Source: Thermoleophilaceae bacterium
GTDB taxonomy: Bacteria; Actinomycetota; Thermoleophilia; Solirubrobacterales; Thermoleophilaceae
Assembly (NCBI GenBank): GCA_036386455.1
Contig: DASVVS010000037.1
Span: forward strand, 15,713-79,712
DNA: 64,000 nt
Direction: 5' to 3'
Shown: piece by piece, positions 1 to 64,000 of the stretch
Layout of the letters: every line of letters starts with the position of its first letter
Position numbering within the stretch: the stretch's first letter is position 1
Translations under genes and position numbers: made by a program
Notes under the pieces: model-generated
Told to the model about the DNA's origin: nothing
What the model saw: the letters and a program-made list of their open reading frames with translations, nothing else
Databases searched by the model: none

Positions 1-203
1 GGGCGCCCGTCGACCACGCAGAGCACCCCGCCGGCGGAGGCCTCGCCGGCCGGCGGTCGCGCGCCGCGCGGCGTCCAGGCGACGCTCAGCGCGCCGCGAT
101 CGGTGCGCTCCGCCTCGCCGTCGGCCGCCAGCGCGCGTTCGAGCGCGGATGCGCGCGCGTCGCCGTGCGGTGCGTACGTCCCCGCGAAGGCGCGCGCGGT
201 CAG
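1..203 (-). CDS. Partial CDS (5' end only, continues past window start): possible asparagine-synthetase-like lasso cyclase (C protein)
   Basis: Open minus-strand frame directly downstream of and overlapping the B2 stop, with very high GC3. It translates LTARAFAGTYAPHGDARASALERALAADGEAERTDRGALSVAWTPRGARPPAGEASAGGVLCVVDGR. The ...VLCVVDGR segment resembles the N-terminal region of AsnB-like lasso cyclases. The start codon is unresolved; an in-frame GTG at 272 would give a 73-nt overlap with B2. Absent from the ORF track because it runs off the window. Confidence 0.35.
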   Translation of the reverse strand, partial: MTARAFAGTYAPHGDARASALERALAADGEAERTDRGALSVAWTPRGARPPAGEASAGGVLCVVDGR

Positions 204-619
204 AGCGTCACGATCTCCTCGAACCCGCTCGTGCCCGGCGGCAGGAGCGGGACGCCCTCGTGCTCCACCCACGCGTGCGCCGCGAAGCGCTCCCCGGGCC
301 GCACTCCGATCACGAGCCGCGAGTCGATCCCGCGCCGCGCCAGCATCCGCGTGAGCGTGAGCGACTGCGCCAGGCAGCGGGTGTCGGCCGGCACGACCGC
401 CAGCGAGCGCCGCACCACCCGGCCGAGACGGCGCCCGGCGGCCACCGTGTCGTCGGTCGCCGCGGGCCGCACGGTCACGGCGCGCTGCGCGGCCACGGCC
501 TCGCGCACGCCCTGCCGCCGCAGGTGCCAGCGCCCGTGCACGTAGGCCGCGAGCACCTCGGCCGCCAGGGCCGCCTTCTCGGGGGCCGAGAGCCGCGTCG
601 TGGTCGCGAGGTCGGACAT
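200..619 (-). CDS. Lasso peptide biosynthesis B2 protein (transglutaminase-like leader peptidase)
   Basis: Internal ATG (cat at 617-619 on + strand) of the shadow-extended ORF 200..1579. 139 aa, MSDLATTTRL... The core RCLAQSLTLTRMLARRGIDSRLVIGV...FAAHAWVEHEG matches the Cys/His signature of B2 proteins. A 5-nt gap follows the upstream kinase stop. Confidence 0.85.
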   Translation of the reverse strand: MSDLATTTRLSAPEKAALAAEVLAAYVHGRWHLRRQGVREAVAAQRAVTVRPAATDDTVAAGRRLGRVVRRSLAVVPADTRCLAQSLTLTRMLARRGIDSRLVIGVRPGERFAAHAWVEHEGVPLLPPGTSGFEEIVTL

Positions 620-624
620 GCCGA

Positions 625-1614
625 TCACGCGCGCATCATCGCGTTCCCGCGGACGCCTCGCATGTGCGCGTCGACCGCCTCGGCCAGCCGCCGCGATCCC
701 GCGGCCGGGTCGATGCCGAGCCAGAACAGCGGCACATCGCGCACCAGCGCGGCGCAGACGTCGAGCTGGTTGCGCAGCCGCTCCGGCGTGCGCACGCCGA
801 GCACGAACGTGCTGGCCAGCAGCATCCGCGGGTCCGGTCGCTCGACCGGCTCGATCGCCGGGCCGCTCGCGCTGCCCGCGCGCAGGAAGTAGACAGCGCC
901 GAGCGGGGCGGCCTCGGCGCGCTCGAGCGCGAGGTAGGTCTTGCCACTGTGGCCGAGCTCGGCGCCCAGGCCGTCCCACGTCGCGGCGGGGATGGCCTCG
1001 CGCTCGGACGGGCGGACGCTGGCGATCGCGGCGCCGGGGTGCGCGACCAAGCCGCCCCCGCCGCGCTCGAGCGCGAGCACGTCGTCGGTGAGGAAGCGCG
1101 CGCCGCGCGCTACGAGCTGGATCGCGAGCGAGGTCTTGCCGGCGCCGGTCGGGCCGACGAACGCGAACGCCCGCCCGCCGACCGCCACCGCGCTCGCGTG
1201 GAACGCCTCGAGCCCGCGCAGCACCGCGGCCCACGGCAGGATCCGGCCGACCAGGAAGCGCTGCCAGTTCCAGGGCTCCACGTCGGGCGGCGAGCACAGG
1301 ATCCGGTCTCCGCTCGGCGACAGCCGCGCGAGCCCGAAGTGCTCGGCGTAGAGGCGGAAGCCGGCCGTCGGGTGGGCGTCGATCGCCCGCTCGGGCTCGG
1401 CCGAGCCGAAGCGCTCCTCCAGCATCCGCTCGACCCCCGTCTCCGGCCAGCCGGCGTCGATCTCCTCGGGCGCCACCAGGTCCGCGCGGGTGCGCCGCTC
1501 GCCCGGCGCTCCGGTCAGCTCGGGCAGTCCGGGGGCCTCGAAGGACAGGTCGATGTCCAGGCCGAACGCGCGCCCCCACCAGCGCGGCGGCGGCGGCTCA
1601 GCCCGAGCTGTCAC
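625..1614 (-). CDS. HPr kinase/phosphorylase-related kinase (HprK-like, RiPP-cluster type)
   Basis: 329 aa. P-loop GPTGAGKTSLA followed by RFLTDDV. Overall resembles the C-terminal domain of HprK as seen in kinase-containing lasso clusters. Overlaps the PqqD gene by 17 nt. Confidence 0.75.
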   Translation of the reverse strand: MTARAEPPPPRWWGRAFGLDIDLSFEAPGLPELTGAPGERRTRADLVAPEEIDAGWPETGVERMLEERFGSAEPERAIDAHPTAGFRLYAEHFGLARLSPSGDRILCSPPDVEPWNWQRFLVGRILPWAAVLRGLEAFHASAVAVGGRAFAFVGPTGAGKTSLAIQLVARGARFLTDDVLALERGGGGLVAHPGAAIASVRPSEREAIPAATWDGLGAELGHSGKTYLALERAEAAPLGAVYFLRAGSASGPAIEPVERPDPRMLLASTFVLGVRTPERLRNQLDVCAALVRDVPLFWLGIDPAAGSRRLAEAVDAHMRGVRGNAMMRA

Positions 1615-1912
1615 CGGACTGCTCGATGAGCCCGCGCTCGGCCAGGGCGCGGCACAGCTCCAGCAGGTCGGGCTCGATCACCTCGCGCGGCTGCTCGAAC
1701 CTCTCCATGAGCTCCTCCACCGCGGCCTCGACGGTGTCGCTCTCGCCCACGACGGTGAGCATCACGGCCGCCGTGCCGTTGAGGCCGTGGTACATGCCGC
1801 TGTCGAGGTTGAGCACCACCGTCTCGTCGCCGAAGTCGCGGTACACGACGTGGTCGGGCACGCGCAGCCGCGACTCGAGCATCTCCCTGTCGTTGAGTTC
1901 CGAGGCTTCCAT
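1598..1912 (-). CDS. PqqD-family RiPP recognition element (lasso B1 protein)
   Basis: 104 aa. VVYRDFGDETVVLNLDSGMYHGLNGTAAVML...VEAAVEELMERF...DLLELCRALAERGLIE is the typical PqqD/RRE pattern. ATGA overlap with the upstream permease stop. Confidence 0.85.
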   Translation of the reverse strand: MEASELNDREMLESRLRVPDHVVYRDFGDETVVLNLDSGMYHGLNGTAAVMLTVVGESDTVEAAVEELMERFEQPREVIEPDLLELCRALAERGLIEQSGDSSG

Positions 1913-2724
1913 CAGTACTCGATGATCGTTCCCTTTCGGCGGCTACGCGCCAAGGCCCCCCTCAGGGTCAAGATCGACAAAGGAAGCAGAACCACCGTGA
2001 ATCCGACCAGCTTCGCCACGGCCGCGCCGGCCGGCTCCGCGAGCGGCGTTCCGACGAGCACGTTCCGCAGGAGGTCCACGGCCGGCGTGAACGGCTGGAC
2101 GTCCGAGGCCCATTCGATCCAGTCGGGCAGCAGCGCGACCGGGAAGTAGACGCCCGCCAGCAGCGTGACGCCGGTCATCACGAACGTCGCGCCGGCGTTG
2201 GTCCCCTTGAAGAGCACGACGGCCGCCGTGAGCAGCAGCCCGAACGGCGCGAACGCGACGGCGCCGAGCAGGCCGACCGGCAGGGCCAGGACGGCGGTGG
2301 ACCAGCGCACGTTGAGGCTGAAGACCAGGCCCGCGTAGGCGAGGGTGAGGAGCGCCATCGCGAAGGCGAGCAGGAGCGGGAAGAGCAGCAGCGAGGCGAT
2401 CGACCGGACCGGGCCGAACGGCGAGAGCACCATCCGCTCGAAGGTTCCCGCCTGGAGCTCGGCCCTCAGCGTGGCGACGGGCGTGATCAGCGTCGAGGTG
2501 AGCACGGTGAAGATCACGATCCCGACGACCACGAAGGCGTAGTAGTCGTCGGCCGAGCCGAAGCGCGGCGAGGAGACGAGCCGCGAGACGTAGTAGAAGA
2601 GCGTGACGCTCACGGCCGTCGTGAAGAACGTCGTGAAGAAGCGCGTGCGGTAGCTCGCGAAGATCAGCAGGTCGCGCTTGCAGATCGCGCCCGCGGCGCT
2701 CGCCAGTGCCGCCGCGTGCCTCAT
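1912..2724 (-). CDS. ABC-2 type transporter permease
   Basis: 270 aa from the internal ATG (cat 2722-2724) of shadow-extended ORF 1912..4155. About six hydrophobic helices with an ABC-2 (Wzm/DrrB-like) look. ATGA overlap with the ATPase gene. Confidence 0.85.
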   Translation of the reverse strand: MRHAAALASAAGAICKRDLLIFASYRTRFFTTFFTTAVSVTLFYYVSRLVSSPRFGSADDYYAFVVVGIVIFTVLTSTLITPVATLRAELQAGTFERMVLSPFGPVRSIASLLLFPLLLAFAMALLTLAYAGLVFSLNVRWSTAVLALPVGLLGAVAFAPFGLLLTAAVVLFKGTNAGATFVMTGVTLLAGVYFPVALLPDWIEWASDVQPFTPAVDLLRNVLVGTPLAEPAGAAVAKLVGFTVVLLPLSILTLRGALARSRRKGTIIEY

Positions 2725-3434
2725 GTCGCCTCCAGCCGCCCGTTCACCAGCACGTGGGCCGAGTCGATCCCGGGGATCTGCTCCCAGTGGGCCGGCAGGC
2801 AGGCGATCGCCGCCCCGCCGGCGGCCTTGAGCGACTCGATGGCCGCGCCGAGCAGCGCGATCCCCTCGTCGTCGAGGCTCGTGGTCGGCTCGTCGAGGAA
2901 GACCACCCTCGGCCCGTGCAGGAACCCGAGTGCCAGACGCAGGCGCTGGCGCTGGCCCATGGACATGCGGTCCACGCGCCGGCCGAGCAGCTCCTCGAGC
3001 GCGAAGTGGCTCGTCACGCGCTCGGTCGCCTCCCGGCGCTCCGCGCGCGGGATCAGGGCGAGCCGCGCCCACAGATCCAGGTGATGGCGCACCGAGAGTC
3101 GCGCGTAGAGCCCGCTGTTGCCCGCAGAGACGAACCCGGCATTGCGCTGGAACTCCGTGCGATCGCGCTCGGGGTCGAGACCCGCGAGCCTGACGCTGCC
3201 CTCCTCGGGCGCGATGAGGCCGACCCCGATGCGCAGCAGCGTGGTCTTGCCGGTGCCGTTGCGGCCGACGATCGCGATGGCGCTGCCGGCCGCCAGCGTC
3301 AGATCCACGCCCTCGAGCACGACCGGAACGCCCGGCCAGCGCTTCACGATCCCGCTGAGAACGAGCGGAGGCGGCGGCGCCCCCGCGCCGCTGCTCGATG
3401 TCTCCGAATCCGAAGTCACAGCGGCGCTCGCCAT
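2721..3434 (-). CDS. ABC transporter ATP-binding protein
   Basis: 237 aa. Walker A GRNGTGKTT, ABC signature MSMGQRQR, Walker B VVFLDEPT. Confidence 0.92.
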   Translation of the reverse strand: MASAAVTSDSETSSSGAGAPPPPLVLSGIVKRWPGVPVVLEGVDLTLAAGSAIAIVGRNGTGKTTLLRIGVGLIAPEEGSVRLAGLDPERDRTEFQRNAGFVSAGNSGLYARLSVRHHLDLWARLALIPRAERREATERVTSHFALEELLGRRVDRMSMGQRQRLRLALGFLHGPRVVFLDEPTTSLDDEGIALLGAAIESLKAAGGAAIACLPAHWEQIPGIDSAHVLVNGRLEAT

Positions 3435-3525
3435 CCAGCCGCTTATTGGAACACACCCCGGGGGATACGCGCCACCAGCGCGGATTGCCGCATCGCGGGT
3501 GATATCCAGCTTTAATGGTGTAGAG
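3435..3525. promoter_or_regulatory. Divergent intergenic/promoter region between the ABC-B1-kinase-B2 operon and the LPXTG gene
   Basis: 91-nt gap containing the most AT-rich stretch locally (gatatccagctttaatggtgtagag). A TTTAAT (3511-3516) -10-like hexamer lies about 10 nt before ATG 3526, so that mRNA could be leaderless or nearly so. No experimental support. Confidence 0.3.
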
Positions 3526-4044
3526 ATGCACGGATTGCATGGGCGCTACGCGCGACCCGAGGTCGCCGACTACGGGGGGCTGACGAAGATCACGGCGGCA
3601 GGAGCACTGCTGCTCGGCGCCGCCGAGGTCGACGACCTGAGCTTCAGCGCGCCGGGGCAGCCCGGCGGCGGCGGCACGCAGCCCGACCTGACTACGCCCG
3701 GCAACCGCGGCGATGGCGGCGATCCCGGCGGCGACGGGCCGGGCTTCAGTCCCGGCGGCACGCTGGTCGACGGCGCCGAGGTGCAGGGCGAGGCCGGCGC
3801 CGCCGAGGGCGGCGGCACGGGTGACGGCGGCGCGGGCGGCGGCTCGGGTGGCGGCTCCGGCGGCGGGTCCTCGGGCGGCGGCGCCTCGGGCGGCGGCGCA
3901 TCCGGCGGCGGCTCGGGCGGCGGCGGTGGCGGCGAGCTGCCGTTCACGGGCCTCGCCGCGGGCGCGGTCGCGGCGGCCGGCGCGGCGCTCACCGGCGCGG
4001 GGACCGCGCTGCGGCGGGCGGCGCGGAGACGCACCAGGCGCTAG
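3526..4044 (+). CDS. Glycine-rich LPXTG cell-wall-anchor protein with an N-terminal lasso-RiPP-type leader motif
   Basis: 172 aa from the internal ATG of ORF 3118..4044, with high GC3 in this frame. Residues 8-24 YARPEVADYGGLTKITA fit Y-x2-P-x-[LV]-x3-G-x5-T-x. The C-terminus is LPFTG (3937-3951), then GLAAGAVAAAGAALTGAGTAL, then RRAARRRTRR, a canonical sortase sorting signal. Confidence 0.7.
   Translation: MHGLHGRYARPEVADYGGLTKITAAGALLLGAAEVDDLSFSAPGQPGGGGTQPDLTTPGNRGDGGDPGGDGPGFSPGGTLVDGAEVQGEAGAAEGGGTGDGGAGGGSGGGSGGGSSGGGASGGGASGGGSGGGGGGELPFTGLAAGAVAAAGAALTGAGTALRRAARRRTRR
3808..3933 (+). repeat. Coding low-complexity Gly/Ser/Ala repeat (GGGS/GGGAS)n inside the LPXTG gene
   Basis: Residues 95-136 are GGGTGDGGAGGGSGGGSGGGSSGGGASGGGASGGGSGGGGGG, encoded by reiterated ggc-ggc-ggc-tcg/gcc units. 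Confidence 0.8.
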
Positions 4045-4071
4045 CGCTCCGGCGCGCCTTAAGCTCGCCGC

Positions 4072-5589
4072 ATGCCCGACCAGTCGGCGCCCGCCCCGGA
4101 TCGAGCGGCGATCGAGGAGCGCATCGCCCTCGGCGACCGCAGCCTCCGCGAGCACACGGCGCGCGGCACGATCATCAACGCGGCGTTCAGCGTCGGACTC
4201 GCCGGCCTCGGGCTGCTCCGGCAGCTCATCATCGCGGCGCTCCTGACCGCGTCGGAGTTCGGCCTCTGGGGCGTCATCTTCTTCTCAGCCACGGCGCTGA
4301 TCTTCCTGCTCGACGTCGGGCTGAGCGACAAGTTCGTGCAGCAGGCCGAGCGCGACCAGGAGGCCGCGTTCCAGAAGGCGTTCACGATCAACCTCGTCTG
4401 GCGGCTGGGGTTCTTCCTGATTTCCCTCGCGACCCTGCCGCTCTTCGCCGAGCTGTACGGCCGGCCCGAGATCGTCGTCCCCGGCATGGTCCTGTCGCTC
4501 GCGGTGATCGGGTCCGCGCTTCAGTCGCCGCTATGGATCTTCTATCGCGAGATGCGGTTCGCGCGCCAGCGCGCGCTGCACTCGATCGATCCGGTCGTGG
4601 GGCTCGTGGTAACGGCGATCCTGGGCGCCGCCGGCGCGGGCTACTGGAGTCTGATCATCGGGGGCGTGGTGGGTATCTGGGCCTCCGGCATCGTCGCGCT
4701 CGTCGCTTGCCCGTACCCGCTGCGCTGGCGGTTCGAGCGGCGGCTGTTCGGCGAGTACTTCTCGTTCTCGTGGCCGATCGTGCTCGCGTCGGCGAGCGGG
4801 GTGGCGATGGTCCAGCTGGCGATCATCGTCGGAGAGGACACGGTCGGGCTCGCCGGCATCGGGGCGATCGGCCTCGCGGCGCAGGTCGGGCGCTTCGCCG
4901 AGCGCGTGGACCAGATCGTGACCCAGACCGTGTACCCGGCGATCTGCGCGGTGCGTGACAGGACCGACCTCCTGTTCGAGGCGTTCGTGAAGTCGAACCG
5001 GCTGGCACTGATGTGGGGCATGCCGTTCGGCCTCGCGCTCGTCCTGTTCGCGCCCGACCTGGTGGAGTACGTGTTCGGGGCGAAGTGGGACATCGCGGTG
5101 GGCCTGCTCCAGCTCTTCGGCGCGATGGCGGCGCTGTCGCAGATCGCCTTCAACTGGATGGCGTTCTTCCTCGCGACCGGCAACACGAAGCCGCTCGCGG
5201 TGAACCTCGGGCTGCAGCTCGTCACGTTCGCGGCCGTTGCAGTGCCGCTGATGTTCAGCGACGGCCTGACGGGCTATGGGATCGGGATGGCGTGCGTGCT
5301 GATCGTGGACCTGTGCGTGCGCGCGTACTTCCTGACGCGGCTCTTCTCGGGCTTCCAGATGCTGCGCCACACCGTCCGCGCGATCGCCCCGAGCGTTCCG
5401 GCGGTGGCCGCGGTGCTGGCGATGCGGCTCGTCGAGGGCGGGGGAGAGCGCACGCTCGGGCTGGCCGTCGCGGAGCTCGTGCTGTACGCCGCGGTCACCG
5501 TCGTGGCGACCTGGCTGACCGAGCGTGCGCTGATCCGCGAGGTGCTCGGCTACCTGCGCGGACGGGCCAAGACGCCGCAGCCCGCTTGA
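4072..5589 (+). CDS. Wzx-like oligosaccharide flippase (MOP/polysaccharide biosynthesis protein family)
   Basis: 505 aa with about 12-14 hydrophobic helices and typical Wzx/RfbX architecture. Starts 28 nt after the LPXTG gene stop. Confidence 0.8.
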   Translation: MPDQSAPAPDRAAIEERIALGDRSLREHTARGTIINAAFSVGLAGLGLLRQLIIAALLTASEFGLWGVIFFSATALIFLLDVGLSDKFVQQAERDQEAAFQKAFTINLVWRLGFFLISLATLPLFAELYGRPEIVVPGMVLSLAVIGSALQSPLWIFYREMRFARQRALHSIDPVVGLVVTAILGAAGAGYWSLIIGGVVGIWASGIVALVACPYPLRWRFERRLFGEYFSFSWPIVLASASGVAMVQLAIIVGEDTVGLAGIGAIGLAAQVGRFAERVDQIVTQTVYPAICAVRDRTDLLFEAFVKSNRLALMWGMPFGLALVLFAPDLVEYVFGAKWDIAVGLLQLFGAMAALSQIAFNWMAFFLATGNTKPLAVNLGLQLVTFAAVAVPLMFSDGLTGYGIGMACVLIVDLCVRAYFLTRLFSGFQMLRHTVRAIAPSVPAVAAVLAMRLVEGGGERTLGLAVAELVLYAAVTVVATWLTERALIREVLGYLRGRAKTPQPA

Positions 5590-5611
5590 CGCGTATGTAG
5601 GATCGCGCGCC

Positions 5612-6346
5612 GTGTCATCTCCAACAGAGAACAAGGACCTCGCGGCCGAGGTCGAGCGCTATCCCTGGTACCACACGCTCGAGCTCGGGGACGGCGTGGT
5701 CACGAAGGGGATGTTCGACCACCGTCCGGTGCTCGACCGCTACCCGCTGCCCGACGACCTGAGCGGCAAGCGCTGCCTCGACGTGGCCACGATGGACGGC
5801 TACTGGGCGTTCGAGATGGAGCGCCGCGGGGCGGAGTCGGTCACCGCGATCGACATCGACAGCCCCGAGGACCTCGACTGGCCCGCGTCGCTGCGCGCCG
5901 ACCACGACAAGCAGATGGACGAGACCAAGGCGACCCGGTTCGCGCTCGCGAAGGAGGCGCTCGGCTCGAAGGTGGAGCGCGTGATCCTGTCGGCGTACGA
6001 CCTCTCGCCCGAGCGGCTCGGCACCTTCGACTTCGTCTTCTGCGGCGACCTGCTCCTCCACCTCAAGGACCCGATCACGCCCGTGGAGAACATCAGGAGC
6101 GTCTGCACGGAGAGCGCCGTGATCGTGAACGTGATCAAGAAGTTCCGCTTCCGCGAGGATCATCCGATGGCGGATCTCGACGGGATCGACACGTTCACCT
6201 GGTGGACGACGAACCTCACCGGGCTCGTCCGGATCGTGCGGGCGGCGGGCTTCGCGCGGGTGGAGCCGTCGGAGACCTTCGAGCTGCCCTACAGGGGCGG
6301 CGGCGACTGGCGCGGCCTGCGCGGCGCCGTCCGCGCTTACGTCTAG
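5612..6346 (+). CDS. Class I SAM-dependent methyltransferase (DUF1698/CmoB-like)
   Basis: 244 aa. YPWYHTLELGDGVVTKG... then CLDVATMDGYWAFEMERRGA (motif I-like). GTG start. Confidence 0.75.
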   Translation: MSSPTENKDLAAEVERYPWYHTLELGDGVVTKGMFDHRPVLDRYPLPDDLSGKRCLDVATMDGYWAFEMERRGAESVTAIDIDSPEDLDWPASLRADHDKQMDETKATRFALAKEALGSKVERVILSAYDLSPERLGTFDFVFCGDLLLHLKDPITPVENIRSVCTESAVIVNVIKKFRFREDHPMADLDGIDTFTWWTTNLTGLVRIVRAAGFARVEPSETFELPYRGGGDWRGLRGAVRAYV

Positions 6347-6461
6347 CCGCTCGGCCATCAACGGCAGCGCTCAGAGCACGGCCCCGGCGGGCGTGGTCAC
6401 TTCCGTCCCCTATGAGGACGCAATCGACCCCGGTCAGCTCGGAGGCGGCTTGCGCTTGGCT

Positions 6462-7364
6462 TCAGGAGCCCGCCGGGGCCGGCGGCTCGAACTGCTGGCG
6501 GCTCACCACGCCGTGCTGGCGCGCGGCCTGGCGGGCGAGGTAGATGCGCGTGGCCGCCACGCGGCGGTCGAGGTGCCCGGTCGAGCCGGCCGGCAGCCCG
6601 AGCTTCTGGAAGAGCCGCCCCACCTGCTTCTCGACCGCCTTCTCGCTCTTCCACAGGCGGCGGCCGATCTCCCGGTTGCGCAGCCCGGACGCCACCAGCT
6701 CCATCACGTCGCGCTCGGACTGCGTCAGCTCGAGGTCCTCCTCCTCGTGCGGGTCCGAGCTGAGCTGCCGCAGCAGAGCCGCGTCGAACGTCGAGCGGCC
6801 GCGCAGGACGGTGCGGATCATGTCCACGAAGTCGCGCGCGTCGAGGCGCTCGGCGTGGAAGGCGAGCGCGAAGCGGTCGGCGCTCTGGCCCACGAGCCGC
6901 TTGAGCCCGGCCTCGTCGGCCCGGCGCGCCAGCAGGCAGAGGCCCGTGCGCGGAAACTGCTCGCGTAGCTCACGGAGCGACTCGAGCGCGGACTCGTCGA
7001 GGTGGCCGCCGGCCCACGCGACCACCTCCGCGCCGCTCGACATGAAGCGGCGGGCACGGCTCGCCGAGCCGACGTAGATCGCGTCGATGTCCTGCGCGCG
7101 GTCGAGCAGCAGGGCGGCGCCGCGGACCAGCAGCGGCTCGTCCCCGGCCACGAGTACGACCGGGCGGCGCGGGCCCTCGCCCGCCGCTACCGCGTCCCCG
7201 CGCCGCGCCTCGGCGTCGAGCAGGAGCAGGCTCAGCTCGAGCGCGTCACGGGGCGGAATGCGGGGCAGGTCGGCCGCCGCCAGGAGCGCCAGCCGGGCGT
7301 GCCGCTGCTCGATCGCCCAGCGCAGCCGCTCGTGGGAAGGAGATCCGTGACGGGACACGAACAT
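6462..7364 (-). CDS. LuxR-family transcriptional regulator (C-terminal HTH, atypical N-terminal domain)
   Basis: 300 aa. The C-terminal LTQSERDVMELVASGLRNREIGRRLWKSEKAVEKQVGRLFQKLGL is a LuxR/GerE HTH. The N-terminal region is receiver-like but I could not identify canonical phospho-acceptor residues. Confidence 0.8.
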   Translation of the reverse strand: MFVSRHGSPSHERLRWAIEQRHARLALLAAADLPRIPPRDALELSLLLLDAEARRGDAVAAGEGPRRPVVLVAGDEPLLVRGAALLLDRAQDIDAIYVGSASRARRFMSSGAEVVAWAGGHLDESALESLRELREQFPRTGLCLLARRADEAGLKRLVGQSADRFALAFHAERLDARDFVDMIRTVLRGRSTFDAALLRQLSSDPHEEEDLELTQSERDVMELVASGLRNREIGRRLWKSEKAVEKQVGRLFQKLGLPAGSTGHLDRRVAATRIYLARQAARQHGVVSRQQFEPPAPAGS

Positions 7365-7389
7365 ATGTTCGCATACTTCGGTCCCGCGG

Positions 7390-7953
7390 TCACCCCCCGC
7401 AATAGATCTTTACGTGCCCGTCCGCGTCATCGGGCGCGACGACGCTCGCCTCGACCGCGAGCCAGCGCCAGACGGCCGCGCGCGGGTCGTCGCCGGGGAC
7501 CACGAGGGTGGTGGGCGGCGCGATCGCGGCCTCCCAGAAGCGCAGCCGCAGACGGCGCTCGGCGAGGGCCTCGCGGCGAGGCGGCTCGACCGGGGTGAAG
7601 ACGAGAGGCGGCGTGGCGCGTCCTGCCGCCGCTCGCGCGGCCGCCGCGGCGTCCTGCGGCGAGAAGGCGTGCACGGCGTCGTAGCCGCCGCGCGCGAGCT
7701 CGCGCACGAGCGCCGGCAGGTGCGTGACCGGTCCGTCGAAGCCGCGCGAGCGCAGCGGGCCCTCGGGCAGGCGGCCCAGGTGCACGACCTCGATGCCGTC
7801 CTCGTCGCTCCGGCGCGTGGGCCCCGGGCGCGAGCCGATCACGCGCGGCTCGTGGCCGGCGGCGCGCAGCGCCCGTGCAAGCTCCCGCACGTGCGGTTCC
7901 GCGGCGCCGCCATACGGCGTGCCGTAACTGTGGTGGACGAGCGCGACCCTCAC
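7390..7953 (-). CDS. Stand-alone glycosyltransferase family 4 N-terminal-domain protein (truncated or split GT4?)
   Basis: 187 aa from an internal GTG (GTGA overlap with the upstream GT2 stop). VRVALVHHSYGTPYGGAAEPHVRELARALRAAGHEPRVI... is a GT4 N-domain pattern. No C-terminal Glycos_transf_1/EX7E half. Confidence 0.55.
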   Translation of the reverse strand: MRVALVHHSYGTPYGGAAEPHVRELARALRAAGHEPRVIGSRPGPTRRSDEDGIEVVHLGRLPEGPLRSRGFDGPVTHLPALVRELARGGYDAVHAFSPQDAAAAARAAAGRATPPLVFTPVEPPRREALAERRLRLRFWEAAIAPPTTLVVPGDDPRAAVWRWLAVEASVVAPDDADGHVKIYCGG

Positions 7954-8969
7954 AGGAGCAGCGTCCGGTGCGTCACGCTCCCGGCCGCCATCCCCGCCAC
8001 CTCGGCGAACTGCCGCACGAACGCGCCCGGAAGCTCGGCCAGCGCGATCGCGCGCGACTTGGCCCCGGGCCCGCGGCGGCCGGCCACGCGCACGGCGTAC
8101 GGCGCCGCCAGCGCGAGCAGAGCCCGGTTGCGGCGCGCGCCCGCGAGCCCGGCGGCGGCGAGCGTGACCATCAGGTGCTCGGGGTCCCAGAACACGCCGA
8201 GCGTCAGCTCGCGCCGGAACTCGGGGTGGCGCTTGACGAGGTAGGCGAGGTAGCGCCACTTCAGGTTCTGCTTGAGGATCCCCGGCAGCGGGTGCGACTC
8301 GACCGCGTGGTACACGAGCGCGTCGGGCGCCGCCGCAAACCGCGCGCCCGCGGCCCGCGCCCGCAGCGACAGCCCGACGTCCTCGCCCGCCACCGCCGCC
8401 TCGTCGAAGCCTTCGAGGCGCTCGAGCAGCGCCCGCGGGTAGAGGATGTTCGCGGTCTGGGCGTACGGGTTGACCGGGTCGACCTCCAGCGTGCGCACGT
8501 GCGGAGCGAGGAACACCATCCACTCGAACGGGTCGGGCCTCACGCGGCCCTGGACCACGGCGCCCTCGGAGGACTCCGCCGCGCGCAGCATGCCCTCGAG
8601 CCAGCCGGGATCGGCGCGGCAGTCGTCGTCGGTGAACGCCACGAGCGGCGCGCGCGCCGCGCGCCAGCCGATGTTGCGCTGCCGCGCCGGGCTGCCCGTG
8701 CCCGGCTCGATCGCGTGGTGGCGGAGCGTGCCGCTCTCGCCCAGCGGGTGGCGCTCCATCACGCGCGCCGCGGTCGCCGCGTCGTAGTCGTGCACCACGA
8801 TCAGCTCCCAGCGCTCGCGCGCGAGCGTCTGCTCCTCGAGCGCGTTCAGGAGCCAGCGCAGCCGCAGCGCCCGGGCGTGCGAGGCGACGACGACGCTGAC
8901 GGCGGGCGGCTCGGTCACGCGGCGGAACCATATATTCGCCGCCGTGCGGCTCCTGACGGTCGGCAACAT
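7950..8969 (-). CDS. Glycosyltransferase family 2
   Basis: VSVVVASHARA...ELIVVHDYD...ARQRNIGW...FTDDDC...GEDVGLSLR is a GT-A/GT2 pattern. The track start at 8969 overlaps the divergent gene start at 8944. An alternative GTG at 8918 (VTEPPAVSVVV) is more likely. Confidence 0.8.
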   Translation of the reverse strand: MLPTVRSRTAANIWFRRVTEPPAVSVVVASHARALRLRWLLNALEEQTLARERWELIVVHDYDAATAARVMERHPLGESGTLRHHAIEPGTGSPARQRNIGWRAARAPLVAFTDDDCRADPGWLEGMLRAAESSEGAVVQGRVRPDPFEWMVFLAPHVRTLEVDPVNPYAQTANILYPRALLERLEGFDEAAVAGEDVGLSLRARAAGARFAAAPDALVYHAVESHPLPGILKQNLKWRYLAYLVKRHPEFRRELTLGVFWDPEHLMVTLAAAGLAGARRNRALLALAAPYAVRVAGRRGPGAKSRAIALAELPGAFVRQFAEVAGMAAGSVTHRTLLL

Positions 8970-10155
8970 GTACCCGCCGCACAGCTTCGGCGGCTACGAG
9001 GCCGTCTGGAGAGGGGCGGTCGACCACCTGCGCGCGCGCGGGCACGAGGTCCGCGTGCTCACGACCGATACCGACACGGGCGCGGCGGAGCCGGACCCGC
9101 CCGGCGTGCACCGCGAGCTGCGCTGGCACCTCGTGGAGGGCGAGTTCGCGCGCCTCGCGCCGCACCGCCGGGTGGCGCTGTCGCGGCACAACCACCGCGT
9201 GCTCGACCGTCACCTCGACGACCTGCGCCCCGACGTGGTGGCGTGGTGGTCGATGGGCGGCCTCGCGCTCACGATGCTCGAGACCGTGCGGCGCCGCGGC
9301 ATCCCGGCCGTCGGCTTCGTGCACGACGAGTGGCTCGACTACGGCCGCTGGGCGGACCCGTGGCTCTCCTGGTGGGCAGGCCGCTGGCGGCGCCTAGCGC
9401 CACTCGCGGAGCGGGTCGGCCGTCTCCCGGCGCGCGTGGACTTCGCGGGGGCCGCCGAGTACGCGTTCGTGAGCGACTACACGCGCCGCCACGCCCTCGG
9501 TCTGGGCCTGGGCCCGCTGCGCACGTCGGTCGCGCACTCGGGCATCGAGACCGCTTACCTCGACCCGGCGCCCGAGCGCGACTGGGGCTGGCGGCTGCTC
9601 TACGTCGGCCGGCTCGACCCGCGCAAGGGAGTGGACGTCGCCGTGCGCGCGCTCGAGCACCTCCCGGAGCAGGCGCGCCTCACGATCGCGGGCGGCTGGG
9701 ACCGCCACGAGGAGCGGCGGCTGCGCGAGCTCGCGGCCGCCGCGGGCGCGGCGGAGCGGGTGGAGTTCGCGGGCCAGAGGAGCGTGCCGGAGCTGGTCGA
9801 GCTCTACGGCGAGGCCGACGCCGTCGTGTTCCCCGTGCGCTGGCAGGAGCCGTGGGGGCTCGTGCCCCTCGAGGCGATGGGCCGCGGCCGGCCGGTGGTG
9901 GCCAGCGGCCGTGGCGGCTCGGCGGAGTACCTGCGCGACGGCGAGAACGCGCTGCTCTTCGACGCCGAGGATCCGCGCGACCTGGCCGCGAAGCTGATGC
10001 GGCTGGCCGACGAGCCCGAGCTGCGCGCGCGCCTACGGGCGAACGGGCTCGAGACCGCGCCGCGCCACACCGTGCCGGTCTTCAACGCCGCGGTGGAGGA
10101 GGCCGTCCGTCGAGCCGCCGGCGAACCGGTGGCGCCCCCCCGCGCCTCCGCGTAG
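8944..10155 (+). CDS. Glycosyltransferase family 4
   Basis: 403 aa. N-terminal MRLLTVGNMYPPHSFGGYE, C-terminal half ...LLYVGRLDPRKGVD...FPVRWQEPWGLVPLEAMGRGRPVVASGRGGSAEYLRDGENALLF (EX7E-type). Confidence 0.88.
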   Translation: MRLLTVGNMYPPHSFGGYEAVWRGAVDHLRARGHEVRVLTTDTDTGAAEPDPPGVHRELRWHLVEGEFARLAPHRRVALSRHNHRVLDRHLDDLRPDVVAWWSMGGLALTMLETVRRRGIPAVGFVHDEWLDYGRWADPWLSWWAGRWRRLAPLAERVGRLPARVDFAGAAEYAFVSDYTRRHALGLGLGPLRTSVAHSGIETAYLDPAPERDWGWRLLYVGRLDPRKGVDVAVRALEHLPEQARLTIAGGWDRHEERRLRELAAAAGAAERVEFAGQRSVPELVELYGEADAVVFPVRWQEPWGLVPLEAMGRGRPVVASGRGGSAEYLRDGENALLFDAEDPRDLAAKLMRLADEPELRARLRANGLETAPRHTVPVFNAAVEEAVRRAAGEPVAPPRASA

Positions 10156-10167
10156 GCTGCCCGCCCG

Positions 10168-11574
10168 ATGCGGCTGCTCCACGTCGGCTCCGGCTTCCGT
10201 CCCCTGCGCCAGGGTGGGCTCGTTGCCTACACGGAGGACCTCATGCACGAGCAGCTGCGCCGCGGCCACGAGGTCACGTACTTCTTCGCGGGGCGCCACT
10301 ACCCGCTCGTGGGAGGCCCGCGGTTGCGGCGCTGGCTCTACGAGGGGGTGGCGATGCTCGAGGTCGTCAACTCGCCGCTCTACGACCACGGGCGCCAGCC
10401 GGAGCTCGAGCTGGGCGAGCCGCGCCTGGAGCGGATGTTCGCGCGAATCCTGGCCGAGGCCCGCCCCGACGTCGTGCACGTGCACGAGCTCGCCGGACTC
10501 CCCACTTCGCTGCTGGACGTCGTACGCGAGGCGGGCGCGCCGTGCGTCTTCACGCTCCAGGACTACTTCCCCCTGTGCTCGACCTTCAAGCTGCTCGACC
10601 ACGAGGGGCGCGTCTGCCTGCGGCGCGAGATCGGGTCGGATTGCGCGGCGACCGTGGCGGCGCGCAAGGTGCCGCCCGGCGTGCTCACGGACGTGACGCT
10701 GCGGCACGAGATCCTCGTGCGCCCGCTGCTCAGGGCCCTCGACCCGCACCCGCCGCACGCACGCGTGAGCCGCCTCGTACGGGCGGTGGCCAACCGTGTG
10801 CCCGCGCCGCCGCCCGCCCCGCCGGACGCCTACCAGCGCCGCCGCGAGGTGAACCTGGAGCGGCTCAACCGGGTGGACCTGCTGATCGCGATGTCGGACC
10901 GCGTCGGCGAGATCTACGCGCTGCTCGGGGTCCAGCCCGAGCGTCTGCGCACGGTGCAGCTCACGCTCGGGCACATCGAGCGGCTGACGCCGCGGACGAT
11001 CGCTGCGCGGACGCCGGTCACGTTCGGCGCGCTCAACGTCCTCTCGGACGATTCGAAGGGCGCGCGCCCGCTGGTCGACGCCGCACGCTTGGTCGCGGCG
11101 GAGGCGCCCGGGAGCTTCCGCCTGGTGGTGCACGGCCTCGTGGCGGATCACCTGCGAGCGGAGGCCGAGGCGGTCGACGCGATCGAGCTGTGCGGCCCGT
11201 ACTGGCCGAACCAGGTGGACTCGCTGCTCGACGACATCGACGTCGGGCTCGTGCCGTCGATCTGGGAGGAGGCCTACGGCTACGTCGGGGTCGAGTTCCT
11301 GGCCAAGGGCATCCCGGTGATCGCCAACGCCATCGGCGGGATGACCGACTACACCCGCGACGGCGAGACCGGCTGGCTCAACCGCTCGCTCTCCGCCGAG
11401 GAGCTGGCCCGGATCATGCTCGAGATCGTGCGCGAGCCGCAGCAGGTGACCGAGCACAACGCCTGGATCCTCGCGAACCGCGACTCGATCGTGAAGACCG
11501 TGGCCGCCCACACCGACGAGATGGACGCGATCTACGGCGAGCTGCTCGGTGAGCGCGAAGGGGCGGCGGCGTGA
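10168..11574 (+). CDS. Glycosyltransferase family 4
   Basis: 468 aa. ...VHVHELAGLP... and the C-terminal VPSIWEEAYGYVGVEFLAKGIPVIANAIGGMTDYTRDGETGWL motif. Confidence 0.85.
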   Translation: MRLLHVGSGFRPLRQGGLVAYTEDLMHEQLRRGHEVTYFFAGRHYPLVGGPRLRRWLYEGVAMLEVVNSPLYDHGRQPELELGEPRLERMFARILAEARPDVVHVHELAGLPTSLLDVVREAGAPCVFTLQDYFPLCSTFKLLDHEGRVCLRREIGSDCAATVAARKVPPGVLTDVTLRHEILVRPLLRALDPHPPHARVSRLVRAVANRVPAPPPAPPDAYQRRREVNLERLNRVDLLIAMSDRVGEIYALLGVQPERLRTVQLTLGHIERLTPRTIAARTPVTFGALNVLSDDSKGARPLVDAARLVAAEAPGSFRLVVHGLVADHLRAEAEAVDAIELCGPYWPNQVDSLLDDIDVGLVPSIWEEAYGYVGVEFLAKGIPVIANAIGGMTDYTRDGETGWLNRSLSAEELARIMLEIVREPQQVTEHNAWILANRDSIVKTVAAHTDEMDAIYGELLGEREGAAA

Positions 11575-12497
11575 GCGACCCGGCGCTGTCGGTCGTCATC
11601 CCGACGCACGGCCGCGCCGAGCTGCTCGCGCGCGTGATCCGGTACCTCGAGCGCGAGCGCGACGCGCCCGAGTTCGAGCTGATCGTCGTCACGGACGCCC
11701 GGGCAGAGAAGGTGGACGCGGTCCGCGCGGCGGTCCAGGGCAGCCGGCTCGACGCGCGCCTGCTGGCGGCCGCGCGCCCCGGCGCCTCCGCCGCCCGCAA
11801 CGTCGGCTGGCGCGCGGCGCGGGCGCCGATCGTGCTGTTCATCGGCGACGACACGCTGCCCGAGGGCCACCTGCTCGCGGGCCACATGGAGTGGCACGAG
11901 CGCCATCCCGAGGAGGCGGTGGCCGTCCTCGGACGCGTGCGCTGGGCCGACGAGATCGAGGTCACGCCGTTCATGCGCTGGCTCGACGCCGGCATCCAGT
12001 TCGACTTCGCGAACATCGAGGGGACCGACGTCGGCTGGGGTCGCTTCTACACCGCCAACTCGTCGATCAAGCGCTCGCTCATCGAACGCGTGGACGGCTT
12101 CGACGAGGAGCGCCTGCCGTTCCTGTACGAGGACCTGGACCTCGCCTACCGGCTCCAGCCGTTCGGCTTCCGGCTGCTCTACAACCGCGAGGCGTCGGTC
12201 GAGCACGTGCATCCCGTGACGGTCGAGGAGTGGAAGGGGCGCGCGGCCGCCGTGGCCGCCGCCGAGCGCGAGTTCGTCCGCCTGCATCCGGACGTGCCGC
12301 CGTACTTCTACAACCTCTTCTCGGAGGCGGCGAGAATGCCGCCCGCTCGCGGCCGCGGCGTGAAGCTCGCGCGCTGGGTGCCGCGCGGGGCCCCGGTGAT
12401 CGGGAAGCGCGTCTGGCATCTTGCGGACGTAGCGTGGCGCCAGGCCCTCGCCGAGCCCTTCCTCGCGGAGTGGGAGAACGACGAGGCGGTGGCGTGA
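11571..12497 (+). CDS. Glycosyltransferase family 2
   Basis: 308 aa. LSVVIPTHGRAELL...ELIVVTDA...ARNVGW...FIGDDT...YEDLDLAYR. GTGA overlaps on both sides. Confidence 0.88.
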   Translation: MSDPALSVVIPTHGRAELLARVIRYLERERDAPEFELIVVTDARAEKVDAVRAAVQGSRLDARLLAAARPGASAARNVGWRAARAPIVLFIGDDTLPEGHLLAGHMEWHERHPEEAVAVLGRVRWADEIEVTPFMRWLDAGIQFDFANIEGTDVGWGRFYTANSSIKRSLIERVDGFDEERLPFLYEDLDLAYRLQPFGFRLLYNREASVEHVHPVTVEEWKGRAAAVAAAEREFVRLHPDVPPYFYNLFSEAARMPPARGRGVKLARWVPRGAPVIGKRVWHLADVAWRQALAEPFLAEWENDEAVA

Positions 12498-14047
12498 GCG
12501 AACGCGCCGAACGCCTCGCCGGCGCGACGCTGGCGGTGCTCGCCTCGCTCGCGGTCGTCTACGTCGCCTGGAAGCTGCGCGACGACCACGTCGGCGACGC
12601 CACGATCTACCTCGCCTACGCGGAGAACGCGGGCGAGGGGCGCCCGTTCCAGTTCAACGAGGGCGAGTTCTCCTCGGGCAGCACGTCGCCGCTCTGGTCG
12701 CTGATCCTGGGGGTGCCGTATGCGTTCGGCGGCGGGATCGGCGCCGCGAAGGTCCTGGCGGCGCTGTTCGCCGTGGGGGCGGTGCTGGCCGTCTTCCACG
12801 CGGCGCGCGAGATCAGCGGGTCGTGGCTCGCCGCCGGCGCCGCGACGCTGTTCGTGCCGGGCGCGATGACCTTCTATCCCGTCTCGCTCTACGAGTCGGG
12901 CCTGATCGTGGCGCTGAGCGCTCTGTCGCTCGTGGCGATGAGCCGCGTCTACGCGTGCTGGCGCGACGAGGGCGAGCTGGCGCTGCGCACGGCGCTGCCG
13001 CTGGTCGCGATCTGGGCGGCGCTGCCGCTGTCGCGGCCGGACGCCGTCCTCCTCGTGGCGGCCGAGGCGGTCGCGCTGCTGGCCTTCGCGCCGGTACCGC
13101 GCGGCGCGGCGCTGCGCGCGCTCGTGCCCCTCGCCGCGCTTGCGACGCTGCCGTCGGTCGCCTACTTCGGCTACTCGATCGCCGCGACGGGCACCGCGTC
13201 CACGTCGTCGGACGCCCGCTCCTACGCGCTCCAGGAGGTCGCCAGGGAGTTCGTGGGGCCGCTCTACCGCAACGCCGACGCGCTGCGCGAGGTGGTCGGC
13301 AGCCCGTGGATCTTCTCGCTGCTGCCGGCCCTCGCGGGGCTCTTGCTGCTGGCGCGGCGGGCGGACGCGCGCTGGCTTGCCGCCCACGGCGCGCTTTCGA
13401 TCGCGGGCTATCTGTTCCTACTCACGTTCGTCGCCCCGGGCTTTTACGACTCGCCGCGCTACCTGCTGCCGGTCGTGCCGATCGTCGTGTGCGCGGTCGC
13501 CTACCTGCTCGCCCGGGCGAGCGGCGGCGCGCTGCGGGCCGCGGCGCTCGCCGCGGCCGTCCTCGTGATCGGCCTCGCCACGGCCGACCGGCTGAACGAC
13601 GACCTGGACCTGATCGCGGGCTTCGGGATCGACGAGCGCGAGGTGTTCTCCAAGGAGCCGGTGGCAGTCGTGAACCGGATGGCGCGACCCGGCGACGTGC
13701 TGCTCTCCTACGAGGTGCAGCTTCGCCTGTTCCTGCGCGACGACGTGAAGGTCTTGAGCCAGGACGGAATCATCGACGGCGAGGTGCGCGAGTACCAGGA
13801 GAGCCGCGACATGACCGGGTTTCTGCGCGAGCAGCGCCCGGACTGGTGGATCGCCGACCAGAACGTCAACACGCGGCCATACCTGCGCGGCAGCGTGCTC
13901 GAGCGGGTCTTCGACGCGTTCAAGGCCGACCCGACGCTGCGCTCGCGCTCGTACGAGGGGATCCGCTTCGAACTCGTGAAGCGGCGCAGGCGACCCCTGC
14001 AGCCGGGCTTCGGGGGCTGGCAGATGCTCTTCCGGGTCAGCTATTAA
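12494..14047 (+). CDS. Polytopic membrane protein, GT-C-like (ArnT/PMT-type) glycosyltransferase candidate
   Basis: 517 aa from an internal GTG (12494) of ORF 11549..14047. Roughly 10 hydrophobic helices followed by a soluble domain of about 130 aa. Assignment is by architecture only. Confidence 0.55.
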   Translation: MSERAERLAGATLAVLASLAVVYVAWKLRDDHVGDATIYLAYAENAGEGRPFQFNEGEFSSGSTSPLWSLILGVPYAFGGGIGAAKVLAALFAVGAVLAVFHAAREISGSWLAAGAATLFVPGAMTFYPVSLYESGLIVALSALSLVAMSRVYACWRDEGELALRTALPLVAIWAALPLSRPDAVLLVAAEAVALLAFAPVPRGAALRALVPLAALATLPSVAYFGYSIAATGTASTSSDARSYALQEVAREFVGPLYRNADALREVVGSPWIFSLLPALAGLLLLARRADARWLAAHGALSIAGYLFLLTFVAPGFYDSPRYLLPVVPIVVCAVAYLLARASGGALRAAALAAAVLVIGLATADRLNDDLDLIAGFGIDEREVFSKEPVAVVNRMARPGDVLLSYEVQLRLFLRDDVKVLSQDGIIDGEVREYQESRDMTGFLREQRPDWWIADQNVNTRPYLRGSVLERVFDAFKADPTLRSRSYEGIRFELVKRRRRPLQPGFGGWQMLFRVSY

Positions 14048-14060
14048 GGTCGCGGTCCCG

Positions 14061-15278
14061 GTGCGAATTCTCGCGGTCAGCAACATGTATCCACCCGACT
14101 ACCTCGGGGGGTACGAGCTCCAGTGCAAGCAGACGGTCGAGGGTCTGCGGCGGCTCGGACATCACGTCGAGGTGCTCACCGTCGGGATGGATATGCCCGA
14201 GCCCGACCCGCTGGTGCACCGCACCCTCCGCTGGCACGATCCGCCACCGGGTGAGCCGGACGTTCGCTGGGAGGCGCGCCGGGTGCGGGCCTACATCGCC
14301 AACTACCGAGCCGCGCAGCGTGTGACCGCCCAGGTCAGGCCGGATCTGGTCATGGGCTGGGCGCCCCTGCGCATCGGCCTGCACTGCCTGGCCCCCGCTT
14401 GCCGAACGGGGACCCCGGCGGTCCACTTCGCCGGTGACTGGTCGATCGTCGAGGAGTGGCGCCTGCTGAACCGCTGGGCCGCCAGGTCCTGGGCGGATCG
14501 TCCGCCGCTGTCCAGCACGCTGGTGCGCTGGCCGCTGCGGCGACTCGCCCGCCCCGTGCGGTTCGACCACGTCGTGATGGTGAGCCAGTACCTGCGCGGC
14601 AGCTACCAGGCGCTCCGCTTCCCGACGCCCGGCATGAGCGTGATACACCAGGGCGCCCGGTTCGAGCTCCCTGATCTGGCCACGCTGCCGGAGGGCGAGC
14701 CCGACACGCTCGTCTACCTGGGCAGGCTGGAGCGCGTCAAGGGCGTGCACCTGGCGATCGATGTGCTCCGCCGCCTGCGTGACGACCACGGCCGCGACAA
14801 GACCCGGCTGACGATCGTGGGGGGACCGAGCCTGGAGGACCACTCGTACCGAGGGGAACTCGAGAACCAGGTCGCGTCACACGGCCTGACCGACCGCGTG
14901 ACGTTCGCAGGGAAGCGCTCGCCGGCGGGGGTCTCGGAGGTGCTGCCCCGCCACCGCGTGATGTTGATGACATCGCTGTGGGAGGAGCCCGGCGCGGCAA
15001 CGCAGCTCGAGGCCATGGGGCATGGCGTGCCCGTCGTGGCGACCGACGTCGGCGGCACGCCGGAGTACGTGCGTGACGGCGCCGAGGGGTTCGTGGTCCA
15101 GCGGGACCGTCCCGACAAGATGGCGGCCGCGGTGGCGCGGCTGCTAGAGGACCACGACCTCTGGCGACGGTTCCGCACCGCGGGCTGGGAGCGCGTGGCC
15201 GGCCACCTGAGCGAAGAGCGCTACCTGGCCGACGTCGACGAGCTGCTCACCCGAGTTCGCCGAGCCGCAGTCTCCTAG
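14061..15278 (+). CDS. Glycosyltransferase family 4 (paralogue of 8944..10155)
   Basis: 405 aa. MRILAVSNMYPPDYLGGYE... and ...LVYLGRLERVKGVH...TSLWEEPGAATQLEAMGHGVPVVATDVGGTPEYVRDGAEGFV. Confidence 0.88.
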   Translation: MRILAVSNMYPPDYLGGYELQCKQTVEGLRRLGHHVEVLTVGMDMPEPDPLVHRTLRWHDPPPGEPDVRWEARRVRAYIANYRAAQRVTAQVRPDLVMGWAPLRIGLHCLAPACRTGTPAVHFAGDWSIVEEWRLLNRWAARSWADRPPLSSTLVRWPLRRLARPVRFDHVVMVSQYLRGSYQALRFPTPGMSVIHQGARFELPDLATLPEGEPDTLVYLGRLERVKGVHLAIDVLRRLRDDHGRDKTRLTIVGGPSLEDHSYRGELENQVASHGLTDRVTFAGKRSPAGVSEVLPRHRVMLMTSLWEEPGAATQLEAMGHGVPVVATDVGGTPEYVRDGAEGFVVQRDRPDKMAAAVARLLEDHDLWRRFRTAGWERVAGHLSEERYLADVDELLTRVRRAAVS

Positions 15279-16141
15279 TGCCAGTAGCCTCTCGGCCGGT
15301 GGAGAGGTCCCAATGGCGCCGCTGGATCCCCGTTGGGACAGGTACCACGGCGCGAGCGCGCCGTGTGGCGCGGCGCTACTACGACCGGAGTCGCGGCTTC
15401 CGAGAGGTCGTGGCTGCAGCACGCTGGCGTGCGCTCCGTGAGGAGCTCCCCGACCTGGCTCACCTGGCTCGACATGCCGAGACAGCATGGGGTCCGGTGC
15501 AGCGTGACGAAGCACTCCTCCTTCACGCCATGGTGCGGGTGTTGCGACCACGCACAGTGGTCGAGATCGGCTTTCTGCGCGGCGACAGCGCATTCAACTT
15601 CCTGACGGCCCTCGACGCCGACGCGCGTCTGTACTCGTTCGACGTCGATCCGGCCGCCGAATCTATTGCGCGCGAGCGTTTCGGCAACGATTCCCGGTTC
15701 GTCTTTCGACGACGATCACAGGCGGACCTGACGGCCGAGGACGTCGACGGTCGCGAGGCGGATCTGGTTTTCCTGGACGCCGCGCATGACTTCGAGCTGA
15801 ACCGAATGACGTTCTCGCGGTTGCTCCCGATCATGTCCCCCGATGCGATTCTCGCGGTGCACGACACAGGCACGATCCCCAGGCGGCTGGTGCAGCCCGA
15901 TGCGGTCCCGAGCGAGCTCGCCATGGTCGGGGAATGGTGGCTTGCACATCCGGAGGTCGGTTGGATCGGAGACGAGCGGGAGGTGGAGTCCGACGAGCGA
16001 GCATTCGTGAACTGGGTGCTGGAGGAGCACCCCGACTTCTCGCAGATCCACCTCCACACGACGAGGACGTTCCGCTACGGCCTGACTTTGCTTCAGCGCT
16101 CTACGGCTCTGCCGCGTCCACCGAACGAAGCCGGGTCGTGA
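15278..16141 (+). CDS. Class I SAM-dependent methyltransferase (Methyltransf_24/O-MTase-like)
   Basis: 287 aa. TVVEIGFLRGDSAFNFL...LYSFDVDP...DLVFLDAAHDFE. GTG start overlapping the upstream TAG. Confidence 0.7.
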   Translation: MPVASRPVERSQWRRWIPVGTGTTARARRVARRYYDRSRGFREVVAAARWRALREELPDLAHLARHAETAWGPVQRDEALLLHAMVRVLRPRTVVEIGFLRGDSAFNFLTALDADARLYSFDVDPAAESIARERFGNDSRFVFRRRSQADLTAEDVDGREADLVFLDAAHDFELNRMTFSRLLPIMSPDAILAVHDTGTIPRRLVQPDAVPSELAMVGEWWLAHPEVGWIGDEREVESDERAFVNWVLEEHPDFSQIHLHTTRTFRYGLTLLQRSTALPRPPNEAGS

Positions 16142-17090
16142 CCCCGAGGTTCGCGCGCCGGCCGAGCCCGCGGGCGCGCTCCGTGGCCTCCCCGGCGAGA
16201 CAACGGACTACGTGGCGTATGTACACGCTGCGCTTCGCGAGACCATCGCGATCACCATTCGCACGCGCCAGCCGCCACGCCTCACGCCGCTTCTCCGCGT
16301 AGGCAGCGCGCGTGTAGTCGGCGGAACGCTCGGCATCGAGGTAGTTCCTCGCGAGCTTGATGCTCACGAGGTCCTCACGGGCGCTTCGACCCGAAGCGGA
16401 CGCGTTCGCGGAGTCCGCGGCCTCGTGCGTGCGGTACAGGGCGAGCACCTCCGGCTCGAACCAGGTGGGCGCGGTCGCGAGGATCCTCTTCCACATGTCC
16501 CAGTCCGCGGTATAGCTGAGCGTCGGCGCGAAGCCGCCGATCTCCTCGTAGACGGATCGGCGAACGATGACCGCCGGCGTCCGGATCGCGTTATACGAGA
16601 ACAGGGCGCGGACCAGGGCCTCATCGAGGATGCCTGCCTCCGCGCGCAGTGGCTCAGAGGACTCGACGATCGCTCCAGCGTGATCGATCACGTCGCACCC
16701 GAAGATGACCGCTCCCACGTCCTCGTTGGCGTCGATGACACTGCGAGCGTGCTCGTAGAACGTCTCGCGGACGAGGTCGTCGCCATGAAGAATGTGCACC
16801 CACTCGCCGACCGATCGCCGGATGCACGTCGTGAAGTTCGCTGAGATTCCGACGTTCACCGGCTGGCGGTAGACGTCGACCCGATCTCGCGCGAGCCGGT
16901 CGACGACGGGCTCCGGCGGGTCGGCCGAGGAGCAATCGTCGACGACCTCGATCTGCATCTGGTCGGGACCGGGGTCCTGGGCCAGCACGGAGCGGAGCGT
17001 CGGCTCGAGCAGGCCGCCGCTTTCGTAGGTGGGGATCATCACCGACCAGAACGGCCGCTTCGCTTGGCTCACGGGGTCGATGCGGGGCAC
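16101..17090 (-). CDS. Glycosyltransferase family 2
   Basis: WSVMIPTYESGGLLEPTLRSVLAQD...IEVVDDCS...HILHGDD. The track ORF extends to 17171 but that overlaps the upstream gene by 55 nt. GTG at 17090 or 17072 is more plausible. Confidence 0.8.
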   Translation of the reverse strand: MPRIDPVSQAKRPFWSVMIPTYESGGLLEPTLRSVLAQDPGPDQMQIEVVDDCSSADPPEPVVDRLARDRVDVYRQPVNVGISANFTTCIRRSVGEWVHILHGDDLVRETFYEHARSVIDANEDVGAVIFGCDVIDHAGAIVESSEPLRAEAGILDEALVRALFSYNAIRTPAVIVRRSVYEEIGGFAPTLSYTADWDMWKRILATAPTWFEPEVLALYRTHEAADSANASASGRSAREDLVSIKLARNYLDAERSADYTRAAYAEKRREAWRLARANGDRDGLAKRSVYIRHVVRCLAGEATERARGLGRRANLGVTTRLRSVDAAEP

Positions 17091-17116
17091 CGACGCCGCC
17101 CGCGCCGCCCGTCTAC

Positions 17117-18259
17117 TCACCGCGACTCCACACGCCCGTCCCCGGCGTCGGCCCCCTCCCGGACGACGCACTCGTAGAGCCGCATGATCCAGACGGTGAC
17201 AGGCGGTGGCTCGATCCGCATGAGGCGGCGGTCCAGCGCCCGGGCCAGCCAGACGATCGGACGTAGGAGCGTCGCCCAGAGGCGCGGCTGTGAGAGCTGT
17301 GCGATGAGGACCTCCTGCGCGACCAGGTGGCTCTGCGAGAGCTCGTTCGAGCGTCGGACGATCGTGAACCGCTCGCCGAGGAAGTTCTCCAACTCCTCGG
17401 TCCAGAACGGCATTTCCTTTGGCGACGGCCCGAACGGCAGAGCGCCCGCCCAGCGGTTCGCCAGCTGCGTGCGGACCTCTCGTTCGGGGTCACCGACTCT
17501 GCGGATGCCGCGGTGCGCCAGCCCCATCGGGAGCTTCTGCAGCTTCTGCATGAGCCAGAGCACCCTCGACTCGTCGGTGCGACCGTCCGGGAACCACATG
17601 GGCTCGAGCACGACGAGACGGCCGCCGGGACGGAGCAGGTCGGCCGCGGTCGCCAGCGCTTCGCGTATCTCCGCGATGGTCAGGTGGTGCAGGAAGGCGT
17701 GCATCACGACCAGGTCGAAGCGACGGGTCGAACGCGTGAGGTCCCCGGCATCACCGATCTCAAGCCGCACCCTGTCGCCCAGGCCGAGGTCCTCAGCCGC
17801 CGCCTTGGCACGCGCGATCTGGCTGGGCGAGCTGTCCACGCCCGTCACCGCGGCGGCGCCTGCGCGAGCGAGCTGGAAGGTCAACCAGCCGGTGCCGCAG
17901 CCGAGCTCGAGCACGGAGTGCGATGGGCCGAGGCCGCGAAGGATGTCCCGCAGATACTGGCCGCGCAGGAACTGCTGTACCCAGTCGGTCTGCACCCAGC
18001 AGTAACGCTCTTCCAGGCCACCGTAGACCTCCCACCACTGCTGCTCCGCGCGATCGAGCTGCGGCGTGGTGTCATCGAGGCGCCTCAGCGGGGGGCGATG
18101 TTCGACGGCGTCCTCGACGCGTGGGCTGTATGCGTCGGCCATGGCGCGCAGCAATGTACTCGGATACCGCCCCGTGCACGCCCGCCTCCCAACGTCGAGC
18201 AGGGACGGTGGCAGGTGGTAAGAATGCACCATGGGCGGCCCGCCCCCTTGGACGATCAC
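17117..18259 (-). CDS. Class I SAM-dependent methyltransferase
   Basis: 380 aa. VLELGCGTGWLTFQLA...VTGVDSS...FDLVVMHAFLHH...GGRLVVLEP. An alternative ATG at 18142 (MADAYSPRV) is possible. Confidence 0.8.
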   Translation of the reverse strand: MIVQGGGPPMVHSYHLPPSLLDVGRRACTGRYPSTLLRAMADAYSPRVEDAVEHRPPLRRLDDTTPQLDRAEQQWWEVYGGLEERYCWVQTDWVQQFLRGQYLRDILRGLGPSHSVLELGCGTGWLTFQLARAGAAAVTGVDSSPSQIARAKAAAEDLGLGDRVRLEIGDAGDLTRSTRRFDLVVMHAFLHHLTIAEIREALATAADLLRPGGRLVVLEPMWFPDGRTDESRVLWLMQKLQKLPMGLAHRGIRRVGDPEREVRTQLANRWAGALPFGPSPKEMPFWTEELENFLGERFTIVRRSNELSQSHLVAQEVLIAQLSQPRLWATLLRPIVWLARALDRRLMRIEPPPVTVWIMRLYECVVREGADAGDGRVESR

Positions 18260-18355
18260 CCGATCGACAGTCGCCGCCGACGCCCAGACCTACGACGAGC
18301 ACGCCGTGTCCAGGCGGGCCCACGGCGTGAGGGCGCGTGACGTAGGGTCCGGCGG

Positions 18356-19066
18356 ATGAGCGATCCGGCCGCACGGCAGTTCTGGAACCAGCGCGCGGAG
18401 GCAGACGCCTTCGTGGCGGTCGACAGCCGACTCGAGTTCGGCAGCCCCGACCTGGAGCGCTTCTGGGCGGGTGGCGAGAAGGATCTCGACCTGCTGCTCG
18501 CTGCCGTCGGAGCCGAGTTGGAGCCCGGCGACGCCGTCGTCGAGATCGGGTGCGGCGTGGGGCGGCTGACGCGCGTCCTCGCGGCGCGCGCGGCTTCGGT
18601 GCGTGCGCTCGACGTGTCGGAGCGGATGCTCGAGCTGGCCCGGGAGCACAATCCCGAGCTACCGAACGTGAGCTGGCTCCTTGGCGACGGGACCTCGCTC
18701 GCGGGCGTTGACGACTCGAGCGCCGACGTCGTCGTCTCCCACGTCGTCTTCCAGCACATCCCCGACCCGGAGATCACGCTCGGGTACGTGCGCGAGATCG
18801 GCCGCGTCCTCCGGCCGGGAGGGTGGGCCGCCTTCCAGGTGTCGAACCATCCGAGCGTCCACCAGCCCCGCGGCCGCGCCGGGCGCGTCCGCGACGCCGT
18901 CGGCCGGCTGCTGCGCCGCGAGCCGTGGCACGACAACCCGTACTGGCTCGGCTCGCACATCGAGATCCCCGCCCTGAGAGCGGCGGCCGCCGACGGCTCG
19001 ATGGACCTCGAGGGGCTCGCCGGCGAGGGCACCCAGTACTGCATCGCGCTCACGCGGCGGCGCTAG
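18356..19066 (+). CDS. Class I SAM-dependent methyltransferase
   Basis: 236 aa. VVEIGCGVGRLTRVLA...ALDVSERML...DVVVSHVVFQHI...GGWAAFQV. Confidence 0.85.
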   Translation: MSDPAARQFWNQRAEADAFVAVDSRLEFGSPDLERFWAGGEKDLDLLLAAVGAELEPGDAVVEIGCGVGRLTRVLAARAASVRALDVSERMLELAREHNPELPNVSWLLGDGTSLAGVDDSSADVVVSHVVFQHIPDPEITLGYVREIGRVLRPGGWAAFQVSNHPSVHQPRGRAGRVRDAVGRLLRREPWHDNPYWLGSHIEIPALRAAAADGSMDLEGLAGEGTQYCIALTRRR

Positions 19067-19072
19067 GGCGCG

Positions 19073-19693
19073 ATGCGGCTGCGTCGAGCGCTTCAAGGGG
19101 TTGCGGCCGAGATCGGCTACCGGCGCGGGCCGCGTTGGATGAGCTGGCTGCGCAAGCAGTGGGTGCTCTTCCGGCATCCGCATGCCGACATCCGCTTCGG
19201 TCGCGACACGTACCTCGGGCCCGGGTTCAGCCTCTTCATCCCGTTCGACGGGACCTTCATCGCGGGCGCACGCTGCGAGTTCCGACGCGATTTCCGCTGT
19301 GAGGTCCACGGTGACGGCAAGGTCGTGATCGGGAGCGACTGTCACTTCACCTACGGCGTGGTCATCCAGTGCACTACGACGATCGACATCGGCGACCGCT
19401 GCATCTTCGCCCAGGGCGCGACCCTCGTCGACGGGGAGCACCGCTTCCGCGACCTCCAGACGCCGATGCTCGAGCAGGGCTACGACTTCACACCGCTACG
19501 GATCGGCAGCGACGTGTTCGCGACAGCTAAGAACACGATCATGGCCGACATTGGCGAGCGTGCCGTCGTGGGCGCGAACGCGGTCGTGACGAAGCCGATC
19601 CCCGCGTTCACGGTGGCCGTCGGCATCCCGGCGCGCCCGATCGAGTACTTCGGTCCGCCAGGGCAGGAACCGGCCGAGCTCAGCGGCGGGTGA
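19073..19693 (+). CDS. Hexapeptide-repeat (left-handed beta-helix) acyl/acetyltransferase
   Basis: 206 aa. Repeated [LIV]-G-x4 turns (VVIGSDCHF, IDIGDRCIF, LRIGSDVFA, ADIGERAVVGANAVV). Typical of sugar O-acetyltransferases. Confidence 0.8.
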   Translation: MRLRRALQGVAAEIGYRRGPRWMSWLRKQWVLFRHPHADIRFGRDTYLGPGFSLFIPFDGTFIAGARCEFRRDFRCEVHGDGKVVIGSDCHFTYGVVIQCTTTIDIGDRCIFAQGATLVDGEHRFRDLQTPMLEQGYDFTPLRIGSDVFATAKNTIMADIGERAVVGANAVVTKPIPAFTVAVGIPARPIEYFGPPGQEPAELSGG

Positions 19694-19712
19694 GCCGGCG
19701 GAGACCGCGATC

Positions 19713-21761
19713 GTGAGCGGGGGCGCGTACATGGCGGGGCTGCTGTTCTTCGCCGGGACCTGGGGGAGCGCTGCTGTCGTGGCCGTCGTGCTGCGGCGAT
19801 CCTGGCTTGGCCACCTCCGGGGAGGTGCGGCCGTCCTCGCGGCGGCGACGCTGTTCCTCGCCGCGCTGGTGGCCGTGCACCTGATCCCGGGCGTCCTCGG
19901 GCTGCTGCACCGCGGATGGGTCCTGGCTCTCGCGATGCTGATGGCCGGGACGGCCCTGTATCTCCTGCGGCTGCGCGGTCCCGGCGAGGCGGACCGCGCA
20001 AGCGACACGGAGGAGCGCGACTGGCGGTTGCTGGTGCTCCCCGGGGCCCTGGCCATCGGCGTCGCCGCCTGGGCGCTCGTGCTCGCATGGAACGGCCGGT
20101 CCACGCTCGTGGCGCCCGTGACCAGCGTCGATCTCCTCACCTTCGACCTGCCGCTCATCGGCCGCTGGATCCAGACGCACTCGATCTGGGTCGCCGGGGA
20201 TCTCTTTCCGCTGCAGGCACACGCGGCATATCCCCACAACGGAGAGCTCGTTCGTCTCGCCGCGGTTCTCCCGTGGCGCAGCGCGTTCCTGTTGCCGGTG
20301 CTCGCGTGGCCGATCTGGGGGCTGGGAGCTTTCGCGGTGCACGTGCTCGCGCGCGAGCTCGGCGCGAAGGCGTGGAGCGCGACCCTCCTGGCCGCCGCAT
20401 ACGCAGCGACGCCGCTGATCCTCATCACCACGGCGGCCGACAACGTGTCCGATCCCCTGATGTGGGCGATGCTCACAGTGGGCGCGCTGTTCCTCGTGCG
20501 CCACGTGCGGAGGCCCCGCAGGGCCGAGCTGGTCGTGGCCGGCATCGCCCTCGGCCTGGCCTTCGGGTCGAAGTGGTACGCGCTCACCTGCGTGCCGATC
20601 CTCGTCGCGGTCTGGCTGATGGCGAAGTGGCGCGTACGCGAGGGCGGGCAGACGATCCTCGGGGTTGCGCGCGACGGTGCGGTGCTCGTCGCGACGATCG
20701 CCGCCGCCGGCGGCTTCTGGCTCGTCCGCAACCTGGTCGAGTACGGCAACCCGCTGTTCCCGCACGAGCTGTCGCTGGGTCCGCTCCACCTGTTCAGTGG
20801 CCCGGAGGACACGGTCGGCGACGCCTACGGCTTCTCGGTCGCCCACTACATCGGGGACTGGAGCGTCTGGCGCGAGCACCTGCTTCCCCAGTACAACGAC
20901 GTCCTGCGGGCGCCCGGTGTCGTGCTGCTCGCCGGCATCACGCTGACGGCCGTGCTCGGCGCGTGGCGCGCGCGAGGGCGCGCCACCTACATGGCGCTCA
21001 CCGCGGTCCTCCTCGTGCTGGCCTACCTCGTGACGCCCCAGACGGCGTTCGGCCCCGAAGGGGCGCCGGTGTTCGGCGGGGTGAACGCCCGCTACGCGAC
21101 GCCCGCGCTGCTGCTGGGCGCCGCCGCCATCGCGGCCGGGCTCGCGCGCGTCGACCGGCGCCTGTGGATTCCCGCGCAGCTCCTCGTCGTCGTGGCGGTT
21201 GTCGACGGCGCCCGGTCCCCACTCGACGTGTATCTGCCCAAGTTCCTGGGCGCCGCCGCACTTGTCGCCGCCGCGGCCTTCGTCCTCTGGCGTGTGCGCC
21301 CGTCCCGCCGCACCCTCGCCGTCGGCGCCGTGACCGTCCTCGTGCTCGCCGCGGTGGCCGGCTTCGCCCAGCAGAAGCGCTTCGACGACGAGGGCTTCAC
21401 CGGGGACGACCCCGCCATCGACTGGATCTTGAGCAACACCGGCGAGCCGCACCGCATCGGAATGACCGGTAGCTGGCCCGTCGACGCGCCACCTTCCTCC
21501 GCCCTCTTCGGACCCCGCTTCGAGAACCACGTCCGCTACGTCGGGCGCGAGGACCGCGGCCTGATGCGCCATCACGCCACCTACGCCGACTGGCGCCGCG
21601 CGGTGCGAAACGCCGACCTCGATCTCCTGCTCGTCGGGCGCGTTCCTCAGCCGTTCTCGCCGAGTCCCGAGGCCGCCTGGGCCGCCCGGGCCGGCTTCCC
21701 CGCGGTCGCCACGAGCCCAAGATTTGCCGTGTACCGGTTGGGACGAGCCGATCAGGACTGA
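19713..21761 (+). CDS. Polytopic membrane protein, GT-C-like glycosyltransferase candidate
   Basis: 682 aa with about 13 hydrophobic helices plus a C-terminal soluble domain of about 130 aa. ArnT/PMT_2-like look (…AFGSKWYAL…). Architecture-based call. Confidence 0.55.
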   Translation: MSGGAYMAGLLFFAGTWGSAAVVAVVLRRSWLGHLRGGAAVLAAATLFLAALVAVHLIPGVLGLLHRGWVLALAMLMAGTALYLLRLRGPGEADRASDTEERDWRLLVLPGALAIGVAAWALVLAWNGRSTLVAPVTSVDLLTFDLPLIGRWIQTHSIWVAGDLFPLQAHAAYPHNGELVRLAAVLPWRSAFLLPVLAWPIWGLGAFAVHVLARELGAKAWSATLLAAAYAATPLILITTAADNVSDPLMWAMLTVGALFLVRHVRRPRRAELVVAGIALGLAFGSKWYALTCVPILVAVWLMAKWRVREGGQTILGVARDGAVLVATIAAAGGFWLVRNLVEYGNPLFPHELSLGPLHLFSGPEDTVGDAYGFSVAHYIGDWSVWREHLLPQYNDVLRAPGVVLLAGITLTAVLGAWRARGRATYMALTAVLLVLAYLVTPQTAFGPEGAPVFGGVNARYATPALLLGAAAIAAGLARVDRRLWIPAQLLVVVAVVDGARSPLDVYLPKFLGAAALVAAAAFVLWRVRPSRRTLAVGAVTVLVLAAVAGFAQQKRFDDEGFTGDDPAIDWILSNTGEPHRIGMTGSWPVDAPPSSALFGPRFENHVRYVGREDRGLMRHHATYADWRRAVRNADLDLLLVGRVPQPFSPSPEAAWAARAGFPAVATSPRFAVYRLGRADQD

Positions 21762-22710
21762 ACGGATAGCCGTCGCCGTCGTCTCCTGGAACACGCGCGA
21801 GCTGCTGGAGCGATGCCTGCGCTCGTTCGAGCCCGAGCACGAGCGCGGCACGGTCGAGGTGTGGGTCGTGGACAACGGCTCGAGCGACGGCTCGCCCGAC
21901 ATGGTCCGCGAGCGCTTCCCGTGGGTGCACCTGGTCGCAGGTGAGGAGAACCTGGGCTTCGGCAAGGCGGTGAACGTCGTGGCGGACCGGACGTCCACTC
22001 CGTGGATCGCGCCCGCCAATGCCGACGTCGCGGTGCGGCCCGGCGCGCTCGACATGCTGCTCGAGGCCGCCAGGCGCGATCCGCGCGCCGGCGCGATCGC
22101 GCCGCGGCTTGTGCTGCCGGAGGGCAACACCCAGCACTCGGTCTACGCCTTCCCGTCCATCCCGTTCACGCTCGTGCTGCAGACCGATGCGTTCAAGCTC
22201 TGGCGCGGCCTCGGCGACCGGATGGCCTTCCCCGGCTACTGGGACACCGAGCGCGCCCGCCGGGTCCCGTGGGCGGTCGGCGCGTTCCTGATCGTGCGCC
22301 GCGAGGCCTGGAACGAGGTCGGCGGCTTCGACGAGCGACAGTGGATGTACGCGGAGGACCTCGACCTCGGCTGGCGGCTGCGCCAGGCCGGTTGGTTCAC
22401 GCGTTACGAGCCGCGCGCGGTCGTCGACCACTACGAGAAGGCGTCCACGACGCAGGCGTGGGGGAGGGAGGTGGCGCCGGTGTGGCAGCGCAGCACGTAC
22501 GGCTTCATGGCGCGCCGCTACGGCATGCCGCGCACGTGGACGATCGCGCTGATCAGCCTGGTCGGCCAGGCGGTTCGCTGGGCGGCGGTCATGCCGAGGG
22601 CGCGGCGTGAGCCCGAGGAGCACGGCGAGTACCACGCGGCCCTGGGCCGCTGGGTACTGGTGCACGCACGCGCGTTGCGCTCCCGCAGGGAGCTGGAGAG
22701 CTGGCGATGA
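21724..22710 (+). CDS. Glycosyltransferase family 2 (WbbL/rhamnosyltransferase-like)
   Basis: 328 aa. IAVAVVSWNTRELLERCLRS...VWVVDNGSSDGS...NLGFGKAVN...AEDLDLGWR. TTG start overlapping the upstream gene by 38 nt. Confidence 0.85.
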   Translation: MPCTGWDEPIRTERIAVAVVSWNTRELLERCLRSFEPEHERGTVEVWVVDNGSSDGSPDMVRERFPWVHLVAGEENLGFGKAVNVVADRTSTPWIAPANADVAVRPGALDMLLEAARRDPRAGAIAPRLVLPEGNTQHSVYAFPSIPFTLVLQTDAFKLWRGLGDRMAFPGYWDTERARRVPWAVGAFLIVRREAWNEVGGFDERQWMYAEDLDLGWRLRQAGWFTRYEPRAVVDHYEKASTTQAWGREVAPVWQRSTYGFMARRYGMPRTWTIALISLVGQAVRWAAVMPRARREPEEHGEYHAALGRWVLVHARALRSRRELESWR

Positions 22711-22717
22711 GGAGGAG

Positions 22718-23704
22718 CTAGGCGCGCTTGCGGAACACGAGGAACTGCGCGGAGGCCCCGTGCGCGACGTGCGCGCTGCGCTGCCACTCCCAGCGCGGCA
22801 GCGTCTCCTGCACGAGCCGGCTCGCGGGGCGCGCGACCGGCCGCGCGGCGAGCGCCGCCGCGGCGGCCGCGCGGCGGGCCGGGCTCGGGTCCCCGGCCGC
22901 GATCGCCCGCATCCGCTCGGGCGGTTGGAGCCCCGCCCACACGAGCGCCGCGATTCCCGTGAACGCCACGCGCGCGGCGGCCAGCACCCCGGCGGCCGCG
23001 GGGGTGCGCCCGCGGCTCGGGTCGAAGAGCGCTCTGACCGTGCCCGGAATGGCCGTGATGTAGCCGACGGCGGCGAGTCGCCGCGCGTAGAGCTCGCCGG
23101 CGAGCTCGCAGCCGTTCTCGGCGAAGGCGGCGGCGAGCTGCGCGCTCGTGAGCCGCCGCAGGTGCCCCGGATCGTCGTAGAAGAGCCGCGGCTCGCCGGT
23201 CGAGGAGGGCTCCAGCGCGCCCGCGACCAGCCGGGCGGCCAGGTTCTCGACCGACCCCGCGTTGGCGCACGGCATGATCGCGACCACGTAGCCGCCGGGC
23301 CGCGCGAGCCGCGCCATGTCGCCCACCGTCTCGGACAGGTCGATCACGTGCTCGATCACGTGATACGAGAAGACGAGGTCCGCCGACTCGTCGGGCAGCG
23401 GCGCGCGCGCGCCGTCGAAGGCGAGGAACTCGGCGCCGGGGTGCTCCAGCCGCGCTCGCTCGACCGCCCTCTCGGAGATCTCGATGCCGGTGATGCGCGC
23501 GCCGGGGAACGCCTGGCGCAGCGCACCGATCCACGCCCCGCGACCACACCCGTAGTCCACGATCGCCGGCCTCGGCGGCAGCCCGCACGCGGCGAGGGTG
23601 TCCGCCACGCGCCCCGCCTCCACGTCGCCGTGCCCGGACATGTAGTCGCCCTCGTAGCGCTCGTCGTAGAACGCTTCGAAGCTGTCGAGATCTATGCTCG
23701 ACAT
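22718..23704 (-). CDS. Class I SAM-dependent methyltransferase
   Basis: 328 aa. IVDYGCGRGAWIGAL...ITGIEISERAV...DLVFSYHVIEHV...GGYVVAIMP. A long Ala-rich C-terminal extension. Confidence 0.8.
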   Translation of the reverse strand: MSSIDLDSFEAFYDERYEGDYMSGHGDVEAGRVADTLAACGLPPRPAIVDYGCGRGAWIGALRQAFPGARITGIEISERAVERARLEHPGAEFLAFDGARAPLPDESADLVFSYHVIEHVIDLSETVGDMARLARPGGYVVAIMPCANAGSVENLAARLVAGALEPSSTGEPRLFYDDPGHLRRLTSAQLAAAFAENGCELAGELYARRLAAVGYITAIPGTVRALFDPSRGRTPAAAGVLAAARVAFTGIAALVWAGLQPPERMRAIAAGDPSPARRAAAAAALAARPVARPASRLVQETLPRWEWQRSAHVAHGASAQFLVFRKRA

Positions 23705-23720
23705 GAGCTCGCCGTGCGCG

Positions 23721-24869
23721 TCAGACGGCGGTGTTCACGCGACCGGAGTCGCGCAGCTTCTCGAACGTCGACAGCGCCTGGCCGACCACCTGGTCCATGT
23801 CCAGGTACTGGTAGCGGGCGAGCCGGCCCACGAAGGTCACGTTCGGCAGCTCGTCCGTGAGCGCGGCGTAGCGCTTGTAGAGCGCCCGGGTCTCGTCGTT
23901 CGGGATCGGGTAGTACGGGTCCCCCTCGCTGCGCGGGTACTCGTACGCGATGGTCGACGACGTGTGCGGCTGCCCGGTCATGTAGCGGAACTCGGTCGTT
24001 CGGGTGTACGGCACTTCCTCGGTCGGGAAGTTGATCGAGGCCGCGGGCTGCACGAGCCCGCCGTCCGGCGTCGGCTCGTTCACCAGCTCGAACTCGAGGC
24101 TGCGGTAGGGCAGCGGCCCGAAGCGGAAGTCGAAGTAGCGGTCGACCGGCCCCGTGTAGACGAGGTGGTCGTAGCCGAACCTCTCGCCCTCCTCGTGGAA
24201 GTCGATGCCCAGCCGCACCTCGATGCGCGGGTGGTCGAGCATCCGCTCGAACATCGCCGTGTAGCCGTCGGCCGGCATCTTCTGGTGCCAGTTCGTGAAG
24301 TAGCGGTCGTCGGTGTTCGTGCGCGTGGGGATGCGCGCGCACACCGAGGCGTGAAGCTCCGACGGGTCGCGCTGCCACTGCTTGCGCGTGTAGCCGCGGA
24401 AGAACTTCTCGTAGAGGTCGCGGCCGACCTTCGAGACGACCGAGTCCTCGCTGTTGCGCACGTACTCGATCGGCTCGGCGCGCTCGGCGTAGAAGGCCTC
24501 GCACTCCTCGTCGGTCTGGAGGTCCAGCCCGTAGAGCATGTTGATCGTGGTGCGGTTGATCGGGATCGGCAGGAGCTGCTCGCCGACCTTCGACACCACC
24601 CGGTGCTCGTACGGGCGCCAGTCGGTGAAGCGCGACAGGTAGTCGACGACGTGCGCGGCGTTCGTGTGGAAGATGTGCGGCCCGTACCTGTGGACGAGGA
24701 CGCCGTGCTCGTCCACGTAGTCGTACGCGTTTCCGGCGATGTGGTCGCGCTTGTCGATCACGAGCACCGCGTGGCCGCACTCGGTCGCGAGGCGCTCGGC
24801 GAGGATGGTGCCGGCGTATCCGGCGCCGACTACGAGTGTGTCGAAGCGTTCCATTGGGGGCGGAGGCAT
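23721..24869 (-). CDS. glf: UDP-galactopyranose mutase
   Basis: 382 aa. FDTLVVGAGYAGTILAERLA...VLVIDKRDHIAGNAYD...YGPHIFHTN...GYTRKQW...VGRLARYQYLDMDQV. Matches Glf end to end. The start may be the second Met (24854). Confidence 0.95.
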   Translation of the reverse strand: MPPPPMERFDTLVVGAGYAGTILAERLATECGHAVLVIDKRDHIAGNAYDYVDEHGVLVHRYGPHIFHTNAAHVVDYLSRFTDWRPYEHRVVSKVGEQLLPIPINRTTINMLYGLDLQTDEECEAFYAERAEPIEYVRNSEDSVVSKVGRDLYEKFFRGYTRKQWQRDPSELHASVCARIPTRTNTDDRYFTNWHQKMPADGYTAMFERMLDHPRIEVRLGIDFHEEGERFGYDHLVYTGPVDRYFDFRFGPLPYRSLEFELVNEPTPDGGLVQPAASINFPTEEVPYTRTTEFRYMTGQPHTSSTIAYEYPRSEGDPYYPIPNDETRALYKRYAALTDELPNVTFVGRLARYQYLDMDQVVGQALSTFEKLRDSGRVNTAV

Positions 24870-24927
24870 TCCACCAGATCGGGGATGGCAAACGTAGCGG
24901 GGCCCGTGGCGGCTGCGCGCCGATACA

Positions 24928-25986
24928 TTGCCGCGCGTGCATCACCCCAGCGTCACGATCGTCTTCCTCGTCTTCAACCGCAAGAAGGAGCTCCGCGAGA
25001 GCCTCCAGCGGATGCTCTCGGAGTCCGACTACGCCGGGGAGGTGGACGCGATCGTGGTCGACAACGCGTCGACCGACGGGTCCGCGGAGATGGTGCGCGA
25101 CGAGTTCCCGCAGGTCCGTCTGATCGAGCGCGCGGAGAACGTCGGCGTGAGCGGCTGGAACGACGGCTTCGCGGTCGCGGAGGGCGAGTGGGTCCTCGCG
25201 CTCGACGACGACTGCTACCTGCCGCCGGACGGGCTGCGCCGCTCGGTCGAGGCCGCCGCCGAGTACGGCGCGGACCTCGTGTCCTACAGCGTTGCCAGCA
25301 CGCACGACCCGGACTACCGCTTCACCGAGAAGTACCGGACCGGCCTCTTCATGTTCTGGGGCTGCGCGGTCCTGATCCGCCGCAGCGCGCTGCAGGAGCT
25401 GGTCGGATACGACCCCGAGATCTTCGTGTGGGCGAACGAGCTCGAGTTCATGATCCGCTTCTACGACCGCGGCTACCGCCACCTCCACTTTCCGGAAGTC
25501 GTCGCGCAGCACATGAAGAAGCCGCCCGAGAAGCTGCCGTACGACCAGATCGACTGGCGGCCCTACCGGATCAACGGGCGCCACTGGGGCTACATCGCCG
25601 CGAAGCTGCTCCAGCCCCGCGACGCGGCGGAGGCGCTGATCGCACTCGTGGCCCACGAGTTGCGCGACACGTTCCGTGAGCACCGCTCGGCCATCACGGC
25701 GGTCCCCGGCACGCTGACCGGGTTCGCGCACGGACTCCGCCACCGGGAGCCGGTCCGCAAGCCGGCGCTGTCGCGGTTCTACAGGCGGAACTTCGAGACG
25801 TTCGCAAGCCCGTGGTGGCTGATGCGCCCGGTGCGCGAGCTGATCCGGTCGCTGCCGAGGGAGATCGCGGAGGGGCGCTTCCACCACGACCGCGCGCCCA
25901 AGGGACTGGGGCGGCGGGATGAGTACTACGCCGAGCGCGCCCAGCTGTATCCGGAGGACGAGCCCGCGGTGCTCGATTTCGCCTAG
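24928..25986 (+). CDS. Glycosyltransferase family 2 (candidate galactofuranosyltransferase by context)
   Basis: 352 aa. VTIVFLVFNRKKEL...AIVVDNASTDGS...NVGVSGWNDG...ALDDDC. Divergent from glf. The Galf specificity is inferred from context only. Confidence 0.8.
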   Translation: MPRVHHPSVTIVFLVFNRKKELRESLQRMLSESDYAGEVDAIVVDNASTDGSAEMVRDEFPQVRLIERAENVGVSGWNDGFAVAEGEWVLALDDDCYLPPDGLRRSVEAAAEYGADLVSYSVASTHDPDYRFTEKYRTGLFMFWGCAVLIRRSALQELVGYDPEIFVWANELEFMIRFYDRGYRHLHFPEVVAQHMKKPPEKLPYDQIDWRPYRINGRHWGYIAAKLLQPRDAAEALIALVAHELRDTFREHRSAITAVPGTLTGFAHGLRHREPVRKPALSRFYRRNFETFASPWWLMRPVRELIRSLPREIAEGRFHHDRAPKGLGRRDEYYAERAQLYPEDEPAVLDFA

Positions 25987-25988
25987 CC

Positions 25989-26891
25989 TCAGCGCAGGTC
26001 GAGCGGGGGCGGGTCGGCCACCGTCTCCACGCCTCCTGACGCCGCCTCGCGCAGGTCCTCGATCGTCAGGTCCTCGGGCTGCCTCACGACGGCGAGCCCG
26101 CGGCGCTCGAGCTCGCCCGCGACCTGGAGCTGGTGGTCGTCCACGTGCTCGCCGTGGCGTGCCAGGCGGGGCACGAGCAGTGGCCGGCGCCCGGCTTCCA
26201 GCGCCTCGAGCGCCGCGCCCACGCCGGCGTGCGTGACGACCGCGTCGGCCTCGCGGAACGCCGCGCGCAGCTCGGCCGGGGGGACCGGGTCGGCCGTCTG
26301 CCAGAGCAGGACCTCGGCATCGCCCCCGAGCACCTGCGCGAGCCGGTCCGCGAGGCGCGGAAAGGGGAAGATCGTGCCCACCGACAGCGCCACGCGCAGT
26401 GGCCGCCCGCTCGGCGGCTCACCCGGCAGGGCCGCGTACGAGTCCAGCACGGATCCGGCGTAGCTCCAGCGCCCTCGGGCCCAGCCGGGGTACTGCGTGT
26501 AGAGCCGCACGCCCGGCACGCGCTGCAGGGCGCGCCCGGTGACCGACGGCCCCACCGCACGCGCCAGCGATTCGACGTAGTGCGTCTCGCGGCGCAGGGC
26601 CGCCGCCTGGGGGAGGAAGGAGAGCGCTATCCCCGGCCCCGTGCTGATCACGCGCTCGTAGCCGCGGCGGCGCAGCAGGCGGATCGCGAGTGGGGTGTTG
26701 CGTGCGACCGCGCTGAAGTCACGCGGCTTCGTGTAGTGGGCGTGCACCACGTCGCGGCCCTCGAGCAGCTCGCGCGACTGCGGGGTGTCGAAGGTGACCC
26801 AGGTGGGCTCGTCGCCGAGATCGAGCCGCGGCGCGAGCCGCACCAGCTCCGACAGGTGACCGCCCGTGGCGGCGACGAGCAGCGTGCTCAC
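25989..26891 (-). CDS. Fused Alg14-like/Alg13-like (GT28 C-terminal domain) glycosyltransferase
   Basis: 300 aa from an internal GTG (GTGA overlap). The N-terminal half LLVAATGGHLSEL... is Alg14/PssD-like. The C-terminal half ...VVTHAGVGAALEALEAGRRPLLVPRLARHGEHVDDHQLQVAGELERRG is Alg13/PssE/MurG C-domain-like. Confidence 0.7.
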   Translation of the reverse strand: MSTLLVAATGGHLSELVRLAPRLDLGDEPTWVTFDTPQSRELLEGRDVVHAHYTKPRDFSAVARNTPLAIRLLRRRGYERVISTGPGIALSFLPQAAALRRETHYVESLARAVGPSVTGRALQRVPGVRLYTQYPGWARGRWSYAGSVLDSYAALPGEPPSGRPLRVALSVGTIFPFPRLADRLAQVLGGDAEVLLWQTADPVPPAELRAAFREADAVVTHAGVGAALEALEAGRRPLLVPRLARHGEHVDDHQLQVAGELERRGLAVVRQPEDLTIEDLREAASGGVETVADPPPLDLR

Positions 26892-27649
26892 GTCGCGCCG
26901 TCGAGCGCCGCGAGATCGTCGAGGCGCTTGAACGGGTGCACGAACAGACGCCCCGCCGCCCGCGCCTCGAGCGCCTCCGCGACGCTGAACTCCGGCACCC
27001 AGCGGACCGTGGCGTACAGGTCGCTCACGGCGTCCACGTCGACCACGCGGAAGCCCAGGTGGTGGGCCGCCGTGGGCACGAACAGCTCGAAGTAGCAGGG
27101 CGGCGGGTCCTCGAGCGCGGCGAGCGCGGCGAGCGCGTCGCGGCGCAGGAAGTACGCCGTCCCGAGGCTGCCGAACCGGACGTCGGGATCGTCGCGGCGC
27201 GAGATTCCCCTGAAGAACCGCGCCAGCGCCGGGTCGTCGCGATAGCGGAGGTGGTGCGACCAGTTGGTGTCGTTGCGCGGCGCCGCGCGCTTGGCGAGGA
27301 GGCCCGCGTCGTGGCGCTCGGCCAGGGCCAGCAGCGGCTTCTCGAACCCGGGGCCCAGGATGAGGTGGTCGAACTCGATCAGGTACACGAAGTCGATGCT
27401 CGGGTCCGGCTCCACGATCTCCTCGTGCAGCGTTCGCAGCGTCCCGTTCAGCGACTGGTCGAAGTGGTGGCCGCGGAGCGTAGGGTCCTCGATCCACAGG
27501 GCGTCGCCCTCCGGCAGATCCTCGAAGTCGGCCCGCCGGCCCCCGTGGCAGGCGACGAAGCGCGACCCGGGCGCGAGCGCGCGCAGGTAGTCGAGCTGGG
27601 CCGTGACCAGCGCGGCCGGCAGGTGCGTGCGGACCGCCGTGAGGATCAA
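26888..27649 (-). CDS. Hypothetical protein (no family recognised)
   Basis: 253 aa with good GC3 bias, translationally coupled on both sides (4-nt overlaps). No motif I can name. Confidence 0.55.
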   Translation of the reverse strand: MILTAVRTHLPAALVTAQLDYLRALAPGSRFVACHGGRRADFEDLPEGDALWIEDPTLRGHHFDQSLNGTLRTLHEEIVEPDPSIDFVYLIEFDHLILGPGFEKPLLALAERHDAGLLAKRAAPRNDTNWSHHLRYRDDPALARFFRGISRRDDPDVRFGSLGTAYFLRRDALAALAALEDPPPCYFELFVPTAAHHLGFRVVDVDAVSDLYATVRWVPEFSVAEALEARAAGRLFVHPFKRLDDLAALDGAT

Positions 27650-27921
27650 CGGACCCAGGGGCGCTCGGGCGCGGGGCAGGCGTCGAGCTCGGCGTGGCGC
27701 AGCTCGAGCGTGTCCTTCGCCGCGAACGCGACGTGAACGTCGGACTCGCGGGCGCCGATCAGCTTGACCTGCCCGCGCCAGACGACCGGCAGCGCCACGA
27801 ACAGCTCGCGGCCGCAGGTGGCGCAGCGGAGCGGGCGGCCGAAGGCGGCGAGCACGGCGCGGCGCGCCTCGTCGCGCAGGCGCCGGCGGACGCGCGGCAC
27901 GATCGCGCGCTCGGCGCTCAA
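27646..27921 (-). CDS. Small hypothetical protein (about 91 aa)
   Basis: TTG at 27921 (TTGA overlap with the upstream GT2 stop), in frame with ORF 27646..28329. Contains RCATCGRE (CxxC) and one further Cys. The start is uncertain. Confidence 0.4.
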   Translation of the reverse strand: MSAERAIVPRVRRRLRDEARRAVLAAFGRPLRCATCGRELFVALPVVWRGQVKLIGARESDVHVAFAAKDTLELRHAELDACPAPERPWVR

Positions 27922-29021
27922 GTGGGCGGCTCCCGCAGCGGCTCGATACTCAGCACGCGCAGGGCGAGCGCCTGCGTGCGGCTGCTCGCCAGGGCCTGGC
28001 CGGTGGGGCAGCGGGCCAGGTGCAGGAAGGCGCGCAGCGTGCCGCGGTCGCGCAGGTCCACGACGGCCGCGCCGAGAGCGACCGCGCCGGGCGCTCCCGG
28101 CAGCAGCGCCACCGACGGCCCTCCGCCGGGTGCCACGCGCGCGGCCAGCCGCCTGCCCTGGAACCGGCCCACGAGCAGCTGGGCAACGCCGATCGCGCGC
28201 TGCGGGTGCGCCAGCCGGGCCGCCAGCCGAGCGAGCGTCGGGGCTCGGCGGCGGCCGGCCTGGAGCTCTCCTCGCGCGCTGTCCCAGGCGACGACGCCCT
28301 CGTGCCGGCGCAGCAGCGCCGGCGTGCACCAGGGCCGGTCGCGGTAGGCGTCGAGCACGTGCTTGTGCGACCGGTGCATGGCCGGGGCATCGTCCGAGAC
28401 CTGCCCGGGGTGCATGTGGTAGAGCGCCGTCACCCGCGGTATCGCGACGGCCGACCCGTGCTCGAGCACTCGGATCCAGAGGTCGAGGTCGGCCGCGCGC
28501 TTCAGCGGGCGGAAGCCGCCGGCGTCGAGCACGACCGCGCGGCGCACCATCGACGTGCTCGACGACACCTTGGTCTCCGGCAGCGCGACTTCGGCCGGGC
28601 TCGAAAGGACGCGCGGGCGGCGCCCACGCCAGCCGTACACGCGGTGGTGATCCGGCTCGGAGCCCGTGCCGAGCACGGCGGTCCCCACGAGCACATGCCC
28701 GTCACGGGCGGACCAGAGCGTGTCCAGATGGTCCGGCAGCCACTCGTCGTCGCAGTCGAGCAGGGCGACCCAGTCCGTGCCGGCCGCCCGGATGCCGGTG
28801 TTGCGCGCGCCGCCCTCGCCGAGGTTGTGCTCGTGGGTGATCACGCGCGCCCCCAGCGCGGCCGCGCGCGGGCCGGTCTCGTCGCCGGACGCGTCGTCCA
28901 CCACGAGGATCTCGCACGGCCGCCGCCGCTGCGCGAGCACGCTGCGCACCGCTCGCTCGACCATGTCCGGTCGGCGGTAGGCCGGTATGACGACCGTGAC
29001 AGGCAGCGTTTCCGCTCGCAT
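27918..29021 (-). CDS. Glycosyltransferase family 2
   Basis: 367 aa. VTVVIPAYRRPDMVERAVRSVLAQ...ILVVDDASGDET...NLGEGGARNTG...LDCDDEW. Confidence 0.88.
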   Translation of the reverse strand: MRAETLPVTVVIPAYRRPDMVERAVRSVLAQRRRPCEILVVDDASGDETGPRAAALGARVITHEHNLGEGGARNTGIRAAGTDWVALLDCDDEWLPDHLDTLWSARDGHVLVGTAVLGTGSEPDHHRVYGWRGRRPRVLSSPAEVALPETKVSSSTSMVRRAVVLDAGGFRPLKRAADLDLWIRVLEHGSAVAIPRVTALYHMHPGQVSDDAPAMHRSHKHVLDAYRDRPWCTPALLRRHEGVVAWDSARGELQAGRRRAPTLARLAARLAHPQRAIGVAQLLVGRFQGRRLAARVAPGGGPSVALLPGAPGAVALGAAVVDLRDRGTLRAFLHLARCPTGQALASSRTQALALRVLSIEPLREPPT

Positions 29022-29066
29022 GACGCGGCCGTCAGGTTACGCGGCCGCGCGCCACTGCTGCTCTGC

Positions 29067-30602
29067 ATGGCCGCCAGCGCGGATGGCAGAATCACGCGCC
29101 GTGACGATCACCGGAGGTACGGCACGGCTCGGATAGCTCTGCGAGCGGGAGGGATCCCGCTCGCAGCGATCGTCACCGCGGCCGCGCTTCTGCGGTTCGT
29201 CACGTTGGACGCGCAGAGCTTCTCGGGCGACGAGCTGTTCAGCGCGTGGCTGATGGAGATGGGCTTCGGTGACATGCTCGACACGGTGCCCGAGTCGGAG
29301 GCCACGCCGCCGGTCTTCTACGTGCTCGAGTGGCTCGCGGTGCAGCTCTTCGGCACCGGCGAGGTGGGCATGCGGCTGCTGCCGGCCCTGTGCGGCGTGC
29401 TCACGGTCCCGGCGCTGTACCTCACGGGCGCGCTGGCTGCGTCGCGCCGGGTAGGACTCGCCGCCGCGGCGCTCGCGGCCGTGAACCCGCTGCTCGTCTG
29501 GTACTCACAGGAGGCGCGCGCGTACGCCCCGATGATCCTGCTCGTGGCGATCTCGCTCGCCTGCCTGGCCGCCGTGGCGAGGGGCGGCGGCCGGCGCTGG
29601 GCGGTTGGGTGGGCGGTGGCGAGCGCCGCCGCACTGGCCACGCACTACTTCGCGGCCTTCGTGGTGATGGCGGGGGCGCTGTGGCTGCTGCGCTCGCGCG
29701 CCCACGACCTGCGCACGCGGCTCGCCGCCGTGGCCGTGCCGTCCGCCGTGGGCCTCGCGCTCGTGCCGCTCGCGCTCCACCAGAGCGAGGCGGTTGGGGA
29801 CGAGGGGGCGGTCGGTCCCGGCAGCCTGCTCGAGCGGCTGGCCGCGATTCCGAAGTCCTTCCTCGTCGGCTACTCGCTGCCCGCGGAGGCGGTGGTCGTC
29901 ATCGCCGTGGCGCTTCTGGCGGCGGCGGCGCTGGTGCTGGCCGCGAGGTCGGAGGGCGACGAGCGCCGCACGGCGCGCCTCGCCGCCATCGCCGCCGCGT
30001 TCGGGATCCTCGTCCCGCTCGCGATCGCGCCGTTCGGGCTCGACTACCTGGCGAGCAAGAACGTGGTGGCCGCGATCGTCCCGAGCGTGATCGTGTTCGC
30101 ATGCGGGCTCGCCGCCGGGCGCCTGGGACTCGCCGCGCTCGCCGCCCTCGCCGCGCTGTCGGTCGCGACGGTGATCGGCGTCGCGGCGAACAAGGCCTAC
30201 CAGCGCGCCGACTACCGTGGCGCCGCCGCGGCCCTCGGCGAGCCGCGCGGCGAGCGCATGGTGATCTTCAACCCGGCATTCAGCAACCCCGGCCCGTTCG
30301 GCGTCTACTTCGGCAAGAGCGAGCCGGTGCGCCGGGACTACCCCGCGCTCGTGGAGGTCGCGGTCGTCGCGCTCAACCAGCAGGGCGGGTTCGGGCCGTC
30401 GCACCCGGAGCCGCCCACCGCTCCGGCGAAGCCTCCGCCCCCGGGCTTCCGGCTCGCCGAGGACCGCCGGACGGACAGCTACCGGCTCATCCGCTACACC
30501 GCTGCGCGCCCGACGCGGGTCGAGGACGGCCATCTCGGGCTCGTCTCCTTCCCCGGCCTCCCGCAGGCCACCGTCCTCCAGCGGGCGCGGACGGGAGGCT
30601 GA
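29067..30602 (+). CDS. Polytopic membrane protein, GT-C (ArnT/PMT_2-like) glycosyltransferase candidate
   Basis: 511 aa from the internal ATG 29067 of ORF 28020..30602. LRFVTLDAQSFSGDELFS...PPVFYVLEW...NPLLVWYSQEARAYAP resembles GT39/GT83-type N-terminal regions. About 10 TM helices plus a soluble tail. Confidence 0.65.
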   Translation: MAASADGRITRRDDHRRYGTARIALRAGGIPLAAIVTAAALLRFVTLDAQSFSGDELFSAWLMEMGFGDMLDTVPESEATPPVFYVLEWLAVQLFGTGEVGMRLLPALCGVLTVPALYLTGALAASRRVGLAAAALAAVNPLLVWYSQEARAYAPMILLVAISLACLAAVARGGGRRWAVGWAVASAAALATHYFAAFVVMAGALWLLRSRAHDLRTRLAAVAVPSAVGLALVPLALHQSEAVGDEGAVGPGSLLERLAAIPKSFLVGYSLPAEAVVVIAVALLAAAALVLAARSEGDERRTARLAAIAAAFGILVPLAIAPFGLDYLASKNVVAAIVPSVIVFACGLAAGRLGLAALAALAALSVATVIGVAANKAYQRADYRGAAAALGEPRGERMVIFNPAFSNPGPFGVYFGKSEPVRRDYPALVEVAVVALNQQGGFGPSHPEPPTAPAKPPPPGFRLAEDRRTDSYRLIRYTAARPTRVEDGHLGLVSFPGLPQATVLQRARTGG

Positions 30603-30607
30603 GGACC

Positions 30608-31864
30608 GTGCGGATCGCCTACATCTGCAGCCGCTACCCGTCGATCTCGCACGTCTTCATCCTGCGCGAGGTGCTCGCGCTGCGCGCCATCGGCGTGGAG
30701 ATCGACACGTTCACGGTCAGGCACTCCGGCGAGGAGGAGCTGCTCACCCAGACCGACCGCGACGAGGACGCGCGCACCTACACGATCGTGCCCGCGAGCC
30801 CGGCCGAGCTGCTCGCCGCGCACCTGGGGGCGCTCGTGCGCGGCCCGGGCCGCTACCTGGCGACGTTCGCGCTGGCGCTGAAGCTGCGCGGCCGCGGGGC
30901 CAAGGCGCTGCTGTGGCAGGTCTTTTACTTCGGCGAGGCCGCGGTCGTCTGGCGCCAGCTCCGCCGGCGCGGGATCAAGCACATCCACGCGCACCACGCG
31001 AACGTCGCCTCCGACGTCGCGCTGCTCGCCTCCCACCTCGGCGGCGACGGCTGGTCGTGGAGCTTCACGATGCACGGCAGCACCGAGTTCTTCGACGTGC
31101 GCGAGCACCGGCTGCCGCAGAAGGTCGAGCTGGCGGAGTTCGTCGCGTGCATCAGCAAGCACGGGCGCAGCCAGCTGATGAGCCTGGTGGACCCGGTGCA
31201 CTGGGAGAAGCTCCACGTCGTGCACTGCGGGATCGACCTGTCGCGCTTCCGCGCGAGGGACGGGGAGCGTGCGGCGCCGCCGCTCGAGGTCCTCACGGTC
31301 GGGCGGGTCGTGCCGGTGAAAGGCCAGTCGCTGCTCGTGGAGGCGGTCGCCGAGCTGGGCCGCCGCGGTGTGGACGTCCGGCTCACGATCGTCGGCGACG
31401 GCCCGCAGCTCCCCGCGCTGCGTCAGCTGGCTGACAGGCTCGGCGTGCAGGACCGGGTCGAGTTCCCCGGGGCGGTCGGCCAGGACCGCATCCGCGACTA
31501 CTACGACCGCGCGGACGTGTTCGCGCTGCCGAGCTTCGCCGAGGGCATCCCGGTCGTGCTCATCGAGGCGATGGCCACCGGCATACCGATCGTCGCATCC
31601 CGCATCACCGGCATTCCCGAGCTGGTCGAGGAGGGCGTCTCCGGCGTGCTCGTGACACCCGGTGACCCGGACGATCTGACCGGTGCGCTCGAGCGCGTCC
31701 TGCGCGAGCCGCCGGCCCGGCGCGCGGAGATGGGACGCGCCGGCCGCGCTACCGTGGAGGCGGAGTTCGACCTCGAGCAGACGGCGATCGAGCTCCGCGC
31801 GCTTTTCACGGAGCGGATTCCGTGCTATCAAGGAGATGGCGCGGGGGAGCGAGGCAAGGGTTAG
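30608..31864 (+). CDS. Glycosyltransferase family 4 (WcaL/EPS-type)
   Basis: 418 aa from the internal GTG 30608. VRIAYICSRYPSISHVFILREV...LTVGRVVPVKGQ...PSFAEGIPVVLIEAMATGIPIVASRITGIPELVEEGVSGVLV. Confidence 0.88.
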   Translation: MRIAYICSRYPSISHVFILREVLALRAIGVEIDTFTVRHSGEEELLTQTDRDEDARTYTIVPASPAELLAAHLGALVRGPGRYLATFALALKLRGRGAKALLWQVFYFGEAAVVWRQLRRRGIKHIHAHHANVASDVALLASHLGGDGWSWSFTMHGSTEFFDVREHRLPQKVELAEFVACISKHGRSQLMSLVDPVHWEKLHVVHCGIDLSRFRARDGERAAPPLEVLTVGRVVPVKGQSLLVEAVAELGRRGVDVRLTIVGDGPQLPALRQLADRLGVQDRVEFPGAVGQDRIRDYYDRADVFALPSFAEGIPVVLIEAMATGIPIVASRITGIPELVEEGVSGVLVTPGDPDDLTGALERVLREPPARRAEMGRAGRATVEAEFDLEQTAIELRALFTERIPCYQGDGAGERGKG

Positions 31865-32048
31865 GGTCTCCGCGCAGGCAAATACGGCGTTTCCTTTTCC
31901 AGGCAGAGGGGGAGAAGGTTTTGGAATCCGCAGGATGCGGTAGGGGGTCCGGTCTGGTACGGCGGGACCACCGTTCCGGCGAGGCACCGGGGGGCAAGGA
32001 GATGGTTGTGAGGCGTGCCGCCGCGCCTGCGGCGGCGAGGGGCTCGGG

Positions 32049-33662
32049 TTGACCGACCCCGTAACCACCGAGGGTCTGGAGATCCAGGACGACGTGCGCG
32101 AGTCGGACGACTCCGTGCCCGCCTACAGCGGCCCGAAGCTCGTCGACCAGAAGCCGGTCGCCCTCGGCTCCGGTCGCCCCGACACGGTCGACCCGCTCGA
32201 CTTCCCGCCCGTTCAGCGCGCGGTCCAAGAGCTCGCCGAGCTCGACGCCGAGGTGCGCACGCCGGCGCGGCCGATCCGCGAGGGCGACCGCACCCGCGAG
32301 GTGCTCGGCCGCGACGCGCTGGTCCGCCGCCTGCTCGCGGGGGCCGACGTGCTCGCCGCCGCGCTCGCCCTGAACGTCGCGATCCTCAGCGGCGGGGCGA
32401 GCCCCACGCTCGCGGTCGTCGTCGCGATCCTGATGGTGGTCCCGATCGGCAAGATCCTCGGCCTCTACGACCGCGACGAGCACGTCCTCCACAAGACGAC
32501 GCTCGACGAGGCCCCGACGCTGCTCCAGGTCGCGATGATCCACGCCGTCTCGGCGTGGCTGCTCGACGGCGTGCTCGCGAGCGGCGCGCTCGGCAAGCCG
32601 CAGGTCGTGCTCGCGTGGCTGCTGCTGTTCGTCTCGATGGGCACCTTCCGCACGATCGCGCGCCGGATCGGCCTCACGGCCGCACCCGCGGAGCGGCTGC
32701 TCGTGCTCGGCTCCAGCGACGAGGCCGACCGCATGCGCGAGAAGCTCGCCACGCTCAAGCCGCTGAAGGCCGAGGTCGTGGGCCGCGTGCCTGTCGCTCG
32801 CGAGCGCCGGGCCGAGCGCGGCGAGGACGTGCTCGGGATCATGGAGGACCTCGACTACGTCCTCGCGGTCAACCGCGTGGACCGCGTCGTGATCTGCCCG
32901 CACGGCGGCGACTCGCACGCCATGCTCGACACGATCCGCCTGGTCAAGGGGCTGGGCGTGAAGGTCAGCCTGATGCCGCGGCTGTTCGAGGTCGTCGGCA
33001 CCTCGGTCGAGTTCGACCAGCTCGGCGGGCTCACGCTGCTCGGCCTGCGCCGCTACGACCTGTCGAAGTCCTCGGCGATGCTCAAGCGCGTGTTCGACGT
33101 CGTCGGCGCGTCCACCGTGCTGGTGGTCCTGGCGCCGCTCTTCGCCACGATCGCGGTCGCCATCAAGCTGACCTCCCACGGGCCGGTCTTCTTCCGCCAG
33201 CGCCGGATCGGCCGCGGCGGCGAGGCGTTCGCGATGTTCAAGTTCCGCACGATGTACGACGGGGCGGACCGGCAGAAGGCCGAGCTCCGGCACCGCAACG
33301 AGGCGGACGGCTTCTTCAAGATCACCGACGACCCGCGCGTCACGTCGGTTGGGCGCTGGCTGCGTAAGGCGTCGCTCGACGAGCTCCCGCAGCTCCTCAA
33401 CGTGCTCCGCGGTGAGATGAGCCTCGTGGGCCCGCGGCCGCTGGTGGACGAGGAGGACTCGCGGATCGAGGGCTGGTTCCGCCGCCGGCTCGACATCACG
33501 CCCGGGATGACCGGTGCGTGGCAGGTGCTCGGCTCCTCGCGCATCCCGATGCGCGACATGGTCACGATCGACTACCTGTACCGCACCAACTGGTCGCTCT
33601 GGCTCGACCTGAAGATCCTGCTGCGCACCGTGCCGCACGTGCTGCTGCGCCGGGGCTGCTGA
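32049..33662 (+). CDS. Initiating polyprenyl-phosphate sugar phosphotransferase (WbaP/CpsE-type bacterial sugar transferase)
   Basis: 537 aa. N-terminal TM block plus a central domain. The C-terminal KRVFDVVGAS...LAPLFATIAVAIKLTSHGPVFFRQRRIGRGGEAFAMFKFRTM...SLDELPQLLNVLRGEMSLVGPRP is the PGT catalytic domain. TTG start. Confidence 0.92.
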   Translation: MTDPVTTEGLEIQDDVRESDDSVPAYSGPKLVDQKPVALGSGRPDTVDPLDFPPVQRAVQELAELDAEVRTPARPIREGDRTREVLGRDALVRRLLAGADVLAAALALNVAILSGGASPTLAVVVAILMVVPIGKILGLYDRDEHVLHKTTLDEAPTLLQVAMIHAVSAWLLDGVLASGALGKPQVVLAWLLLFVSMGTFRTIARRIGLTAAPAERLLVLGSSDEADRMREKLATLKPLKAEVVGRVPVARERRAERGEDVLGIMEDLDYVLAVNRVDRVVICPHGGDSHAMLDTIRLVKGLGVKVSLMPRLFEVVGTSVEFDQLGGLTLLGLRRYDLSKSSAMLKRVFDVVGASTVLVVLAPLFATIAVAIKLTSHGPVFFRQRRIGRGGEAFAMFKFRTMYDGADRQKAELRHRNEADGFFKITDDPRVTSVGRWLRKASLDELPQLLNVLRGEMSLVGPRPLVDEEDSRIEGWFRRRLDITPGMTGAWQVLGSSRIPMRDMVTIDYLYRTNWSLWLDLKILLRTVPHVLLRRGC

Positions 33663-33745
33663 CCTTCTCCCGCCGACCTCGCATTGCAACCGGTGCTGCA
33701 ACGACGGGGTGGGGGACGTGGCATGCTGATTCCGAGGAACGTGGC

Positions 33746-34798
33746 TTGAGCAACCCTCGAGAGCAACAGAGCGCGTCCGGCCGCGACGTCGAGGCGGCGG
33801 TGAGGGACATCCTGCGCGGCGCGGCGGAGCCCGGCGGCCGAGCGGCCCCGGAGGAGCGAGCGCGGCCCCAGGCCGCGCCGGCGCCCGGCTATGGCACGGC
33901 AGCTCCCGGCTACGCCGCGGCGTCCGGTTCCTCCGAGGCCACCGGCGGCAACGGGACCACGACGGCTCCCGGCGGCGGCGCCTCCGGCTCGACCCCGCGA
34001 CTCGCGGGTCCGCTCGAGGCCTTTCTGCGGCACCCGATCCTGACCCTGCTCCCGGTGATCCTGCTCGTCGGCGCGGCCATCCTGATCGGCACGCAGCGCG
34101 AAGCCGAGCACACCGCCGAGGCGCGCATCCAGGTCGGCCGCGACAACGTGCCGCCGTTCTACCTCCAGCAGGTCGTGAGCGGCAGCCAGGCGCTCGCCGC
34201 CACCTACGCGCGCGCCGTGTACGCCGAGCCGGTGATCCAGGCCGCTGCGCGCGGCGCCGGCGTGCCGGTCCAGGAGGTGCGCGGGAAGCTCGACGGGACT
34301 CAGGTCGGCGGCAGCACGCTCATCGAGATCGAGGCCCGTAGCGACTCGGAGCAGACCGCCATCCGGCTGGCCAACTCGGCGGCGACCGCGATGGTCGACT
34401 ACGTCGTCGACCTGACCCGGGACACCGACCAGTCGGCCCGGCTGTTCGATCAGTACCGGAAGGCCCAGCGGCGCTTCCACGCGGCCGACGCCCGCGTGCG
34501 CAGGCTGATTCCGCGCGAGCGCCGCCGGCCCGCGCAGCTGAGGCAGGCACGGCTCGACGCCGACGTGGCCAAGCTGCGCGCCGAGGATCTCGCCGCACGC
34601 TACCGCCAGAGCACCGCCGAGGTGATGACCGCCTCCGACCTCGAGGTGATCGCGCCCGCGGCGACCACGACGTCGGACCGCGAGGACACGCTGCAGACGC
34701 TGCTCGTGATCGGCGCGATCGCCGGGCTGGTGCTCGGTCTCGGACTCGCGCTCGTGCGCAGCAACTGGAGCCTGTTGCGCGCCGTCCGCCGAGGGTGA
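33746..34798 (+). CDS. Wzz-like polysaccharide chain-length determinant (PCP) protein, no kinase domain
   Basis: 350 aa from TTG 33746, preceded by GAGGAA (33734-33739). Low-complexity N-terminus, TM1 (ILTLLPVILLVGAAILIG), a helical extracytoplasmic region of about 200 aa, and C-terminal TM2 (LLVIGAIAGLVLGLGLALV). Confidence 0.65.
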   Translation: MSNPREQQSASGRDVEAAVRDILRGAAEPGGRAAPEERARPQAAPAPGYGTAAPGYAAASGSSEATGGNGTTTAPGGGASGSTPRLAGPLEAFLRHPILTLLPVILLVGAAILIGTQREAEHTAEARIQVGRDNVPPFYLQQVVSGSQALAATYARAVYAEPVIQAAARGAGVPVQEVRGKLDGTQVGGSTLIEIEARSDSEQTAIRLANSAATAMVDYVVDLTRDTDQSARLFDQYRKAQRRFHAADARVRRLIPRERRRPAQLRQARLDADVAKLRAEDLAARYRQSTAEVMTASDLEVIAPAATTTSDREDTLQTLLVIGAIAGLVLGLGLALVRSNWSLLRAVRRG

Positions 34799-36225
34799 CC
34801 GCCCGCCGGCTCCTGCCCGCGCTGCTGGCGGCCGTTCCGCTCGCGGCGCTGATGGCCCTGATCGTGAGCCGCGGCGCGCCGGACGGCGCCGAGGACGGAT
34901 TCGAGCTCCTCGCCGCCGCGATCATCGCGGTGTGCGTCGGCGCCGCGGCGCTGGTGGCGCCGCCGTCCTGGGCCGTGAGCGGCGCCCTCGTGCTGACCCT
35001 CTTCCAGAGCCACTGGGATGCGCTCGGGGTCTCGTTCAGCGTCGACCGCTACGTGATGCTGCTCGTGATCGGCTCGGTCCTCGTACGCGAGTGGAGGCAT
35101 CGCGACGGCCGCCTGGCGACCCGGCCCGTCGACTGGCTCCTGGCGGTCACCCTGATCTACGCCGCCACGTCGGCGTGGGTGGTCGGCGAGCTGTCCACCG
35201 AAGACGGTCGCTTCGAGCTGCTCGACCGGTTCGGCGTGATGCCGTTCGTCCTGTTCTTCCTGGCGCCGCTCGTGTTCCGCACCGAGCGCGACCGGCGCGT
35301 GCTGCTCGGCACCCTCGTGGCCATCGGGACCTACCTCGGCATCACGGCGATCCTCGAGACGACCGGACCGAAGGGTGTGATCGTGCCGAGCTACATCACC
35401 GACCCGGCGCAGGGGATCCATCAGGACCGCGCGCGCGGTCCATTTCTCGACGCGGGCGCGAACGGACTGGCGCTGTACATGTGCGCGGTCGCGTCGACGA
35501 TCGCGTTCACGAAGTGGCGGAACCCGCGCTGGCGGATCTTCGCGCTCCTCGTGGCCGGGCTCTGCCTGGTGGGAGTTCTGCTCACGCTCACCCGGGCGGT
35601 GTGGCTGGGCGCGCTCGTGGCCACGCCGGTCGCGCTGCTCTCCGCCCGCGGGGCGCGCCGCTTCCTCGTGCCCGGGATGCTCGCGGGGCTCGTGCTGATC
35701 GTCGCCGCGTTCGCCATGATCCCCGGCCTTCAGGATCGCGCCGAGCGCCGGCGCGGCGACAAGCAGCCGGTCTGGGACCGCCAGAACTCCAACTCAGCGG
35801 CGATCCGGATGCTCGAGGACCGGCCGCTCTTCGGCTTCGGCTGGTCGCGCTTCAAGGAGGAGAGCCCGCCCTACTACCGGCAGTCGAACGACTTCCCGCT
35901 GGGGGAGACGGGCAACCTCCACAACGTCTACCTGTCGAACGCGGTGGATCTGGGCCTCGTCGGCCTGGCGCTGTGGATCGCGGCGCTGCTGGCCGCGCTC
36001 GGCGGCGCGATCGTGCGCCGGGGACCGCCGGAGCTCGTCGCGTGGAAGGTCGGGCTGCTGGCCGTGACGCTGAGCGTGCTGATCACGTGGGCGACGGCGC
36101 CGGCGCTCTTCGTGCTGCCGACGCTGCTGCTCTGGCTGTGGGCGGGCATCGCGTGGGGACCGCGCACGCCGTCAGAGGGCGCTGTAGACGACCGCCACGC
36201 AGCCCGCGAGTTGAAGCACGCATAG
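34795..36225 (+). CDS. O-antigen ligase/polymerase-like (Wzy_C domain) membrane protein
   Basis: 476 aa with about 11 TM helices. ...LLTLTRAVWLGALVA... and the loop ...FGFGWSRFKEES...GNLHNVYLSNAVDLGLVG are typical of Wzy/WaaL-family proteins. GTGA overlap with wzz-like. Confidence 0.8.
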   Translation: MTARRLLPALLAAVPLAALMALIVSRGAPDGAEDGFELLAAAIIAVCVGAAALVAPPSWAVSGALVLTLFQSHWDALGVSFSVDRYVMLLVIGSVLVREWRHRDGRLATRPVDWLLAVTLIYAATSAWVVGELSTEDGRFELLDRFGVMPFVLFFLAPLVFRTERDRRVLLGTLVAIGTYLGITAILETTGPKGVIVPSYITDPAQGIHQDRARGPFLDAGANGLALYMCAVASTIAFTKWRNPRWRIFALLVAGLCLVGVLLTLTRAVWLGALVATPVALLSARGARRFLVPGMLAGLVLIVAAFAMIPGLQDRAERRRGDKQPVWDRQNSNSAAIRMLEDRPLFGFGWSRFKEESPPYYRQSNDFPLGETGNLHNVYLSNAVDLGLVGLALWIAALLAALGGAIVRRGPPELVAWKVGLLAVTLSVLITWATAPALFVLPTLLLWLWAGIAWGPRTPSEGAVDDRHAARELKHA

Positions 36226-37473
36226 GGCGCCGAGCCCGACGGTCGCGCGGCGGCGGTCGAGGCCCGCGAGGGCGGCGAGCAGCGCGAGGCAGGCGATCAC
36301 CGGCGGCTCGAAGTAGCGCTGGTAGGTGCGGACCGTCCCCGCCTGGGCGATCGCGACCGAGGCGATCGCGACCAGCACGACGGCGGCCGGGCGCTGCATC
36401 GCGTTGCGCGCCGCGGCGCGCCAGAGGACCACGAGCAGCGCCGCGCCCAGCCCGGCGAGGATCGCGATCGTGAGCGAGCGGTCGGCGACCGCCGGGGTGT
36501 CGCGCACGATCGACCACAGCCCGCCGCCGGTACGCCGCTCGGCCGTGGCGTCGTGCGAGGTCGGGACGGCGAGCGCCAGCAGCGCCCCCGCCGCGGCGGC
36601 CCCCGCCAGCGCCCGCCGCTCGCGCAGGTCCTCGCGCGTGGCCACGCAGGCCGCGAAGAACGGCGCGAAGAGCCCGGCGAGCGCGAGCGTGAACGGCACC
36701 GCCGCGGGGCTCGTGCCGCTCTGCCCGGCGGCGATCGGCGGCGTGAGCTGGCCCCACAGGGAGGCGAAGGCGGCGAGCATCGCGATCGCGGGGATCACCG
36801 CCACGCCAGCGAGCACGAGCGGGCGGAGGCTCGGGCGACGCTCCGCCGGGCCGCCGCCGGGCTCCTCGCGGAGGCCGGGGATCCAACGCCCGGCGACGGC
36901 CGCCGCGAACACGAGCGGCCCCGCCGCCCAGAGCGCGAGCTGCCGGACGGAGGCGCCGAGCAGCACCCAGAGGCCGCCGAGGAACAGGCCGCGCCCCGTC
37001 TCGGCCACCGTCAGGGCCGCCCCGAGCGTGAGCAGGATGAACAGCATCGCCGTGTTGTCGGTGTTCAGCCACGCGGCCGACTGGAGCACGTAGTGCGACA
37101 GCAGGAGCGGCAGCGTGAGGAACAGGCCCGGCCAGCGCCCGGCGTAGCGCCGGATCAGCCTGTAGGCGACGAGGATCATCGCGAGCGAGAAGAGCGCGGC
37201 GAAGGCCTCCACCGCGGCGCGGTCGTCGCTCACGAGCCGGACGAACACCGCGGTGACCAGGTGCAGGCCCGGGGTGGTGGCGGTGTGGATGTTCTCGAGG
37301 TCCGGCGAGGGCAGGTCGGCGGCCAGCTCGACCACGGTGCGCCCGTGGTAGACCCGCTCGTCCTCGTAGCCGGCGGTGCCGGTGCCGCCCGCGGCGATCA
37401 CCGGTGCGACGAGGGCGACGAACAGAGCGGTCAGCAGCAGCTCCGGGGCTCGGCCGGCCAGGATCGCTCGCAC
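36172..37473 (-). CDS. Polytopic membrane protein, GT-C-like candidate
   Basis: 433 aa from the internal GTG 37473 of ORF 36172..37974. About 11 hydrophobic helices. Architecture only. Confidence 0.5.
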   Translation of the reverse strand: MRAILAGRAPELLLTALFVALVAPVIAAGGTGTAGYEDERVYHGRTVVELAADLPSPDLENIHTATTPGLHLVTAVFVRLVSDDRAAVEAFAALFSLAMILVAYRLIRRYAGRWPGLFLTLPLLLSHYVLQSAAWLNTDNTAMLFILLTLGAALTVAETGRGLFLGGLWVLLGASVRQLALWAAGPLVFAAAVAGRWIPGLREEPGGGPAERRPSLRPLVLAGVAVIPAIAMLAAFASLWGQLTPPIAAGQSGTSPAAVPFTLALAGLFAPFFAACVATREDLRERRALAGAAAAGALLALAVPTSHDATAERRTGGGLWSIVRDTPAVADRSLTIAILAGLGAALLVVLWRAAARNAMQRPAAVVLVAIASVAIAQAGTVRTYQRYFEPPVIACLALLAALAGLDRRRATVGLGALCVLQLAGCVAVVYSAL

Positions 37474-37513
37474 GCCGCCACTATTGCAGCGGCGCCCGTA
37501 TAGGTTCCGGCAG

Positions 37514-38689
37514 ATGACGAGGCCACCGGCAGCCGGTCGGGTCGACGCGGCGCTCGCGGTCCCCGCCGGCCTGCTCGCCGCCGCCGCGGCGCACCAGCTC
37601 GGGCTGCTCGCCGCCGCGGCCACGCTCGGGCGCCGGCGGCACGCGGCGCCCGGCGCGGCGATCCGCTTCGCGATCCTGATCCCGGCCCACGACGAGGCCG
37701 CGACGATCGGCCCCACGCTCGCCGCGATGGAGCCGCTCGGCGCCGAGCGGATAGTCGTGGCCGACAACTGCACCGACGCGACCGCGGCCGTCGCGGCCGG
37801 CGCGGGCGCCACGGTCTGGGAGCGCCACGACCCCGAGCGGCGCGGCAAGGGCCACGCGCTCAGGTGGGGGCTCGAGCGCCTGCTGCGCGAGCGCGCGGGG
37901 GTCGAGGCGGTGGTGGTGATCGACGCCGACTGCCGCCCGTCCGCGAACCTGCTCGACGCGGTGGGCGCCGCCATCCGCGCCGGCGCCGCAGCGGTGCAGG
38001 TGGACTACGTCGTGGCGGATGCGGACAGCTCGCCCGCCGCGGCCCTGCGCGCCGCCGCGTTCGCGCTGATGAACCACGTGCGCCCGCGCGGCCGGACCGC
38101 GCTCGGGCTGTCGGCCGGGCTGCTCGGCACCGGCATGGCGTTCAGAGCCGACCTGCTGCGGCGGGTGCCCTGGCGCTCGTACGGGCTGGCCGAGGACGCC
38201 GAGCACCACCTGCGCCTGGTCGAGGCGGGCGAGCGGGTCGCCTTCGTGCCGGAGGCGAGCGTGCGCTCGCCGATGCCGGCGACGCTCGCCGCCAGCGAGT
38301 CCCAGCAGATGCGCTGGGAGGGCGGCCGGCTGCGGCTCGCGCGGCGCGGCGCGGCGCTCGTGGCGCGGGGCCTCGCGCGGCGCGACCCGGTCGCCGTGCA
38401 GGCCGGGCTCGACCCGCTGCTGCCGCCGCAGTCGGTGCTCGGCGCGGGATCGGCCGCCCTCGCCGCCGCCGGGGCGGGGCTGAGGCTGCGTCGCACGGCC
38501 GTGCTGGGCTCCGCGAGCCTCGCGATGCAGGCCGCGTACGTGCTCGGCGGGCTCGCGCTCACGCGTGCGCCGGCGGCCGCGTGGCTGGCGCTCCTGCGCG
38601 CACCCCTGCTCGTCGCGTTCAAGCTGCGCGTCTACGCGAGGGCGCTGCGCGGGGGGAGCCCGGACGAGTGGGTCCGCACGGAGCGCTGA
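37514..38689 (+). CDS. Membrane-associated glycosyltransferase family 2 (Glyco_tranf_2_3-like)
   Basis: 391 aa from the internal ATG 37514. FAILIPAHDEAATIGPTL...VVADNCTDAT...KGHAL...VIDADC...LAEDAEHHLRL...QQMRWEGG, with C-terminal TM helices. Confidence 0.85.
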   Translation: MTRPPAAGRVDAALAVPAGLLAAAAAHQLGLLAAAATLGRRRHAAPGAAIRFAILIPAHDEAATIGPTLAAMEPLGAERIVVADNCTDATAAVAAGAGATVWERHDPERRGKGHALRWGLERLLRERAGVEAVVVIDADCRPSANLLDAVGAAIRAGAAAVQVDYVVADADSSPAAALRAAAFALMNHVRPRGRTALGLSAGLLGTGMAFRADLLRRVPWRSYGLAEDAEHHLRLVEAGERVAFVPEASVRSPMPATLAASESQQMRWEGGRLRLARRGAALVARGLARRDPVAVQAGLDPLLPPQSVLGAGSAALAAAGAGLRLRRTAVLGSASLAMQAAYVLGGLALTRAPAAAWLALLRAPLLVAFKLRVYARALRGGSPDEWVRTER

Positions 38690-38720
38690 GGGGCTGTTCG
38701 CCCGGCCTAGACTCTGAGGC

Positions 38721-39116
38721 ATGAGCCCCAAGGTCGAGAAGAGCGAGCAGGAGTGGCGTGAGCAGCTCACGCCCGAGCAGTACGAGATCCTCAGGCGGCA
38801 GGGAACGGAGCCGCCGTTCACCGGCGAGTACGTCTACACGAAGGACACCGGCACCTACAACTGCGCCGCGTGCGGCTCGCCGCTGTTCAGCTCGGACACG
38901 AAGTTCGACTCCGGCACCGGCTGGCCGAGCTTCTACGAGCCGATGGACGAGGGCGGCGTGGAGCTGCGCCAGGACTCGAGCCACGGGATGGTGCGGACCG
39001 AGGCCGTCTGCGCGAACTGCGGCGGGCACCTGGGCCACGTCTTCGACGACGGCCCGAACCCGACCGGCCAGCGCTACTGCATCAACTCGGCGGCCATCGC
39101 TCTGGACGCTGAGTAG
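38721..39116 (+). CDS. msrB: Peptide-methionine (R)-S-oxide reductase
   Basis: 131 aa. CAACGSPLF...GWPSFY...[16 protein letters not shown]...RYCINS. Two CxxC pairs plus the catalytic RYCIN motif. Confidence 0.95.
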
Positions 39117-39128
39117 CGCCGCGCGCCC

Positions 39129-40937
39129 GTGTGCGGGATAGCCGGGTGCGTCGCCGCGCCCGGGCGCGAGCCCGATCGCGAGGCGCTCCGCCGGATGGCG
39201 GCCGCGCTCGCGCACCGCGGCCCCGACGACGAGGGGATCGCCGTCGACGGGCAGGTCGGGCTTGTGCAGCGCCGGCTCGCGATCGTGGACCCGTCGCCCG
39301 CGGGGCACGCGCCGATGGAGGACGCGGGCGGGCGCTGGCTCGTCACCTACAACGGCGAGGTCTTCAACCACCTCGAGCTGCGCGCCGAGCTGCCCTGGGT
39401 CCGCTGGCGCGGGGGTAGCGACACCGAGACGCTCGTCGAGGCGCTCGCGCACTGGGACGAGGCGGCGGTGCCGCGCTGCAACGGGCTGTTCGCCTGGGCG
39501 GCGCTCGACCGCGAGCGGCGGCGGCTCGTGCTGGTCCGCGACCGCTTCGGGGTGAAGCCGCTGTACATGGCCCGGCACGCGGGGGCGCTCTGGTTCGCGA
39601 GCGAGATGCGCGCGCTGCTCGAGGCCGGCGTGGCGCGCGACGTCCGGCGCGACGTGCTCGCCCACGCGGTGGAGCGCGGCTGGGCGAACGGCCGGCGCAC
39701 GCCGCTCGCGGCCGTCGAGCGCGTGATGCCGGGGACGCTCGTGGAGGTGGACCTCGAGACGCTCGCGACGGCCGAGCGCACCTGGTACGACCCGCTCGAG
39801 ACGGTGGGCGGGGGCTCCGGCTCCGCCCCCGATCCGCGGCTCCTCGAGGACGCACTCCGCGGGGCCGTGCGCCGCCGCCTGATGGCCGACGTCCCGCTCG
39901 GGACGATGTGCTCGGGCGGGCTCGACTCGAGCCTGATCACGGCGCTGGCGGCGGAGGCCGGCACCGTGCACGCGTTCAACGCGCGGATCGTGGACCAGCC
40001 CGAGTGGGACGAGGGCCGCTGGGCGCGCGAGGTGGCCGAGCACGTGGGGGTCGAGCTGCACACCGTCGAGATGACCGCGGCCGAGTGGCGCGCCGGGCTC
40101 GTGGACGTGGTCCGCCACGTCGAGTATCCGCTCACCCACGAGAGCTCGGTGCCGATGGCGGCGATCGCCCGGCTGGCCCGCGAGCGCGGCGTCAAGGTGC
40201 TGCTGAGCGGCGAGGGCGCGGACGAGCTGTTCGGCGGCTACTCGTGGGTCCACCACCACGCGTCCGCGGACTTCGCCGCGCGCCGCCGGCCCGCGGCGGC
40301 GGCGGCGCGGGCCGCGCTGCGGGCGGCGCAGCGGCGCGGCGTGCTGGCCGGCCGCGCGATCCCCGACCCGTTCCCCGGCCCCTCGGACGAGGTGAACGCG
40401 TACGAGCGCGAGCGCTTCGGGGCGGCCCTGGCCGCCTACGCGCACCACCGCGGCCCGCGCCGGCGCCTGGAGGCCGGGCTGGCGGCCGATCTCTCGACCT
40501 ACCTCCCGCACCTGCTCAACCGCCAGGACAAGACGACGATGATGCACTCGGTCGAGACGCGGGTGCCGTTCCTCGACCCGGAGGTGGTGGCGCTGGCCCT
40601 GAACATGCCGCTCGAGCACCGGGTCGAGCCCGAGCGCAAGGCGCCGTTGCGCGCGCTGGGCCGGGGGCTCCTGCCGGCGAGCGTCGTCGCGCGCGAGAAG
40701 GTGGGCTTCGGCTTCGACGTCGGCCGCTACCTGGGCGGCGCCGTGCGCGAGGAGTTCATGCGCGGCGGGCGCCTGCGCGAGGAGCTGGGCGTGGCGCGCG
40801 CGGAGTGGGATCCGCGCGTGGGGGAGCTGTGCGCGAGCCTCGCCCCGCTGACGGCGGAGATCTGGCTGCGGACCGTCGCCGGCGGCGAGTTGCCAGACGC
40901 CGTGCAGGCGGAGCTGTGGGCCCCGGCGCGCCCGTAG
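39129..40937 (+). CDS. Asparagine synthase (glutamine-hydrolysing)-type amidotransferase
   Basis: 602 aa. N-terminal MCGIAG (Cys2 nucleophile), ...YNGEVFNH.EL..., and the PP-loop-like MCSGGLDSSLI. By context it may amidate a sugar acid rather than Asp. Confidence 0.88.
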   Translation: MCGIAGCVAAPGREPDREALRRMAAALAHRGPDDEGIAVDGQVGLVQRRLAIVDPSPAGHAPMEDAGGRWLVTYNGEVFNHLELRAELPWVRWRGGSDTETLVEALAHWDEAAVPRCNGLFAWAALDRERRRLVLVRDRFGVKPLYMARHAGALWFASEMRALLEAGVARDVRRDVLAHAVERGWANGRRTPLAAVERVMPGTLVEVDLETLATAERTWYDPLETVGGGSGSAPDPRLLEDALRGAVRRRLMADVPLGTMCSGGLDSSLITALAAEAGTVHAFNARIVDQPEWDEGRWAREVAEHVGVELHTVEMTAAEWRAGLVDVVRHVEYPLTHESSVPMAAIARLARERGVKVLLSGEGADELFGGYSWVHHHASADFAARRRPAAAAARAALRAAQRRGVLAGRAIPDPFPGPSDEVNAYERERFGAALAAYAHHRGPRRRLEAGLAADLSTYLPHLLNRQDKTTMMHSVETRVPFLDPEVVALALNMPLEHRVEPERKAPLRALGRGLLPASVVAREKVGFGFDVGRYLGGAVREEFMRGGRLREELGVARAEWDPRVGELCASLAPLTAEIWLRTVAGGELPDAVQAELWAPARP

Positions 40938-40948
40938 AATCACCGAAC

Positions 40949-41899
40949 GTGGCGGAGGGACTCGACACGGTTGCGCCGCCGGCGGCCTCCCAGCAGCGCG
41001 CTGCCACCTTCGAGGGCACCTGGCGCGGGACGCTCCCCGGCGGGATCTTCCGCGCGCTGCGGCCCAAGCAGTGGCTGAAGAACGTGCTCGTGGCCGCGGC
41101 GCCGGGCGCGGCGGGCGTGCTCACCGATGCCGGCGTGCTGCTCGACGTGGCTCTCGCGTTCGTCGCCTTCTGCATGGTCTCGAGCGCGACCTACCTCGTG
41201 AACGACGCGCGCGACGTGGAGGCCGACCGCCTGCACCCGCGCAAGCGCTTCCGCGCGATCGCCGCGGGGACCGTGTCGGTGCGGCTCGCGCTCGCGCTCG
41301 CGCTGCTGCTGCTGCTGGGCGGCTTCGCCGTGGCGGCCGTGGTCCGGATCGAGCTGCTGGTCGTGGTCGCCTCCTACGTGACCCTCACGACCGCCTACAC
41401 GCTCTGGCTCAAGCACGTCGAGGTGGTCGACATCGTGGCCATCGCGTCGGGCTTCATCCTGCGCGCGGTGGCGGGCGGCGCCGCGGTCGACGTGCCGCTG
41501 TCGCGCTGGTTCATCATCGTCGCCTCGTTCGGCTCGCTCTTCATCGTCGCCGGCAAGCGCCACGGCGAGCACATCGACCTCGACGAGTCGCGCGGGGCGA
41601 TCCGCTCCACGCTCGCGGGCTACTCGCGCGACTACCTCAAGTACGTGTGGACGATGGCCTCCGGCGTGACGATCGCCGCCTACTGCCTGTGGGCGTTCGA
41701 GATGGCGCCGCGCGACAGCGAGGTGCCGCTCTACGAGCTGTCGATCGTCCCGTTCGTGACGTTCATGCTGCGCTACGCGCAGCTCCTCGAGGCCGGTCAC
41801 GGCGAGGCGCCGGAGGACGTCGTGCTGGGCGACCGCCTGCTGCAGGCGCTCGCCGCCGTCTGGATCGCGCTGTTCGGAGCGGGTGTCTACTTCCTCTGA
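40949..41899 (+). CDS. Decaprenyl-phosphate phosphoribosyltransferase (UbiA-family DPPR synthase, Rv3806c-like)
   Basis: 316 aa from the internal GTG 40949 of ORF 39908..41899. [12 protein letters not shown]...[26 protein letters not shown]... (UbiA NDxxD motif). About 8 TM helices. Adjacent to dprE1/dprE2. Confidence 0.85.
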
Positions 41900-43211
41900 A
41901 GCCCTGCTCACCGGCTGGGGCCTGACCGCGCCTTCGCGAGCGGAGGTGGTGGAGGCCAGCGCCGAGAGCATCGCCGCCACGCTCGCCGACCCCGGCCCGC
42001 GCGGGGTGCTGGCGCGGGGCCTCGGGCGCAGCTACGGCGACGCCGCCCAGAACGCCGGCGGCCGCGTGCTGCTGATGGAGGAGCTGGCGAAGGTGCACGC
42101 GGTGGACCTCGCGAGCGGGATCGTGACCGTGGACGCGGGCGTGAGCATCGAGACGCTCACGCGCACGCTGCTGCCGCTCGGGCTGTTCGTGCACGTGACG
42201 CCGGGCACCTGGTTCGTGACCGTGGGCGGCGCGATCGCGGCGGACGTGCACGGCAAGAACCACCACGCCGACGGCTCGTTCTGCGACCACGTGCTCGCGT
42301 TCGACCTGATGACCCCGGACGGCGAGGTCAGGACGGTGGAGCCGGGCGACGAGCTGTTCGGCGCGACCGCCGGCGGCATGGGCCTGACCGGCGTGATCCT
42401 GCGGGCCACGCTCAGGATGCTGAAGGTCGCGTCGCCGAACATGGTCGTGGATCGCGAGCGCTGCGCCGACCTCGACGACGTGATGGCGCGCATGGCCGCG
42501 CGCGACGACGAGTACCGCTACTCCGTGGCGTGGATCGACTGCCTCGCGCGCGGCCGGAACATGGGCCGCTCGGTCCTGATCCGCGGCGACCACGCGCCCG
42601 AGGCCGGGTCCAACGGGCACTTCGGCGGGCTGCGGATCAGCGCCCCGCCGTTCGTGCCGGGCGGCCTGCTCAACCGCACGACGCTCCGCGCCTTCAACGA
42701 GGCCTACTACCGCGCCGCGCCCAAGCGCGAGACCGGGCGCCGCGAGGGGGTGCGCGAGTTCTTCTACCCGCTCGACGCGGTGGGGAGTTGGAACCGCATC
42801 TACGGGCCGAGCGGCTTCCTCCAGTACCAGCTCGTGGTGCCGTACGGGCGCGAGGACGCCCTCCGCGAGTCGCTCGAGCGCCTCTCCGGCGCGGGCGCGC
42901 CGTCGTTCCTCGCGGTGCTCAAGCGCTTCGGCGCGCAGCGGACCGGCATGATCTCGTTCCCGATGGAGGGCTGGACGCTCGCACTCGACATCCCGGCGAC
43001 CGTGCCGGGGCTCGCGCCGCTGCTCGACGGCCTCGACGAGGTCGTGGCCGAGGCCGGCGGCCGCGTGTACCTGGCCAAGGACTCGCGCCTGCGCCCGGAC
43101 GTGCTCGCCTCGATGTACGGGCGGCTCGGCGAGTGGCGCGCCGCGCGCGAGCGGGTCGACCCCGGCGGCGTGATGCGCTCGGACCTGGCGCGGCGGCTGG
43201 AGCTCGTATGA
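41883..43211 (+). CDS. dprE1: Decaprenylphosphoryl-beta-D-ribose 2'-oxidase (FAD)
   Basis: 442 aa. [14 protein letters not shown]...[14 protein letters not shown]...[15 protein letters not shown]...YLAKDSR...DLARRLELV. Collinear with my recollection of M. tuberculosis DprE1 to the last residues. Confidence 0.9.
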
Positions 43212-43966
43212 GGGACGCGACCGGGACCGTGCAGTCGGTGCTCGTGCTCGGCGGCACCTCCGAGATCGGCGTGGCGACCGCCAAGCGGCTGGCCCGCGAG
43301 CGGGCGCGGCGCGTGATCCTGGCGGTGCGCGACCCGGGGCGGGCCGAGGGCGCGGCCGCCGAGTTGCGCGAGCTCGGGGCCGAGACCGAGGTCGTGGCCT
43401 TCGACGCGGTCGATATCGGCTCTCACGAGGCGTTCGTGCAGGACGTCTTCGACCGCTTCGGCGACATCGACCTCGTGCTCGTCGCCTGGGGCGTGCTGGG
43501 CGACCAGGAGCGGCTCGCGCGCGACCACGACGCGGCCGTGGAGGCCGCGCAGGTCAACTACACCGGCGTCGTCTCGGTGAGCGTGCCGCTGGCCGAGCGC
43601 ATGAAGCGCCAGGGGCACGGCACGATCGTGTACCTGTCGTCGGTCGCGGGCGAGCGCGCGCGTGCCTCGAACTTCGTCTACGGCTCGACCAAGGCCGGCA
43701 TGGACGCGTTCGCGCAGGGGCTGGGCGACTCGCTCGCAGGCAGCGGCGTGCGCGTGATGGTCGTGCGGCCCGGCTTCGTGAAGACCAAGATGACCGAGGG
43801 GCTCGACCCGGTTCCGCTCTCCACCGACGCCGACGCCGTGGCCGAGTCGATCGCCGCCGGGCTGCGCACGGGCGCGCACACCGTCTGGTCGCCGGGGCCG
43901 CTGCGCTTCGTCATGTCGGCGCTGCGCCACGTGCCGCGGCCGATCTTCCGCCGGCTCGACCTCTAG
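43208..43966 (+). CDS. dprE2: Decaprenylphospho-2'-keto-ribose reductase (SDR)
   Basis: 252 aa from the internal ATG 43208 (ATGA overlap with dprE1). [15 protein letters not shown]...YLSSVAGER...YGSTKAG (SDR Gly motif and YxxxK). Confidence 0.88.
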
Positions 43967-43983
43967 GCCGGCTCGACCTCTAG
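43950..43983. repeat. Perfect 2 x 17-bp tandem duplication (gccggctcgacctctag) spanning the dprE2 stop codon
   Basis: Read directly: 43950-43966 and 43967-43983 are identical. Confidence 0.95.
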
Positions 43984-44001
43984 CGCGGGGCGGAGCCGCG
44001 T

Positions 44002-45396
44002 CTAGCCGACCGGCGGGCGCCGCTCGGGCCAGCCGATCTCGGCCTCGAGCTGCGCGGCGAGCGAGAGCAGCGTGGCCTCGTCGTTCGGGCGGCCGACGAA
44101 CTGGGCCGACAGCGGTATCCCGCCGGGCCCGGTCTGCGGCGTCGGCACCGCGGCGGCGGGCTGACCGGTGAGGTTCCAGATGTTCGTGAACACCACGGTG
44201 CTCGCGCCGCGGTCGATGCTGCGCACGGCGCCGGCCCGCGCGTAGAAGCCGGCCACGTCCGGCGGGTGGGGCATCGTCGGCATGAGCAGCACGTCGGCGT
44301 GGTCGAAGACCTGGTTGATGCGGGCCGCGCGCCCGGCCTCGCGCGCGCGGGCCCAGCGCACGCCGCGCTCGCCGATCAGCCGGCCGAGCACGGCGAGGCG
44401 GCGGGTGCGCGTCTCGAGCGCCTCGGGGTGCGGGCTCTCGTCGACGTCGTCGGAGATCCCGCGCGCCCAGCGCGGCAGGAAGAGCGGCAGCAGCCAGCCC
44501 ACGTCGGGATCGCGCTCGTGCACCTCGTGGCCGAGCGAGCGCAGCAGGTCGGCCATCCCCTCGATCGCGCGCCGGACCGGCTCGGTCACCTTCGTGAGCG
44601 GGTCGGGCGACTTCGTCGAGAGCGCGATCCGCAGCTTGCCGGGCGGCGTGGCCGCCGACTCCGCGAACGGGCGGTCCGGGTCGGGCGCGCCGGCCCCGCC
44701 GGACACCACGTCGAGCCACAGCGCGGTGTCGATCGTGTAGCGCGTGACCGAGCCCGCCACGCTCAGCCCGTGCCAGTGCTCGTCGGCGCCCGACAGCGGC
44801 ACGCGGCCGCGCTGGGTCTTCAGGCCCACGAGGCCGCAGCAGGCCGCCGGGATCCGGATCGAGCCGCCGCCGTCGGTGGCCACGCCCGCGCCCACCAGCC
44901 CCGCCGCGACGGCGGCGCCGGAGCCGCCGCTCGACCCGCCGCAGGTGCGCGAGGTGTCCCACGGGTTGCGCGAGATGCCCCAGGCGTCCGACTCGGTCGC
45001 GGGCCAGATCGCGAGCTCGGGCATGTGCGTGCGGCCGATCACGATCGCCCCGGCCTCGCGCAGGCGCGCGACCATCTTCGCGTCCTCGCGTGCCGGGCCG
45101 TCGTAGGAGGCGGAGCCGTGCGCGGTGATCTCGCCCGCCACGTCGATGTTGTCCTTCACGGCCACCGGCACGCCCAGGAGCGGCCGCTCGCCGCCCGCCC
45201 CGGCGCGCCCCTCGGCCTGCTTGGCCTCGGCTCGCGCCCGCTCGGCCTCCACGCAGCGGAACGCGTTCAGGCGCGGGTCGATGCGCTCGATCCGGTCGAG
45301 GTACAGGTCCACCAGCTCGGTCGGCGAGACCTCGCGCGAGCGGATCAGCTCGGCCTGCCGGGCGATGCCCGCGAATGCCAGCTCGGTCGCGTCCAC
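44002..45396 (-). CDS. Amidase (amidase-signature family, GatA-like)
   Basis: 464 aa from the internal GTG 45396. ...[14 protein letters not shown]...[14 protein letters not shown]...[20 protein letters not shown] is the AS signature. Confidence 0.9.
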
Positions 45397-45430
45397 GGAC
45401 GGGAGGGTCGCACAGTTAGGATCGAAGGCG

Positions 45431-46030
45431 ATGGAGGGGCTCGCCTTCGACGACCGCGGACTCGTCGCATGCGTCGTGCAGGACGCGCGCAGCGGCGAGG
45501 TGCTGACGCTCGCGTACATGAACGAGGAGGCGCTCGAGCGCACGCGCGCGACCGGCGAGACTCACTTCTGGAGCCGCTCGCGGCAGGAGCTGTGGCACAA
45601 GGGCGCGACCTCCGGCAACGTCCAGCGGGTGCGCTCGCTGCGCTACGACTGCGACCTCGACGCCGTGCTCGCGCTGGTGGACCCCGCCGGCCCGGCGTGC
45701 CACACCGGCGAGCGCACCTGCTTCCACAACGGCGACCTCGCGCCCGTGCCGCACGAGGCGCTGCCCGCGCTCGAGCGCACGATCGCCGCCCGCCGCGAGG
45801 AGCGGCCGGAGGGCAGCTACACCGCGGCGCTCCTGTCGGATCCGCCGCGGATAGGCGAGAAGGTCCGCGAGGAGGCCGACGAGGTGGCGCGCGCCGCGGA
45901 GGGCGAGAGCGACGAGCGCGTGGCGGAGGAGGCGGCCGACGTGCTCTACCACCTCACGGTGCTGCTGGCCTCGCGCGGGCTGGCGCTGGAGCACGCGCTC
46001 GGCGTGCTCAACGCCCGCCGGGGGAGCTGA
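45431..46030 (+). CDS. hisIE: Bifunctional phosphoribosyl-AMP cyclohydrolase / phosphoribosyl-ATP pyrophosphatase
   Basis: 199 aa from the internal ATG 45431. [25 protein letters not shown]...[20 protein letters not shown]...DCDLDAVL...CHTGERTCF (HisI), then ...SYTAALL...KVREEADEV...EAADVLYHL (HisE). Confidence 0.92.
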
Positions 46031-46075
46031 GGGGCGCCCCTGCTCCGCAGTCCGCTCGCGCTGCTGCTGGCGGCG

Positions 46076-47449
46076 GTGGCGGTCGTCATCGTCGCGTGGG
46101 CCCTGCTGGTGCCGCCGTTCTCGGTGCCGGACGAGACCGCGCACTTCAGCTACGTGCAGTCGCTCGCGGAGAACGGCGAGCGGCCGGCGCGCGGCGACGG
46201 AGACCCCGAGACCCGGCTGTTCTCGACCGAGGAGCAGGTCGCGCGGCAGCAGGTCCGCAACAGCGTCCACTTCTTCGACCCGGACGTGAAGCCGGCCTGG
46301 GAGCCGTCCGCCGAGCGCGCCTGGAGGGCGGCCTCCGAAGGCCTCCCGCGCGACGACAGCCGGGGCACCGGGCCGCAGGCGGGCCACCCGCCGCTCTACT
46401 ACGCCTACGAGGTCGCGCCGTACGCGGCCACCCCGGGCGGCGACCTCTTCGACCGGCTGTTCCTGATGCGGCTGTGGTCGGGTCTGCTGATGCTCGTCAC
46501 GGCGGCGGGCACGTGGCTCCTGATCGGCGAGCTGGTGCGCGACCGGGCGCTCCGGCTGGCGGGCGCGGCGTGCGTCGGCCTCCAGCCGATGGCGACCTTC
46601 GTCAGCGCGGGGGTGAACCCCGACGCGCTCCTGTTCGCCGCCTACGCGGTGACGCTGTGGCTGGCGGTGCGGGTCGCCCGCCGCGGGCCGAGCCGCGGCG
46701 CGGTGGCGGGCCTCGTGGCGGCGACGCTCGTCGTGAGCCTGACGAAGGCGGCCGGGCTGGCGCTCGTGCCGGCGGTGCTGGTGGTGCTCGTCGCCGCGGC
46801 CGCGCGGGGCAGGCGGCCGCGGGCGAGTGCGCGGGTGCTGGCCGCGATAGCGCTCGGCGCCGCCGTCGTGGTGGCGGCCGGGGTCGGGGCCAGCCAGGGG
46901 GTGCAGGACCGCGTGCCCGCCGACCTGCGCCTCGGCACGCTGCGCGGGTTCCTCACCTACCTGTGGGACTTCTACCTGCCGCGGCTCCCGTTCCAGCGCG
47001 ACTACGGGATGCCGGGCGGCGGCGGCGGATGGAACCTGCACGAGCAGACCTGGGCGGCCTTCGGCTTCCTCGAGGTGAGGTTCCCGGAGCCGGTCTACGT
47101 GCTGCTCGGAGCCCTGGCCCTCGCGGCGTTCGCGGGCGCGGCGCTGGCCGTGCGCAGGGGCCGGGTCGAGGTGGACCGCCTCACGCTCGCCGTGCTCGCG
47201 CTCACGACCCTGTGCCTGACGATCAGCCTCCACTGGCGCGACTTCCAGACGATCAGGATCGGGGACGGCCACGTGATCCAGGGGCGCTACTTCCTGCCGC
47301 TGATGCCGATCGCCGGCGTGGCCGTGGCGGCGGCGCTCGCCAACCTGCGCGAGCGGCTCCGGCCGGCCGGAGCCGGGCTGGTGCTGGGCGCGGCGGCGGC
47401 GCTCCAGCTCGCGTCGCTGTCGATCGTGGCGGGGAGGTTCCTTGCCTAG
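46076..47449 (+). CDS. DUF2142-like polytopic membrane protein (GT-C-like look)
   Basis: 457 aa. The early PDETAHFSY motif and about 10 TM helices are typical of DUF2142. The GTG start truncates the first helix. An in-frame CTG at 40 (46040) would restore LLRSPLALLLAAVAVVIVAWALLV. Confidence 0.65.
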   Translation: MAVVIVAWALLVPPFSVPDETAHFSYVQSLAENGERPARGDGDPETRLFSTEEQVARQQVRNSVHFFDPDVKPAWEPSAERAWRAASEGLPRDDSRGTGPQAGHPPLYYAYEVAPYAATPGGDLFDRLFLMRLWSGLLMLVTAAGTWLLIGELVRDRALRLAGAACVGLQPMATFVSAGVNPDALLFAAYAVTLWLAVRVARRGPSRGAVAGLVAATLVVSLTKAAGLALVPAVLVVLVAAAARGRRPRASARVLAAIALGAAVVVAAGVGASQGVQDRVPADLRLGTLRGFLTYLWDFYLPRLPFQRDYGMPGGGGGWNLHEQTWAAFGFLEVRFPEPVYVLLGALALAAFAGAALAVRRGRVEVDRLTLAVLALTTLCLTISLHWRDFQTIRIGDGHVIQGRYFLPLMPIAGVAVAAALANLRERLRPAGAGLVLGAAAALQLASLSIVAGRFLA

Positions 47450-48101
47450 CCGCACGCTCGCGTCCGTGCTCGCGCCCTGCGCCGTGGTGGCGCTCGCGCT
47501 GGTGCTCGCGGCCGCGGGCGACGAGCGCGAGCTCGCCTTCACGCACAACGTGCGCCCCACGCACGGCGTCGTCGAGATGGCGCCGGGCGGCGAGGCGTGC
47601 CAGTGGGGGATCGAGGCCGCCGCGGAGTTCGACGTCGTGGAGCCCCTGATCGGCACCCACGGCCGGCCGGGGCCGCCGCTGGCGCTGGCGGTCCGCGAGC
47701 TGGGGAGCGGCCGCGTGCTCGCCCGCGGCCGCATCCCGGGCGGCGCGCGCGACAACCGGCTCGTTCGCGGGCGCGTGGCGCCGCCCGTGGCGGAGGGGCG
47801 GGCGGTCGGCGTCTGCTTCCGGAACGAGGGCGCCGCGCCGGTTGTCTTCTACGGCGGCCCCAGCGGGGAGGCGCCCGGCCACGCGTTCGCCGGCATGCAC
47901 GCCGGGGCCGGCGACATGCGCCTCGCGTTCTACCGCGGCGAGCCGCGCTCGGCCCTCGCGTCGGTGCCGGACATGTTCAGGCGCGCCGCGCTGTTCCGCC
48001 CGGAGCCCGTGGGCGCGTGGACGTTCTGGCTGCTGCTCGTGCTGGTGGGCGCGGGCGTTCCGCTGCTCCTGGCCCGGGCCCTCCGGGCGACCCGTACTTA
48101 G
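47442..48101 (+). CDS. Hypothetical membrane-anchored protein
   Basis: 219 aa. TTG start overlapping the upstream gene by 8 nt. N-terminal signal/anchor (LASVLAPCAVVALALVLAAAG) and a C-terminal TM helix (WTFWLLLVLVGAGVPLLLA). Confidence 0.55.
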   Translation: MPSRTLASVLAPCAVVALALVLAAAGDERELAFTHNVRPTHGVVEMAPGGEACQWGIEAAAEFDVVEPLIGTHGRPGPPLALAVRELGSGRVLARGRIPGGARDNRLVRGRVAPPVAEGRAVGVCFRNEGAAPVVFYGGPSGEAPGHAFAGMHAGAGDMRLAFYRGEPRSALASVPDMFRRAALFRPEPVGAWTFWLLLVLVGAGVPLLLARALRATRT

Positions 48102-48113
48102 ACTGGCGCCTAC

Positions 48114-49139
48114 ATGCCCAACCCGGTGCTCACAGCCGCCATCGACCGCCTCGCCGCGCGCGAGGACCTGCCGGCCGACGACGCCTCCGCGGTGCTGCGC
48201 GAGGTCATGGAGGGTCGCGCGTCCGAGGCGGAGACCGCGGCCGTGCTGATCGCGCTGCGTACGAAGGGCGAGACGGTGGACGAGCTGGTCGGGCTGGCGC
48301 GCACGATGCGCGAGCTGGCCACGCAGGTGCGCGTGGACCTGCCGCACCTGCTCGACACCGCCGGGACGGGCGGGGGGCACCCGACGTTCAACGTCTCGAC
48401 GACGGCCGCGTTCGTGGCCGCGGGCGCCGGCTGCACGGTCGCGAAGCACGGCAACCGCTCGGCCACCGGGCGCTCCGGCTCGGCCGACGTGCTCGAGGCG
48501 CTCGGGGCGCGGATCGACCTGGAGCCCGCCGCGGTCGCGGACTGCATCGAGTCGGTCGGGTTCGGCTTCATGTTCGCGCCGGCCCACCACGCGGCCATGC
48601 GGCACGTCGTGCCGGTGCGGAAGGCCCTCGGGGTCCGGACGATCTTCAACTTCCTCGGCCCGCTCACGAACCCGGCCGGAGCCACGCGCCAGCTCATCGG
48701 CGTGTCCGACCCGGACTACATGGAGACGATCGCGGCGGCGCTCGGGCAGCTTGGCGCGGAGAGAGCGCTGGTAGTGTCGAGCGAGGATGGGTTGGACGAG
48801 ATCGGCGTGGCGGGGCCCACGCGCGCCGTGGAGCTGAGGGACGGGACGATCGAGACGCGGCGAATAACGCCGGAGGAGCTGGGCGTGGAGCCCGCGCCGC
48901 CGGGCGCCGTCGGCGCCGGCGAGCCCCATGAGAGCGCCGCGCTGGCGCGCAAGGTGCTGGCGGGCGGGGCCGGCCCGGACCGCTCGATCGTGGTGCTGAA
49001 CGCGGGCGCCGCGATCTACGTGGGCGGCGGCGCCGGCACGCTCGAGGCGGGCGCGCGGGCGGCCGAGGCGGCGATCGACTCGGGCGCGGCGCTGGACGCG
49101 CTGGAGCGCTTCGTGGCCCGCAGCCGGGAGCTGGCGTGA
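48114..49139 (+). CDS. trpD: Anthranilate phosphoribosyltransferase
   Basis: 341 aa. ...DTAGTGGG...FNVSTTAAFVAAGAG..VAKHGNRS..GRSGSADVLEALG... Confidence 0.95.
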   Translation: MPNPVLTAAIDRLAAREDLPADDASAVLREVMEGRASEAETAAVLIALRTKGETVDELVGLARTMRELATQVRVDLPHLLDTAGTGGGHPTFNVSTTAAFVAAGAGCTVAKHGNRSATGRSGSADVLEALGARIDLEPAAVADCIESVGFGFMFAPAHHAAMRHVVPVRKALGVRTIFNFLGPLTNPAGATRQLIGVSDPDYMETIAAALGQLGAERALVVSSEDGLDEIGVAGPTRAVELRDGTIETRRITPEELGVEPAPPGAVGAGEPHESAALARKVLAGGAGPDRSIVVLNAGAAIYVGGGAGTLEAGARAAEAAIDSGAALDALERFVARSRELA

Positions 49140-49933
49140 GCCTGCGGCTCGACGAGCTGATCGAGGCCACGCGCGAGCGGCTGGAGCGCGCCAAGCGCGA
49201 GCTGCCGCTGGCCGAGCTCGAGCGGATCGCCTCCACGCGCGCGGAGGGGCGCCCGTTCGCCGAGGCGCTGTCGCGGCCGGGCACCTCGCTGATCGCGGAG
49301 CACAAGCGGCGCTCGCCGTCCGCGGGCACGATCCGCGAGGGAGCGACGGTCACCGGCATCGCCCGCGCCTACGAGCGCGGCGGGGCCGCGGCGCTCTCGA
49401 TCCTCACCGAGGAGACGCACTTCGGCGGCTCGCTCGACGACCTGCGCGAGGCGCGCTCGGTCACCGACGTCCCGATCCTCCGCAAGGACTTCACGATCGA
49501 CCCGTACCAGCTCTGGGAGGCCAAGGCGGCCGGCGCGGACGCGGTGCTGCTCGTGGTCGGCTCGGTCCGCCCGCACGAGCTCGGCTCGCTCCACGGCCTG
49601 GCCCGGGACCTCGACCTGGATGCGATCGTCGAGGTCCACGACGAGGAGGAGCTGGAGATCGCGCTCTCGGTGGACGCCGACGTGATCGGCATCAACAACC
49701 GCAACCTCGAGGACTTCAGCGTGGACGTCTCGCGCACGTTCGAGCTGCTCCACGACGTGCCGGCGGGGAAGATCGTGGTGTCCGAGTCGGGCATCGCCGA
49801 CCGCTCGCAGATCGAGGAGCTGGAGGGGGTCGGCGTGGACGCCGTGCTGATCGGCGAGGCGCTGATGCGGGCGCCCGATCCGGAGGCGGCCGTCCGCGAG
49901 CTGACCCGCACCGAGGAGCCGACACAGGCCTGA
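49136..49933 (+). CDS. trpC: Indole-3-glycerol phosphate synthase
   Basis: 265 aa. ...LIAEHKRRSPSAG...AAALSILTEETHFGGS...PILRKDF...VEVHDEEELE...IGINNRNL.... Confidence 0.95.
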   Translation: MSLRLDELIEATRERLERAKRELPLAELERIASTRAEGRPFAEALSRPGTSLIAEHKRRSPSAGTIREGATVTGIARAYERGGAAALSILTEETHFGGSLDDLREARSVTDVPILRKDFTIDPYQLWEAKAAGADAVLLVVGSVRPHELGSLHGLARDLDLDAIVEVHDEEELEIALSVDADVIGINNRNLEDFSVDVSRTFELLHDVPAGKIVVSESGIADRSQIEELEGVGVDAVLIGEALMRAPDPEAAVRELTRTEEPTQA

Positions 49934-49992
49934 CGAGCGGCGGCCGCCGCGACCCGGCGGGCCGAGCCTCGCCGCTCCCTAACATCGCTCGG

Positions 49993-50943
49993 GTGAGCAC
50001 GGTCCCGCAGCTCGACCCCGCCGGGGTCCAGGCCCTCGGCGCGCGGCTCGCGGCCAACGTCCGGCGGGCGGTGAAGGTGCCGTCCGCGGCGCTCCGCGAC
50101 GTGATCGTCGCGCTCGTGGCCGAGGGGCACGTGCTGATCGAGGACAACCCGGGGGTGGGCAAGACCGCGCTGGCACGAAGCGTCGCGCGCACCATCGACG
50201 CCGAGTACGCCCGCATCCAGTGCACCGTGGACCTGCTGCCGGCGGACGTGGTGGGCACCAACGTCTTCAACCAGCGCGAGAGCCGGTTCGAGTTCCGGCC
50301 GGGTCCCGTGTTCGCGAACGTGGTGCTGGTGGACGAGATCAACCGCGCCTCGCCCAAGACGCAGTCGGGCCTGCTCGAGTGCATGCAAGAGCGGCACGTG
50401 ACGGTGGACGTGCACACGCACGAGCTCGCCCGTCCGTTCGTGGTGATCGCGACGCAGAACCCCGTCGAGTACGAGGGCACGTACCCGCTGCCCGAGGCGC
50501 AGCTCGACCGCTTCATGGTGCGGGTGGAGCTGGGCTACCCGGAGCCGGCGGACGAGGCCGAGATGCTGGGCGACCACGCGACCGGCGACCGCGTGCTGGA
50601 GCTCGAGCCGGTGGCGACGGTGAGCGAGATCGTGGCCGCCCAGGAGGCGGCCGCGCGCGTGCACGCGAGCGAGGCGCTGCGCCGCTACGTGGTCGGCGTG
50701 CTCGACGTGACCCGGCGCGACCCGCGCCTCGACCTCGGCGCCTCGCCGCGCGCGGGGCTGATGCTGCTGAAGGCCGCGAAGGCGCTCGCGGCGCTCGACG
50801 GCCGCGACCACGCGCTGCCCGACGACGTGCAGGCGCTCGCGATCTCGATCCTGCCGCACCGCCTTCTGCTGGCGCCGGACGCCGCGGGCACGGACCGGGT
50901 GAGCGTGGTGCGCGAGGCGCTCGACCGCGTGCCGGCGTTGTGA
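49993..50943 (+). CDS. MoxR-family AAA+ ATPase
   Basis: 316 aa. HVLIEDNPGVGKTALARS (Walker A), VVLVDEINRASPKTQSGLLECMQE (Walker B/sensor), ATQNPVEYEGTYPLPEAQLDRF. Confidence 0.92.
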   Translation: MSTVPQLDPAGVQALGARLAANVRRAVKVPSAALRDVIVALVAEGHVLIEDNPGVGKTALARSVARTIDAEYARIQCTVDLLPADVVGTNVFNQRESRFEFRPGPVFANVVLVDEINRASPKTQSGLLECMQERHVTVDVHTHELARPFVVIATQNPVEYEGTYPLPEAQLDRFMVRVELGYPEPADEAEMLGDHATGDRVLELEPVATVSEIVAAQEAAARVHASEALRRYVVGVLDVTRRDPRLDLGASPRAGLMLLKAAKALAALDGRDHALPDDVQALAISILPHRLLLAPDAAGTDRVSVVREALDRVPAL

Positions 50944-52025
50944 CCGGCGCCGGGCGGGCCTTCGGCGCGGCCCTGCTCGGCCTCGTCCTGCTGATCGGCG
51001 GCCTCGCGCTCGGCACCCCCAGCCTCTACCTGCCGGCCGTCGCGCTGATCCTGCTGGGGCTCGGCGCCGCCGCCTGGGTCGCGCTCGCGGCATCGGGCGC
51101 CGGCCTCGACCGCACCGCCGGCCCGCACACCGTCGAGGAGGACCAGCCCTGGCCGATCACCCTCGCGGTCCGGCCCGGCGCGGCTCCGGCACCCGCCGGC
51201 GAGCTGGTCGAGCCGCTGCTGGGCCAGCCGCTGCCCGCGGGCGTCGGCGCACCTGCCCGCGTGCGCGTGGACGTGCGCTTCGAGCGCCGCGGCCGCCGCC
51301 GGATCGAGCCGGCGCGACTCACGATCCGCGACCCGCTCGGACTCGCGGAGCGCACGGTCGAGAGCGACCCGGCCGAGGTGGTCGTGCTCCCGCGGATCCA
51401 CCCGGTGCTCGCGCCCGGCGCGGCGGCGACAGGCCGCATCGGCGCGCGGACCGCCCGGCCGGTGGCCGAGTCGGCCGAGGTCGAGATCGACGGCCTGCGC
51501 CCCTACCGCGCGGGCGTGCCCGCGAGCCGGATCCACTGGCCGGCCGTCGCCCGCCGCGGCGAGCTGGTCGAGCGGCGCGTGGTCGCCGACTCCGACTCGC
51601 GCCCGCTCGTGATCCTCGACGCGCGCCGCCCGCCGGACGAGGACGCGCTCGACCGCGCCGTGCGAGCGGCCGCCTCCCTGTCGGTCCACCTCGCGCGCGG
51701 CGGAGGCTGCGCCCTGCTCCTGCCCGGCGACCGCCGCCCCGCGGACGTGGACGCCGAGCTGCGCGCCTGGCCTGCGCTGCACGTGCGCCTGGCTCTCGTG
51801 GAGGCCGACTCCCGCCCGCCGGCGGCCGGCCGCGTGGAGCGGACCGGCGGGGTCTTCTGGGTCACGGCCTGCCCCGGCGTCCCCTCGGGCCTGGCGCGGC
51901 TCTCGGCGGGCGAGCGCTGGGTCGTCTCCCCATCCGGCGACGCCGCTCCGCCCGGCGGCTTCACGGTGGCGGGCTGCACGGGCCGCCGGCTCGGCCGGAC
52001 GGCGGCGGCGGCGAGGGCGGCGTGA
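50940..52025 (+). CDS. DUF58-domain protein (MoxR partner)
   Basis: 361 aa from the internal GTG 50940 (GTGA overlap). Two N-terminal TM helices, then ...GLRPYRAGVPASRIHWPAVARRGELVERR..., the typical DUF58 core. Confidence 0.8.
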   Translation: MTGAGRAFGAALLGLVLLIGGLALGTPSLYLPAVALILLGLGAAAWVALAASGAGLDRTAGPHTVEEDQPWPITLAVRPGAAPAPAGELVEPLLGQPLPAGVGAPARVRVDVRFERRGRRRIEPARLTIRDPLGLAERTVESDPAEVVVLPRIHPVLAPGAAATGRIGARTARPVAESAEVEIDGLRPYRAGVPASRIHWPAVARRGELVERRVVADSDSRPLVILDARRPPDEDALDRAVRAAASLSVHLARGGGCALLLPGDRRPADVDAELRAWPALHVRLALVEADSRPPAAGRVERTGGVFWVTACPGVPSGLARLSAGERWVVSPSGDAAPPGGFTVAGCTGRRLGRTAAAARAA

Positions 52026-54316
52026 GCGGGATCTCGGCCTCACCGTCCTGGATCAGGGTCGGTATGCGACCCCAGGGCAGGACGGTGGACCACGAAGGCT
52101 CGCTGCCGCTGCGCATCCTGACCTTCTCGGCGCTGCTGCTGTTCTGCGGCGGCCACTGGATCGGCTTCGTGGCGGAGGCCCCGGAGGGACGGCTGCTCCT
52201 GATCGTCCTGATCGCCGCCGTCTCCGGGAGCGGCCTGGCGCTGACGGGCCTCGTACCGGGCGGCCTGCCGGCGCGAGTGGCGGCGCGGTTGGGGCTGGTA
52301 GTGGCCGCCCTTGCGGCGGGCCTCCTCGCCATAGGCCTCGACGACCGCTACCTCCTGGACTGGAGCGCCCTCGCCGCCAACGTCGACGGCGGCCTGGCCG
52401 GCACCACCAGCGCCAACTGGCCCTACGCGGGCGACGACGCGTGGCTGCGCCTGACGGTCCTGCTCGCCCTCCCGGCGGTGGCCACGCTCGCCACTGCGCT
52501 CGCCTTCTGGCCGGCCCGGCGGGGAGCCGGCATCCTCCGCTCCGCCGCCCTCGTGCTTGTGGTCGCCCTCTACTCGCTCGCCGTCACCGAGCGCGGGCTC
52601 GGCGACCCGATCGGGCGCGGCCTGGTCCTGCTGATCCTCGTCGCCGCCTGGCTGTGGCTGCCGCGCCTGCGCGCCCGCGACGCCACGACCGCCGCCGCCG
52701 CCCTGCTCGCCGCCGGCGCCGTGGCCCTTCCGGTCGCGGCCGGCCTCAGCGAGCGCGAGGGCTGGTTCGACTACGAGAACTGGTCGCTCTTCGGCGACGA
52801 CGCGCGCGGTCCCGGCGCCACGTTCGACTGGTCGCACAGCTACGGGCCGATCGACTGGCCGCGCGACGGCAAGACGCTGCTGCGCGTGCGAGCCGCGCGC
52901 CCGCACTACTGGAAGGCCCAGACGCTGGACTACTTCGACGGCCTGCGCTGGGCCCACTCGAACGTCACGCAGAGCCAGGTGGCGCGGGCCGAGCTGCCGC
53001 ACGAGCGCAACCGGGCGTGGGACGAGCGCCTGTCGTTCCGGGTCGACGGCCTGAGCAGCCGGCTGGTGGTGGCCGCCGGGACCGTCTACTACGTGCGCGG
53101 CGACGCGCTCACGTCCGAGAGCGGCGACGGCACGATCACGATCGTCGACGACGACCTCGAGCGCGGCGACGCCTACGAGGTGTTCTCGTACGTGCCGAGG
53201 CCCAGCCCGCGCCAGATGCGCGCCGCGCCCGCGCGGTGGCCGGCGGAGATCGGCTACTACACGGCCTTCGAGCTCCCGCGCGCGAACGAGCGGCAGGGCC
53301 AGGGCCAGGTGGTCCCGAACCGCGAGCGCGTGGTCGCCGCCGAGCCCGGCACGCCGCTCGGCGACGACCCCGCCACGCGCGCCCGGATCGAGGCCTCGCC
53401 GTACCGCCGCACGTACGAGCTGGCCCGCCGCCTGGCCGCCGGGCAGGCGACCACCTACGACGTGGTACGGCGGATCGAGGAGCACTTCGAGCGCGGCTTC
53501 ACCTACACCGAGCGCCCGCCGCGGCGAGCCGTCCCGCTCGACGGCTTCCTGTTCCGCGACCGCGCCGGCTACTGCCAGCAGTTCTCCGGGGCGATGGCGC
53601 TGCTGCTGCGGATGAACGGGATCCCCGCGCGCGTGGCGGCCGGCTTCTCGCCCGGCGTGCGCGATCCCAAGACGCGCGAGTTCCGCGTGCGCGACCTCGA
53701 CGCGCACTCGTGGGTCGAGGTCTACTTCACCGGCATCGGCTGGGTCGCGTTCGACCCGACGCCGTCGCAGGCGCCGGCGTCCGCGCAGGAGTCGGACTCG
53801 CGCGAGCGCCGCGCGGCGGCGACCGGCAGCGGGGGCGGCGACGCGGCGGGCGGGGGCGACCAGGGCGGCGACTCGGCAGGCGGCGGGGCGGGCGCCGGCG
53901 ACGACGGCCGCTCCGTGCCGTGGAGAGCCGCCGCGGTGATCGCGCTGGTGCCGATCGCGCTGCTCGCCGGGCTGTGGCTGACCGCGCTTCTGCGGGCTCG
54001 CCGCGTCCGCGCCGCCGGCGGCGACCCCGACCTGCGCGAGCTGGTCTGGGCGCTCGACCGGCTCGGCCACCCGGTCGCGGAGGGGACGACCCTGCTCGAG
54101 CTCGAGGGGCGCCTCGCGGGGATCGCCGGGCCGGGCGCCGCACGGCACGTCAGGTCGCTGCGCGAGCGCCGCTACGCGCCGCCCGGCGTACGGCACGCGA
54201 CCGGGCTCGACCGCCGCGCGCTGCGGCGCGGCCTCGCCCGGGGCCGCGGGCCGCTCGCCCGGCTGCGCGCCCTGATGGCGCTGCCGCCGCGCCGCCCCAC
54301 GCTCGGCCGGGGCTAA
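52022..54316 (+). CDS. Transglutaminase-domain polytopic membrane protein (TgpA-like)
   Basis: 764 aa. N-terminal TM block, then the core ...RAGYCQQFSGAMALLLRMNGIPARVAAGF...DLDAHSWVEVYFTGIGWVAFDPTP (Cys-His-Asp). A Gly/Asp-rich linker and a C-terminal TM helix follow. Confidence 0.88.
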   Translation: MSGISASPSWIRVGMRPQGRTVDHEGSLPLRILTFSALLLFCGGHWIGFVAEAPEGRLLLIVLIAAVSGSGLALTGLVPGGLPARVAARLGLVVAALAAGLLAIGLDDRYLLDWSALAANVDGGLAGTTSANWPYAGDDAWLRLTVLLALPAVATLATALAFWPARRGAGILRSAALVLVVALYSLAVTERGLGDPIGRGLVLLILVAAWLWLPRLRARDATTAAAALLAAGAVALPVAAGLSEREGWFDYENWSLFGDDARGPGATFDWSHSYGPIDWPRDGKTLLRVRAARPHYWKAQTLDYFDGLRWAHSNVTQSQVARAELPHERNRAWDERLSFRVDGLSSRLVVAAGTVYYVRGDALTSESGDGTITIVDDDLERGDAYEVFSYVPRPSPRQMRAAPARWPAEIGYYTAFELPRANERQGQGQVVPNRERVVAAEPGTPLGDDPATRARIEASPYRRTYELARRLAAGQATTYDVVRRIEEHFERGFTYTERPPRRAVPLDGFLFRDRAGYCQQFSGAMALLLRMNGIPARVAAGFSPGVRDPKTREFRVRDLDAHSWVEVYFTGIGWVAFDPTPSQAPASAQESDSRERRAAATGSGGGDAAGGGDQGGDSAGGGAGAGDDGRSVPWRAAAVIALVPIALLAGLWLTALLRARRVRAAGGDPDLRELVWALDRLGHPVAEGTTLLELEGRLAGIAGPGAARHVRSLRERRYAPPGVRHATGLDRRALRRGLARGRGPLARLRALMALPPRRPTLGRG

Positions 54317-54329
54317 CCTCGCCCGGCAG

Positions 54330-55586
54330 GTGCAACGCCAGTCCTCCGCATCCCACCTCGTGTCCGGCGCGCTCGGCGGCCTGATCGCCGTCGTGGTCGG
54401 CGCGATCCTGATCGCGACCGGCGTGATCGACACCGGCGACACCGTCGTGCAGCGCGAGGGCGCCCGCCCCACCGCGTCCGGCGGCGACGAGCGCGCCGGC
54501 TCCTCCGCCCAGACCGTGAACGACATCTACCGGCGCACCGACGCCGGCGTGGCCTACGTCCAGGCGCGCGGCGGCTCGGTCGGGCGCTCGCCGATCCCGG
54601 GCCTGCCGGCCCCGGAGGAGGGGCGCGCCAGCGGCTCGGGCTTCGCGATCGACCGCGAGGGCCACATCGTGACCAACGCGCACGTGGTCGAGGGCGCCGA
54701 GGAGGTTCGCGTGCGCTTCGGCGACCAGGACCTCGTGAAGGCGAAGGTGCGCGGCAGCGACCCCTCGACTGACCTCGCGCTCCTGAAGGTCGACCCGAAG
54801 AAGGTGAAGCTGCGGCCGATCCCGTTCGGCGACTCGAAGAAGGTCCAGGTCGGCGACCAGGCGATCGCGATCGGCAACCCGTTCGGCCTCGAGCACACGG
54901 TCACGACCGGGATCGTCTCCGCGCTCCAGCGCTCGATCGAGGCGCCCAACGGCTTCTCGATCGAGAACGCGATCCAGACCGACGCCTCGATCAACCCAGG
55001 CAACTCGGGCGGCCCGCTGCTCGACGGCAACGGGCGCGTGATCGGCATCAACGCCCAGATCGCGACCGGCGGCGGGGGCAACGGCTCGGTCGGCATCGGG
55101 TTCGCCATCCCGATCGACCTGGCCAAGCGGATCGTCCCGCAGCTCAAGGAGCGCGGCGAGGTGGAGCACGCCTACATCGGCGTGACCACCGCCCCGGTGC
55201 CGCAGGAGGCGCGCGGCCTGCCCACGCGCGACGGCGCGCTCGTGCAGGAGGTGGCGCCCGGCAGCCCGGCGGAGAAGGCCGGCTTCCGCGCGGGCCGCGA
55301 CAGGAGCCCCGACGGGATCGTGGTGCTCGGCGGCGACCTGATCGTGCGCGTCGACGGCGTGCAGATCAAGGAGCCGACGGACGTGGCGCAGGCGATCGCC
55401 GACAACAAGCCCGGCGACCGAGTCGGCATCGAGTACTACCGCGGCAAGAAGCTGCGCCGGCTGACCCTCACGCTCGGCGAGCGGCCCAGGCGCCTCCCGC
55501 AGGACGGCCAGGGGCGCGGCCAGGAGCCCGACCCGCCCGGCGGCGAGCCCGACGACAAGCCCGACCTGCCGTTCCAGGTGCCATGA
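54330..55586 (+). CDS. HtrA/DegP-family trypsin-like serine protease with PDZ domain
   Basis: 418 aa. N-terminal TM anchor, ...IVTNAHVV (His)...DLALLKV (Asp)...GNSGGPLL (Ser), and a PDZ-like ...GALVQEVAPGSPAEKAGF.... Confidence 0.92.
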   Translation: MQRQSSASHLVSGALGGLIAVVVGAILIATGVIDTGDTVVQREGARPTASGGDERAGSSAQTVNDIYRRTDAGVAYVQARGGSVGRSPIPGLPAPEEGRASGSGFAIDREGHIVTNAHVVEGAEEVRVRFGDQDLVKAKVRGSDPSTDLALLKVDPKKVKLRPIPFGDSKKVQVGDQAIAIGNPFGLEHTVTTGIVSALQRSIEAPNGFSIENAIQTDASINPGNSGGPLLDGNGRVIGINAQIATGGGGNGSVGIGFAIPIDLAKRIVPQLKERGEVEHAYIGVTTAPVPQEARGLPTRDGALVQEVAPGSPAEKAGFRAGRDRSPDGIVVLGGDLIVRVDGVQIKEPTDVAQAIADNKPGDRVGIEYYRGKKLRRLTLTLGERPRRLPQDGQGRGQEPDPPGGEPDDKPDLPFQVP

Positions 55587-55620
55587 CCCGCGTCCCCGTC
55601 ACCCGGCCATGACCCGCGTC
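55580..55620. repeat. 15-bp perfect direct repeat (gccatgacccgcgtc) with 26-bp period at the htrA stop / trpF start
   Basis: Read directly: 55580-55594 and 55606-55620 are identical. The second copy holds the trpF ATG. The first copy holds the htrA TGA and an ATG opening a 9-codon mini-ORF. Confidence 0.9.
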
Positions 55621-56249
55621 AAGGTCTGCGGCGTCGCCCGCCACGAGGACGCGCACCTCGCCGTCGAGCTGGGCGCGTGGGCGGTGGGCATGGTCTTCCA
55701 CCCCGAGAGCCCGCGCGCGTGCGACCCGGGAACGGCCGAGCGGATCGGGCTCGAGCTCAAGCGGCAGGCCGAGATCGTCGGCGTGTTCGTCAACTGGCCG
55801 CTCGACGAGCTCGAGCACATGGCCGACCGCGCCTCGCTCACGATGCTCCAGCTCCACGGCGACGAGGGCCCGGCCTACTGCCGCGAGGCCGCGCGCCGCA
55901 CCGGCTGCAAGGTGATGAAGGCGATGCAGGCCAAGGACGCCGCCGCCGTGCGCAAGCTCGTCTCCTACCGCGAGGTGGATCTGCACATGCTCGACGCCCA
56001 CTCGGAGGAGGTGCGCGGGGGGACCGGCACGACCTTCGGCTGGGAGCTGACCGAGCACCACCGCTCGCCGGTGCCGCTCGTGCTGAGCGGCGGGCTCCAC
56101 CCCGGCAACGTGGCCGGGGCGATCGAGCGGGTGCGGCCGTTCGCGGTCGACAGCGCCAGCGGCACCGAGGCCGAGCCGGGCGTGAAGGACCCCGAGCGGG
56201 TGCGGGCGCTGTTCCGCGCGGTCGAGCAGGCCGACAGCCGGGCGGCGGC

Positions 56250-56253
<4 letters not shown>
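55609..56253 (+). CDS. trpF: Phosphoribosylanthranilate isomerase
   Basis: 214 aa. MTRVKVCGV...[12 protein letters not shown]...LQLHGDE...SGGL.P.NV..AI....[11 protein letters not shown]. Confidence 0.92.
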
Positions 56254-57445
<1,192 letters not shown>

Positions 57446-57449
<4 letters not shown>

Positions 57450-58216
57450 GGCCCGCGGACCGGATCGCCGCCGCCTTCGCAGACGACGGCAAGAGCGCGG
57501 CGCTCATGCCCTACCTGATGGGCGGCTACCCGTCGCCGGAGGTCTCCGCGCGGGCGGCCCTCGCCGCCGCGGACAACGGCGCCGACCTGCTCGAGCTCGG
57601 CATCCCCTTCTCCGACCCGCTCGCCGACGGCCCGACCATCCACGCCGCGGGCACCGAGGCCCTCGCCAACGGCGTCACGCCACTGGCGGTGCTGCGCGTA
57701 TGCGAGCAGGTGTCGGAGGCGATCCCGGTCGTCTTCATGGTCTACGCCAACATCGCGCTCGCCGACGGATTCGTGGACCGCGCCGCCGCGGCCGGCGCGT
57801 GCGGCCTGATCGTGCCCGACCTGCCGCACGACGAGGCGGCGCCGCTGCGCGAGGCCTGCGACGAGCGCGGCCTGGCGCTCGTCCCGCTCGCCGCACCGAC
57901 CACCACGGACGAGCGACTGGCCGAGATAGCGGCCGACGCGCGGGGCTTCGTCTACACCGTCTCGCTGACCGGCACCACCGGCGAGCGCGACGCGCTGCCG
58001 CCCGGCCTGGCCGGCACGGTCAGACGGGTGCGCGCGGCGGCGGACGTGCCGGTCGCCGTGGGCTTCGGCATCTCCACGCCCGCCCACGCCCGGGCGGTGG
58101 CCGAGGTGGCCGACGGCGTGATCGTCGGAAGCCGCGTGGTGCGCGCCTCGGGCGAGGGCGGGGCGGAGGCGGTGGGCGAGCTCGTGGCCGAGCTGGCCGA
58201 GGCGCTCGTGCCCTAG
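57446..58216 (+). CDS. trpA: Tryptophan synthase alpha chain
   Basis: 256 aa from the internal GTG 57446 (GTGA overlap). ...[10 protein letters not shown]...[20 protein letters not shown]...GLIVPDLP...[12 protein letters not shown]...GFGIS.... Confidence 0.94.
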
Positions 58217-59037
58217 CTCGACGGCCGCGGAGCGGCCCCGCCCGCCGGCGCGGTCGGGTAGTAGTCCAGCACCGAGTCGTCCACGTGCGCGCCGGGCAGG
58301 ACCCCCGTCGGCAGCGTGGCCAGGATCAGGATCCAGCGGCGGCCGCCGCCGGTGTCGACCGTGAAGAAGTGCAGGTCCTTGGTGCCGCCGACGTCGACCG
58401 GCTTCGCGCCGGGCGCGCGGGCGAGCTGCGTGGCCAGCCGCTGCGGCGCGTTGCGCGTCTCGCGGAAGGTCTGGCAGTAGCGCCCGGCGTCGTCCTGCGC
58501 CGAGGTCACGAACGGCGCGGCCGGGCTGAGCAGCCGGAAGATCCGGCGGCAGTCGCCGGCCCGCTGCGCCTCCACGAAGGCCGCCGCGTTGGGCACGAAC
58601 CGCGGCTGCAGCTTCTGCTGGCTGCGGATCTGCGGGTCCGAGCCGGGCAGCGCCTGCACCTGCACCCAGCGCCCGTCCACGTCGAGCACCCACACCAGGA
58701 CGAAGAACCGGCCGTCGACCGTCCCCTCCACGATCGCCGCCGGGCCGATCACCTTCATGCGCTTCGACTTGAAGTCGAGCAGCGCCGTGAGCGAGGCGCC
58801 GCGGGCGCTGCACTCGGCGGAGTCCGGCGGGTCCTCCGGCCCCTTCCCGGGCGGGCGGATCGCGCTGTGGACGTAGCGGACGAAGGTCCTGCAGTCCTGA
58901 TCGGCCACCGCGCGCTCGTAGTCGGCCACGGCCTGCTCGAGCCGCTTCTGCGGCGAGGGCGCGCCGCCCCCGTCGCCACCGCCGCAGCCGGCGGCCGCCA
59001 CGAGGGCGAGGAGGACCGTGACGAGGGGCGCGCGCAC
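58213..59037 (-). CDS. Putative lipoprotein, unknown function
   Basis: 274 aa from the internal GTG 59037. Signal peptide with lipobox VRAPLVTVLLALVAAAGC. Shares a palindromic CTAG stop with trpA (convergent 4-nt overlap). Confidence 0.6.
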   Translation of the reverse strand: MRAPLVTVLLALVAAAGCGGGDGGGAPSPQKRLEQAVADYERAVADQDCRTFVRYVHSAIRPPGKGPEDPPDSAECSARGASLTALLDFKSKRMKVIGPAAIVEGTVDGRFFVLVWVLDVDGRWVQVQALPGSDPQIRSQQKLQPRFVPNAAAFVEAQRAGDCRRIFRLLSPAAPFVTSAQDDAGRYCQTFRETRNAPQRLATQLARAPGAKPVDVGGTKDLHFFTVDTGGGRRWILILATLPTGVLPGAHVDDSVLDYYPTAPAGGAAPRPSS

Positions 59038-59077
59038 GCACGGGAGGGTATGCGGCCGTTGATAGGGTCCGCTCCGG

Positions 59078-59590
59078 ATGGCCGAGGCAGCCACAGCCAG
59101 CCGCTCCGCCGAGGAGACCGCCCGCGCCGCCTTCGAGGCGTTCATCGCGCGCGACGTCGAGACGCTCCTGGCGAACTGGCACCCCGAGGGCATCCAGGAC
59201 TGGGTCGCGCTCGGGATCTTCCGCGGGCACGCCGAGATCCGCGAGCTGATGACCGGCCTGTTCGCCTCGATTCCGGACATCGACATGAGGATCGAGCAGG
59301 TGACCGCGGACGAGCGGCGCTGCGTGATCCAGTGGCGCTCCGCAGGCACGCACACCGGCCCCGCGTTCATGGGGATCGACCCCACCGGCCGCCGCCTCGA
59401 GCTGCGCGGCGTGGACGTCATGGAGGTCGAGGACGGCCTGGTCGTGCGCAACACCGTCTACTACGACGGCGCCGCCTTCGCCCGCGGGCTGGGGATGCTC
59501 CCGCCGCAGGACTCCGGCGCCGAGAAGATCATGATCGGCGCCTTCAACGGCGTGACCCGGCTACGGCGAGCGATCGCCGACCGGACCTAG
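59078..59590 (+). CDS. SnoaL-like / NTF2-fold (ester cyclase-like) protein
   Basis: 170 aa. ...AFEAFIARDVETLLANWHPEG...VTADERRCVIQWRSAGTHTGPFMGI.PTGRRLELRGVDVMEVEDGLVVRNTVYYD. Pattern of the ester cyclase/SnoaL family. Confidence 0.7.
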   Translation: MAEAATASRSAEETARAAFEAFIARDVETLLANWHPEGIQDWVALGIFRGHAEIRELMTGLFASIPDIDMRIEQVTADERRCVIQWRSAGTHTGPAFMGIDPTGRRLELRGVDVMEVEDGLVVRNTVYYDGAAFARGLGMLPPQDSGAEKIMIGAFNGVTRLRRAIADRT

Positions 59591-59598
59591 AGGAGACC

Positions 59599-59763
59599 AT
59601 GGGAACCATCGCCACCCTCACCGTGGGGCTGATCATCTGGATCGTGCTGTGGGCCAACGGGGCGAAGGCGTTCGACGCCTTCCTGATCCCGTTCTTCATG
59701 CTCATGGGCGCGGTCGCCGTGCGGATGATCATGCCGTACGTGCGCGAGCGGCTGCTGCCGTAG
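59599..59763 (+). CDS. Small (54 aa) two-helix membrane protein
   Basis: ATG 59599 preceded by AGGAGA (59591-59596). MGTIATLTVGLIIWIVLWANGAKAFDAFLIPFFMLMGAVAVRMIMPYVRERLLP. It is the tail of shadow ORF 57700..59763. Confidence 0.55.
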   Translation: MGTIATLTVGLIIWIVLWANGAKAFDAFLIPFFMLMGAVAVRMIMPYVRERLLP

Positions 59764-59796
59764 CGCCGGCCGGCGCGCTCCGCGAGCCGCGGCCGC

Positions 59797-60825
59797 CTAG
59801 CCGAAGAACACGCCGGCCTGCTCGTACTCCTCGGCCGGGACCGTGCGCAGCTCGGCGACCGCCTCCGCGAGCGTCACCAGCTCGACCCGCGCGCCGCGCA
59901 GCGCGGCCATCGTGCCCCAGCGCTCCTCCGACACGGCGTCGATCGCGGCGAGCCCGAACTGCGTGGCCAGCACGCGGTCGTAGGCGGTCGGCGTCCCGCC
60001 GCGCTGCACGTGGCCGAGCACGGTCGCGCGCGTCTCGTAGCCGGTCCGCTCCTCGATCTCGCGCTCGAGCCGCTGCCCGATCCCGCCGAGCCGCACGTGG
60101 CCGAACTCGTCGGTGCCGGCGGCGCTCGTCGCCATCGTGCCCTCGACCGGCGTCGCGCCCTCGGCCACCACGATGATCGCGAAGTAGCGCCCGCGCGCGT
60201 GGCGGCGCTTGATCAGGCGGCTGACCTCCTCGATGTCGAACGGCCGCTCCGGGATCAGGATCGCGTCGGCGCCGCCGGCGATGCCCGCGTGCAGCGCGAT
60301 CCAGCCCGCGTGGCGCCCCATCACCTCGACGATGAGCGTGCGGTAGTGGCTCTCGGCGGTCGTGTGGAGGCGGTCGATCGCGTCGGTGGCCACCTGCAGG
60401 GCGGTGTCGAACCCGAAGGTGCGGTCCGTGCCGCCGAGGTCGTTGTCGATCGTCTTGGGCACGCCGACGACGTTGATCCCGGCCGCGTGCAGCTTGGCGG
60501 CCGCGCCCAGCGTGTCCTCGCCGCCGATGGCGATCAGGCCGTCGATCCGGTTGTCCGCGAGCGACGCGCGCACGGTGTCCACGCCGTCCTCGCGCTTGAA
60601 CGGGTTGGTCCGCGACGAGCCGAGGATCGTCCCCCCGCGCGGGAGGATCCCGCGGACCGACTCGAGGGTGAGGTCCCTGGCGTCGCCCTCGAGAACACCG
60701 CGCCAGCCGTCGCGGAACCCTACGATCGCATGCCCGTAGCGATCGACTCCCTTGCGGACCACCGCGCGAATCACCGCGTTGAGCCCGGGGCAGTCGCCGC
60801 CGCCTGTGAGAACGCCGATGCGCAA
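59797..60825 (-). CDS. pfkA: 6-phosphofructokinase (PfkA family; ATP- or PPi-dependent not distinguishable here)
   Basis: 342 aa. RIGVLTGGGDCPGLNAVIR...AIGGEDTL...VGVPKTIDNDL.GTD.TFGFDTA...VEVMGRHAGWIAL...LGHVQRGG. TTG start. Confidence 0.94.
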   Translation of the reverse strand: MRIGVLTGGGDCPGLNAVIRAVVRKGVDRYGHAIVGFRDGWRGVLEGDARDLTLESVRGILPRGGTILGSSRTNPFKREDGVDTVRASLADNRIDGLIAIGGEDTLGAAAKLHAAGINVVGVPKTIDNDLGGTDRTFGFDTALQVATDAIDRLHTTAESHYRTLIVEVMGRHAGWIALHAGIAGGADAILIPERPFDIEEVSRLIKRRHARGRYFAIIVVAEGATPVEGTMATSAAGTDEFGHVRLGGIGQRLEREIEERTGYETRATVLGHVQRGGTPTAYDRVLATQFGLAAIDAVSEERWGTMAALRGARVELVTLAEAVAELRTVPAEEYEQAGVFFG

Positions 60826-62041
60826 GACGCCCGCAACATACCCCGCCCTCGCGACGCTGCTCGTCCTGCTCGCGCTCGTGGCGGCCGGCTGCGGCTCGGA
60901 CGACCCGCCCGAGCGTCCGGCCGACGGCGCGCTCGCGATCTACACGAGCGTCCCGCGAAGCGGCGTGCTCGCCCGCGACGGCGCCGCGATCGCCGCCGGG
61001 CAGCGGCTTGCGCTGCGCGACGCCGGCGGCCGGGCCGGCGAGCGGCGCGTGCGGCTCGTGGAGCTCGACAGCGCCGGCACGGACGACGACGAGCCGTGGG
61101 ATCCCGGCGCGATCGAGTCGAACGCGGAGCGCGCCGTCGACGACCCCGCGGCGGTCGCCTATCTCGGTGAGGCCGGGCTCGGCGGGTCGGCGGTGTCGGT
61201 GCCGGTCACGAACTCCGGCGGGCTCCTCCAGGTGAGTCCGGGCGACACCCTGCCGAGCCTCACCCAGCCGGCGCCGGGCGGCAGCGGCGAGGGGCCGGCG
61301 CGCTACTACCCGGAGGGCGGGCGCACGTTCCTGCGGCTCGTGCCGCACGGAGGGCTGCAGGCTGCGGTGCTCGTGGACTGGGCGCGCAGCCGGGGCGCGC
61401 GCAAGATCGCGATCGTGCGCGACGAGGGCCCGCTCGGGCAGGAGATGACCACCTGGCTCCTGGAGGCCGCCCGCCGCGCGCGGATCCAGGCGGAGGCGGA
61501 GCGCGTCCGGCCGGGCGAGGACGACTACGCCGACCTCGCGCGCGACGTGGCCGAGGAGCGCCCGGGCGCCGTGGTCCTGGCGATGGCGGCCGGGGAGGAC
61601 CCGGGCCGCCTGGTGCCCGCGCTGCGCGCGGCGCTCCCATCCGCGCCGATCCTCTCCACGAGCGGCGTCGCCGCCAACCCGCCCGCGGGCGTGGACTACC
61701 TCGACTCCCACCTTCCGCGCGAGGAGTACCCCCGCGGCGCCCGCAGGGTCCTCGACGGTGCGCGGGAGGCGACGGGCGCCGCCTCCCTCTACGGCTACGA
61801 GTCGATGCGCCTCGTGCTCGACGCGATCGCGCGCGCCCGCCCGCGGGGGACGGACGGCCGGGCGGCGGTGGTGCGCGCCGCGCTCGCTCCGCGCCGGACC
61901 GCGGGCGTGATCGGCCCGTACTCGATCGTCCGCGGCGGCGACGTGGCGACCTCCGTCTTCGGCGCGTACCGCGCGACGCCGGCGGCGCCGCGCCCGCTCG
62001 GCGTCCGCAGCGCGGAGACGGCCACCGCGCCGCGGCCGTGA
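60818..62041 (+). CDS. LivJ-like (type 1 periplasmic-binding fold) solute-binding lipoprotein
   Basis: 407 aa from the internal ATG 60818. Lipobox LLVLLALVAAGCGS. ...LAIYTSVPRSG...GLLQVSPGDT...YYPEGGRTFLRLVP.... Paralogous to the CDS at 63050. Confidence 0.7.
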   Translation: MRKTPATYPALATLLVLLALVAAGCGSDDPPERPADGALAIYTSVPRSGVLARDGAAIAAGQRLALRDAGGRAGERRVRLVELDSAGTDDDEPWDPGAIESNAERAVDDPAAVAYLGEAGLGGSAVSVPVTNSGGLLQVSPGDTLPSLTQPAPGGSGEGPARYYPEGGRTFLRLVPHGGLQAAVLVDWARSRGARKIAIVRDEGPLGQEMTTWLLEAARRARIQAEAERVRPGEDDYADLARDVAEERPGAVVLAMAAGEDPGRLVPALRAALPSAPILSTSGVAANPPAGVDYLDSHLPREEYPRGARRVLDGAREATGAASLYGYESMRLVLDAIARARPRGTDGRAAVVRAALAPRRTAGVIGPYSIVRGGDVATSVFGAYRATPAAPRPLGVRSAETATAPRP

Positions 62042-62970
62042 GGCTGGGCTACGCGCTCGCCGCGATCGCGGCCTCGCTCTGGGCGATCAACGCCAGCATC
62101 GGCTCGGAGCTCATGGACCGCGGGCTCGGCTGGGCACCGCTCTCGCAGCTGCGCGTGGCCGGGGCGTTCGTGCTGCTGGCGGCGGGCCTCGCGATCTTCC
62201 GCCGCGACCTGCTCAGGGTCGAGCGCTCCGCGGTGCCCGAGCTCGCGCTGCTCGGGGTGTTCGCGCTCGCGCCGGTCCAGGCCACGTACTTCCTCGCGAT
62301 CGACCGGCTCGAGGTCGGCCCCGCCGTCACGATCCAGTACCTCGCGCCGCTGCTCGTGCTGCTGTGGCTGCGGCTGTGGCTCGGCCGTGCGATCCCGTCC
62401 GGCCTCTGGTACGCCGTGGCGCTGTCGGTCGCGGGCTGCTTCTTCGTGGTCGAGGCGTACAGCGCGAGCTCGCTCGACGCCCTCGGCGTGGTGGCCGCCT
62501 TCGCGAGCGCGCTGACCTTCGCCACCTACATGGTGCTCTCCGAGCGCGCCGGTGCCCACCTCTCGCCGTTCACGACGATCACGTACGGGTTCGGCTTCGC
62601 GACGCTCACCTGGGCGGTCGCCCAGCCCTGGTGGCTGTTCCCCTTCGACGAGCTCGGATCCGCCCGCGACGGGCTGCTCGCGGCCGGCGTCGTGGTGATC
62701 GGCACGCTCCTTCCCTTCCTCGCCCTGGTGGCCGCGGTGGCCCTGATCCCCGCCGCGCGGGCGGGCGTGGTGGCCACTCTCGAGCCGGTCCTGGCGACCC
62801 TCTTCGCGTGGGTCCTGCTGGGGGAGGCGCTGGCCGGGTTCCAGGTGATGGGCGTGGTCTTCGTGGCCGCGGCGGTGGTCTGGGTCCAGCTCCACAGGCC
62901 GGACCTGGAGGCGGAGGCGGCACCCGGGCGCGGGGCCGCCTCGACCGCCGGGCCTAGCACAGGCACCTGA
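62038..62970 (+). CDS. EamA/DMT-family transporter
   Basis: 310 aa with ten hydrophobic helices in two EamA-like halves. GTGA overlap with the upstream gene. Confidence 0.8.
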   Translation: MRLGYALAAIAASLWAINASIGSELMDRGLGWAPLSQLRVAGAFVLLAAGLAIFRRDLLRVERSAVPELALLGVFALAPVQATYFLAIDRLEVGPAVTIQYLAPLLVLLWLRLWLGRAIPSGLWYAVALSVAGCFFVVEAYSASSLDALGVVAAFASALTFATYMVLSERAGAHLSPFTTITYGFGFATLTWAVAQPWWLFPFDELGSARDGLLAAGVVVIGTLLPFLALVAAVALIPAARAGVVATLEPVLATLFAWVLLGEALAGFQVMGVVFVAAAVVWVQLHRPDLEAEAAPGRGAASTAGPSTGT

Positions 62971-63049
62971 AAGGCGCATTGCTACGCCTAACACGGGAGC
63001 TGCGCGAGGTGTACGATCCCGGCAGTCCTGGCTAAACCGAGGAGGAATT

Positions 63050-64000
63050 TTGCGAGTACGTTGGTTCTTGATTGCGGCGCTGTGCGCCGTGTTCGCCCTG
63101 GGCGTGGCTGCCTGCGGCGACGATGAGGAAGGCGGGGGCGGCGGTGGCAAGGTCGAGGGGAACACCCTGACGATCTACTCGAGCCTTCCGATGCAGGGTT
63201 CGAACCGTCCGCAGTCGCTCGACGTCGTGGACGGCATGAAGCTGGCGCTCCAGCAGCGCGGCGGCAAGATCGGCAATTTCACGATTCAGTACAAGCAACT
63301 CGACGACTCGACCGCGCAGGCCGGCAAGTGGGACCCGGGCGCCACGCAGGCGAACGCCCGGAAGGTGCAGCAGGACAAGACGTCCATCGCGGTGCTCGGG
63401 GAGTTCAACTCCGGCGCATCGGCGATCTCGATCCCGCTGACCAACCGCGCGGGCATCCTGCAGGTGAGCCCGGCCAACACGGCGCTGGAGCTCACGAAGG
63501 ACGCCGGCCCGGAGGACAAGGGCGCACCGGAGAAGTACTACCCGTCGGGCAAGCGCAACTACGGTCGCGTCATCCCTGCGGACCACATCCAGGGCGCGGC
63601 TCAGGCCGACTGGCAGCAGGAGCTCGGAGTCAAGAAGCTCTACGTCCTGAACGACAAGGAGGTCTACGGAGTCGGTGTCGCGAAGACGACGGCCGACGCC
63701 GCCGCCAAGCGTGGCATCGAGGTGCTCGGCAACGAGGGCATCGACCCGAAGGCGCCGAACTACCGTGCCGTGGCCGCGAAGATCAAGGCCGCGGGTGCCG
63801 ACGCCGTGTTCTTCGGCGGGATCACCCAGAACAACGCGGGCCAGCTGTTCAAGGACCTCGGGGCAGCGATGCCCGACGTGAAGCTGTTCGGTCCTGACGG
63901 CGTGGTCGAGACGGAGTTCACGAAGGTGCTTCCGGAGGACGTGCAGGCTCGTACGTACCTCACGGTCGCGACGATCGATCCCAAGGACTACCCGGCGAAG
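63050..64000 (+). CDS. LivJ-like branched-chain amino acid ABC substrate-binding lipoprotein (3' end outside window)
   Basis: My own translation; not in the ORF track because it runs off the window. TTG 63050 preceded by GGAGGA (63041-63046). LRVRWFLIAALCAVFALGVAACGDDE... (lipobox), ...LTIYSSLPMQGSN...AVLGEFNSGAS...GILQVSPANTA...YYPSGKRNYGRVIP...VYGVGVA.... Confidence 0.75.
   Translation, partial: MRVRWFLIAALCAVFALGVAACGDDEEGGGGGGKVEGNTLTIYSSLPMQGSNRPQSLDVVDGMKLALQQRGGKIGNFTIQYKQLDDSTAQAGKWDPGATQANARKVQQDKTSIAVLGEFNSGASAISIPLTNRAGILQVSPANTALELTKDAGPEDKGAPEKYYPSGKRNYGRVIPADHIQGAAQADWQQELGVKKLYVLNDKEVYGVGVAKTTADAAAKRGIEVLGNEGIDPKAPNYRAVAAKIKAAGADAVFFGGITQNNAGQLFKDLGAAMPDVKLFGPDGVVETEFTKVLPEDVQARTYLTVATIDPKDYPAK

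Follow-up and report, generated by a model that had tools for sequence, protein, structure and literature searches.

A conserved LPFTG-ending protein with a lasso-type leader as a candidate linear substrate of the adjacent paeninodin-like machinery in Thermoleophilia

RiPP leaders are regarded as handles for small released peptides, and LPXTG proteins normally require a Sec signal. Among known systems, the closest to the locus analysed here is that of the Linear Polyphosphorylated Peptides (LPPs) of Bacillota (Popov et al., Nat Commun 2026, PMC13381572), whose precursors are linear, bear a leader and measure 35-200 aa. Linear lasso precursors are phosphorylated at their C-terminal Ser by HprK-like kinases, and PsmN attaches a hexose to the phosphate (PMC9266682). 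The accessible part of a further paper describes lipidated macrocyclic RiPPs that use the lipoprotein pathway (PNAS 2026, PMC13056109).

Our results suggest that a 172-aa protein encoded in the 64-kb stretch of DNA analysed here (the window) is a second, linear substrate of the paeninodin-like lasso machinery beside it, one that would be leader-bound, phosphorylated, cleaved by B2, exported and anchored by a sortase. We put the probability of this reading at about 0.5. The first-pass annotation of this DNA was not aware of a wall-anchored protein carrying a lasso leader, and in agreement with it our literature search found no paper connecting lasso leaders with LPXTG or sortase.

The long precursor gene occupies positions 3526-4044 on the forward strand, and both the ORF and its translation are as first annotated. 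It is called identically in three independent assemblies, and its GC3 (0.91) is like that of the neighbouring genes. The N-terminal module of 43 aa is conserved and is matched by about 100 clusters (111 at 50% identity), 40 of them at E<=1e-10, in which the same motif residues are retained; the homologues are 87-283 aa long and differ in a variable spacer. In 28 aligned homologues Y8, P11, D15, G17, L19, T23, F40, S41 and L-P-F-T-G are invariant. The carriers are MAGs of Thermoleophilia (Actinomycetota) and, judged from these alignments, the long proteins, small and glycine-rich, form a family of surface proteins that is conserved in soil actinobacteria (Thermoleophilia). Searches of Pfam and NCBIfam with the whole protein returned nothing useful, nor did searches with its N-terminal 47 aa or its C-terminal 41 aa. 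P0069, the top match in the search of representatives, was discarded as a false positive, being a eukaryotic protein with kringle repeats. In metagenome contigs, a narrower alignment matched 600 stretches, of which none survived a tblastn check, probably through the masking of low-complexity sequence. Note also that the DNA-pattern scans recovered mostly short lasso precursors, on 8-kb or short contigs, with little context for the long gene.

Residues 1-24 (3526-3597, forward strand) form the putative leader, as delimited by the invariant columns, a leader HMM and hhalign. It consists of the RRE-binding motif Y8-x2-P11-x-V13, followed by D15-Y16-G17-x-L19 and by T23-A24, which puts Thr at -2; cleavage by B2 is predicted after A24. 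Residues 8-24 conform to the class II lasso leader pattern (YxxPx[LVI]x3Gx5Tx, Thr at -2), and the invariant columns Y8, P11, G17 and T23 are lasso RRE and B2 determinants. The motif singled out in the first-pass annotation, Y8-x2-P11-x-V13-x3-G17-x5-T23-A24, is indeed present and is invariant in 28 homologues. Moreover, an HMM that we built from the leaders of 137 short lasso precursors and ran against 783 six-frame ORFs found the long ORF at E=2.1e-6 (22.9 bits), with the next best at E=0.12, and the relaxed motif [YW]xxPx[VILAFY]xxxGxxxxxT occurs just twice in the 64 kb over all six frames, once in the long ORF and once in an out-of-frame junk ORF. A chance motif was rejected on these grounds. 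The leader-HMM check suggested earlier gave a split result, our own model being positive and the curated NF033521 (lasso_leader_L3) giving no match to residues 1-47 of the long protein at E<=10. The leader of the long protein is also similar to that of the co-resident short precursor (YARPEVADYGGLTKITA vs YEKPKVSDYGTLGTLTA). On the sequence evidence, the N-terminus of the long protein is a genuine lasso-type leader and no look-alike.

A divergent intergenic region of 91 nt (3435-3525, between the two strands) separates the long gene from an operon on the reverse strand. In positions 3300-4300 a scan for sigma-70 promoters and terminators found none; the sigma-70 consensus says little for this phylum. 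The operon begins with the gene of an ABC transporter ATPase (2721-3434; PF00005 1.2e-26; DrrA-like), followed by an ABC-2 type permease (1912-2724; PF01061 4.9e-16; DrrB-like) and by the cluster's only B1/RRE, of the PqqD family (1598-1912; PF05402 5.9e-15; lasso_PqqD_Strm 1.6e-11), whose nearest solved structures are TbiB1 5v1u (E 2.9e-8) and LppB 9x8z (E 1.3e-3). Then come an HprK-like kinase with the P-loop GPTGAGKT (625-1614; HprK_rel_B 1.7e-7 and Hpr_kinase_C 1.5e-5, scores that lie below the curated cut-offs), which has ScmC/Hpr_kinase_C among its precomputed matches, and a B2 leader peptidase, a transglutaminase-like Cys protease (200-619; NF033537 lasso_biosyn_B2 76.9 bits, cut-off 33 bits; PF13471 1.3e-21). 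The Pfam and NCBIfam matches confirm the divergent operon as originally annotated (ABC_tran, ABC2_membrane, PqqD, HprK-related kinase, B2). All of these lie on the reverse strand, as does the AsnB-like lasso cyclase, of which the window holds about the first 60 codons (about 1-196; the exact start codon is uncertain) and whose frame continues upstream of the window. The full cyclase gene (L001:10603-12204) matches Asn_synthase and lass_lactam_cya (2.5e-37), which bears out its earlier description as a probable cyclase. The long gene is encoded, then, beside B1/RRE, B2 and an AsnB-like cyclase.

Directly after the cyclase, and just outside the window, lies the gene of a conventional precursor of 43 aa, which has a strong RBS (L001:12372-12503; MSYEKPKVSDYGTLGTLTA followed by GTQDGQFTD...EITFS), which scores 18.5 bits with NF033521 against a cut-off of 19. 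The first-pass annotation had named such a neighbouring short precursor as evidence against its reading, and it is there; the cyclase therefore has an ordinary substrate. The precursor gene is followed by those of NTP_transf_5 (L001:12520-13662) and of a HEAT-repeat protein.

The first 43 aa of the long protein align with the entire neighbouring lasso precursor family, and when the N-terminal module of the long family was compared with the short precursors by hhalign, the probability was 98.2% and the E 2.8e-14. After the leader comes a conserved 17-aa head, residues 25-41 (AGALLLGAAEVDDLSFS; 3598-3648, forward strand), recognized from the family consensus and hhalign; the consensus is xxHPLLGxAGxxDLSFS, ending in the invariant F40-S41. 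In the alignment of long and short families, a 7-residue gap spans the ring region and DLSFS falls on the C-terminal DLTFS of the short precursors, whose invariant Asp9 lies inside the deletion of the long family. The DLSFS/DLTFS match spans just five residues. As the first-pass annotation had it, no acidic residue follows A24 before E34 (+10); D/E at +7 to +9 is found in 2 of 33 family members, and a conserved acid stands at about +13. The predicted cleavage site is followed by 148 residues, as compared with the 15-25 aa and the D/E at 7, 8 or 9 of a short lasso core. Read from this alignment, the N-terminus of the long protein is a lasso precursor copy that has lost its ring-forming residue.

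The remainder of the protein consists of a spacer and a sorting signal. The spacer, delimited by homologue comparison (residues 42-137; 3649-3936, forward strand), is a low-complexity stretch of Gly, Pro, Asp and Ser whose length and composition vary freely, from ~10 aa in P0075 to ~200 aa, Thr/Pro-rich, in L051. The sorting signal, read from the sequence (3937-4041, forward strand), has the three parts of an LPXTG anchor: LPFTG itself (residues 138-142, nt 3937-3951), an Ala/Gly-rich hydrophobic segment (L143-L162) and the positive C-terminal tail RRAARRRTRR (residues 163-172). This agrees with the complete sorting signal claimed earlier, except that the hydrophobic stretch is 20 aa long and not 21. 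LPFTG is invariant in 28 of 28 homologues, L162-R163 is invariant too, and the 87-aa P0075 retains both head and sorting signal although its spacer has shrunk; this conservation indicates that the anchor is under selection. The form ELPFTG is shared with classical Sec-signal LPFTG proteins recovered in the same search. The anchor models proposed as a check, TIGR01167 and PF00746, match neither the whole long protein nor its last 41 aa, and of the anchor models only NF058583 LAXTG_small_WW matched, weakly (E 0.068); an Ala/Gly-rich anchor may simply score poorly with such models. A search of the window and of 1.2 Mb of related loci gave no credible ORF with a sortase-like TLxTC motif. In effect, the long protein can be described as a lasso precursor minus the ring, plus a stalk and a predicted cell-wall anchor.

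The related loci support a link between the long gene and the lasso machinery. The ABC-ABC2-PqqD operon adjoins the long gene in all eight close loci with readable context, the kinase is present in 8/8 (partial in L156) and B2 in the seven loci where it could be read, and six of the eight have the complete B1/B2/C set beside the long gene. The co-occurrence of homologues with B1 and B2 genes, which the first-pass annotation had proposed to tabulate, was in this way borne out in the close loci. One of them, L006, carries ABC-ABC2-PqqD-HprK-B2-NTP_transf_5, and within 20 kb it has no cyclase and no short precursor, the long protein being the sole leader-bearing ORF. In the distant relatives L012, L074, L034, L061 and L008 the leader and LPFTG are kept and no B1/B2 was seen on the available DNA, so the leader may be read by something else there; these genes adjoin HEAT and NTP_transf_5, and in L008 HprK as well. 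On its other side, 27 nt downstream, the long gene is followed by that of a Wzx/MOP-type flippase (4072-5589, forward strand; PF13440 1.5e-36), which opens a polysaccharide locus of roughly 40 kb that includes glycosyltransferases, Glf, Bac_transf and others and extends to about 43 kb.

The homology, the conserved residues, the gene neighbourhood and the absence of a Sec-type signal are established, and from them we infer B1 binding, phosphorylation, cleavage, export and anchoring of the long protein as the steps of a maturation path. The single B1/RRE would bind the Y8xxP11xV13 leader as it would the near-identical leader of the 43-aa precursor. The HprK-like kinase would then phosphorylate S41; this residue of the invariant DLSFS corresponds to the Ser that stands at or near the C-terminal end of the lasso precursor, in its DLTFS. 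This target is predicted on the strength of paeninodin and LPP biochemistry (PMC9266682, PMC13381572). The NTP_transf_5 enzyme may further elaborate the phosphate on S41. B2 would remove the leader after T23-A24, with no macrolactam formed on the long protein, and export would follow through the divergent ABC-2 exporter or another Sec-independent route; to our knowledge, there is no precedent for an ABC-2 (DrrAB-like) pump exporting a polypeptide of ~150 aa. Finally, a sortase would cut LPFTG between T and G and link the protein to peptidoglycan. The outcome would be a modified 17-residue head on a flexible Gly-rich stalk, encoded in a polysaccharide biosynthesis locus. Of the two options left by the first-pass annotation, that in which the machinery provides only leader recognition and cleavage is the better one and has a published precedent in the LPPs (PMC13381572), although it has to be extended by a likely modification site, S41 in DLSFS.

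Other readings were weighed against this one. That the ORF is a chance frame in DNA of 79% G+C, or a decayed duplicate precursor read into Gly-rich sequence, is scarcely credible: several long overlapping ORFs on both strands and the missing Pfam and NCBIfam matches would fit it, but the independent assemblies, the GC3, the 111 homologue clusters and the conservation of both ends around a variable middle led us to reject an artefact. It is very improbable too that the long gene encodes a Sec-secreted LPXTG surface protein of the usual kind, belonging to the polysaccharide locus, with a signal peptide that happens to look like a lasso leader. In the window copy, ITAAGALLLGAA and then AA/EV resemble an h-region with its cleavage site, and this copy has the highest hydropathy of the family (KD 1.98); the dependence of LPXTG proteins on Sec and the closeness of the flippase gene point the same way. 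However, the segment is non-hydrophobic family-wide (for example SFHPLLGQVTGQ): the best 10-aa N-terminal hydropathy has a median of 1.14 (range 0.74-1.98), against 2.26-3.39 in control LPFTG proteins with a Sec signal. On these values a signal peptide was rejected and the long family, as far as its sequences tell, is without one. The conserved residues, moreover, follow the lasso motif with no signal-peptide pattern, HMM and profile alike match lasso precursors at significant levels, and the B1/B2 synteny holds in 8/8 close loci. Somewhat less remote, yet still unlikely, is a membrane-tethered decoy or scaffold whose leader binds B1 in order to regulate the lasso machinery, to hold it at the membrane close to the ABC exporter or to titrate it, and which is itself never cleaved or modified. 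Since one RRE serves two very similar leaders, competition for it is expected; the divergent promoter arrangement would suit such a role, and the LPP study found cross-talk among similar leaders to be a genuine selective problem (PMC13381572). Against it, processing residues outside RRE binding are invariant as well (T23 at -2, F40-S41 and LPFTG), the positively charged tail behind the hydrophobic segment predicts that the N-terminus lies outside, away from the cytoplasmic B1, and the cyclase-less L006 has no other substrate to regulate.

Known lasso rings comprise 7-9 residues, and engineered lasso peptides tolerate C-terminal protein fusions. The latter counts for a further reading, in which the cyclase closes a large or shifted macrolactam, from the amine of A25 or G26 to E34 or the conserved D37, around the long tail, and the product is a lasso knot displayed on the cell wall. 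We consider this rather less probable than a decoy and a little more so than a signal peptide. The canonical leader with Thr at -2, the complete B1/B2/C set in six of eight close loci and the acid at about +13 speak for it, but the long protein is unlikely to be lassoed because the ring Asp of the short precursors lies in the deletion, only 2/33 of the family carry D/E at +7 to +9, and L006 retains the long gene, B1, B2, kinase and NTP_transf_5 without a cyclase; the cyclase at the window locus already adjoins a conventional substrate. A canonical or enlarged ring was rejected for these reasons, and the unusual ring entertained in the first-pass annotation is disfavoured with it.

The preferred reading, that of a linear, phosphorylated and wall-anchored substrate, would have several consequences. 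A lasso-type leader and its neighbour's kinase target motif are conserved on a protein that looks like a sortase substrate and has no Sec signal, and because leader and sorting signal occur in one family, a machinery known for peptide antibiotics seems to be used, beyond a free peptide, to mature a wall-anchored protein. If the path holds, linear phosphorylated RiPP-like products reach from Bacillota to deep-branching Actinomycetota, there with a B2 peptidase, and a lasso precursor has evolved naturally into a linear product by loss of its ring residue. RiPP tailoring would also be tied to the anchoring of wall proteins and, by conserved location, to the synthesis of envelope polysaccharide. 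A surface-tethered member would make the role of paeninodin-like and LPP systems directly testable. More tentatively, and with greater doubt than the path itself, the RiPP machinery (RRE, B2, HprK-like kinase, NTP transferase and ABC pump) might be a Sec-independent maturation and export route whose phospho-modified, possibly glycan-bearing head tethers or primes the polysaccharide of the locus on the wall. If true, this would be the first covalently wall-anchored RiPP-type product, and it would point to a function behind the unexplained association of paeninodin/LPP clusters with capsule loci.

Compared with the LPPs, both systems have over-long precursors with a conserved N-terminus bearing YxxP (YxxPxV in LPPs) and a variable C-terminus; there is no macrolactam in LPPs and none is proposed for the long protein. 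For the LPP trait of a (poly)phosphorylated conserved Ser in a product free of a macrolactam, the invariant F40-S41 and the cyclase-less L006 are indirect indications that the long family may share it. LPP genes share a polysaccharide locus with a paeninodin-like lasso cluster, as does the long gene, and the discrete RRE, the HprK-like kinase, the NTP transferase (PF14907) and the exporter are all present at the window locus. However, LPPs are described as restricted to Bacillota, whereas the long family is found in Thermoleophilia (Actinomycetota). LPPs use a SipW-like (archaeal-type) signal peptidase and a second RRE of their own, in contrast to the one RRE and the lasso B2 of the window; among the recorded Pfam matches of called genes within 10 kb on either side, where some neighbours are unannotated, there was no peptidase family besides B2. 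The LPP motif is YxxPxVLxHQxIxFETxxS with a phospho-Ser at +3, that of the long family YxxPxVxDYGxLxxxTA with a conserved Ser at +17, and the extended part of the former (VLxHQxIxFETxxS) is absent from the long family. The exporter is MsbA-like in LPPs and ABC-2 here, and the description of LPPs mentions neither a sortase signal nor an anchor, whereas the long protein ends with LPFTG.

With paeninodin and pseudomycoidin the locus shares the gene set (A, kinase, B1, B2, C, NTP transferase and ABC transporter), and the 43-aa neighbour fits the type, with a G1...D9 ring and a C-terminal TFS. The long protein differs in the missing ring Asp, in a Ser that is internal and in ~130 extra residues that end in a sorting signal; both leaders at the window locus have YxxP, in contrast to the WxxP of paeninodin leaders in Bacillota. 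LPXTG sortase substrates resemble the long protein in LPxTG, hydrophobic segment, Arg-rich tail and a low-complexity stalk before the motif, and the difference is that a RiPP leader sits where their Sec signal would be. Finally, as far as the accessible part of that paper describes them, the lipidated RiPPs (PMC13056109) are similar in that the precursor of a RiPP enters a housekeeping pathway for anchoring to the envelope; the anchor there is a lipid, whereas the predicted sortase route here would give a covalent anchor to peptidoglycan.

The long gene (3526-4044, + strand) encodes a 172-aa protein composed, in order, of MHGLHGRYARPEVADYGGLTKITA, AGALLLGAAEVDDLSFS, a 96-aa Gly/Pro/Asp/Ser-rich part, LPFTG, LAAGAVAAAGAALTGAGTAL and RRAARRRTRR, as the first-pass annotation had accurately described, except that the hydrophobic stretch is 20 aa long, not 21. 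That annotation had also recognised a lasso leader and a sortase signal on this protein, an observation that is now confirmed on grounds far stronger than a single-sequence motif match. When a leader HMM, made from 137 distinct short lasso precursors of Solirubrobacterales and related MAGs, was run against the 783 six-frame ORFs of the window, the long ORF scored E=2.1e-6 and the runner-up 0.12; a relaxed leader regular expression matched the window at just one other place, a junk frame. At the sequence level, the lasso-type leader of the long protein is genuine. Note that a 154-aa Pro-rich ORF (PPPPPPEPPPDAPPPEAPPP...; 3570-4034, - strand) lies antisense to the long gene. This ORF is almost certainly not a gene, since it mirrors the GGN-codon run of the long gene, and it illustrates how easily spurious ORFs arise in G+C-rich low-complexity DNA.

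The start of the long gene stands 91 nt from a divergent minus-strand operon encoding an ABC ATPase (2721-3434), an ABC-2 permease (1912-2724), the PqqD-family B1/RRE protein (1598-1912), an HprK-like kinase (625-1614), the B2 protease (200-619) and an AsnB-like cyclase (533 aa), of which just the first codons fall within the window. The best solved-structure match of B1 was TbiB1 (5v1u, E 2.9e-8), followed by LppB (9x8z, E 1.3e-3). Sequence past the window edge was taken from the source contig, L001 (ena:ERZ27253090:k141_572712, 134.8 kb). The first-pass annotation had held that a short precursor ORF near the cyclase, outside the window, would count against its reading, and such an ORF is there: directly after the cyclase and ~1.9 kb past the window start, a 43-aa protein (MSYEKPKVSDYGTLGTLTA followed by GTQDGQFTDRDFPVNTPRDEITFS; L001:12372-12503, + strand) is encoded behind a strong Shine-Dalgarno sequence (AAGGAGG). 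This protein begins its core with Gly1, has Asp9 and terminates in Ser; it scores 18.5 bits with NF033521 (cut-off 19), and its gene is followed by an NTP_transf_5 gene (PF14907; L001:12520-13662) and a HEAT-repeat gene (L001:13611-14906); its DLTFS-ending relatives are common in soil metagenomes. The two leaders of the cluster, YARPEVADYGGLTKITA and YEKPKVSDYGTLGTLTA, are close paralogues. The short ORF is a conventional lasso precursor of the paeninodin/pseudomycoidin kind, with kinase and nucleotidyltransferase; the kinase of such systems phosphorylates the linear precursor at its C-terminal Ser (PMC9266682). Therefore, a substrate of the usual sort is available to the cyclase.

The long protein belongs to a family. 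A word-indexed search recovered over 50 homologues with lengths of 100-230 aa, among them named Thermoleophilaceae or Solirubrobacteraceae MAG proteins, and an exhaustive search of 1.84 billion representatives with a 44-column N-terminal module profile yielded 111 clusters at 50% identity with E<=1e-3, 40 of them at E<=1e-10. When 28 sequences were aligned, the columns without variation were Y8, P11, D15, G17, L19, T23, F40, S41, L138-P-F-T-G142, G152, G159 and L162-R163; conservation therefore falls on the lasso RRE/B2 determinants, the sorting signal and an F-S dipeptide, which stands 17 residues past the predicted cleavage site. The spacer is free to vary, from ~10 residues in an 87-aa member (P0075) to ~200 Thr/Pro/Gly-rich residues in a 283-aa one (L051:5513-6364, + strand). 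The spacer of the latter, from contig CAVRTA010000006.1 of a Solirubrobacteraceae MAG, was also described as Thr/Pro/Ala-rich with TPTATATETPT repeats, not Gly-rich; the neighbours in this 8-kb piece are MlaE/MlaF-like ABC genes and Bac_transf, with no lasso genes, and the same contig also bears the L013 lasso cluster.

Profile-profile comparison of the long N-terminal module with the short precursor family (consensus xYExPxVxDYGxLxELTAGxxDGxFTDAxFPxxTPxxDLTFS) gave a probability of 98.2% (E 2.8e-14). The alignment covers the whole short precursor, sets the DLSFS of the long family onto the DLTFS of the short one, where it is the peptide end or stands at most 1-3 residues before it, and leaves a 7-residue gap across the ring region, the site of the short family's invariant Asp9. 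Thus, the N-terminus of the long protein derives from a complete lasso precursor minus the ring-closing residue; by alignment, the leader is retained, and so is the motif surrounding the Ser on which the kinase acts in characterised relatives. A canonical or enlarged lasso ring is unlikely, since D/E occurs at core positions 7-9 in only 2/33 members, the conserved acid being at about +13, and since in L006, a 137-kb contig with the long gene divergent from ABC-ABC2-PqqD-HprK-B2-NTP_transf_5, no cyclase was found by Pfam or tblastn and no second leader-bearing ORF within 20 kb. This locus implies that B1, B2, kinase and NTP transferase can have the long protein as their only substrate. The interpretation in the first-pass annotation stands in part: leader and sorting signal are genuine and their pairing is new, but the long protein, with a normal precursor next door, is probably not a lasso.

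A Sec signal was also considered. The post-leader segment of the window copy, ITAAGALLLG (KD 1.98), is the most hydrophobic in the family, whose median is 1.14, as in SFHPLLGQVTGQ, versus 2.26-3.39 for the true-signal-peptide LPFTG proteins of the same search. By this hydropathy measure, used in place of a dedicated predictor, a Sec signal was rejected as a family property.

Synteny was compared in eight close loci with DLSFS (the window, L009, L010, L011, L155, L156, L006 and the P0018 locus). ABC-ABC2-PqqD lies beside the long gene in 8/8, as does the kinase (partial in L156), and B2 in 7/7 readable loci; the cyclase is present in six and absent in L006, while the L156 contig ends before it could be read. 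Glycosyltransferase, Wzx, Wzy and Bac_transf genes surround the cluster in all eight. In the window, this polysaccharide biosynthesis locus occupies ~40 kb, from ~4 to 43 kb (4072-43211), with a Wzx flippase, many GT2/GT4 glycosyltransferases, SAM methyltransferases, a UDP-galactopyranose mutase (23721-24869, - strand), a priming transferase (Bac_transf; 32049-33662), a further AsnB-type amidotransferase (39129-40937) and an FAD/ALO oxidase (41883-43211); beyond it lie genes for Trp, His and glycolysis. The locus may be regulated by a 300-aa protein whose gene (6462-7364, - strand) is located 2.4 kb away from the long gene and whose C-terminus holds a GerE/LuxR-type HTH domain.

LPFTG and the leader also persist in a more distant branch, where a hydrophobic segment and 'SP[LI]xPGG' stand instead of DLSFS. 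Its genes (L012:9887-10360; L074, - strand, about 3394; L034:4359-; L061, - strand, about 3362; L008:10001-10543) adjoin HEAT and NTP_transf_5 genes, and in L008 also an HprK-like gene; no B1/B2 was found beside them on the sequence of these loci. Two proteins from the representative search, P0105 (382 aa) and P0109 (199 aa), have 4-5 tandem lasso-leader-like units, e.g. PYEAPALFDHGRVEKATG...FSN..SDRDSKEGFAPVD. We are not familiar with such multi-leader proteins; the end segment of P0105 is similar to the chaperone domain, self-cleaving, of phage tail fibres. A short-precursor family of very wide distribution in Solirubrobacterales, YE(A/T)P(R/Q)VVDYGDLQELTA followed by ACLGG(S/T)GGDAGYPG..GGY(T/S)VGPSNPAAGCKSNP, has two conserved Cys and may be a disulfide-bridged lasso class; it was seen at many loci in L016-L124 (e.g. 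L016, L026, L031, L064), from dozens of species-level genomes. Finally, L013:1-7800 (- strand) carries two PqqD/HprK sets side by side, one being ABC-ABC2-PqqD-HprK-NTP_transf_5, in which kinase and transferase have no B2 or cyclase between them, and the other PqqD-HprK with a cyclase and two short precursors ending ...HHVP(A)PDP(Q)xSSPSGP, a layout like the paired lasso/LPP arrangement described in Bacilli.

Alongside the observed homology, conserved residues, synteny and absence of a family-wide Sec signal, we infer a maturation path in which the leader of the long protein would be bound by B1, S41 would be phosphorylated by the HprK-like kinase, the phosphate possibly being extended by NTP_transf_5, and B2 would cleave following T23-A24. 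Export would use the neighbouring ABC-2 pump or some other route independent of Sec, and a sortase would cut LPFTG between T and G, joining the protein to peptidoglycan. The weakest links of this path are export and sortase. The export step is weak because, to our knowledge, there is no precedent for an ABC-2 pump moving a polypeptide of this kind; as for the sortase, none was seen either in the window or in the related loci examined.

The closest comparison is with the Linear Polyphosphorylated Peptides (LPPs) described in Bacillota by Popov et al. (Nat Commun 2026; PMC13381572). LPP clusters sit within capsule loci, often next to paeninodin-like lasso clusters, and their precursors (35-200 aa) have an N-terminus with YxxPxV, variable C-termini and a Ser close to the cleavage site that is polyphosphorylated; the final product and function were unknown in that study, and its authors regard LPPs and paeninodins as restricted to Bacillota (PMC13381572). 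Neither sortase nor LPXTG is mentioned in its text (PMC13381572). The long-protein family would work in outline as the LPPs do. However, it has B2 instead of the SpI peptidase and one RRE only, with no second RRE, does not carry the extended LPP motif, belongs to another phylum and adds a predicted wall anchor. What is new relative to the LPP work is a RiPP-type leader that replaces the signal peptide on a sortase-type surface protein, a feature conserved over roughly a hundred sequence clusters.

Follow-up and report, generated by a model that had tools for sequence, protein, structure and literature searches.

In mycobacteria, arabinogalactan is made without a Wzy polymerase, as the first-pass annotation correctly stated; according to one account of the pathway, Wzm-Wzt, an ABC transporter, exports its galactan (PMC13649706). 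As a general principle, it was proposed in 2024 that GT-C enzymes add pentofuranose to surface glycans extracytoplasmically, and DprE1/DprE2 are used where the added sugar is Araf, as experimentally established or predicted in other systems (Kelly et al. 2024, PMC11127046). The arabinose-donor (DPA) genes themselves are widespread. Close homologs of DprE1 occur in at least 591 species genomes from different phyla, among them Streptomyces, Streptosporangiales, Acidimicrobiia, Cyanobium and Acidobacteria; of the 80 such genomes inspected, most had the UbiA-DprE1-DprE2 cassette. The combination of Galf with DPA-derived Araf had been taken as a hallmark of the Mycobacteriales, but the DPA genes are not so limited.

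We analyzed a 64,000-nucleotide stretch of a metagenome contig (the window), whose host is a probable, uncultured Thermoleophilaceae bacterium from soil, a member of a little-known actinobacterial family. Since most raw ORFs are spurious at ~74% GC, genes were predicted with a codon-usage dynamic-programming caller; protein families were assigned by Pfam and NCBIfam profile searches. This revealed 36 densely packed genes at positions 4072-43966 (~40 kb), arranged in ~10 transcription units on both strands and flanked by a lasso-peptide operon at one side and amidase-hisIE at the other. Domain E-values down to 1e-161, together with synteny in several independent contigs, place the gene cluster far beyond chance. 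Whereas mycobacterial arabinogalactan depends on Wzm-Wzt export, here the same donor genes lie beside Wzx/Wzy/PCP genes. The features are as follows (coordinates, strand, description):

4072-5589, +, Wzx-type MOP flippase, 505 aa, ~14 TM (Pfam Polysacc_synt_3, E 1.5e-36)
5612-6346, +, methyltransferase 1 (Methyltransf_23/11)
6462-7364, -, LuxR-family regulator, GerE HTH (Pfam)
7390-7953, -, stand-alone GT4 N-terminal domain protein (half GT4), 187 aa (Glyco_trans_4_4, E 8e-16)
7950-8969, -, GT2a (family match)
8944-10155, +, GT4a (family match)
10168-11574, +, GT4b (family match)
11571-12497, +, GT2b (family match)
12494-14047, +, 517-aa GT-C (unk517), ~10 TM plus C-terminal alpha/beta domain (AF2 and Foldseek)
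14061-15278, +, GT4c (Pfam)
15557-16141, +, Methyltransf_24 methyltransferase (Pfam)
16101-17090, -, GT2c (Pfam)
17117-18154, -, methyltransferase 2 (Pfam)
18356-19066, +, methyltransferase 3 (Pfam)
19139-19693, +, hexapeptide acyltransferase (Pfam, below gathering score)
19713-21761, +, 682-aa polytopic membrane protein, probable GT-C, ~14 TM (weak PMT_2/PMT, E 3e-4, below Pfam gathering score)
21724-22710, +, GT2d (Pfam)
22718-23704, -, methyltransferase 4 (Pfam)
23721-24854, -, Glf, UDP-galactopyranose mutase (PF03275, E 2e-71; TIGR00031, 347 bits vs cut-off 304)
24937-25986, +, GT2e, divergent from glf (GT2 family match)
25989-26891, -, PssD/PssE (Alg14/13-like) fusion glycosyltransferase (Pfam/NCBIfam)
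26888-27649, -, 253-aa ORF (unk253)
27646-27921, -, 91-aa ORF (unk91)
27918-28964 (or to 29021 with an upstream ATG start), -, GT2f (family match)
29205-30602, +, GT-C, 465 aa (PMT_2, E 2e-14)
30608-31864, +, GT4d (family match)
32049-33662, +, initiating polyprenyl-phosphate hexose-1-phosphate transferase, WbaP/WcaJ type (Bac_transf, E 9e-66; TIGR03025, 350 bits vs cut-off 296)
33800-34798, +, Wzz-like polysaccharide co-polymerase (PCP) without kinase domain (TM segments 80-98 and 301-319)
34795-36225, +, Wzy_C-domain protein, ~13 TM (PF04932, E 3e-19)
36172-37473, -, GT-C, 433 aa, convergent with Wzy (PMT_2, E 1.5e-8)
37514-38689, +, GT2g, membrane-anchored, EpsU-like (family match)
38721-39116, +, MsrB (SelR, E 6e-52)
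39129-40937, +, AsnB-type glutamine amidotransferase (TIGR01536, 404 bits vs 267; N-terminal MCG)
40949-41899, +, polyprenyl-phosphate 5-phosphoribosyltransferase, Rv3806c/UbiA ortholog (NF008978, 377 bits vs 207)
41946-43211, +, DprE1 ortholog, polyprenyl-P-ribose 2'-oxidase (NF053785, 538 bits vs 500)
43208-43966, +, DprE2 ortholog, 2'-keto reductase (NF053786, 350 bits vs 250)
46076-47449, +, DUF2142/PMT_2 GT-C, 2 kb past the right border, between hisIE and trpD

The gene inventory of the first-pass annotation was reproduced almost gene for gene, and the combination it had pointed out, Glf and UbiA-DprE1-DprE2 beside Wzx, Wzy, Wzz and WbaP genes, is real and kept in relatives. The LuxR regulator, MsrB and two genes without assigned function (26888-27921) are additional components of the locus.

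The window encodes a single set of PGT, Wzx, PCP and Wzy_C proteins, that is, one complete assembly line. The PCP has only weak chain-length-determinant matches (TIGR01006, E 5e-8); its gene overlaps that of the Wzy_C protein by 4 nt and lies upstream of Wzy in all relatives compared. Wzy_C domains are common to polymerases, ligases and O-oligosaccharyltransferases and cannot tell them apart; we take the protein at 34795-36225 as the putative repeat-unit polymerase.

The thirteen Leloir-type glycosyltransferases (seven GT2, four GT4, the half GT4 and the PssD/PssE fusion) and four GT-Cs exceed the needs of one ordinary repeat unit, which counts against a single-polymer reading. Much of the left part of the locus is collinear with a relative, L091, where Wzx occupies the same position (70% identity), GT4a, GT4b and GT2b are retained in order, and orthologs of GT2a (71%), the hexapeptide acyltransferase (74%) and methyltransferases 1 (83%) and 3 (79%) are present. 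The half GT4 also keeps its 187-aa length in L091, so it is not a pseudogene. Other slots vary: L091 has a sulfotransferase in place of the LuxR regulator and a GT87 GT-C in place of the 682-aa protein, and it lacks the insert at 14061-18154, which comprises GT4c, the Methyltransf_24 enzyme, GT2c and methyltransferase 2 (GC 0.691 vs 0.729 for the locus and 0.75 for its flanks). No GT2 of the window attains a family-specific NCBIfam cut-off. By position alone, GT2e is a candidate galactofuranosyltransferase: it adjoins glf, and both genes are kept in L091 (80% identity each). Its score against the GlfT1 model is 26 bits vs 330, and its PDB matches are generic GT2s. GT2f, unk91, unk253 and PssD/PssE form an operon (25989-29021) with 4-nt gene overlaps, and L087 retains its GT2f-unk91-unk253 block as well as the pair of the 465-aa GT-C and GT4d (68% and 78% identity). 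GT2g is missing from L087 and L083.

Among the four polytopic GT-C candidates, unk517 has no Pfam or NCBIfam match, and its gene is translationally coupled with GT4a-GT4b-GT2b upstream. Its AF2 model (pLDDT 92.3, pTM 0.92) is closest in Foldseek to mycobacterial AftB (9dlf/9dlh; E 2.6e-7, TM 0.56-0.58), followed by other GT-C enzymes, and G34-D35 after TM1 are invariant. Six independent loci have a homolog of unk517 that directly adjoins UbiA and/or DprE1/DprE2. In L092 it occupies the fourth position of a UbiA-DprE1-DprE2-GT-C operon, in L094 it is coupled translationally with UbiA, in L096, L097 and L099 it lies just downstream of UbiA, and in L107, a 32%-GC contig, it adjoins the DPA cassette. 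On the strength of the modeled fold and this gene neighborhood, unk517 is the best candidate for a polyprenyl-P-Araf-dependent arabinofuranosyltransferase. The model of the 433-aa GT-C (pLDDT 87, pTM 0.90) matched significantly only GT-C enzymes, ArnT being the best (E 1e-4); D38 is invariant, and the GT-C/Wzy/PCP triad is kept in L083, L085, L086 and L087. A 35% identical homolog of the 682-aa protein adjoins Wzy in L093. The DUF2142 GT-C, in a slot occupied by trpE-trpG in relatives, is a possible fifth lipid-donor-dependent transferase, although its membership in the system is uncertain. In L085, L093 and L095, where members of these GT-C families also occur, no DPA genes lie within 10 kb, suggesting that those GT-Cs might use another donor.

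Glf, UbiA, DprE1 and DprE2 all score above their NCBIfam equivalog cut-offs, and the latter three can be aligned over their full length with their M. tuberculosis counterparts and retain the catalytic motifs. UbiA aligns with PDB 8J8J at 242 bits and keeps the NDxRDxEADR motif; DprE1 (348 bits) keeps HGKNHH and AKDSR (Lys418) and has Ala for Cys387; DprE2 matches PDB 21gq at 235 bits. The route had been called full, which goes too far: a Pfam/NCBIfam and TM survey of the window found no 5'-phosphatase (Rv3807c-type/HAD), DPA flippase (GtrA/SMR/MATE) or LCP-type ligase gene. Araf glycosylation in P. aeruginosa does not strictly need the phosphatase or the GtrA-like protein (bioRxiv 10.1101/2020.04.19.049825), and therefore their absence here is not disqualifying. 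GT2g, MsrB, AsnB, UbiA, DprE1 and DprE2 are co-directional with gaps of at most 46 nt. MsrB, a passenger conserved with the DPA block, adjoins or lies near DPA genes or a GT-C in L003, L083, L087 (here directly adjoining the GT-C) and L093. The AsnB-UbiA adjacency recurs in L083; AsnB would act on the glycan, possibly through uronic-acid amidation.

In the window, the gene order is WbaP-PCP-Wzy-(GT-C)-GT2g-MsrB-AsnB-UbiA-DprE1-DprE2; in L083/L084 it is WbaP-AsnB2-MsrB-AsnB-UbiA-DprE1-DprE2-PCP-Wzy-(GT-C), and in L086 WbaP-DprE1-DprE2-PCP-Wzy-(GT-C). Thus, in L083/L084 (with UbiA) and L086, DprE1-DprE2 lie on one strand directly between WbaP and PCP-Wzy, and L097 and L094 string together UbiA, GT-C, DprE2, DprE1, Glf and Wzx. 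A single 297-kb contig includes both L117 and L083; in it, a ~44-kb locus lies between the same flanks as in the window and has a collinear left half. The survival of the DPA/Wzy linkage through rearrangement argues for one pathway; separate DPA and Wzy pathways would have spoken against the first-pass proposal, and the opposite was found, the genes behaving as one unit.

Taken together, we consider it probable that a single surface-polysaccharide locus, modular and variable between strains, occupies this fixed chromosomal site and directs a Wzx/Wzy polymer with GT-C-added Araf. The WbaP-type transferase would start the repeat unit on polyprenyl phosphate, and GT2, GT4 and PssDE-type enzymes would lengthen it in the cytoplasm from nucleotide sugars, including UDP-Galf made by Glf and probably transferred by the adjoining GT2e. 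Methyl- and acyltransferases would decorate the unit, Wzx would flip it, and the Wzy_C protein, controlled by the Wzz-like co-polymerase, would polymerize it en bloc. At the same time, UbiA, DprE1 and DprE2 would convert PRPP and polyprenyl phosphate to polyprenyl-phospho-D-arabinofuranose, with dephosphorylation and flipping of DPA presumed along this route. GT-C enzymes would then move Araf from DPA onto the glycan outside the membrane, the AftB-like unk517 being the first candidate; the Wzy-adjacent GT-C (36172-37473) may do likewise, and the remaining GT-Cs may use DPA or other lipid-linked donors. The original proposal of a block-polymerized Araf/Galf polymer is partly supported, in that the DPA and Wzx/Wzy genes behave as one unit. 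Given the extracytoplasmic principle (PMC11127046), Araf is more likely added by GT-Cs after flipping than within the cytoplasmic block.

It is doubtful that the locus is instead a composite island in which at least two separate glycoconjugates, such as a Wzx/Wzy heteropolysaccharide and an independent GT-C/DPA arabinan, lipoglycan or wall polymer, are encoded at a common chromosomal hot spot. Such an arrangement would fit the 17 glycosyltransferases, the many transcription units on both strands, the swapping of modules between relatives and the conservation of the left (Wzx to Alg13/14) and right (GT2f to Wzy and DPA) blocks each as a unit. In the relative on contig k141_61632, a second Wzx gene hints at two flipped substrates, and the right block is compact and apparently self-sufficient. 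MAG AC_37 (L003) carries MsrB-UbiA-DprE1-DprE2 without detectable homologs of the window Wzx/Wzy/GT genes upstream, and in other phyla the DPA cassette does not adjoin Wzx/Wzy genes. However, the window's one PGT, Wzx, Wzy_C and PCP make up no more than one complete assembly line. Moreover, the AftB-like GT-C, coupled to Leloir enzymes, is in the left block and its presumed donor genes are in the right, so the blocks depend on each other; in two genomes the same flanks enclose both blocks, and in two relatives the DPA genes have WbaP on one side and PCP-Wzy on the other.

Protein or cell-wall glycosylation, with the Wzy_C protein as a ligase or O-oligosaccharyltransferase (PglL/WaaL-like) and PMT-like GT-Cs, appears improbable. 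A potential target, an LPXTG Gly-rich protein with a sortase signal (3535-4044), is encoded 27 nt upstream of Wzx, with an ORF at the same place in L091. Besides the shared Wzy_C domain, the Wzy_C protein matches a single NCBIfam model, for a putative O-glycosylation ligase (35 bits), and Wzx has an O-glycosylation flippase as its second-best match (83 bits), but these scores are all far below cut-offs; likewise, three GT-Cs match PMT_2, but this model matches GT-C enzymes in general. The overlapping co-polymerase, kept with Wzy_C in every relative, also argues for polymerization, as does its L093 counterpart with Wzz and GNVR plus a kinase-like domain, typical of polymerizing systems. A mycobacterial-style arabinogalactan core, with a processive cytoplasmic galactofuran that leaves through the adjacent ABC-2 transporter (1912-3347) before its arabinosylation, and Wzx/Wzy serving another polymer, is highly improbable. 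Glf, the DPA genes, the AftB-like fold and the neighboring ABC-2 permease/ATPase pair agree with it, but that pair is translationally coupled to lasso-peptide genes (PqqD, HPr-kinase-like, transglutaminase-like) and travels with them in L085. No GT2 attains GlfT1/GlfT2 scores, and neither WecA/WbbL-type linker genes nor Emb, AftA or AftD family members, which flank DPA cassettes elsewhere, are present in the window.

On the favored reading of one modular Wzx/Wzy locus with extracytoplasmic arabinosylation, this soil bacterium would make a methylated, acetylated and amidated Araf/Galf surface polymer. Rather than a new kind of system, the locus is an extension of the principle described in 2024.

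The G+C content of the window is about 74%, and raw ORF lists consist mostly of spurious overlapping frames. Such lists, even with a whole-ORF GC3 filter, were too noisy at this composition, and a codon-usage dynamic-programming caller trained on the window was used instead; it returned 61 tightly packed genes. Pfam and NCBIfam scans of all 61 recovered nearly exactly the gene inventory that the first-pass annotation had drawn up for the glycan locus at 4072-43966. Its contents, and the parts referred to by position, are as follows.

Assembly: Wzx, a WbaP/WcaJ-type initiating phosphoglycosyltransferase, a two-TM Wzz-like co-polymerase (PCP) and a Wzy_C protein
Glycosyltransferases: seven GT2, four GT4, a stand-alone GT4 N-domain, a PssD/PssE (Alg14/13-like) fusion and four polytopic GT-C candidates
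Modification: five methyltransferases, a hexapeptide transferase and an AsnB amidotransferase
Donor synthesis: Glf and UbiA-DprE1-DprE2 (the DPA genes, for the arabinose donor)
7390-7953 (-): half GT4, N-terminal domain, 187 aa
12494-14047: 517-aa GT-C candidate
14061-18154: GT4-methyltransferase-GT2-methyltransferase insert
19713-21761: 682-aa GT-C candidate
24937-25986: GT2e, divergent from glf
29205-30602: 465-aa GT-C candidate
36172-37473: 433-aa GT-C candidate
37514-38689: GT2g
38721-39116: MsrB
41946-43211: DprE1

Other genes of the locus encode a LuxR regulator, MsrB and two unknown proteins, and a fifth GT-C (DUF2142) lies just beyond its border, between hisIE and trpD. The five GT-Cs are mutually unrelated in sequence. 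AsnB has the N-terminal MCG nucleophile, the PssD/PssE fusion shows a weak NCBIfam likeness to the glucuronosyltransferase WelK, and the hexapeptide transferase and the 682-aa GT-C are assigned from sub-threshold matches. Since NCBIfam gave no family-specific assignment for the seven GT2s, Wzx, Wzy or the DUF2142 protein, we claim neither a GtrB/Ppm-type lipid-sugar synthase nor a GlfT; against the PDB, GT2e had generic GT2 matches. The half GT4 was considered as a pseudogene and this was rejected: L091, a homologous locus on another contig, keeps the same length and position, and the gene therefore encodes a stand-alone domain protein and is not decayed. Searches of the window for tRNAs and Rfam families found nothing. 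Sigma-70 promoter and terminator scans of 31-47.5 kb gave no more matches than shuffled sequence and are uninformative for operon borders here.

The assembly genes are those of a Wzx/Wzy-type system. The initiating phosphoglycosyltransferase matches Bac_transf (E 9e-66) and TIGR03025 (350 bits vs 296). Wzx, with about 14 TM segments, is a MOP-family flippase (Polysacc_synt_3, E 1.5e-36) with the repeat unit as its predicted substrate. In the PCP, two TM segments enclose a large extracytoplasmic domain; the protein matches TIGR01006, EpsF and the XrtA chain-length determinant, in each case below threshold, and the gene at the same position in the homologous locus L093 has Wzz and GNVR domains. 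The Wzy_C domain (E 3e-19; about 13 TM segments) is common to polymerases and WaaL/PglL-type ligases, and we take the protein as a polymerase because the stop of the PCP gene overlaps its start. It could alternatively be a ligase or O-glycosylation enzyme acting on the LPXTG-type Gly-rich protein encoded next to Wzx, a reading that the conserved co-polymerase makes improbable.

Glf and all three DPA enzymes exceed NCBIfam equivalog cut-offs. Glf, with a GLF domain (PF03275, E 2e-71; TIGR00031, 347 bits vs cut-off 304) and an N-terminal FAD-binding fold, is a UDP-galactopyranose mutase. Alignments of the DPA enzymes with structurally characterized M. tuberculosis proteins run over the entire length. 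UbiA, a PRPP:polyprenyl-phosphate 5-phosphoribosyltransferase of Rv3806c type (NF008978, 377 bits vs cut-off 207), aligns over its full length with 8J8J (Rv3806c; 242 bits) and has the NDxRDxEADR motif intact. DprE1, an FAD oxidase (NF053785, 538 bits vs 500), matches M. tuberculosis DprE1 at 348 bits, with the catalytic Lys418 (AKDSR) and HGKNHH (the His132/Lys134 region) conserved. The SDR reductase DprE2 (NF053786, 350 bits vs 250; M. tuberculosis DprE2, 235 bits) overlaps DprE1 by 4 nt. DprE1 carries Ala where the M. tuberculosis enzyme has Cys387, the covalent benzothiazinone target, which is dispensable for catalysis; the substitution predicts natural benzothiazinone insensitivity.

The first-pass annotation had called this route to the arabinose donor full. 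That holds for UbiA, DprE1 and DprE2, but not for the 5′-phosphatase and flippase genes, which were not found in the window. None of the 61 window proteins has a PAP2 or HAD match indicating a 5′-phosphatase (Rv3807c PAP2 type or HAD PRP domain), and this enzyme may be encoded elsewhere in the genome. In the search for a dedicated lipid-sugar flippase (Rv3789/GtrA-like, SMR or small MATE), no window protein matched GtrA or SMR, a 91-aa ORF has no TM segment, and the only MOP protein is Wzx. These absences are not disqualifying, because the P. aeruginosa phosphatase and GtrA-like genes are dispensable, or partly so, for Araf glycosylation (bioRxiv 10.1101/2020.04.19.049825).

At the gene level, DPA synthesis is not a hallmark of the Mycobacteriales. 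Across GTDB, with one genome taken per species, at least 591 close homologs of DprE1 were detected, with hosts in Streptomyces, Streptosporangiales, Acidimicrobiia, Propionibacteriales, Pseudonocardia, Cyanobium/Synechococcus and Acidobacteria. Among the best 80 DprE1 loci, DprE2 was present in 63 and UbiA in 56, mostly in the order seen in the window. When the best 80 loci were searched by tblastn with all window proteins and with HMMs of two GT-C families, none of the window's Wzx, Wzy or GT-C genes was found beside DprE1 in other orders; by Pfam, the 56 polytopic neighbors of the cassette form a mixed list of AftD, Emb, PMT_2, acyltransferases and transporters. With no shared neighbors beyond the cassette in these 80 loci, the Wzx/Wzy context appears specific to the lineage. 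Literature searches returned nothing relevant on Thermoleophilia cell-wall sugars or on DPA genes in that class.

Are the DPA genes and the Wzx/Wzy genes one system? Within the window, GT2g-MsrB-AsnB-UbiA-DprE1-DprE2 run in one direction with gaps of at most 46 nt. The relatives are more telling. On contig k141_61632 (loci L083/L084), a single strand reads WbaP-AsnB2-MsrB-AsnB-UbiA-DprE1-DprE2-PCP-Wzy, followed by a convergent GT-C, a GT4 and a Wzx and then by amidase-hisIE, and L086, another homologous locus, has the order WbaP-DprE1-DprE2-PCP-Wzy-GT-C-amidase-hisIE. In L087, a block that reads GT2f-unk91-unk253 (in the window an operon with the PssD/PssE fusion) / GT-C465-GT4d-WbaP-PCP-Wzy / GT-C433 / MsrB is shared with the window at 63-98% identity. 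Moreover, L117 and L083 are two parts of one 297-kb contig (ENA ERZ27253129, k141_61632), so that this relative has a locus of about 44 kb between the same flanks as in the window, the lasso-peptide operon and amidase-hisIE. TrpD, TrpC, HisIE and MoxR are 79-87% identical between the window and this contig (L083), and its DNA matches contigs of the Thermoleophilaceae MAG GCA_036389295.1. All named homologs of two locus-specific membrane proteins likewise come from Thermoleophilaceae MAGs, at 58-68% identity. The host is therefore very probably an uncultured member of the Thermoleophilaceae (class Thermoleophilia, Actinomycetota).

The left half of the relative's locus matches window 4072-26891 in gene order, at 52-84% identity, apart from swapped modules: a sulfotransferase replaces LuxR, a GT87 replaces the 682-aa GT-C, and the low-GC insert 14061-18154 is missing. 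Absent from the otherwise collinear L091, the insert has a GC of 0.691, lower than that of the locus (0.729) and of the flanks (about 0.75), and appears to be a serotype module exchanged horizontally. As a whole, the arrangement is the one seen in modular, serotype-like surface-polysaccharide loci with a fixed site, and the DPA genes stay inside it despite rearrangement. The first-pass annotation had treated DPA and Wzx/Wzy genes as one unit, to be abandoned if they belonged to separate pathways; the relatives are decisive, and they display the opposite of separate pathways.

A composite island encoding two or more glycoconjugates could still account for the 17 transferases and for the second Wzx of the relative, an indication that two substrates may be flipped in that strain. 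However, the window has a single set of initiating transferase, Wzx, Wzy and PCP, its left block (with the AftB-like GT-C) and right block (with the DPA genes) depend on each other, and relatives carry the DPA genes between WbaP and PCP. We consider this reading rather unlikely. The Wzx in question, on k141_61632, is 51% identical to that of the window, and the same strain has a second AsnB paralog flanking MsrB. MsrB itself adjoins the DPA cassette in the window and in the homologous loci L003 and L083, and lies near glycan genes in L087 and L093; the idea that it marks the border between two unrelated loci was rejected on this distribution.

The flanks of the locus hold several further features.

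200-3347 (-): lasso-peptide-type operon with overlapping stops and starts, encoding an ABC ATPase, an ABC-2 permease, PqqD (RRE), an HPr-kinase-like protein and a Transglut_core3 protease
3535-4044 (+): 169-aa Gly-rich ORF with C-terminal LPFTG, a hydrophobic stretch and RRAARRRTRR, a sortase sorting signal
45431-48113: hisIE, the DUF2142 GT-C (46076-47449), a 211-aa membrane-anchored ORF and trpD
49993-55586: MoxR AAA ATPase, a 361-aa unknown protein, a membrane transglutaminase and an HtrA protease, between trpC and trpF

The lasso-peptide gene set also flanks the glycan locus in L085 and L091/L117, with an additional Asn-synthase-like cyclase and a 44-aa ORF, a possible precursor, in L085; the window's own cyclase and precursor would lie beyond its left edge. 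The ABC-2 transporter was considered as a Wzm/Wzt exporter and rejected, being translationally coupled to the lasso-peptide genes. The Gly-rich ORF lies 27 nt upstream of Wzx, where L091 has a 138-aa ORF. Its product may be a (glyco)protein anchored in the wall and connected with the locus, and the sorting signal fits a Gram-positive-type wall. On the other side, trpE-trpG lie between hisIE and trpD in L083 and beside hisIE in L093; neither gene is found anywhere in the window. In L083, trpC is likewise followed by MoxR and a 365-aa unknown protein.

We then turn to the candidate arabinosyltransferases. No real match emerged when the GT-C candidates were compared with PDB sequences, either singly or as profiles; only structure prediction followed by Foldseek was informative. 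The 517-aa protein has no Pfam or NCBIfam match and no sequence-level match to any PDB chain. Its AlphaFold model, built from a family alignment (pLDDT 92, pTM 0.92), finds AftB as the best PDB match (9dlf/9dlh; E 2.6e-7, TM 0.56-0.58, 18% identity), followed by DPY19, STT3, ArnT, ALG12, AftA, PglB and Emb. The model of the 433-aa protein adjacent to Wzy (pLDDT 87, pTM 0.90, also from a family alignment) has four matches at E <= 0.001, all GT-C enzymes, as are most of the weaker ones (ArnT, AglB/STT3, Pmt4, AftA, ALG9, AftB and EmbC). For both models, every structural match at E <= 0.001 is a GT-C enzyme, and both proteins show the features of the superfamily, a polytopic fold and an invariant acidic residue that opens the first extracytoplasmic helix after TM1 (GD35 and D38, respectively). 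The triad of the 433-aa GT-C, with its invariant Asp38, Wzy and PCP is kept in L083, L085, L086 and L087.

Features of AftB (GT89; PMC12041299) have counterparts in the 517-aa protein: an acidic residue at the tip of juxtamembrane helix 1 (invariant G34-D35), arginines, of which AftB has two that bind phosphate and which are invariant here, and a C-terminal domain on the extracytoplasmic side. The motif, however, is GD rather than the DD, with the catalytic Asp, of AftB. Given this difference and the identity of just 18%, we do not file it as a member of the AftB family; it may at most work like AftB.

Genomic context is the second line of evidence. In L092, UbiA, DprE1, DprE2 and, in fourth place, a homolog 50% identical to the 517-aa protein form an operon of overlapping genes. 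In L094, L096, L097 and L099 the homolog directly follows UbiA, with a start/stop overlap in L094; in the first three of these it is succeeded by DprE2-DprE1 on the opposite strand, and L097 continues with Glf and Wzx. On the 32%-GC contig L107, the gene before UbiA-DprE1-DprE2 is a member with 27% identity. Thus, the family adjoins DPA genes in six of 21 loci outside the window, although the cassette makes up only about 0.1% of a genome, and the hosts range from 74%-GC actinobacteria to the 32%-GC organism. This genomic association is strong. That DPA is the donor we infer solely from gene adjacency in these six loci. Clustered at 50% identity, the family numbers 96 (E <= 1e-30), 443 (E <= 1e-10) or 4441 (E <= 1e-3) clusters; distant members retain the GD, RP(E/D), R, RY and YEVQ motifs, and only occasional ones match GT-C Pfam models, weakly.

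The gene identities, folds, synteny and GT-C/DPA association observed here can be assembled into a model, in which the composition of the product, the order of steps and how the donor is dephosphorylated and flipped are inferred. WbaP would begin the repeat unit on polyprenyl phosphate. Leloir glycosyltransferases would extend it from nucleotide sugars, including UDP-Galf made by Glf, and methyl- and acyltransferases would decorate it; the candidate Galf transferase by position is the conserved, divergently transcribed GT2e, and AsnB possibly amidates a uronic acid. Wzx would flip the unit and Wzy polymerize it under PCP control. Meanwhile UbiA, DprE1 and DprE2 would make polyprenyl-P-D-Araf, from which GT-C enzymes, the 517-aa protein being the first candidate, would add Araf outside the membrane. 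We tentatively propose, at somewhat below even chances, that Thermoleophilaceae make an Araf/Galf envelope polymer by Wzx/Wzy block polymerization rather than by the mycobacterial synthase/ABC route, and that the 517-aa protein represents a new family of polyprenyl-P-D-Araf-dependent GT-C arabinofuranosyltransferases.

Mycobacterial arabinogalactan and LAM (Rv3806c, Rv3807c, DprE1/DprE2, Rv3789; Emb, AftA-D) share with the window an orthologous donor pathway (242-348 bits as stated), Glf and a GT-C closest to AftB. Nevertheless, an arabinogalactan route of mycobacterial style is highly improbable: the window has no Arabinose_trans or GT-C_AftD match, no Emb, AftA or AftD and no match at GlfT1/2 level (GlfT1 at most 26 bits vs a cut-off of 330), and the ABC-2 pair close by is part of the lasso-peptide operon. 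The two also differ in that the window has no Rv3807c or Rv3789 homolog, in backbone assembly (a synthase with Wzm-Wzt in mycobacteria, Wzx/Wzy type here), in DprE1, where Ala replaces Cys387, and in the host, which here belongs to the Thermoleophilia.

Gtr O-antigen glucosylation in Shigella and Salmonella (GtrA, GtrB, Gtr*) uses a serotype-specific GT-C and a polyprenyl-monophosphate sugar to modify a Wzx/Wzy polymer extracytoplasmically. Since GT-Cs are thus known to modify Wzy-built polymers, the combination in the window is an extension rather than a new category. In both, modules vary between strains. However, the Gtr donor is Und-P-glucose made by a GT2, whereas here it is a PRPP-derived pentofuranose, no GtrA-like flippase was found, and the GT-C genes lie within the main locus, whereas those of Gtr are on a prophage. 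D-Araf glycosylation of P. aeruginosa group IV pilin (PsPA7_6245-6249, TfpW) similarly has UbiA/DprE1/DprE2 homologs feeding a GT-C, in that case outside Actinomycetota, but its target is pilin, its glycan is an alpha-1,5-Araf oligomer, its donor genes are unlinked to the GT-C, and it lacks Wzx/Wzy/PCP.

Of the systems described so far, the three-component pentofuranose modification comes closest (Kelly et al., PNAS 2024; PMC11127046). Its prototype is Citrobacter youngae O1/O2, and its components are a polyprenyl-phosphoribose synthase that depends on PRPP, a flippase and a GT-C (GT136). DprE1/E2 homologs occur in loci for Araf-bearing glycans, with predicted examples including the actinobacterium Rathayibacter (PMC11127046). 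As predicted for the window, a UbiA-type synthase uses PRPP to build a lipid-linked pentofuranose, the identity of the sugar is set by auxiliary epimerases (DprE1/E2 homologs for Araf), and a GT-C adds the pentofuranose to an exported glycan, all encoded within the polysaccharide locus. The prototypes, however, are ABC-transporter-dependent O antigens, whereas the window locus is of Wzx/Wzy/PCP type; its synthase is without the HAD phosphatase domain, it has no small MATE/SMR flippase gene, it has four to five mutually unrelated GT-Cs instead of one, it also supplies Galf, and it belongs to an unstudied lineage.

The best-known D-Araf glycans with decaprenyl-phospho-arabinose as donor form the core of the mycobacterial envelope, which is essential and a drug target. 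In the window and its relatives, the mycobacterial donor pathway is wired into an O-antigen/capsule-style Wzx/Wzy line; the understanding of the mycobacterial pathway is unchanged by this. The most useful by-product is the DPA-associated, unannotated GT-C family. If the model is true, this family would be nominated as arabinofuranosyltransferases, of use in metagenome annotation and glycoengineering, might constitute a new CAZy family, at present without a Pfam entry, and would serve as a marker for D-arabinosylated glycans across phyla. The 2024 three-component principle would be extended to Wzy-dependent polymers and to systems with multiple GT-Cs. Thermoleophilia are a deep-branching actinobacterial class, abundant in soil and almost unstudied, and the locus would provide the first genetic picture of their cell surface.
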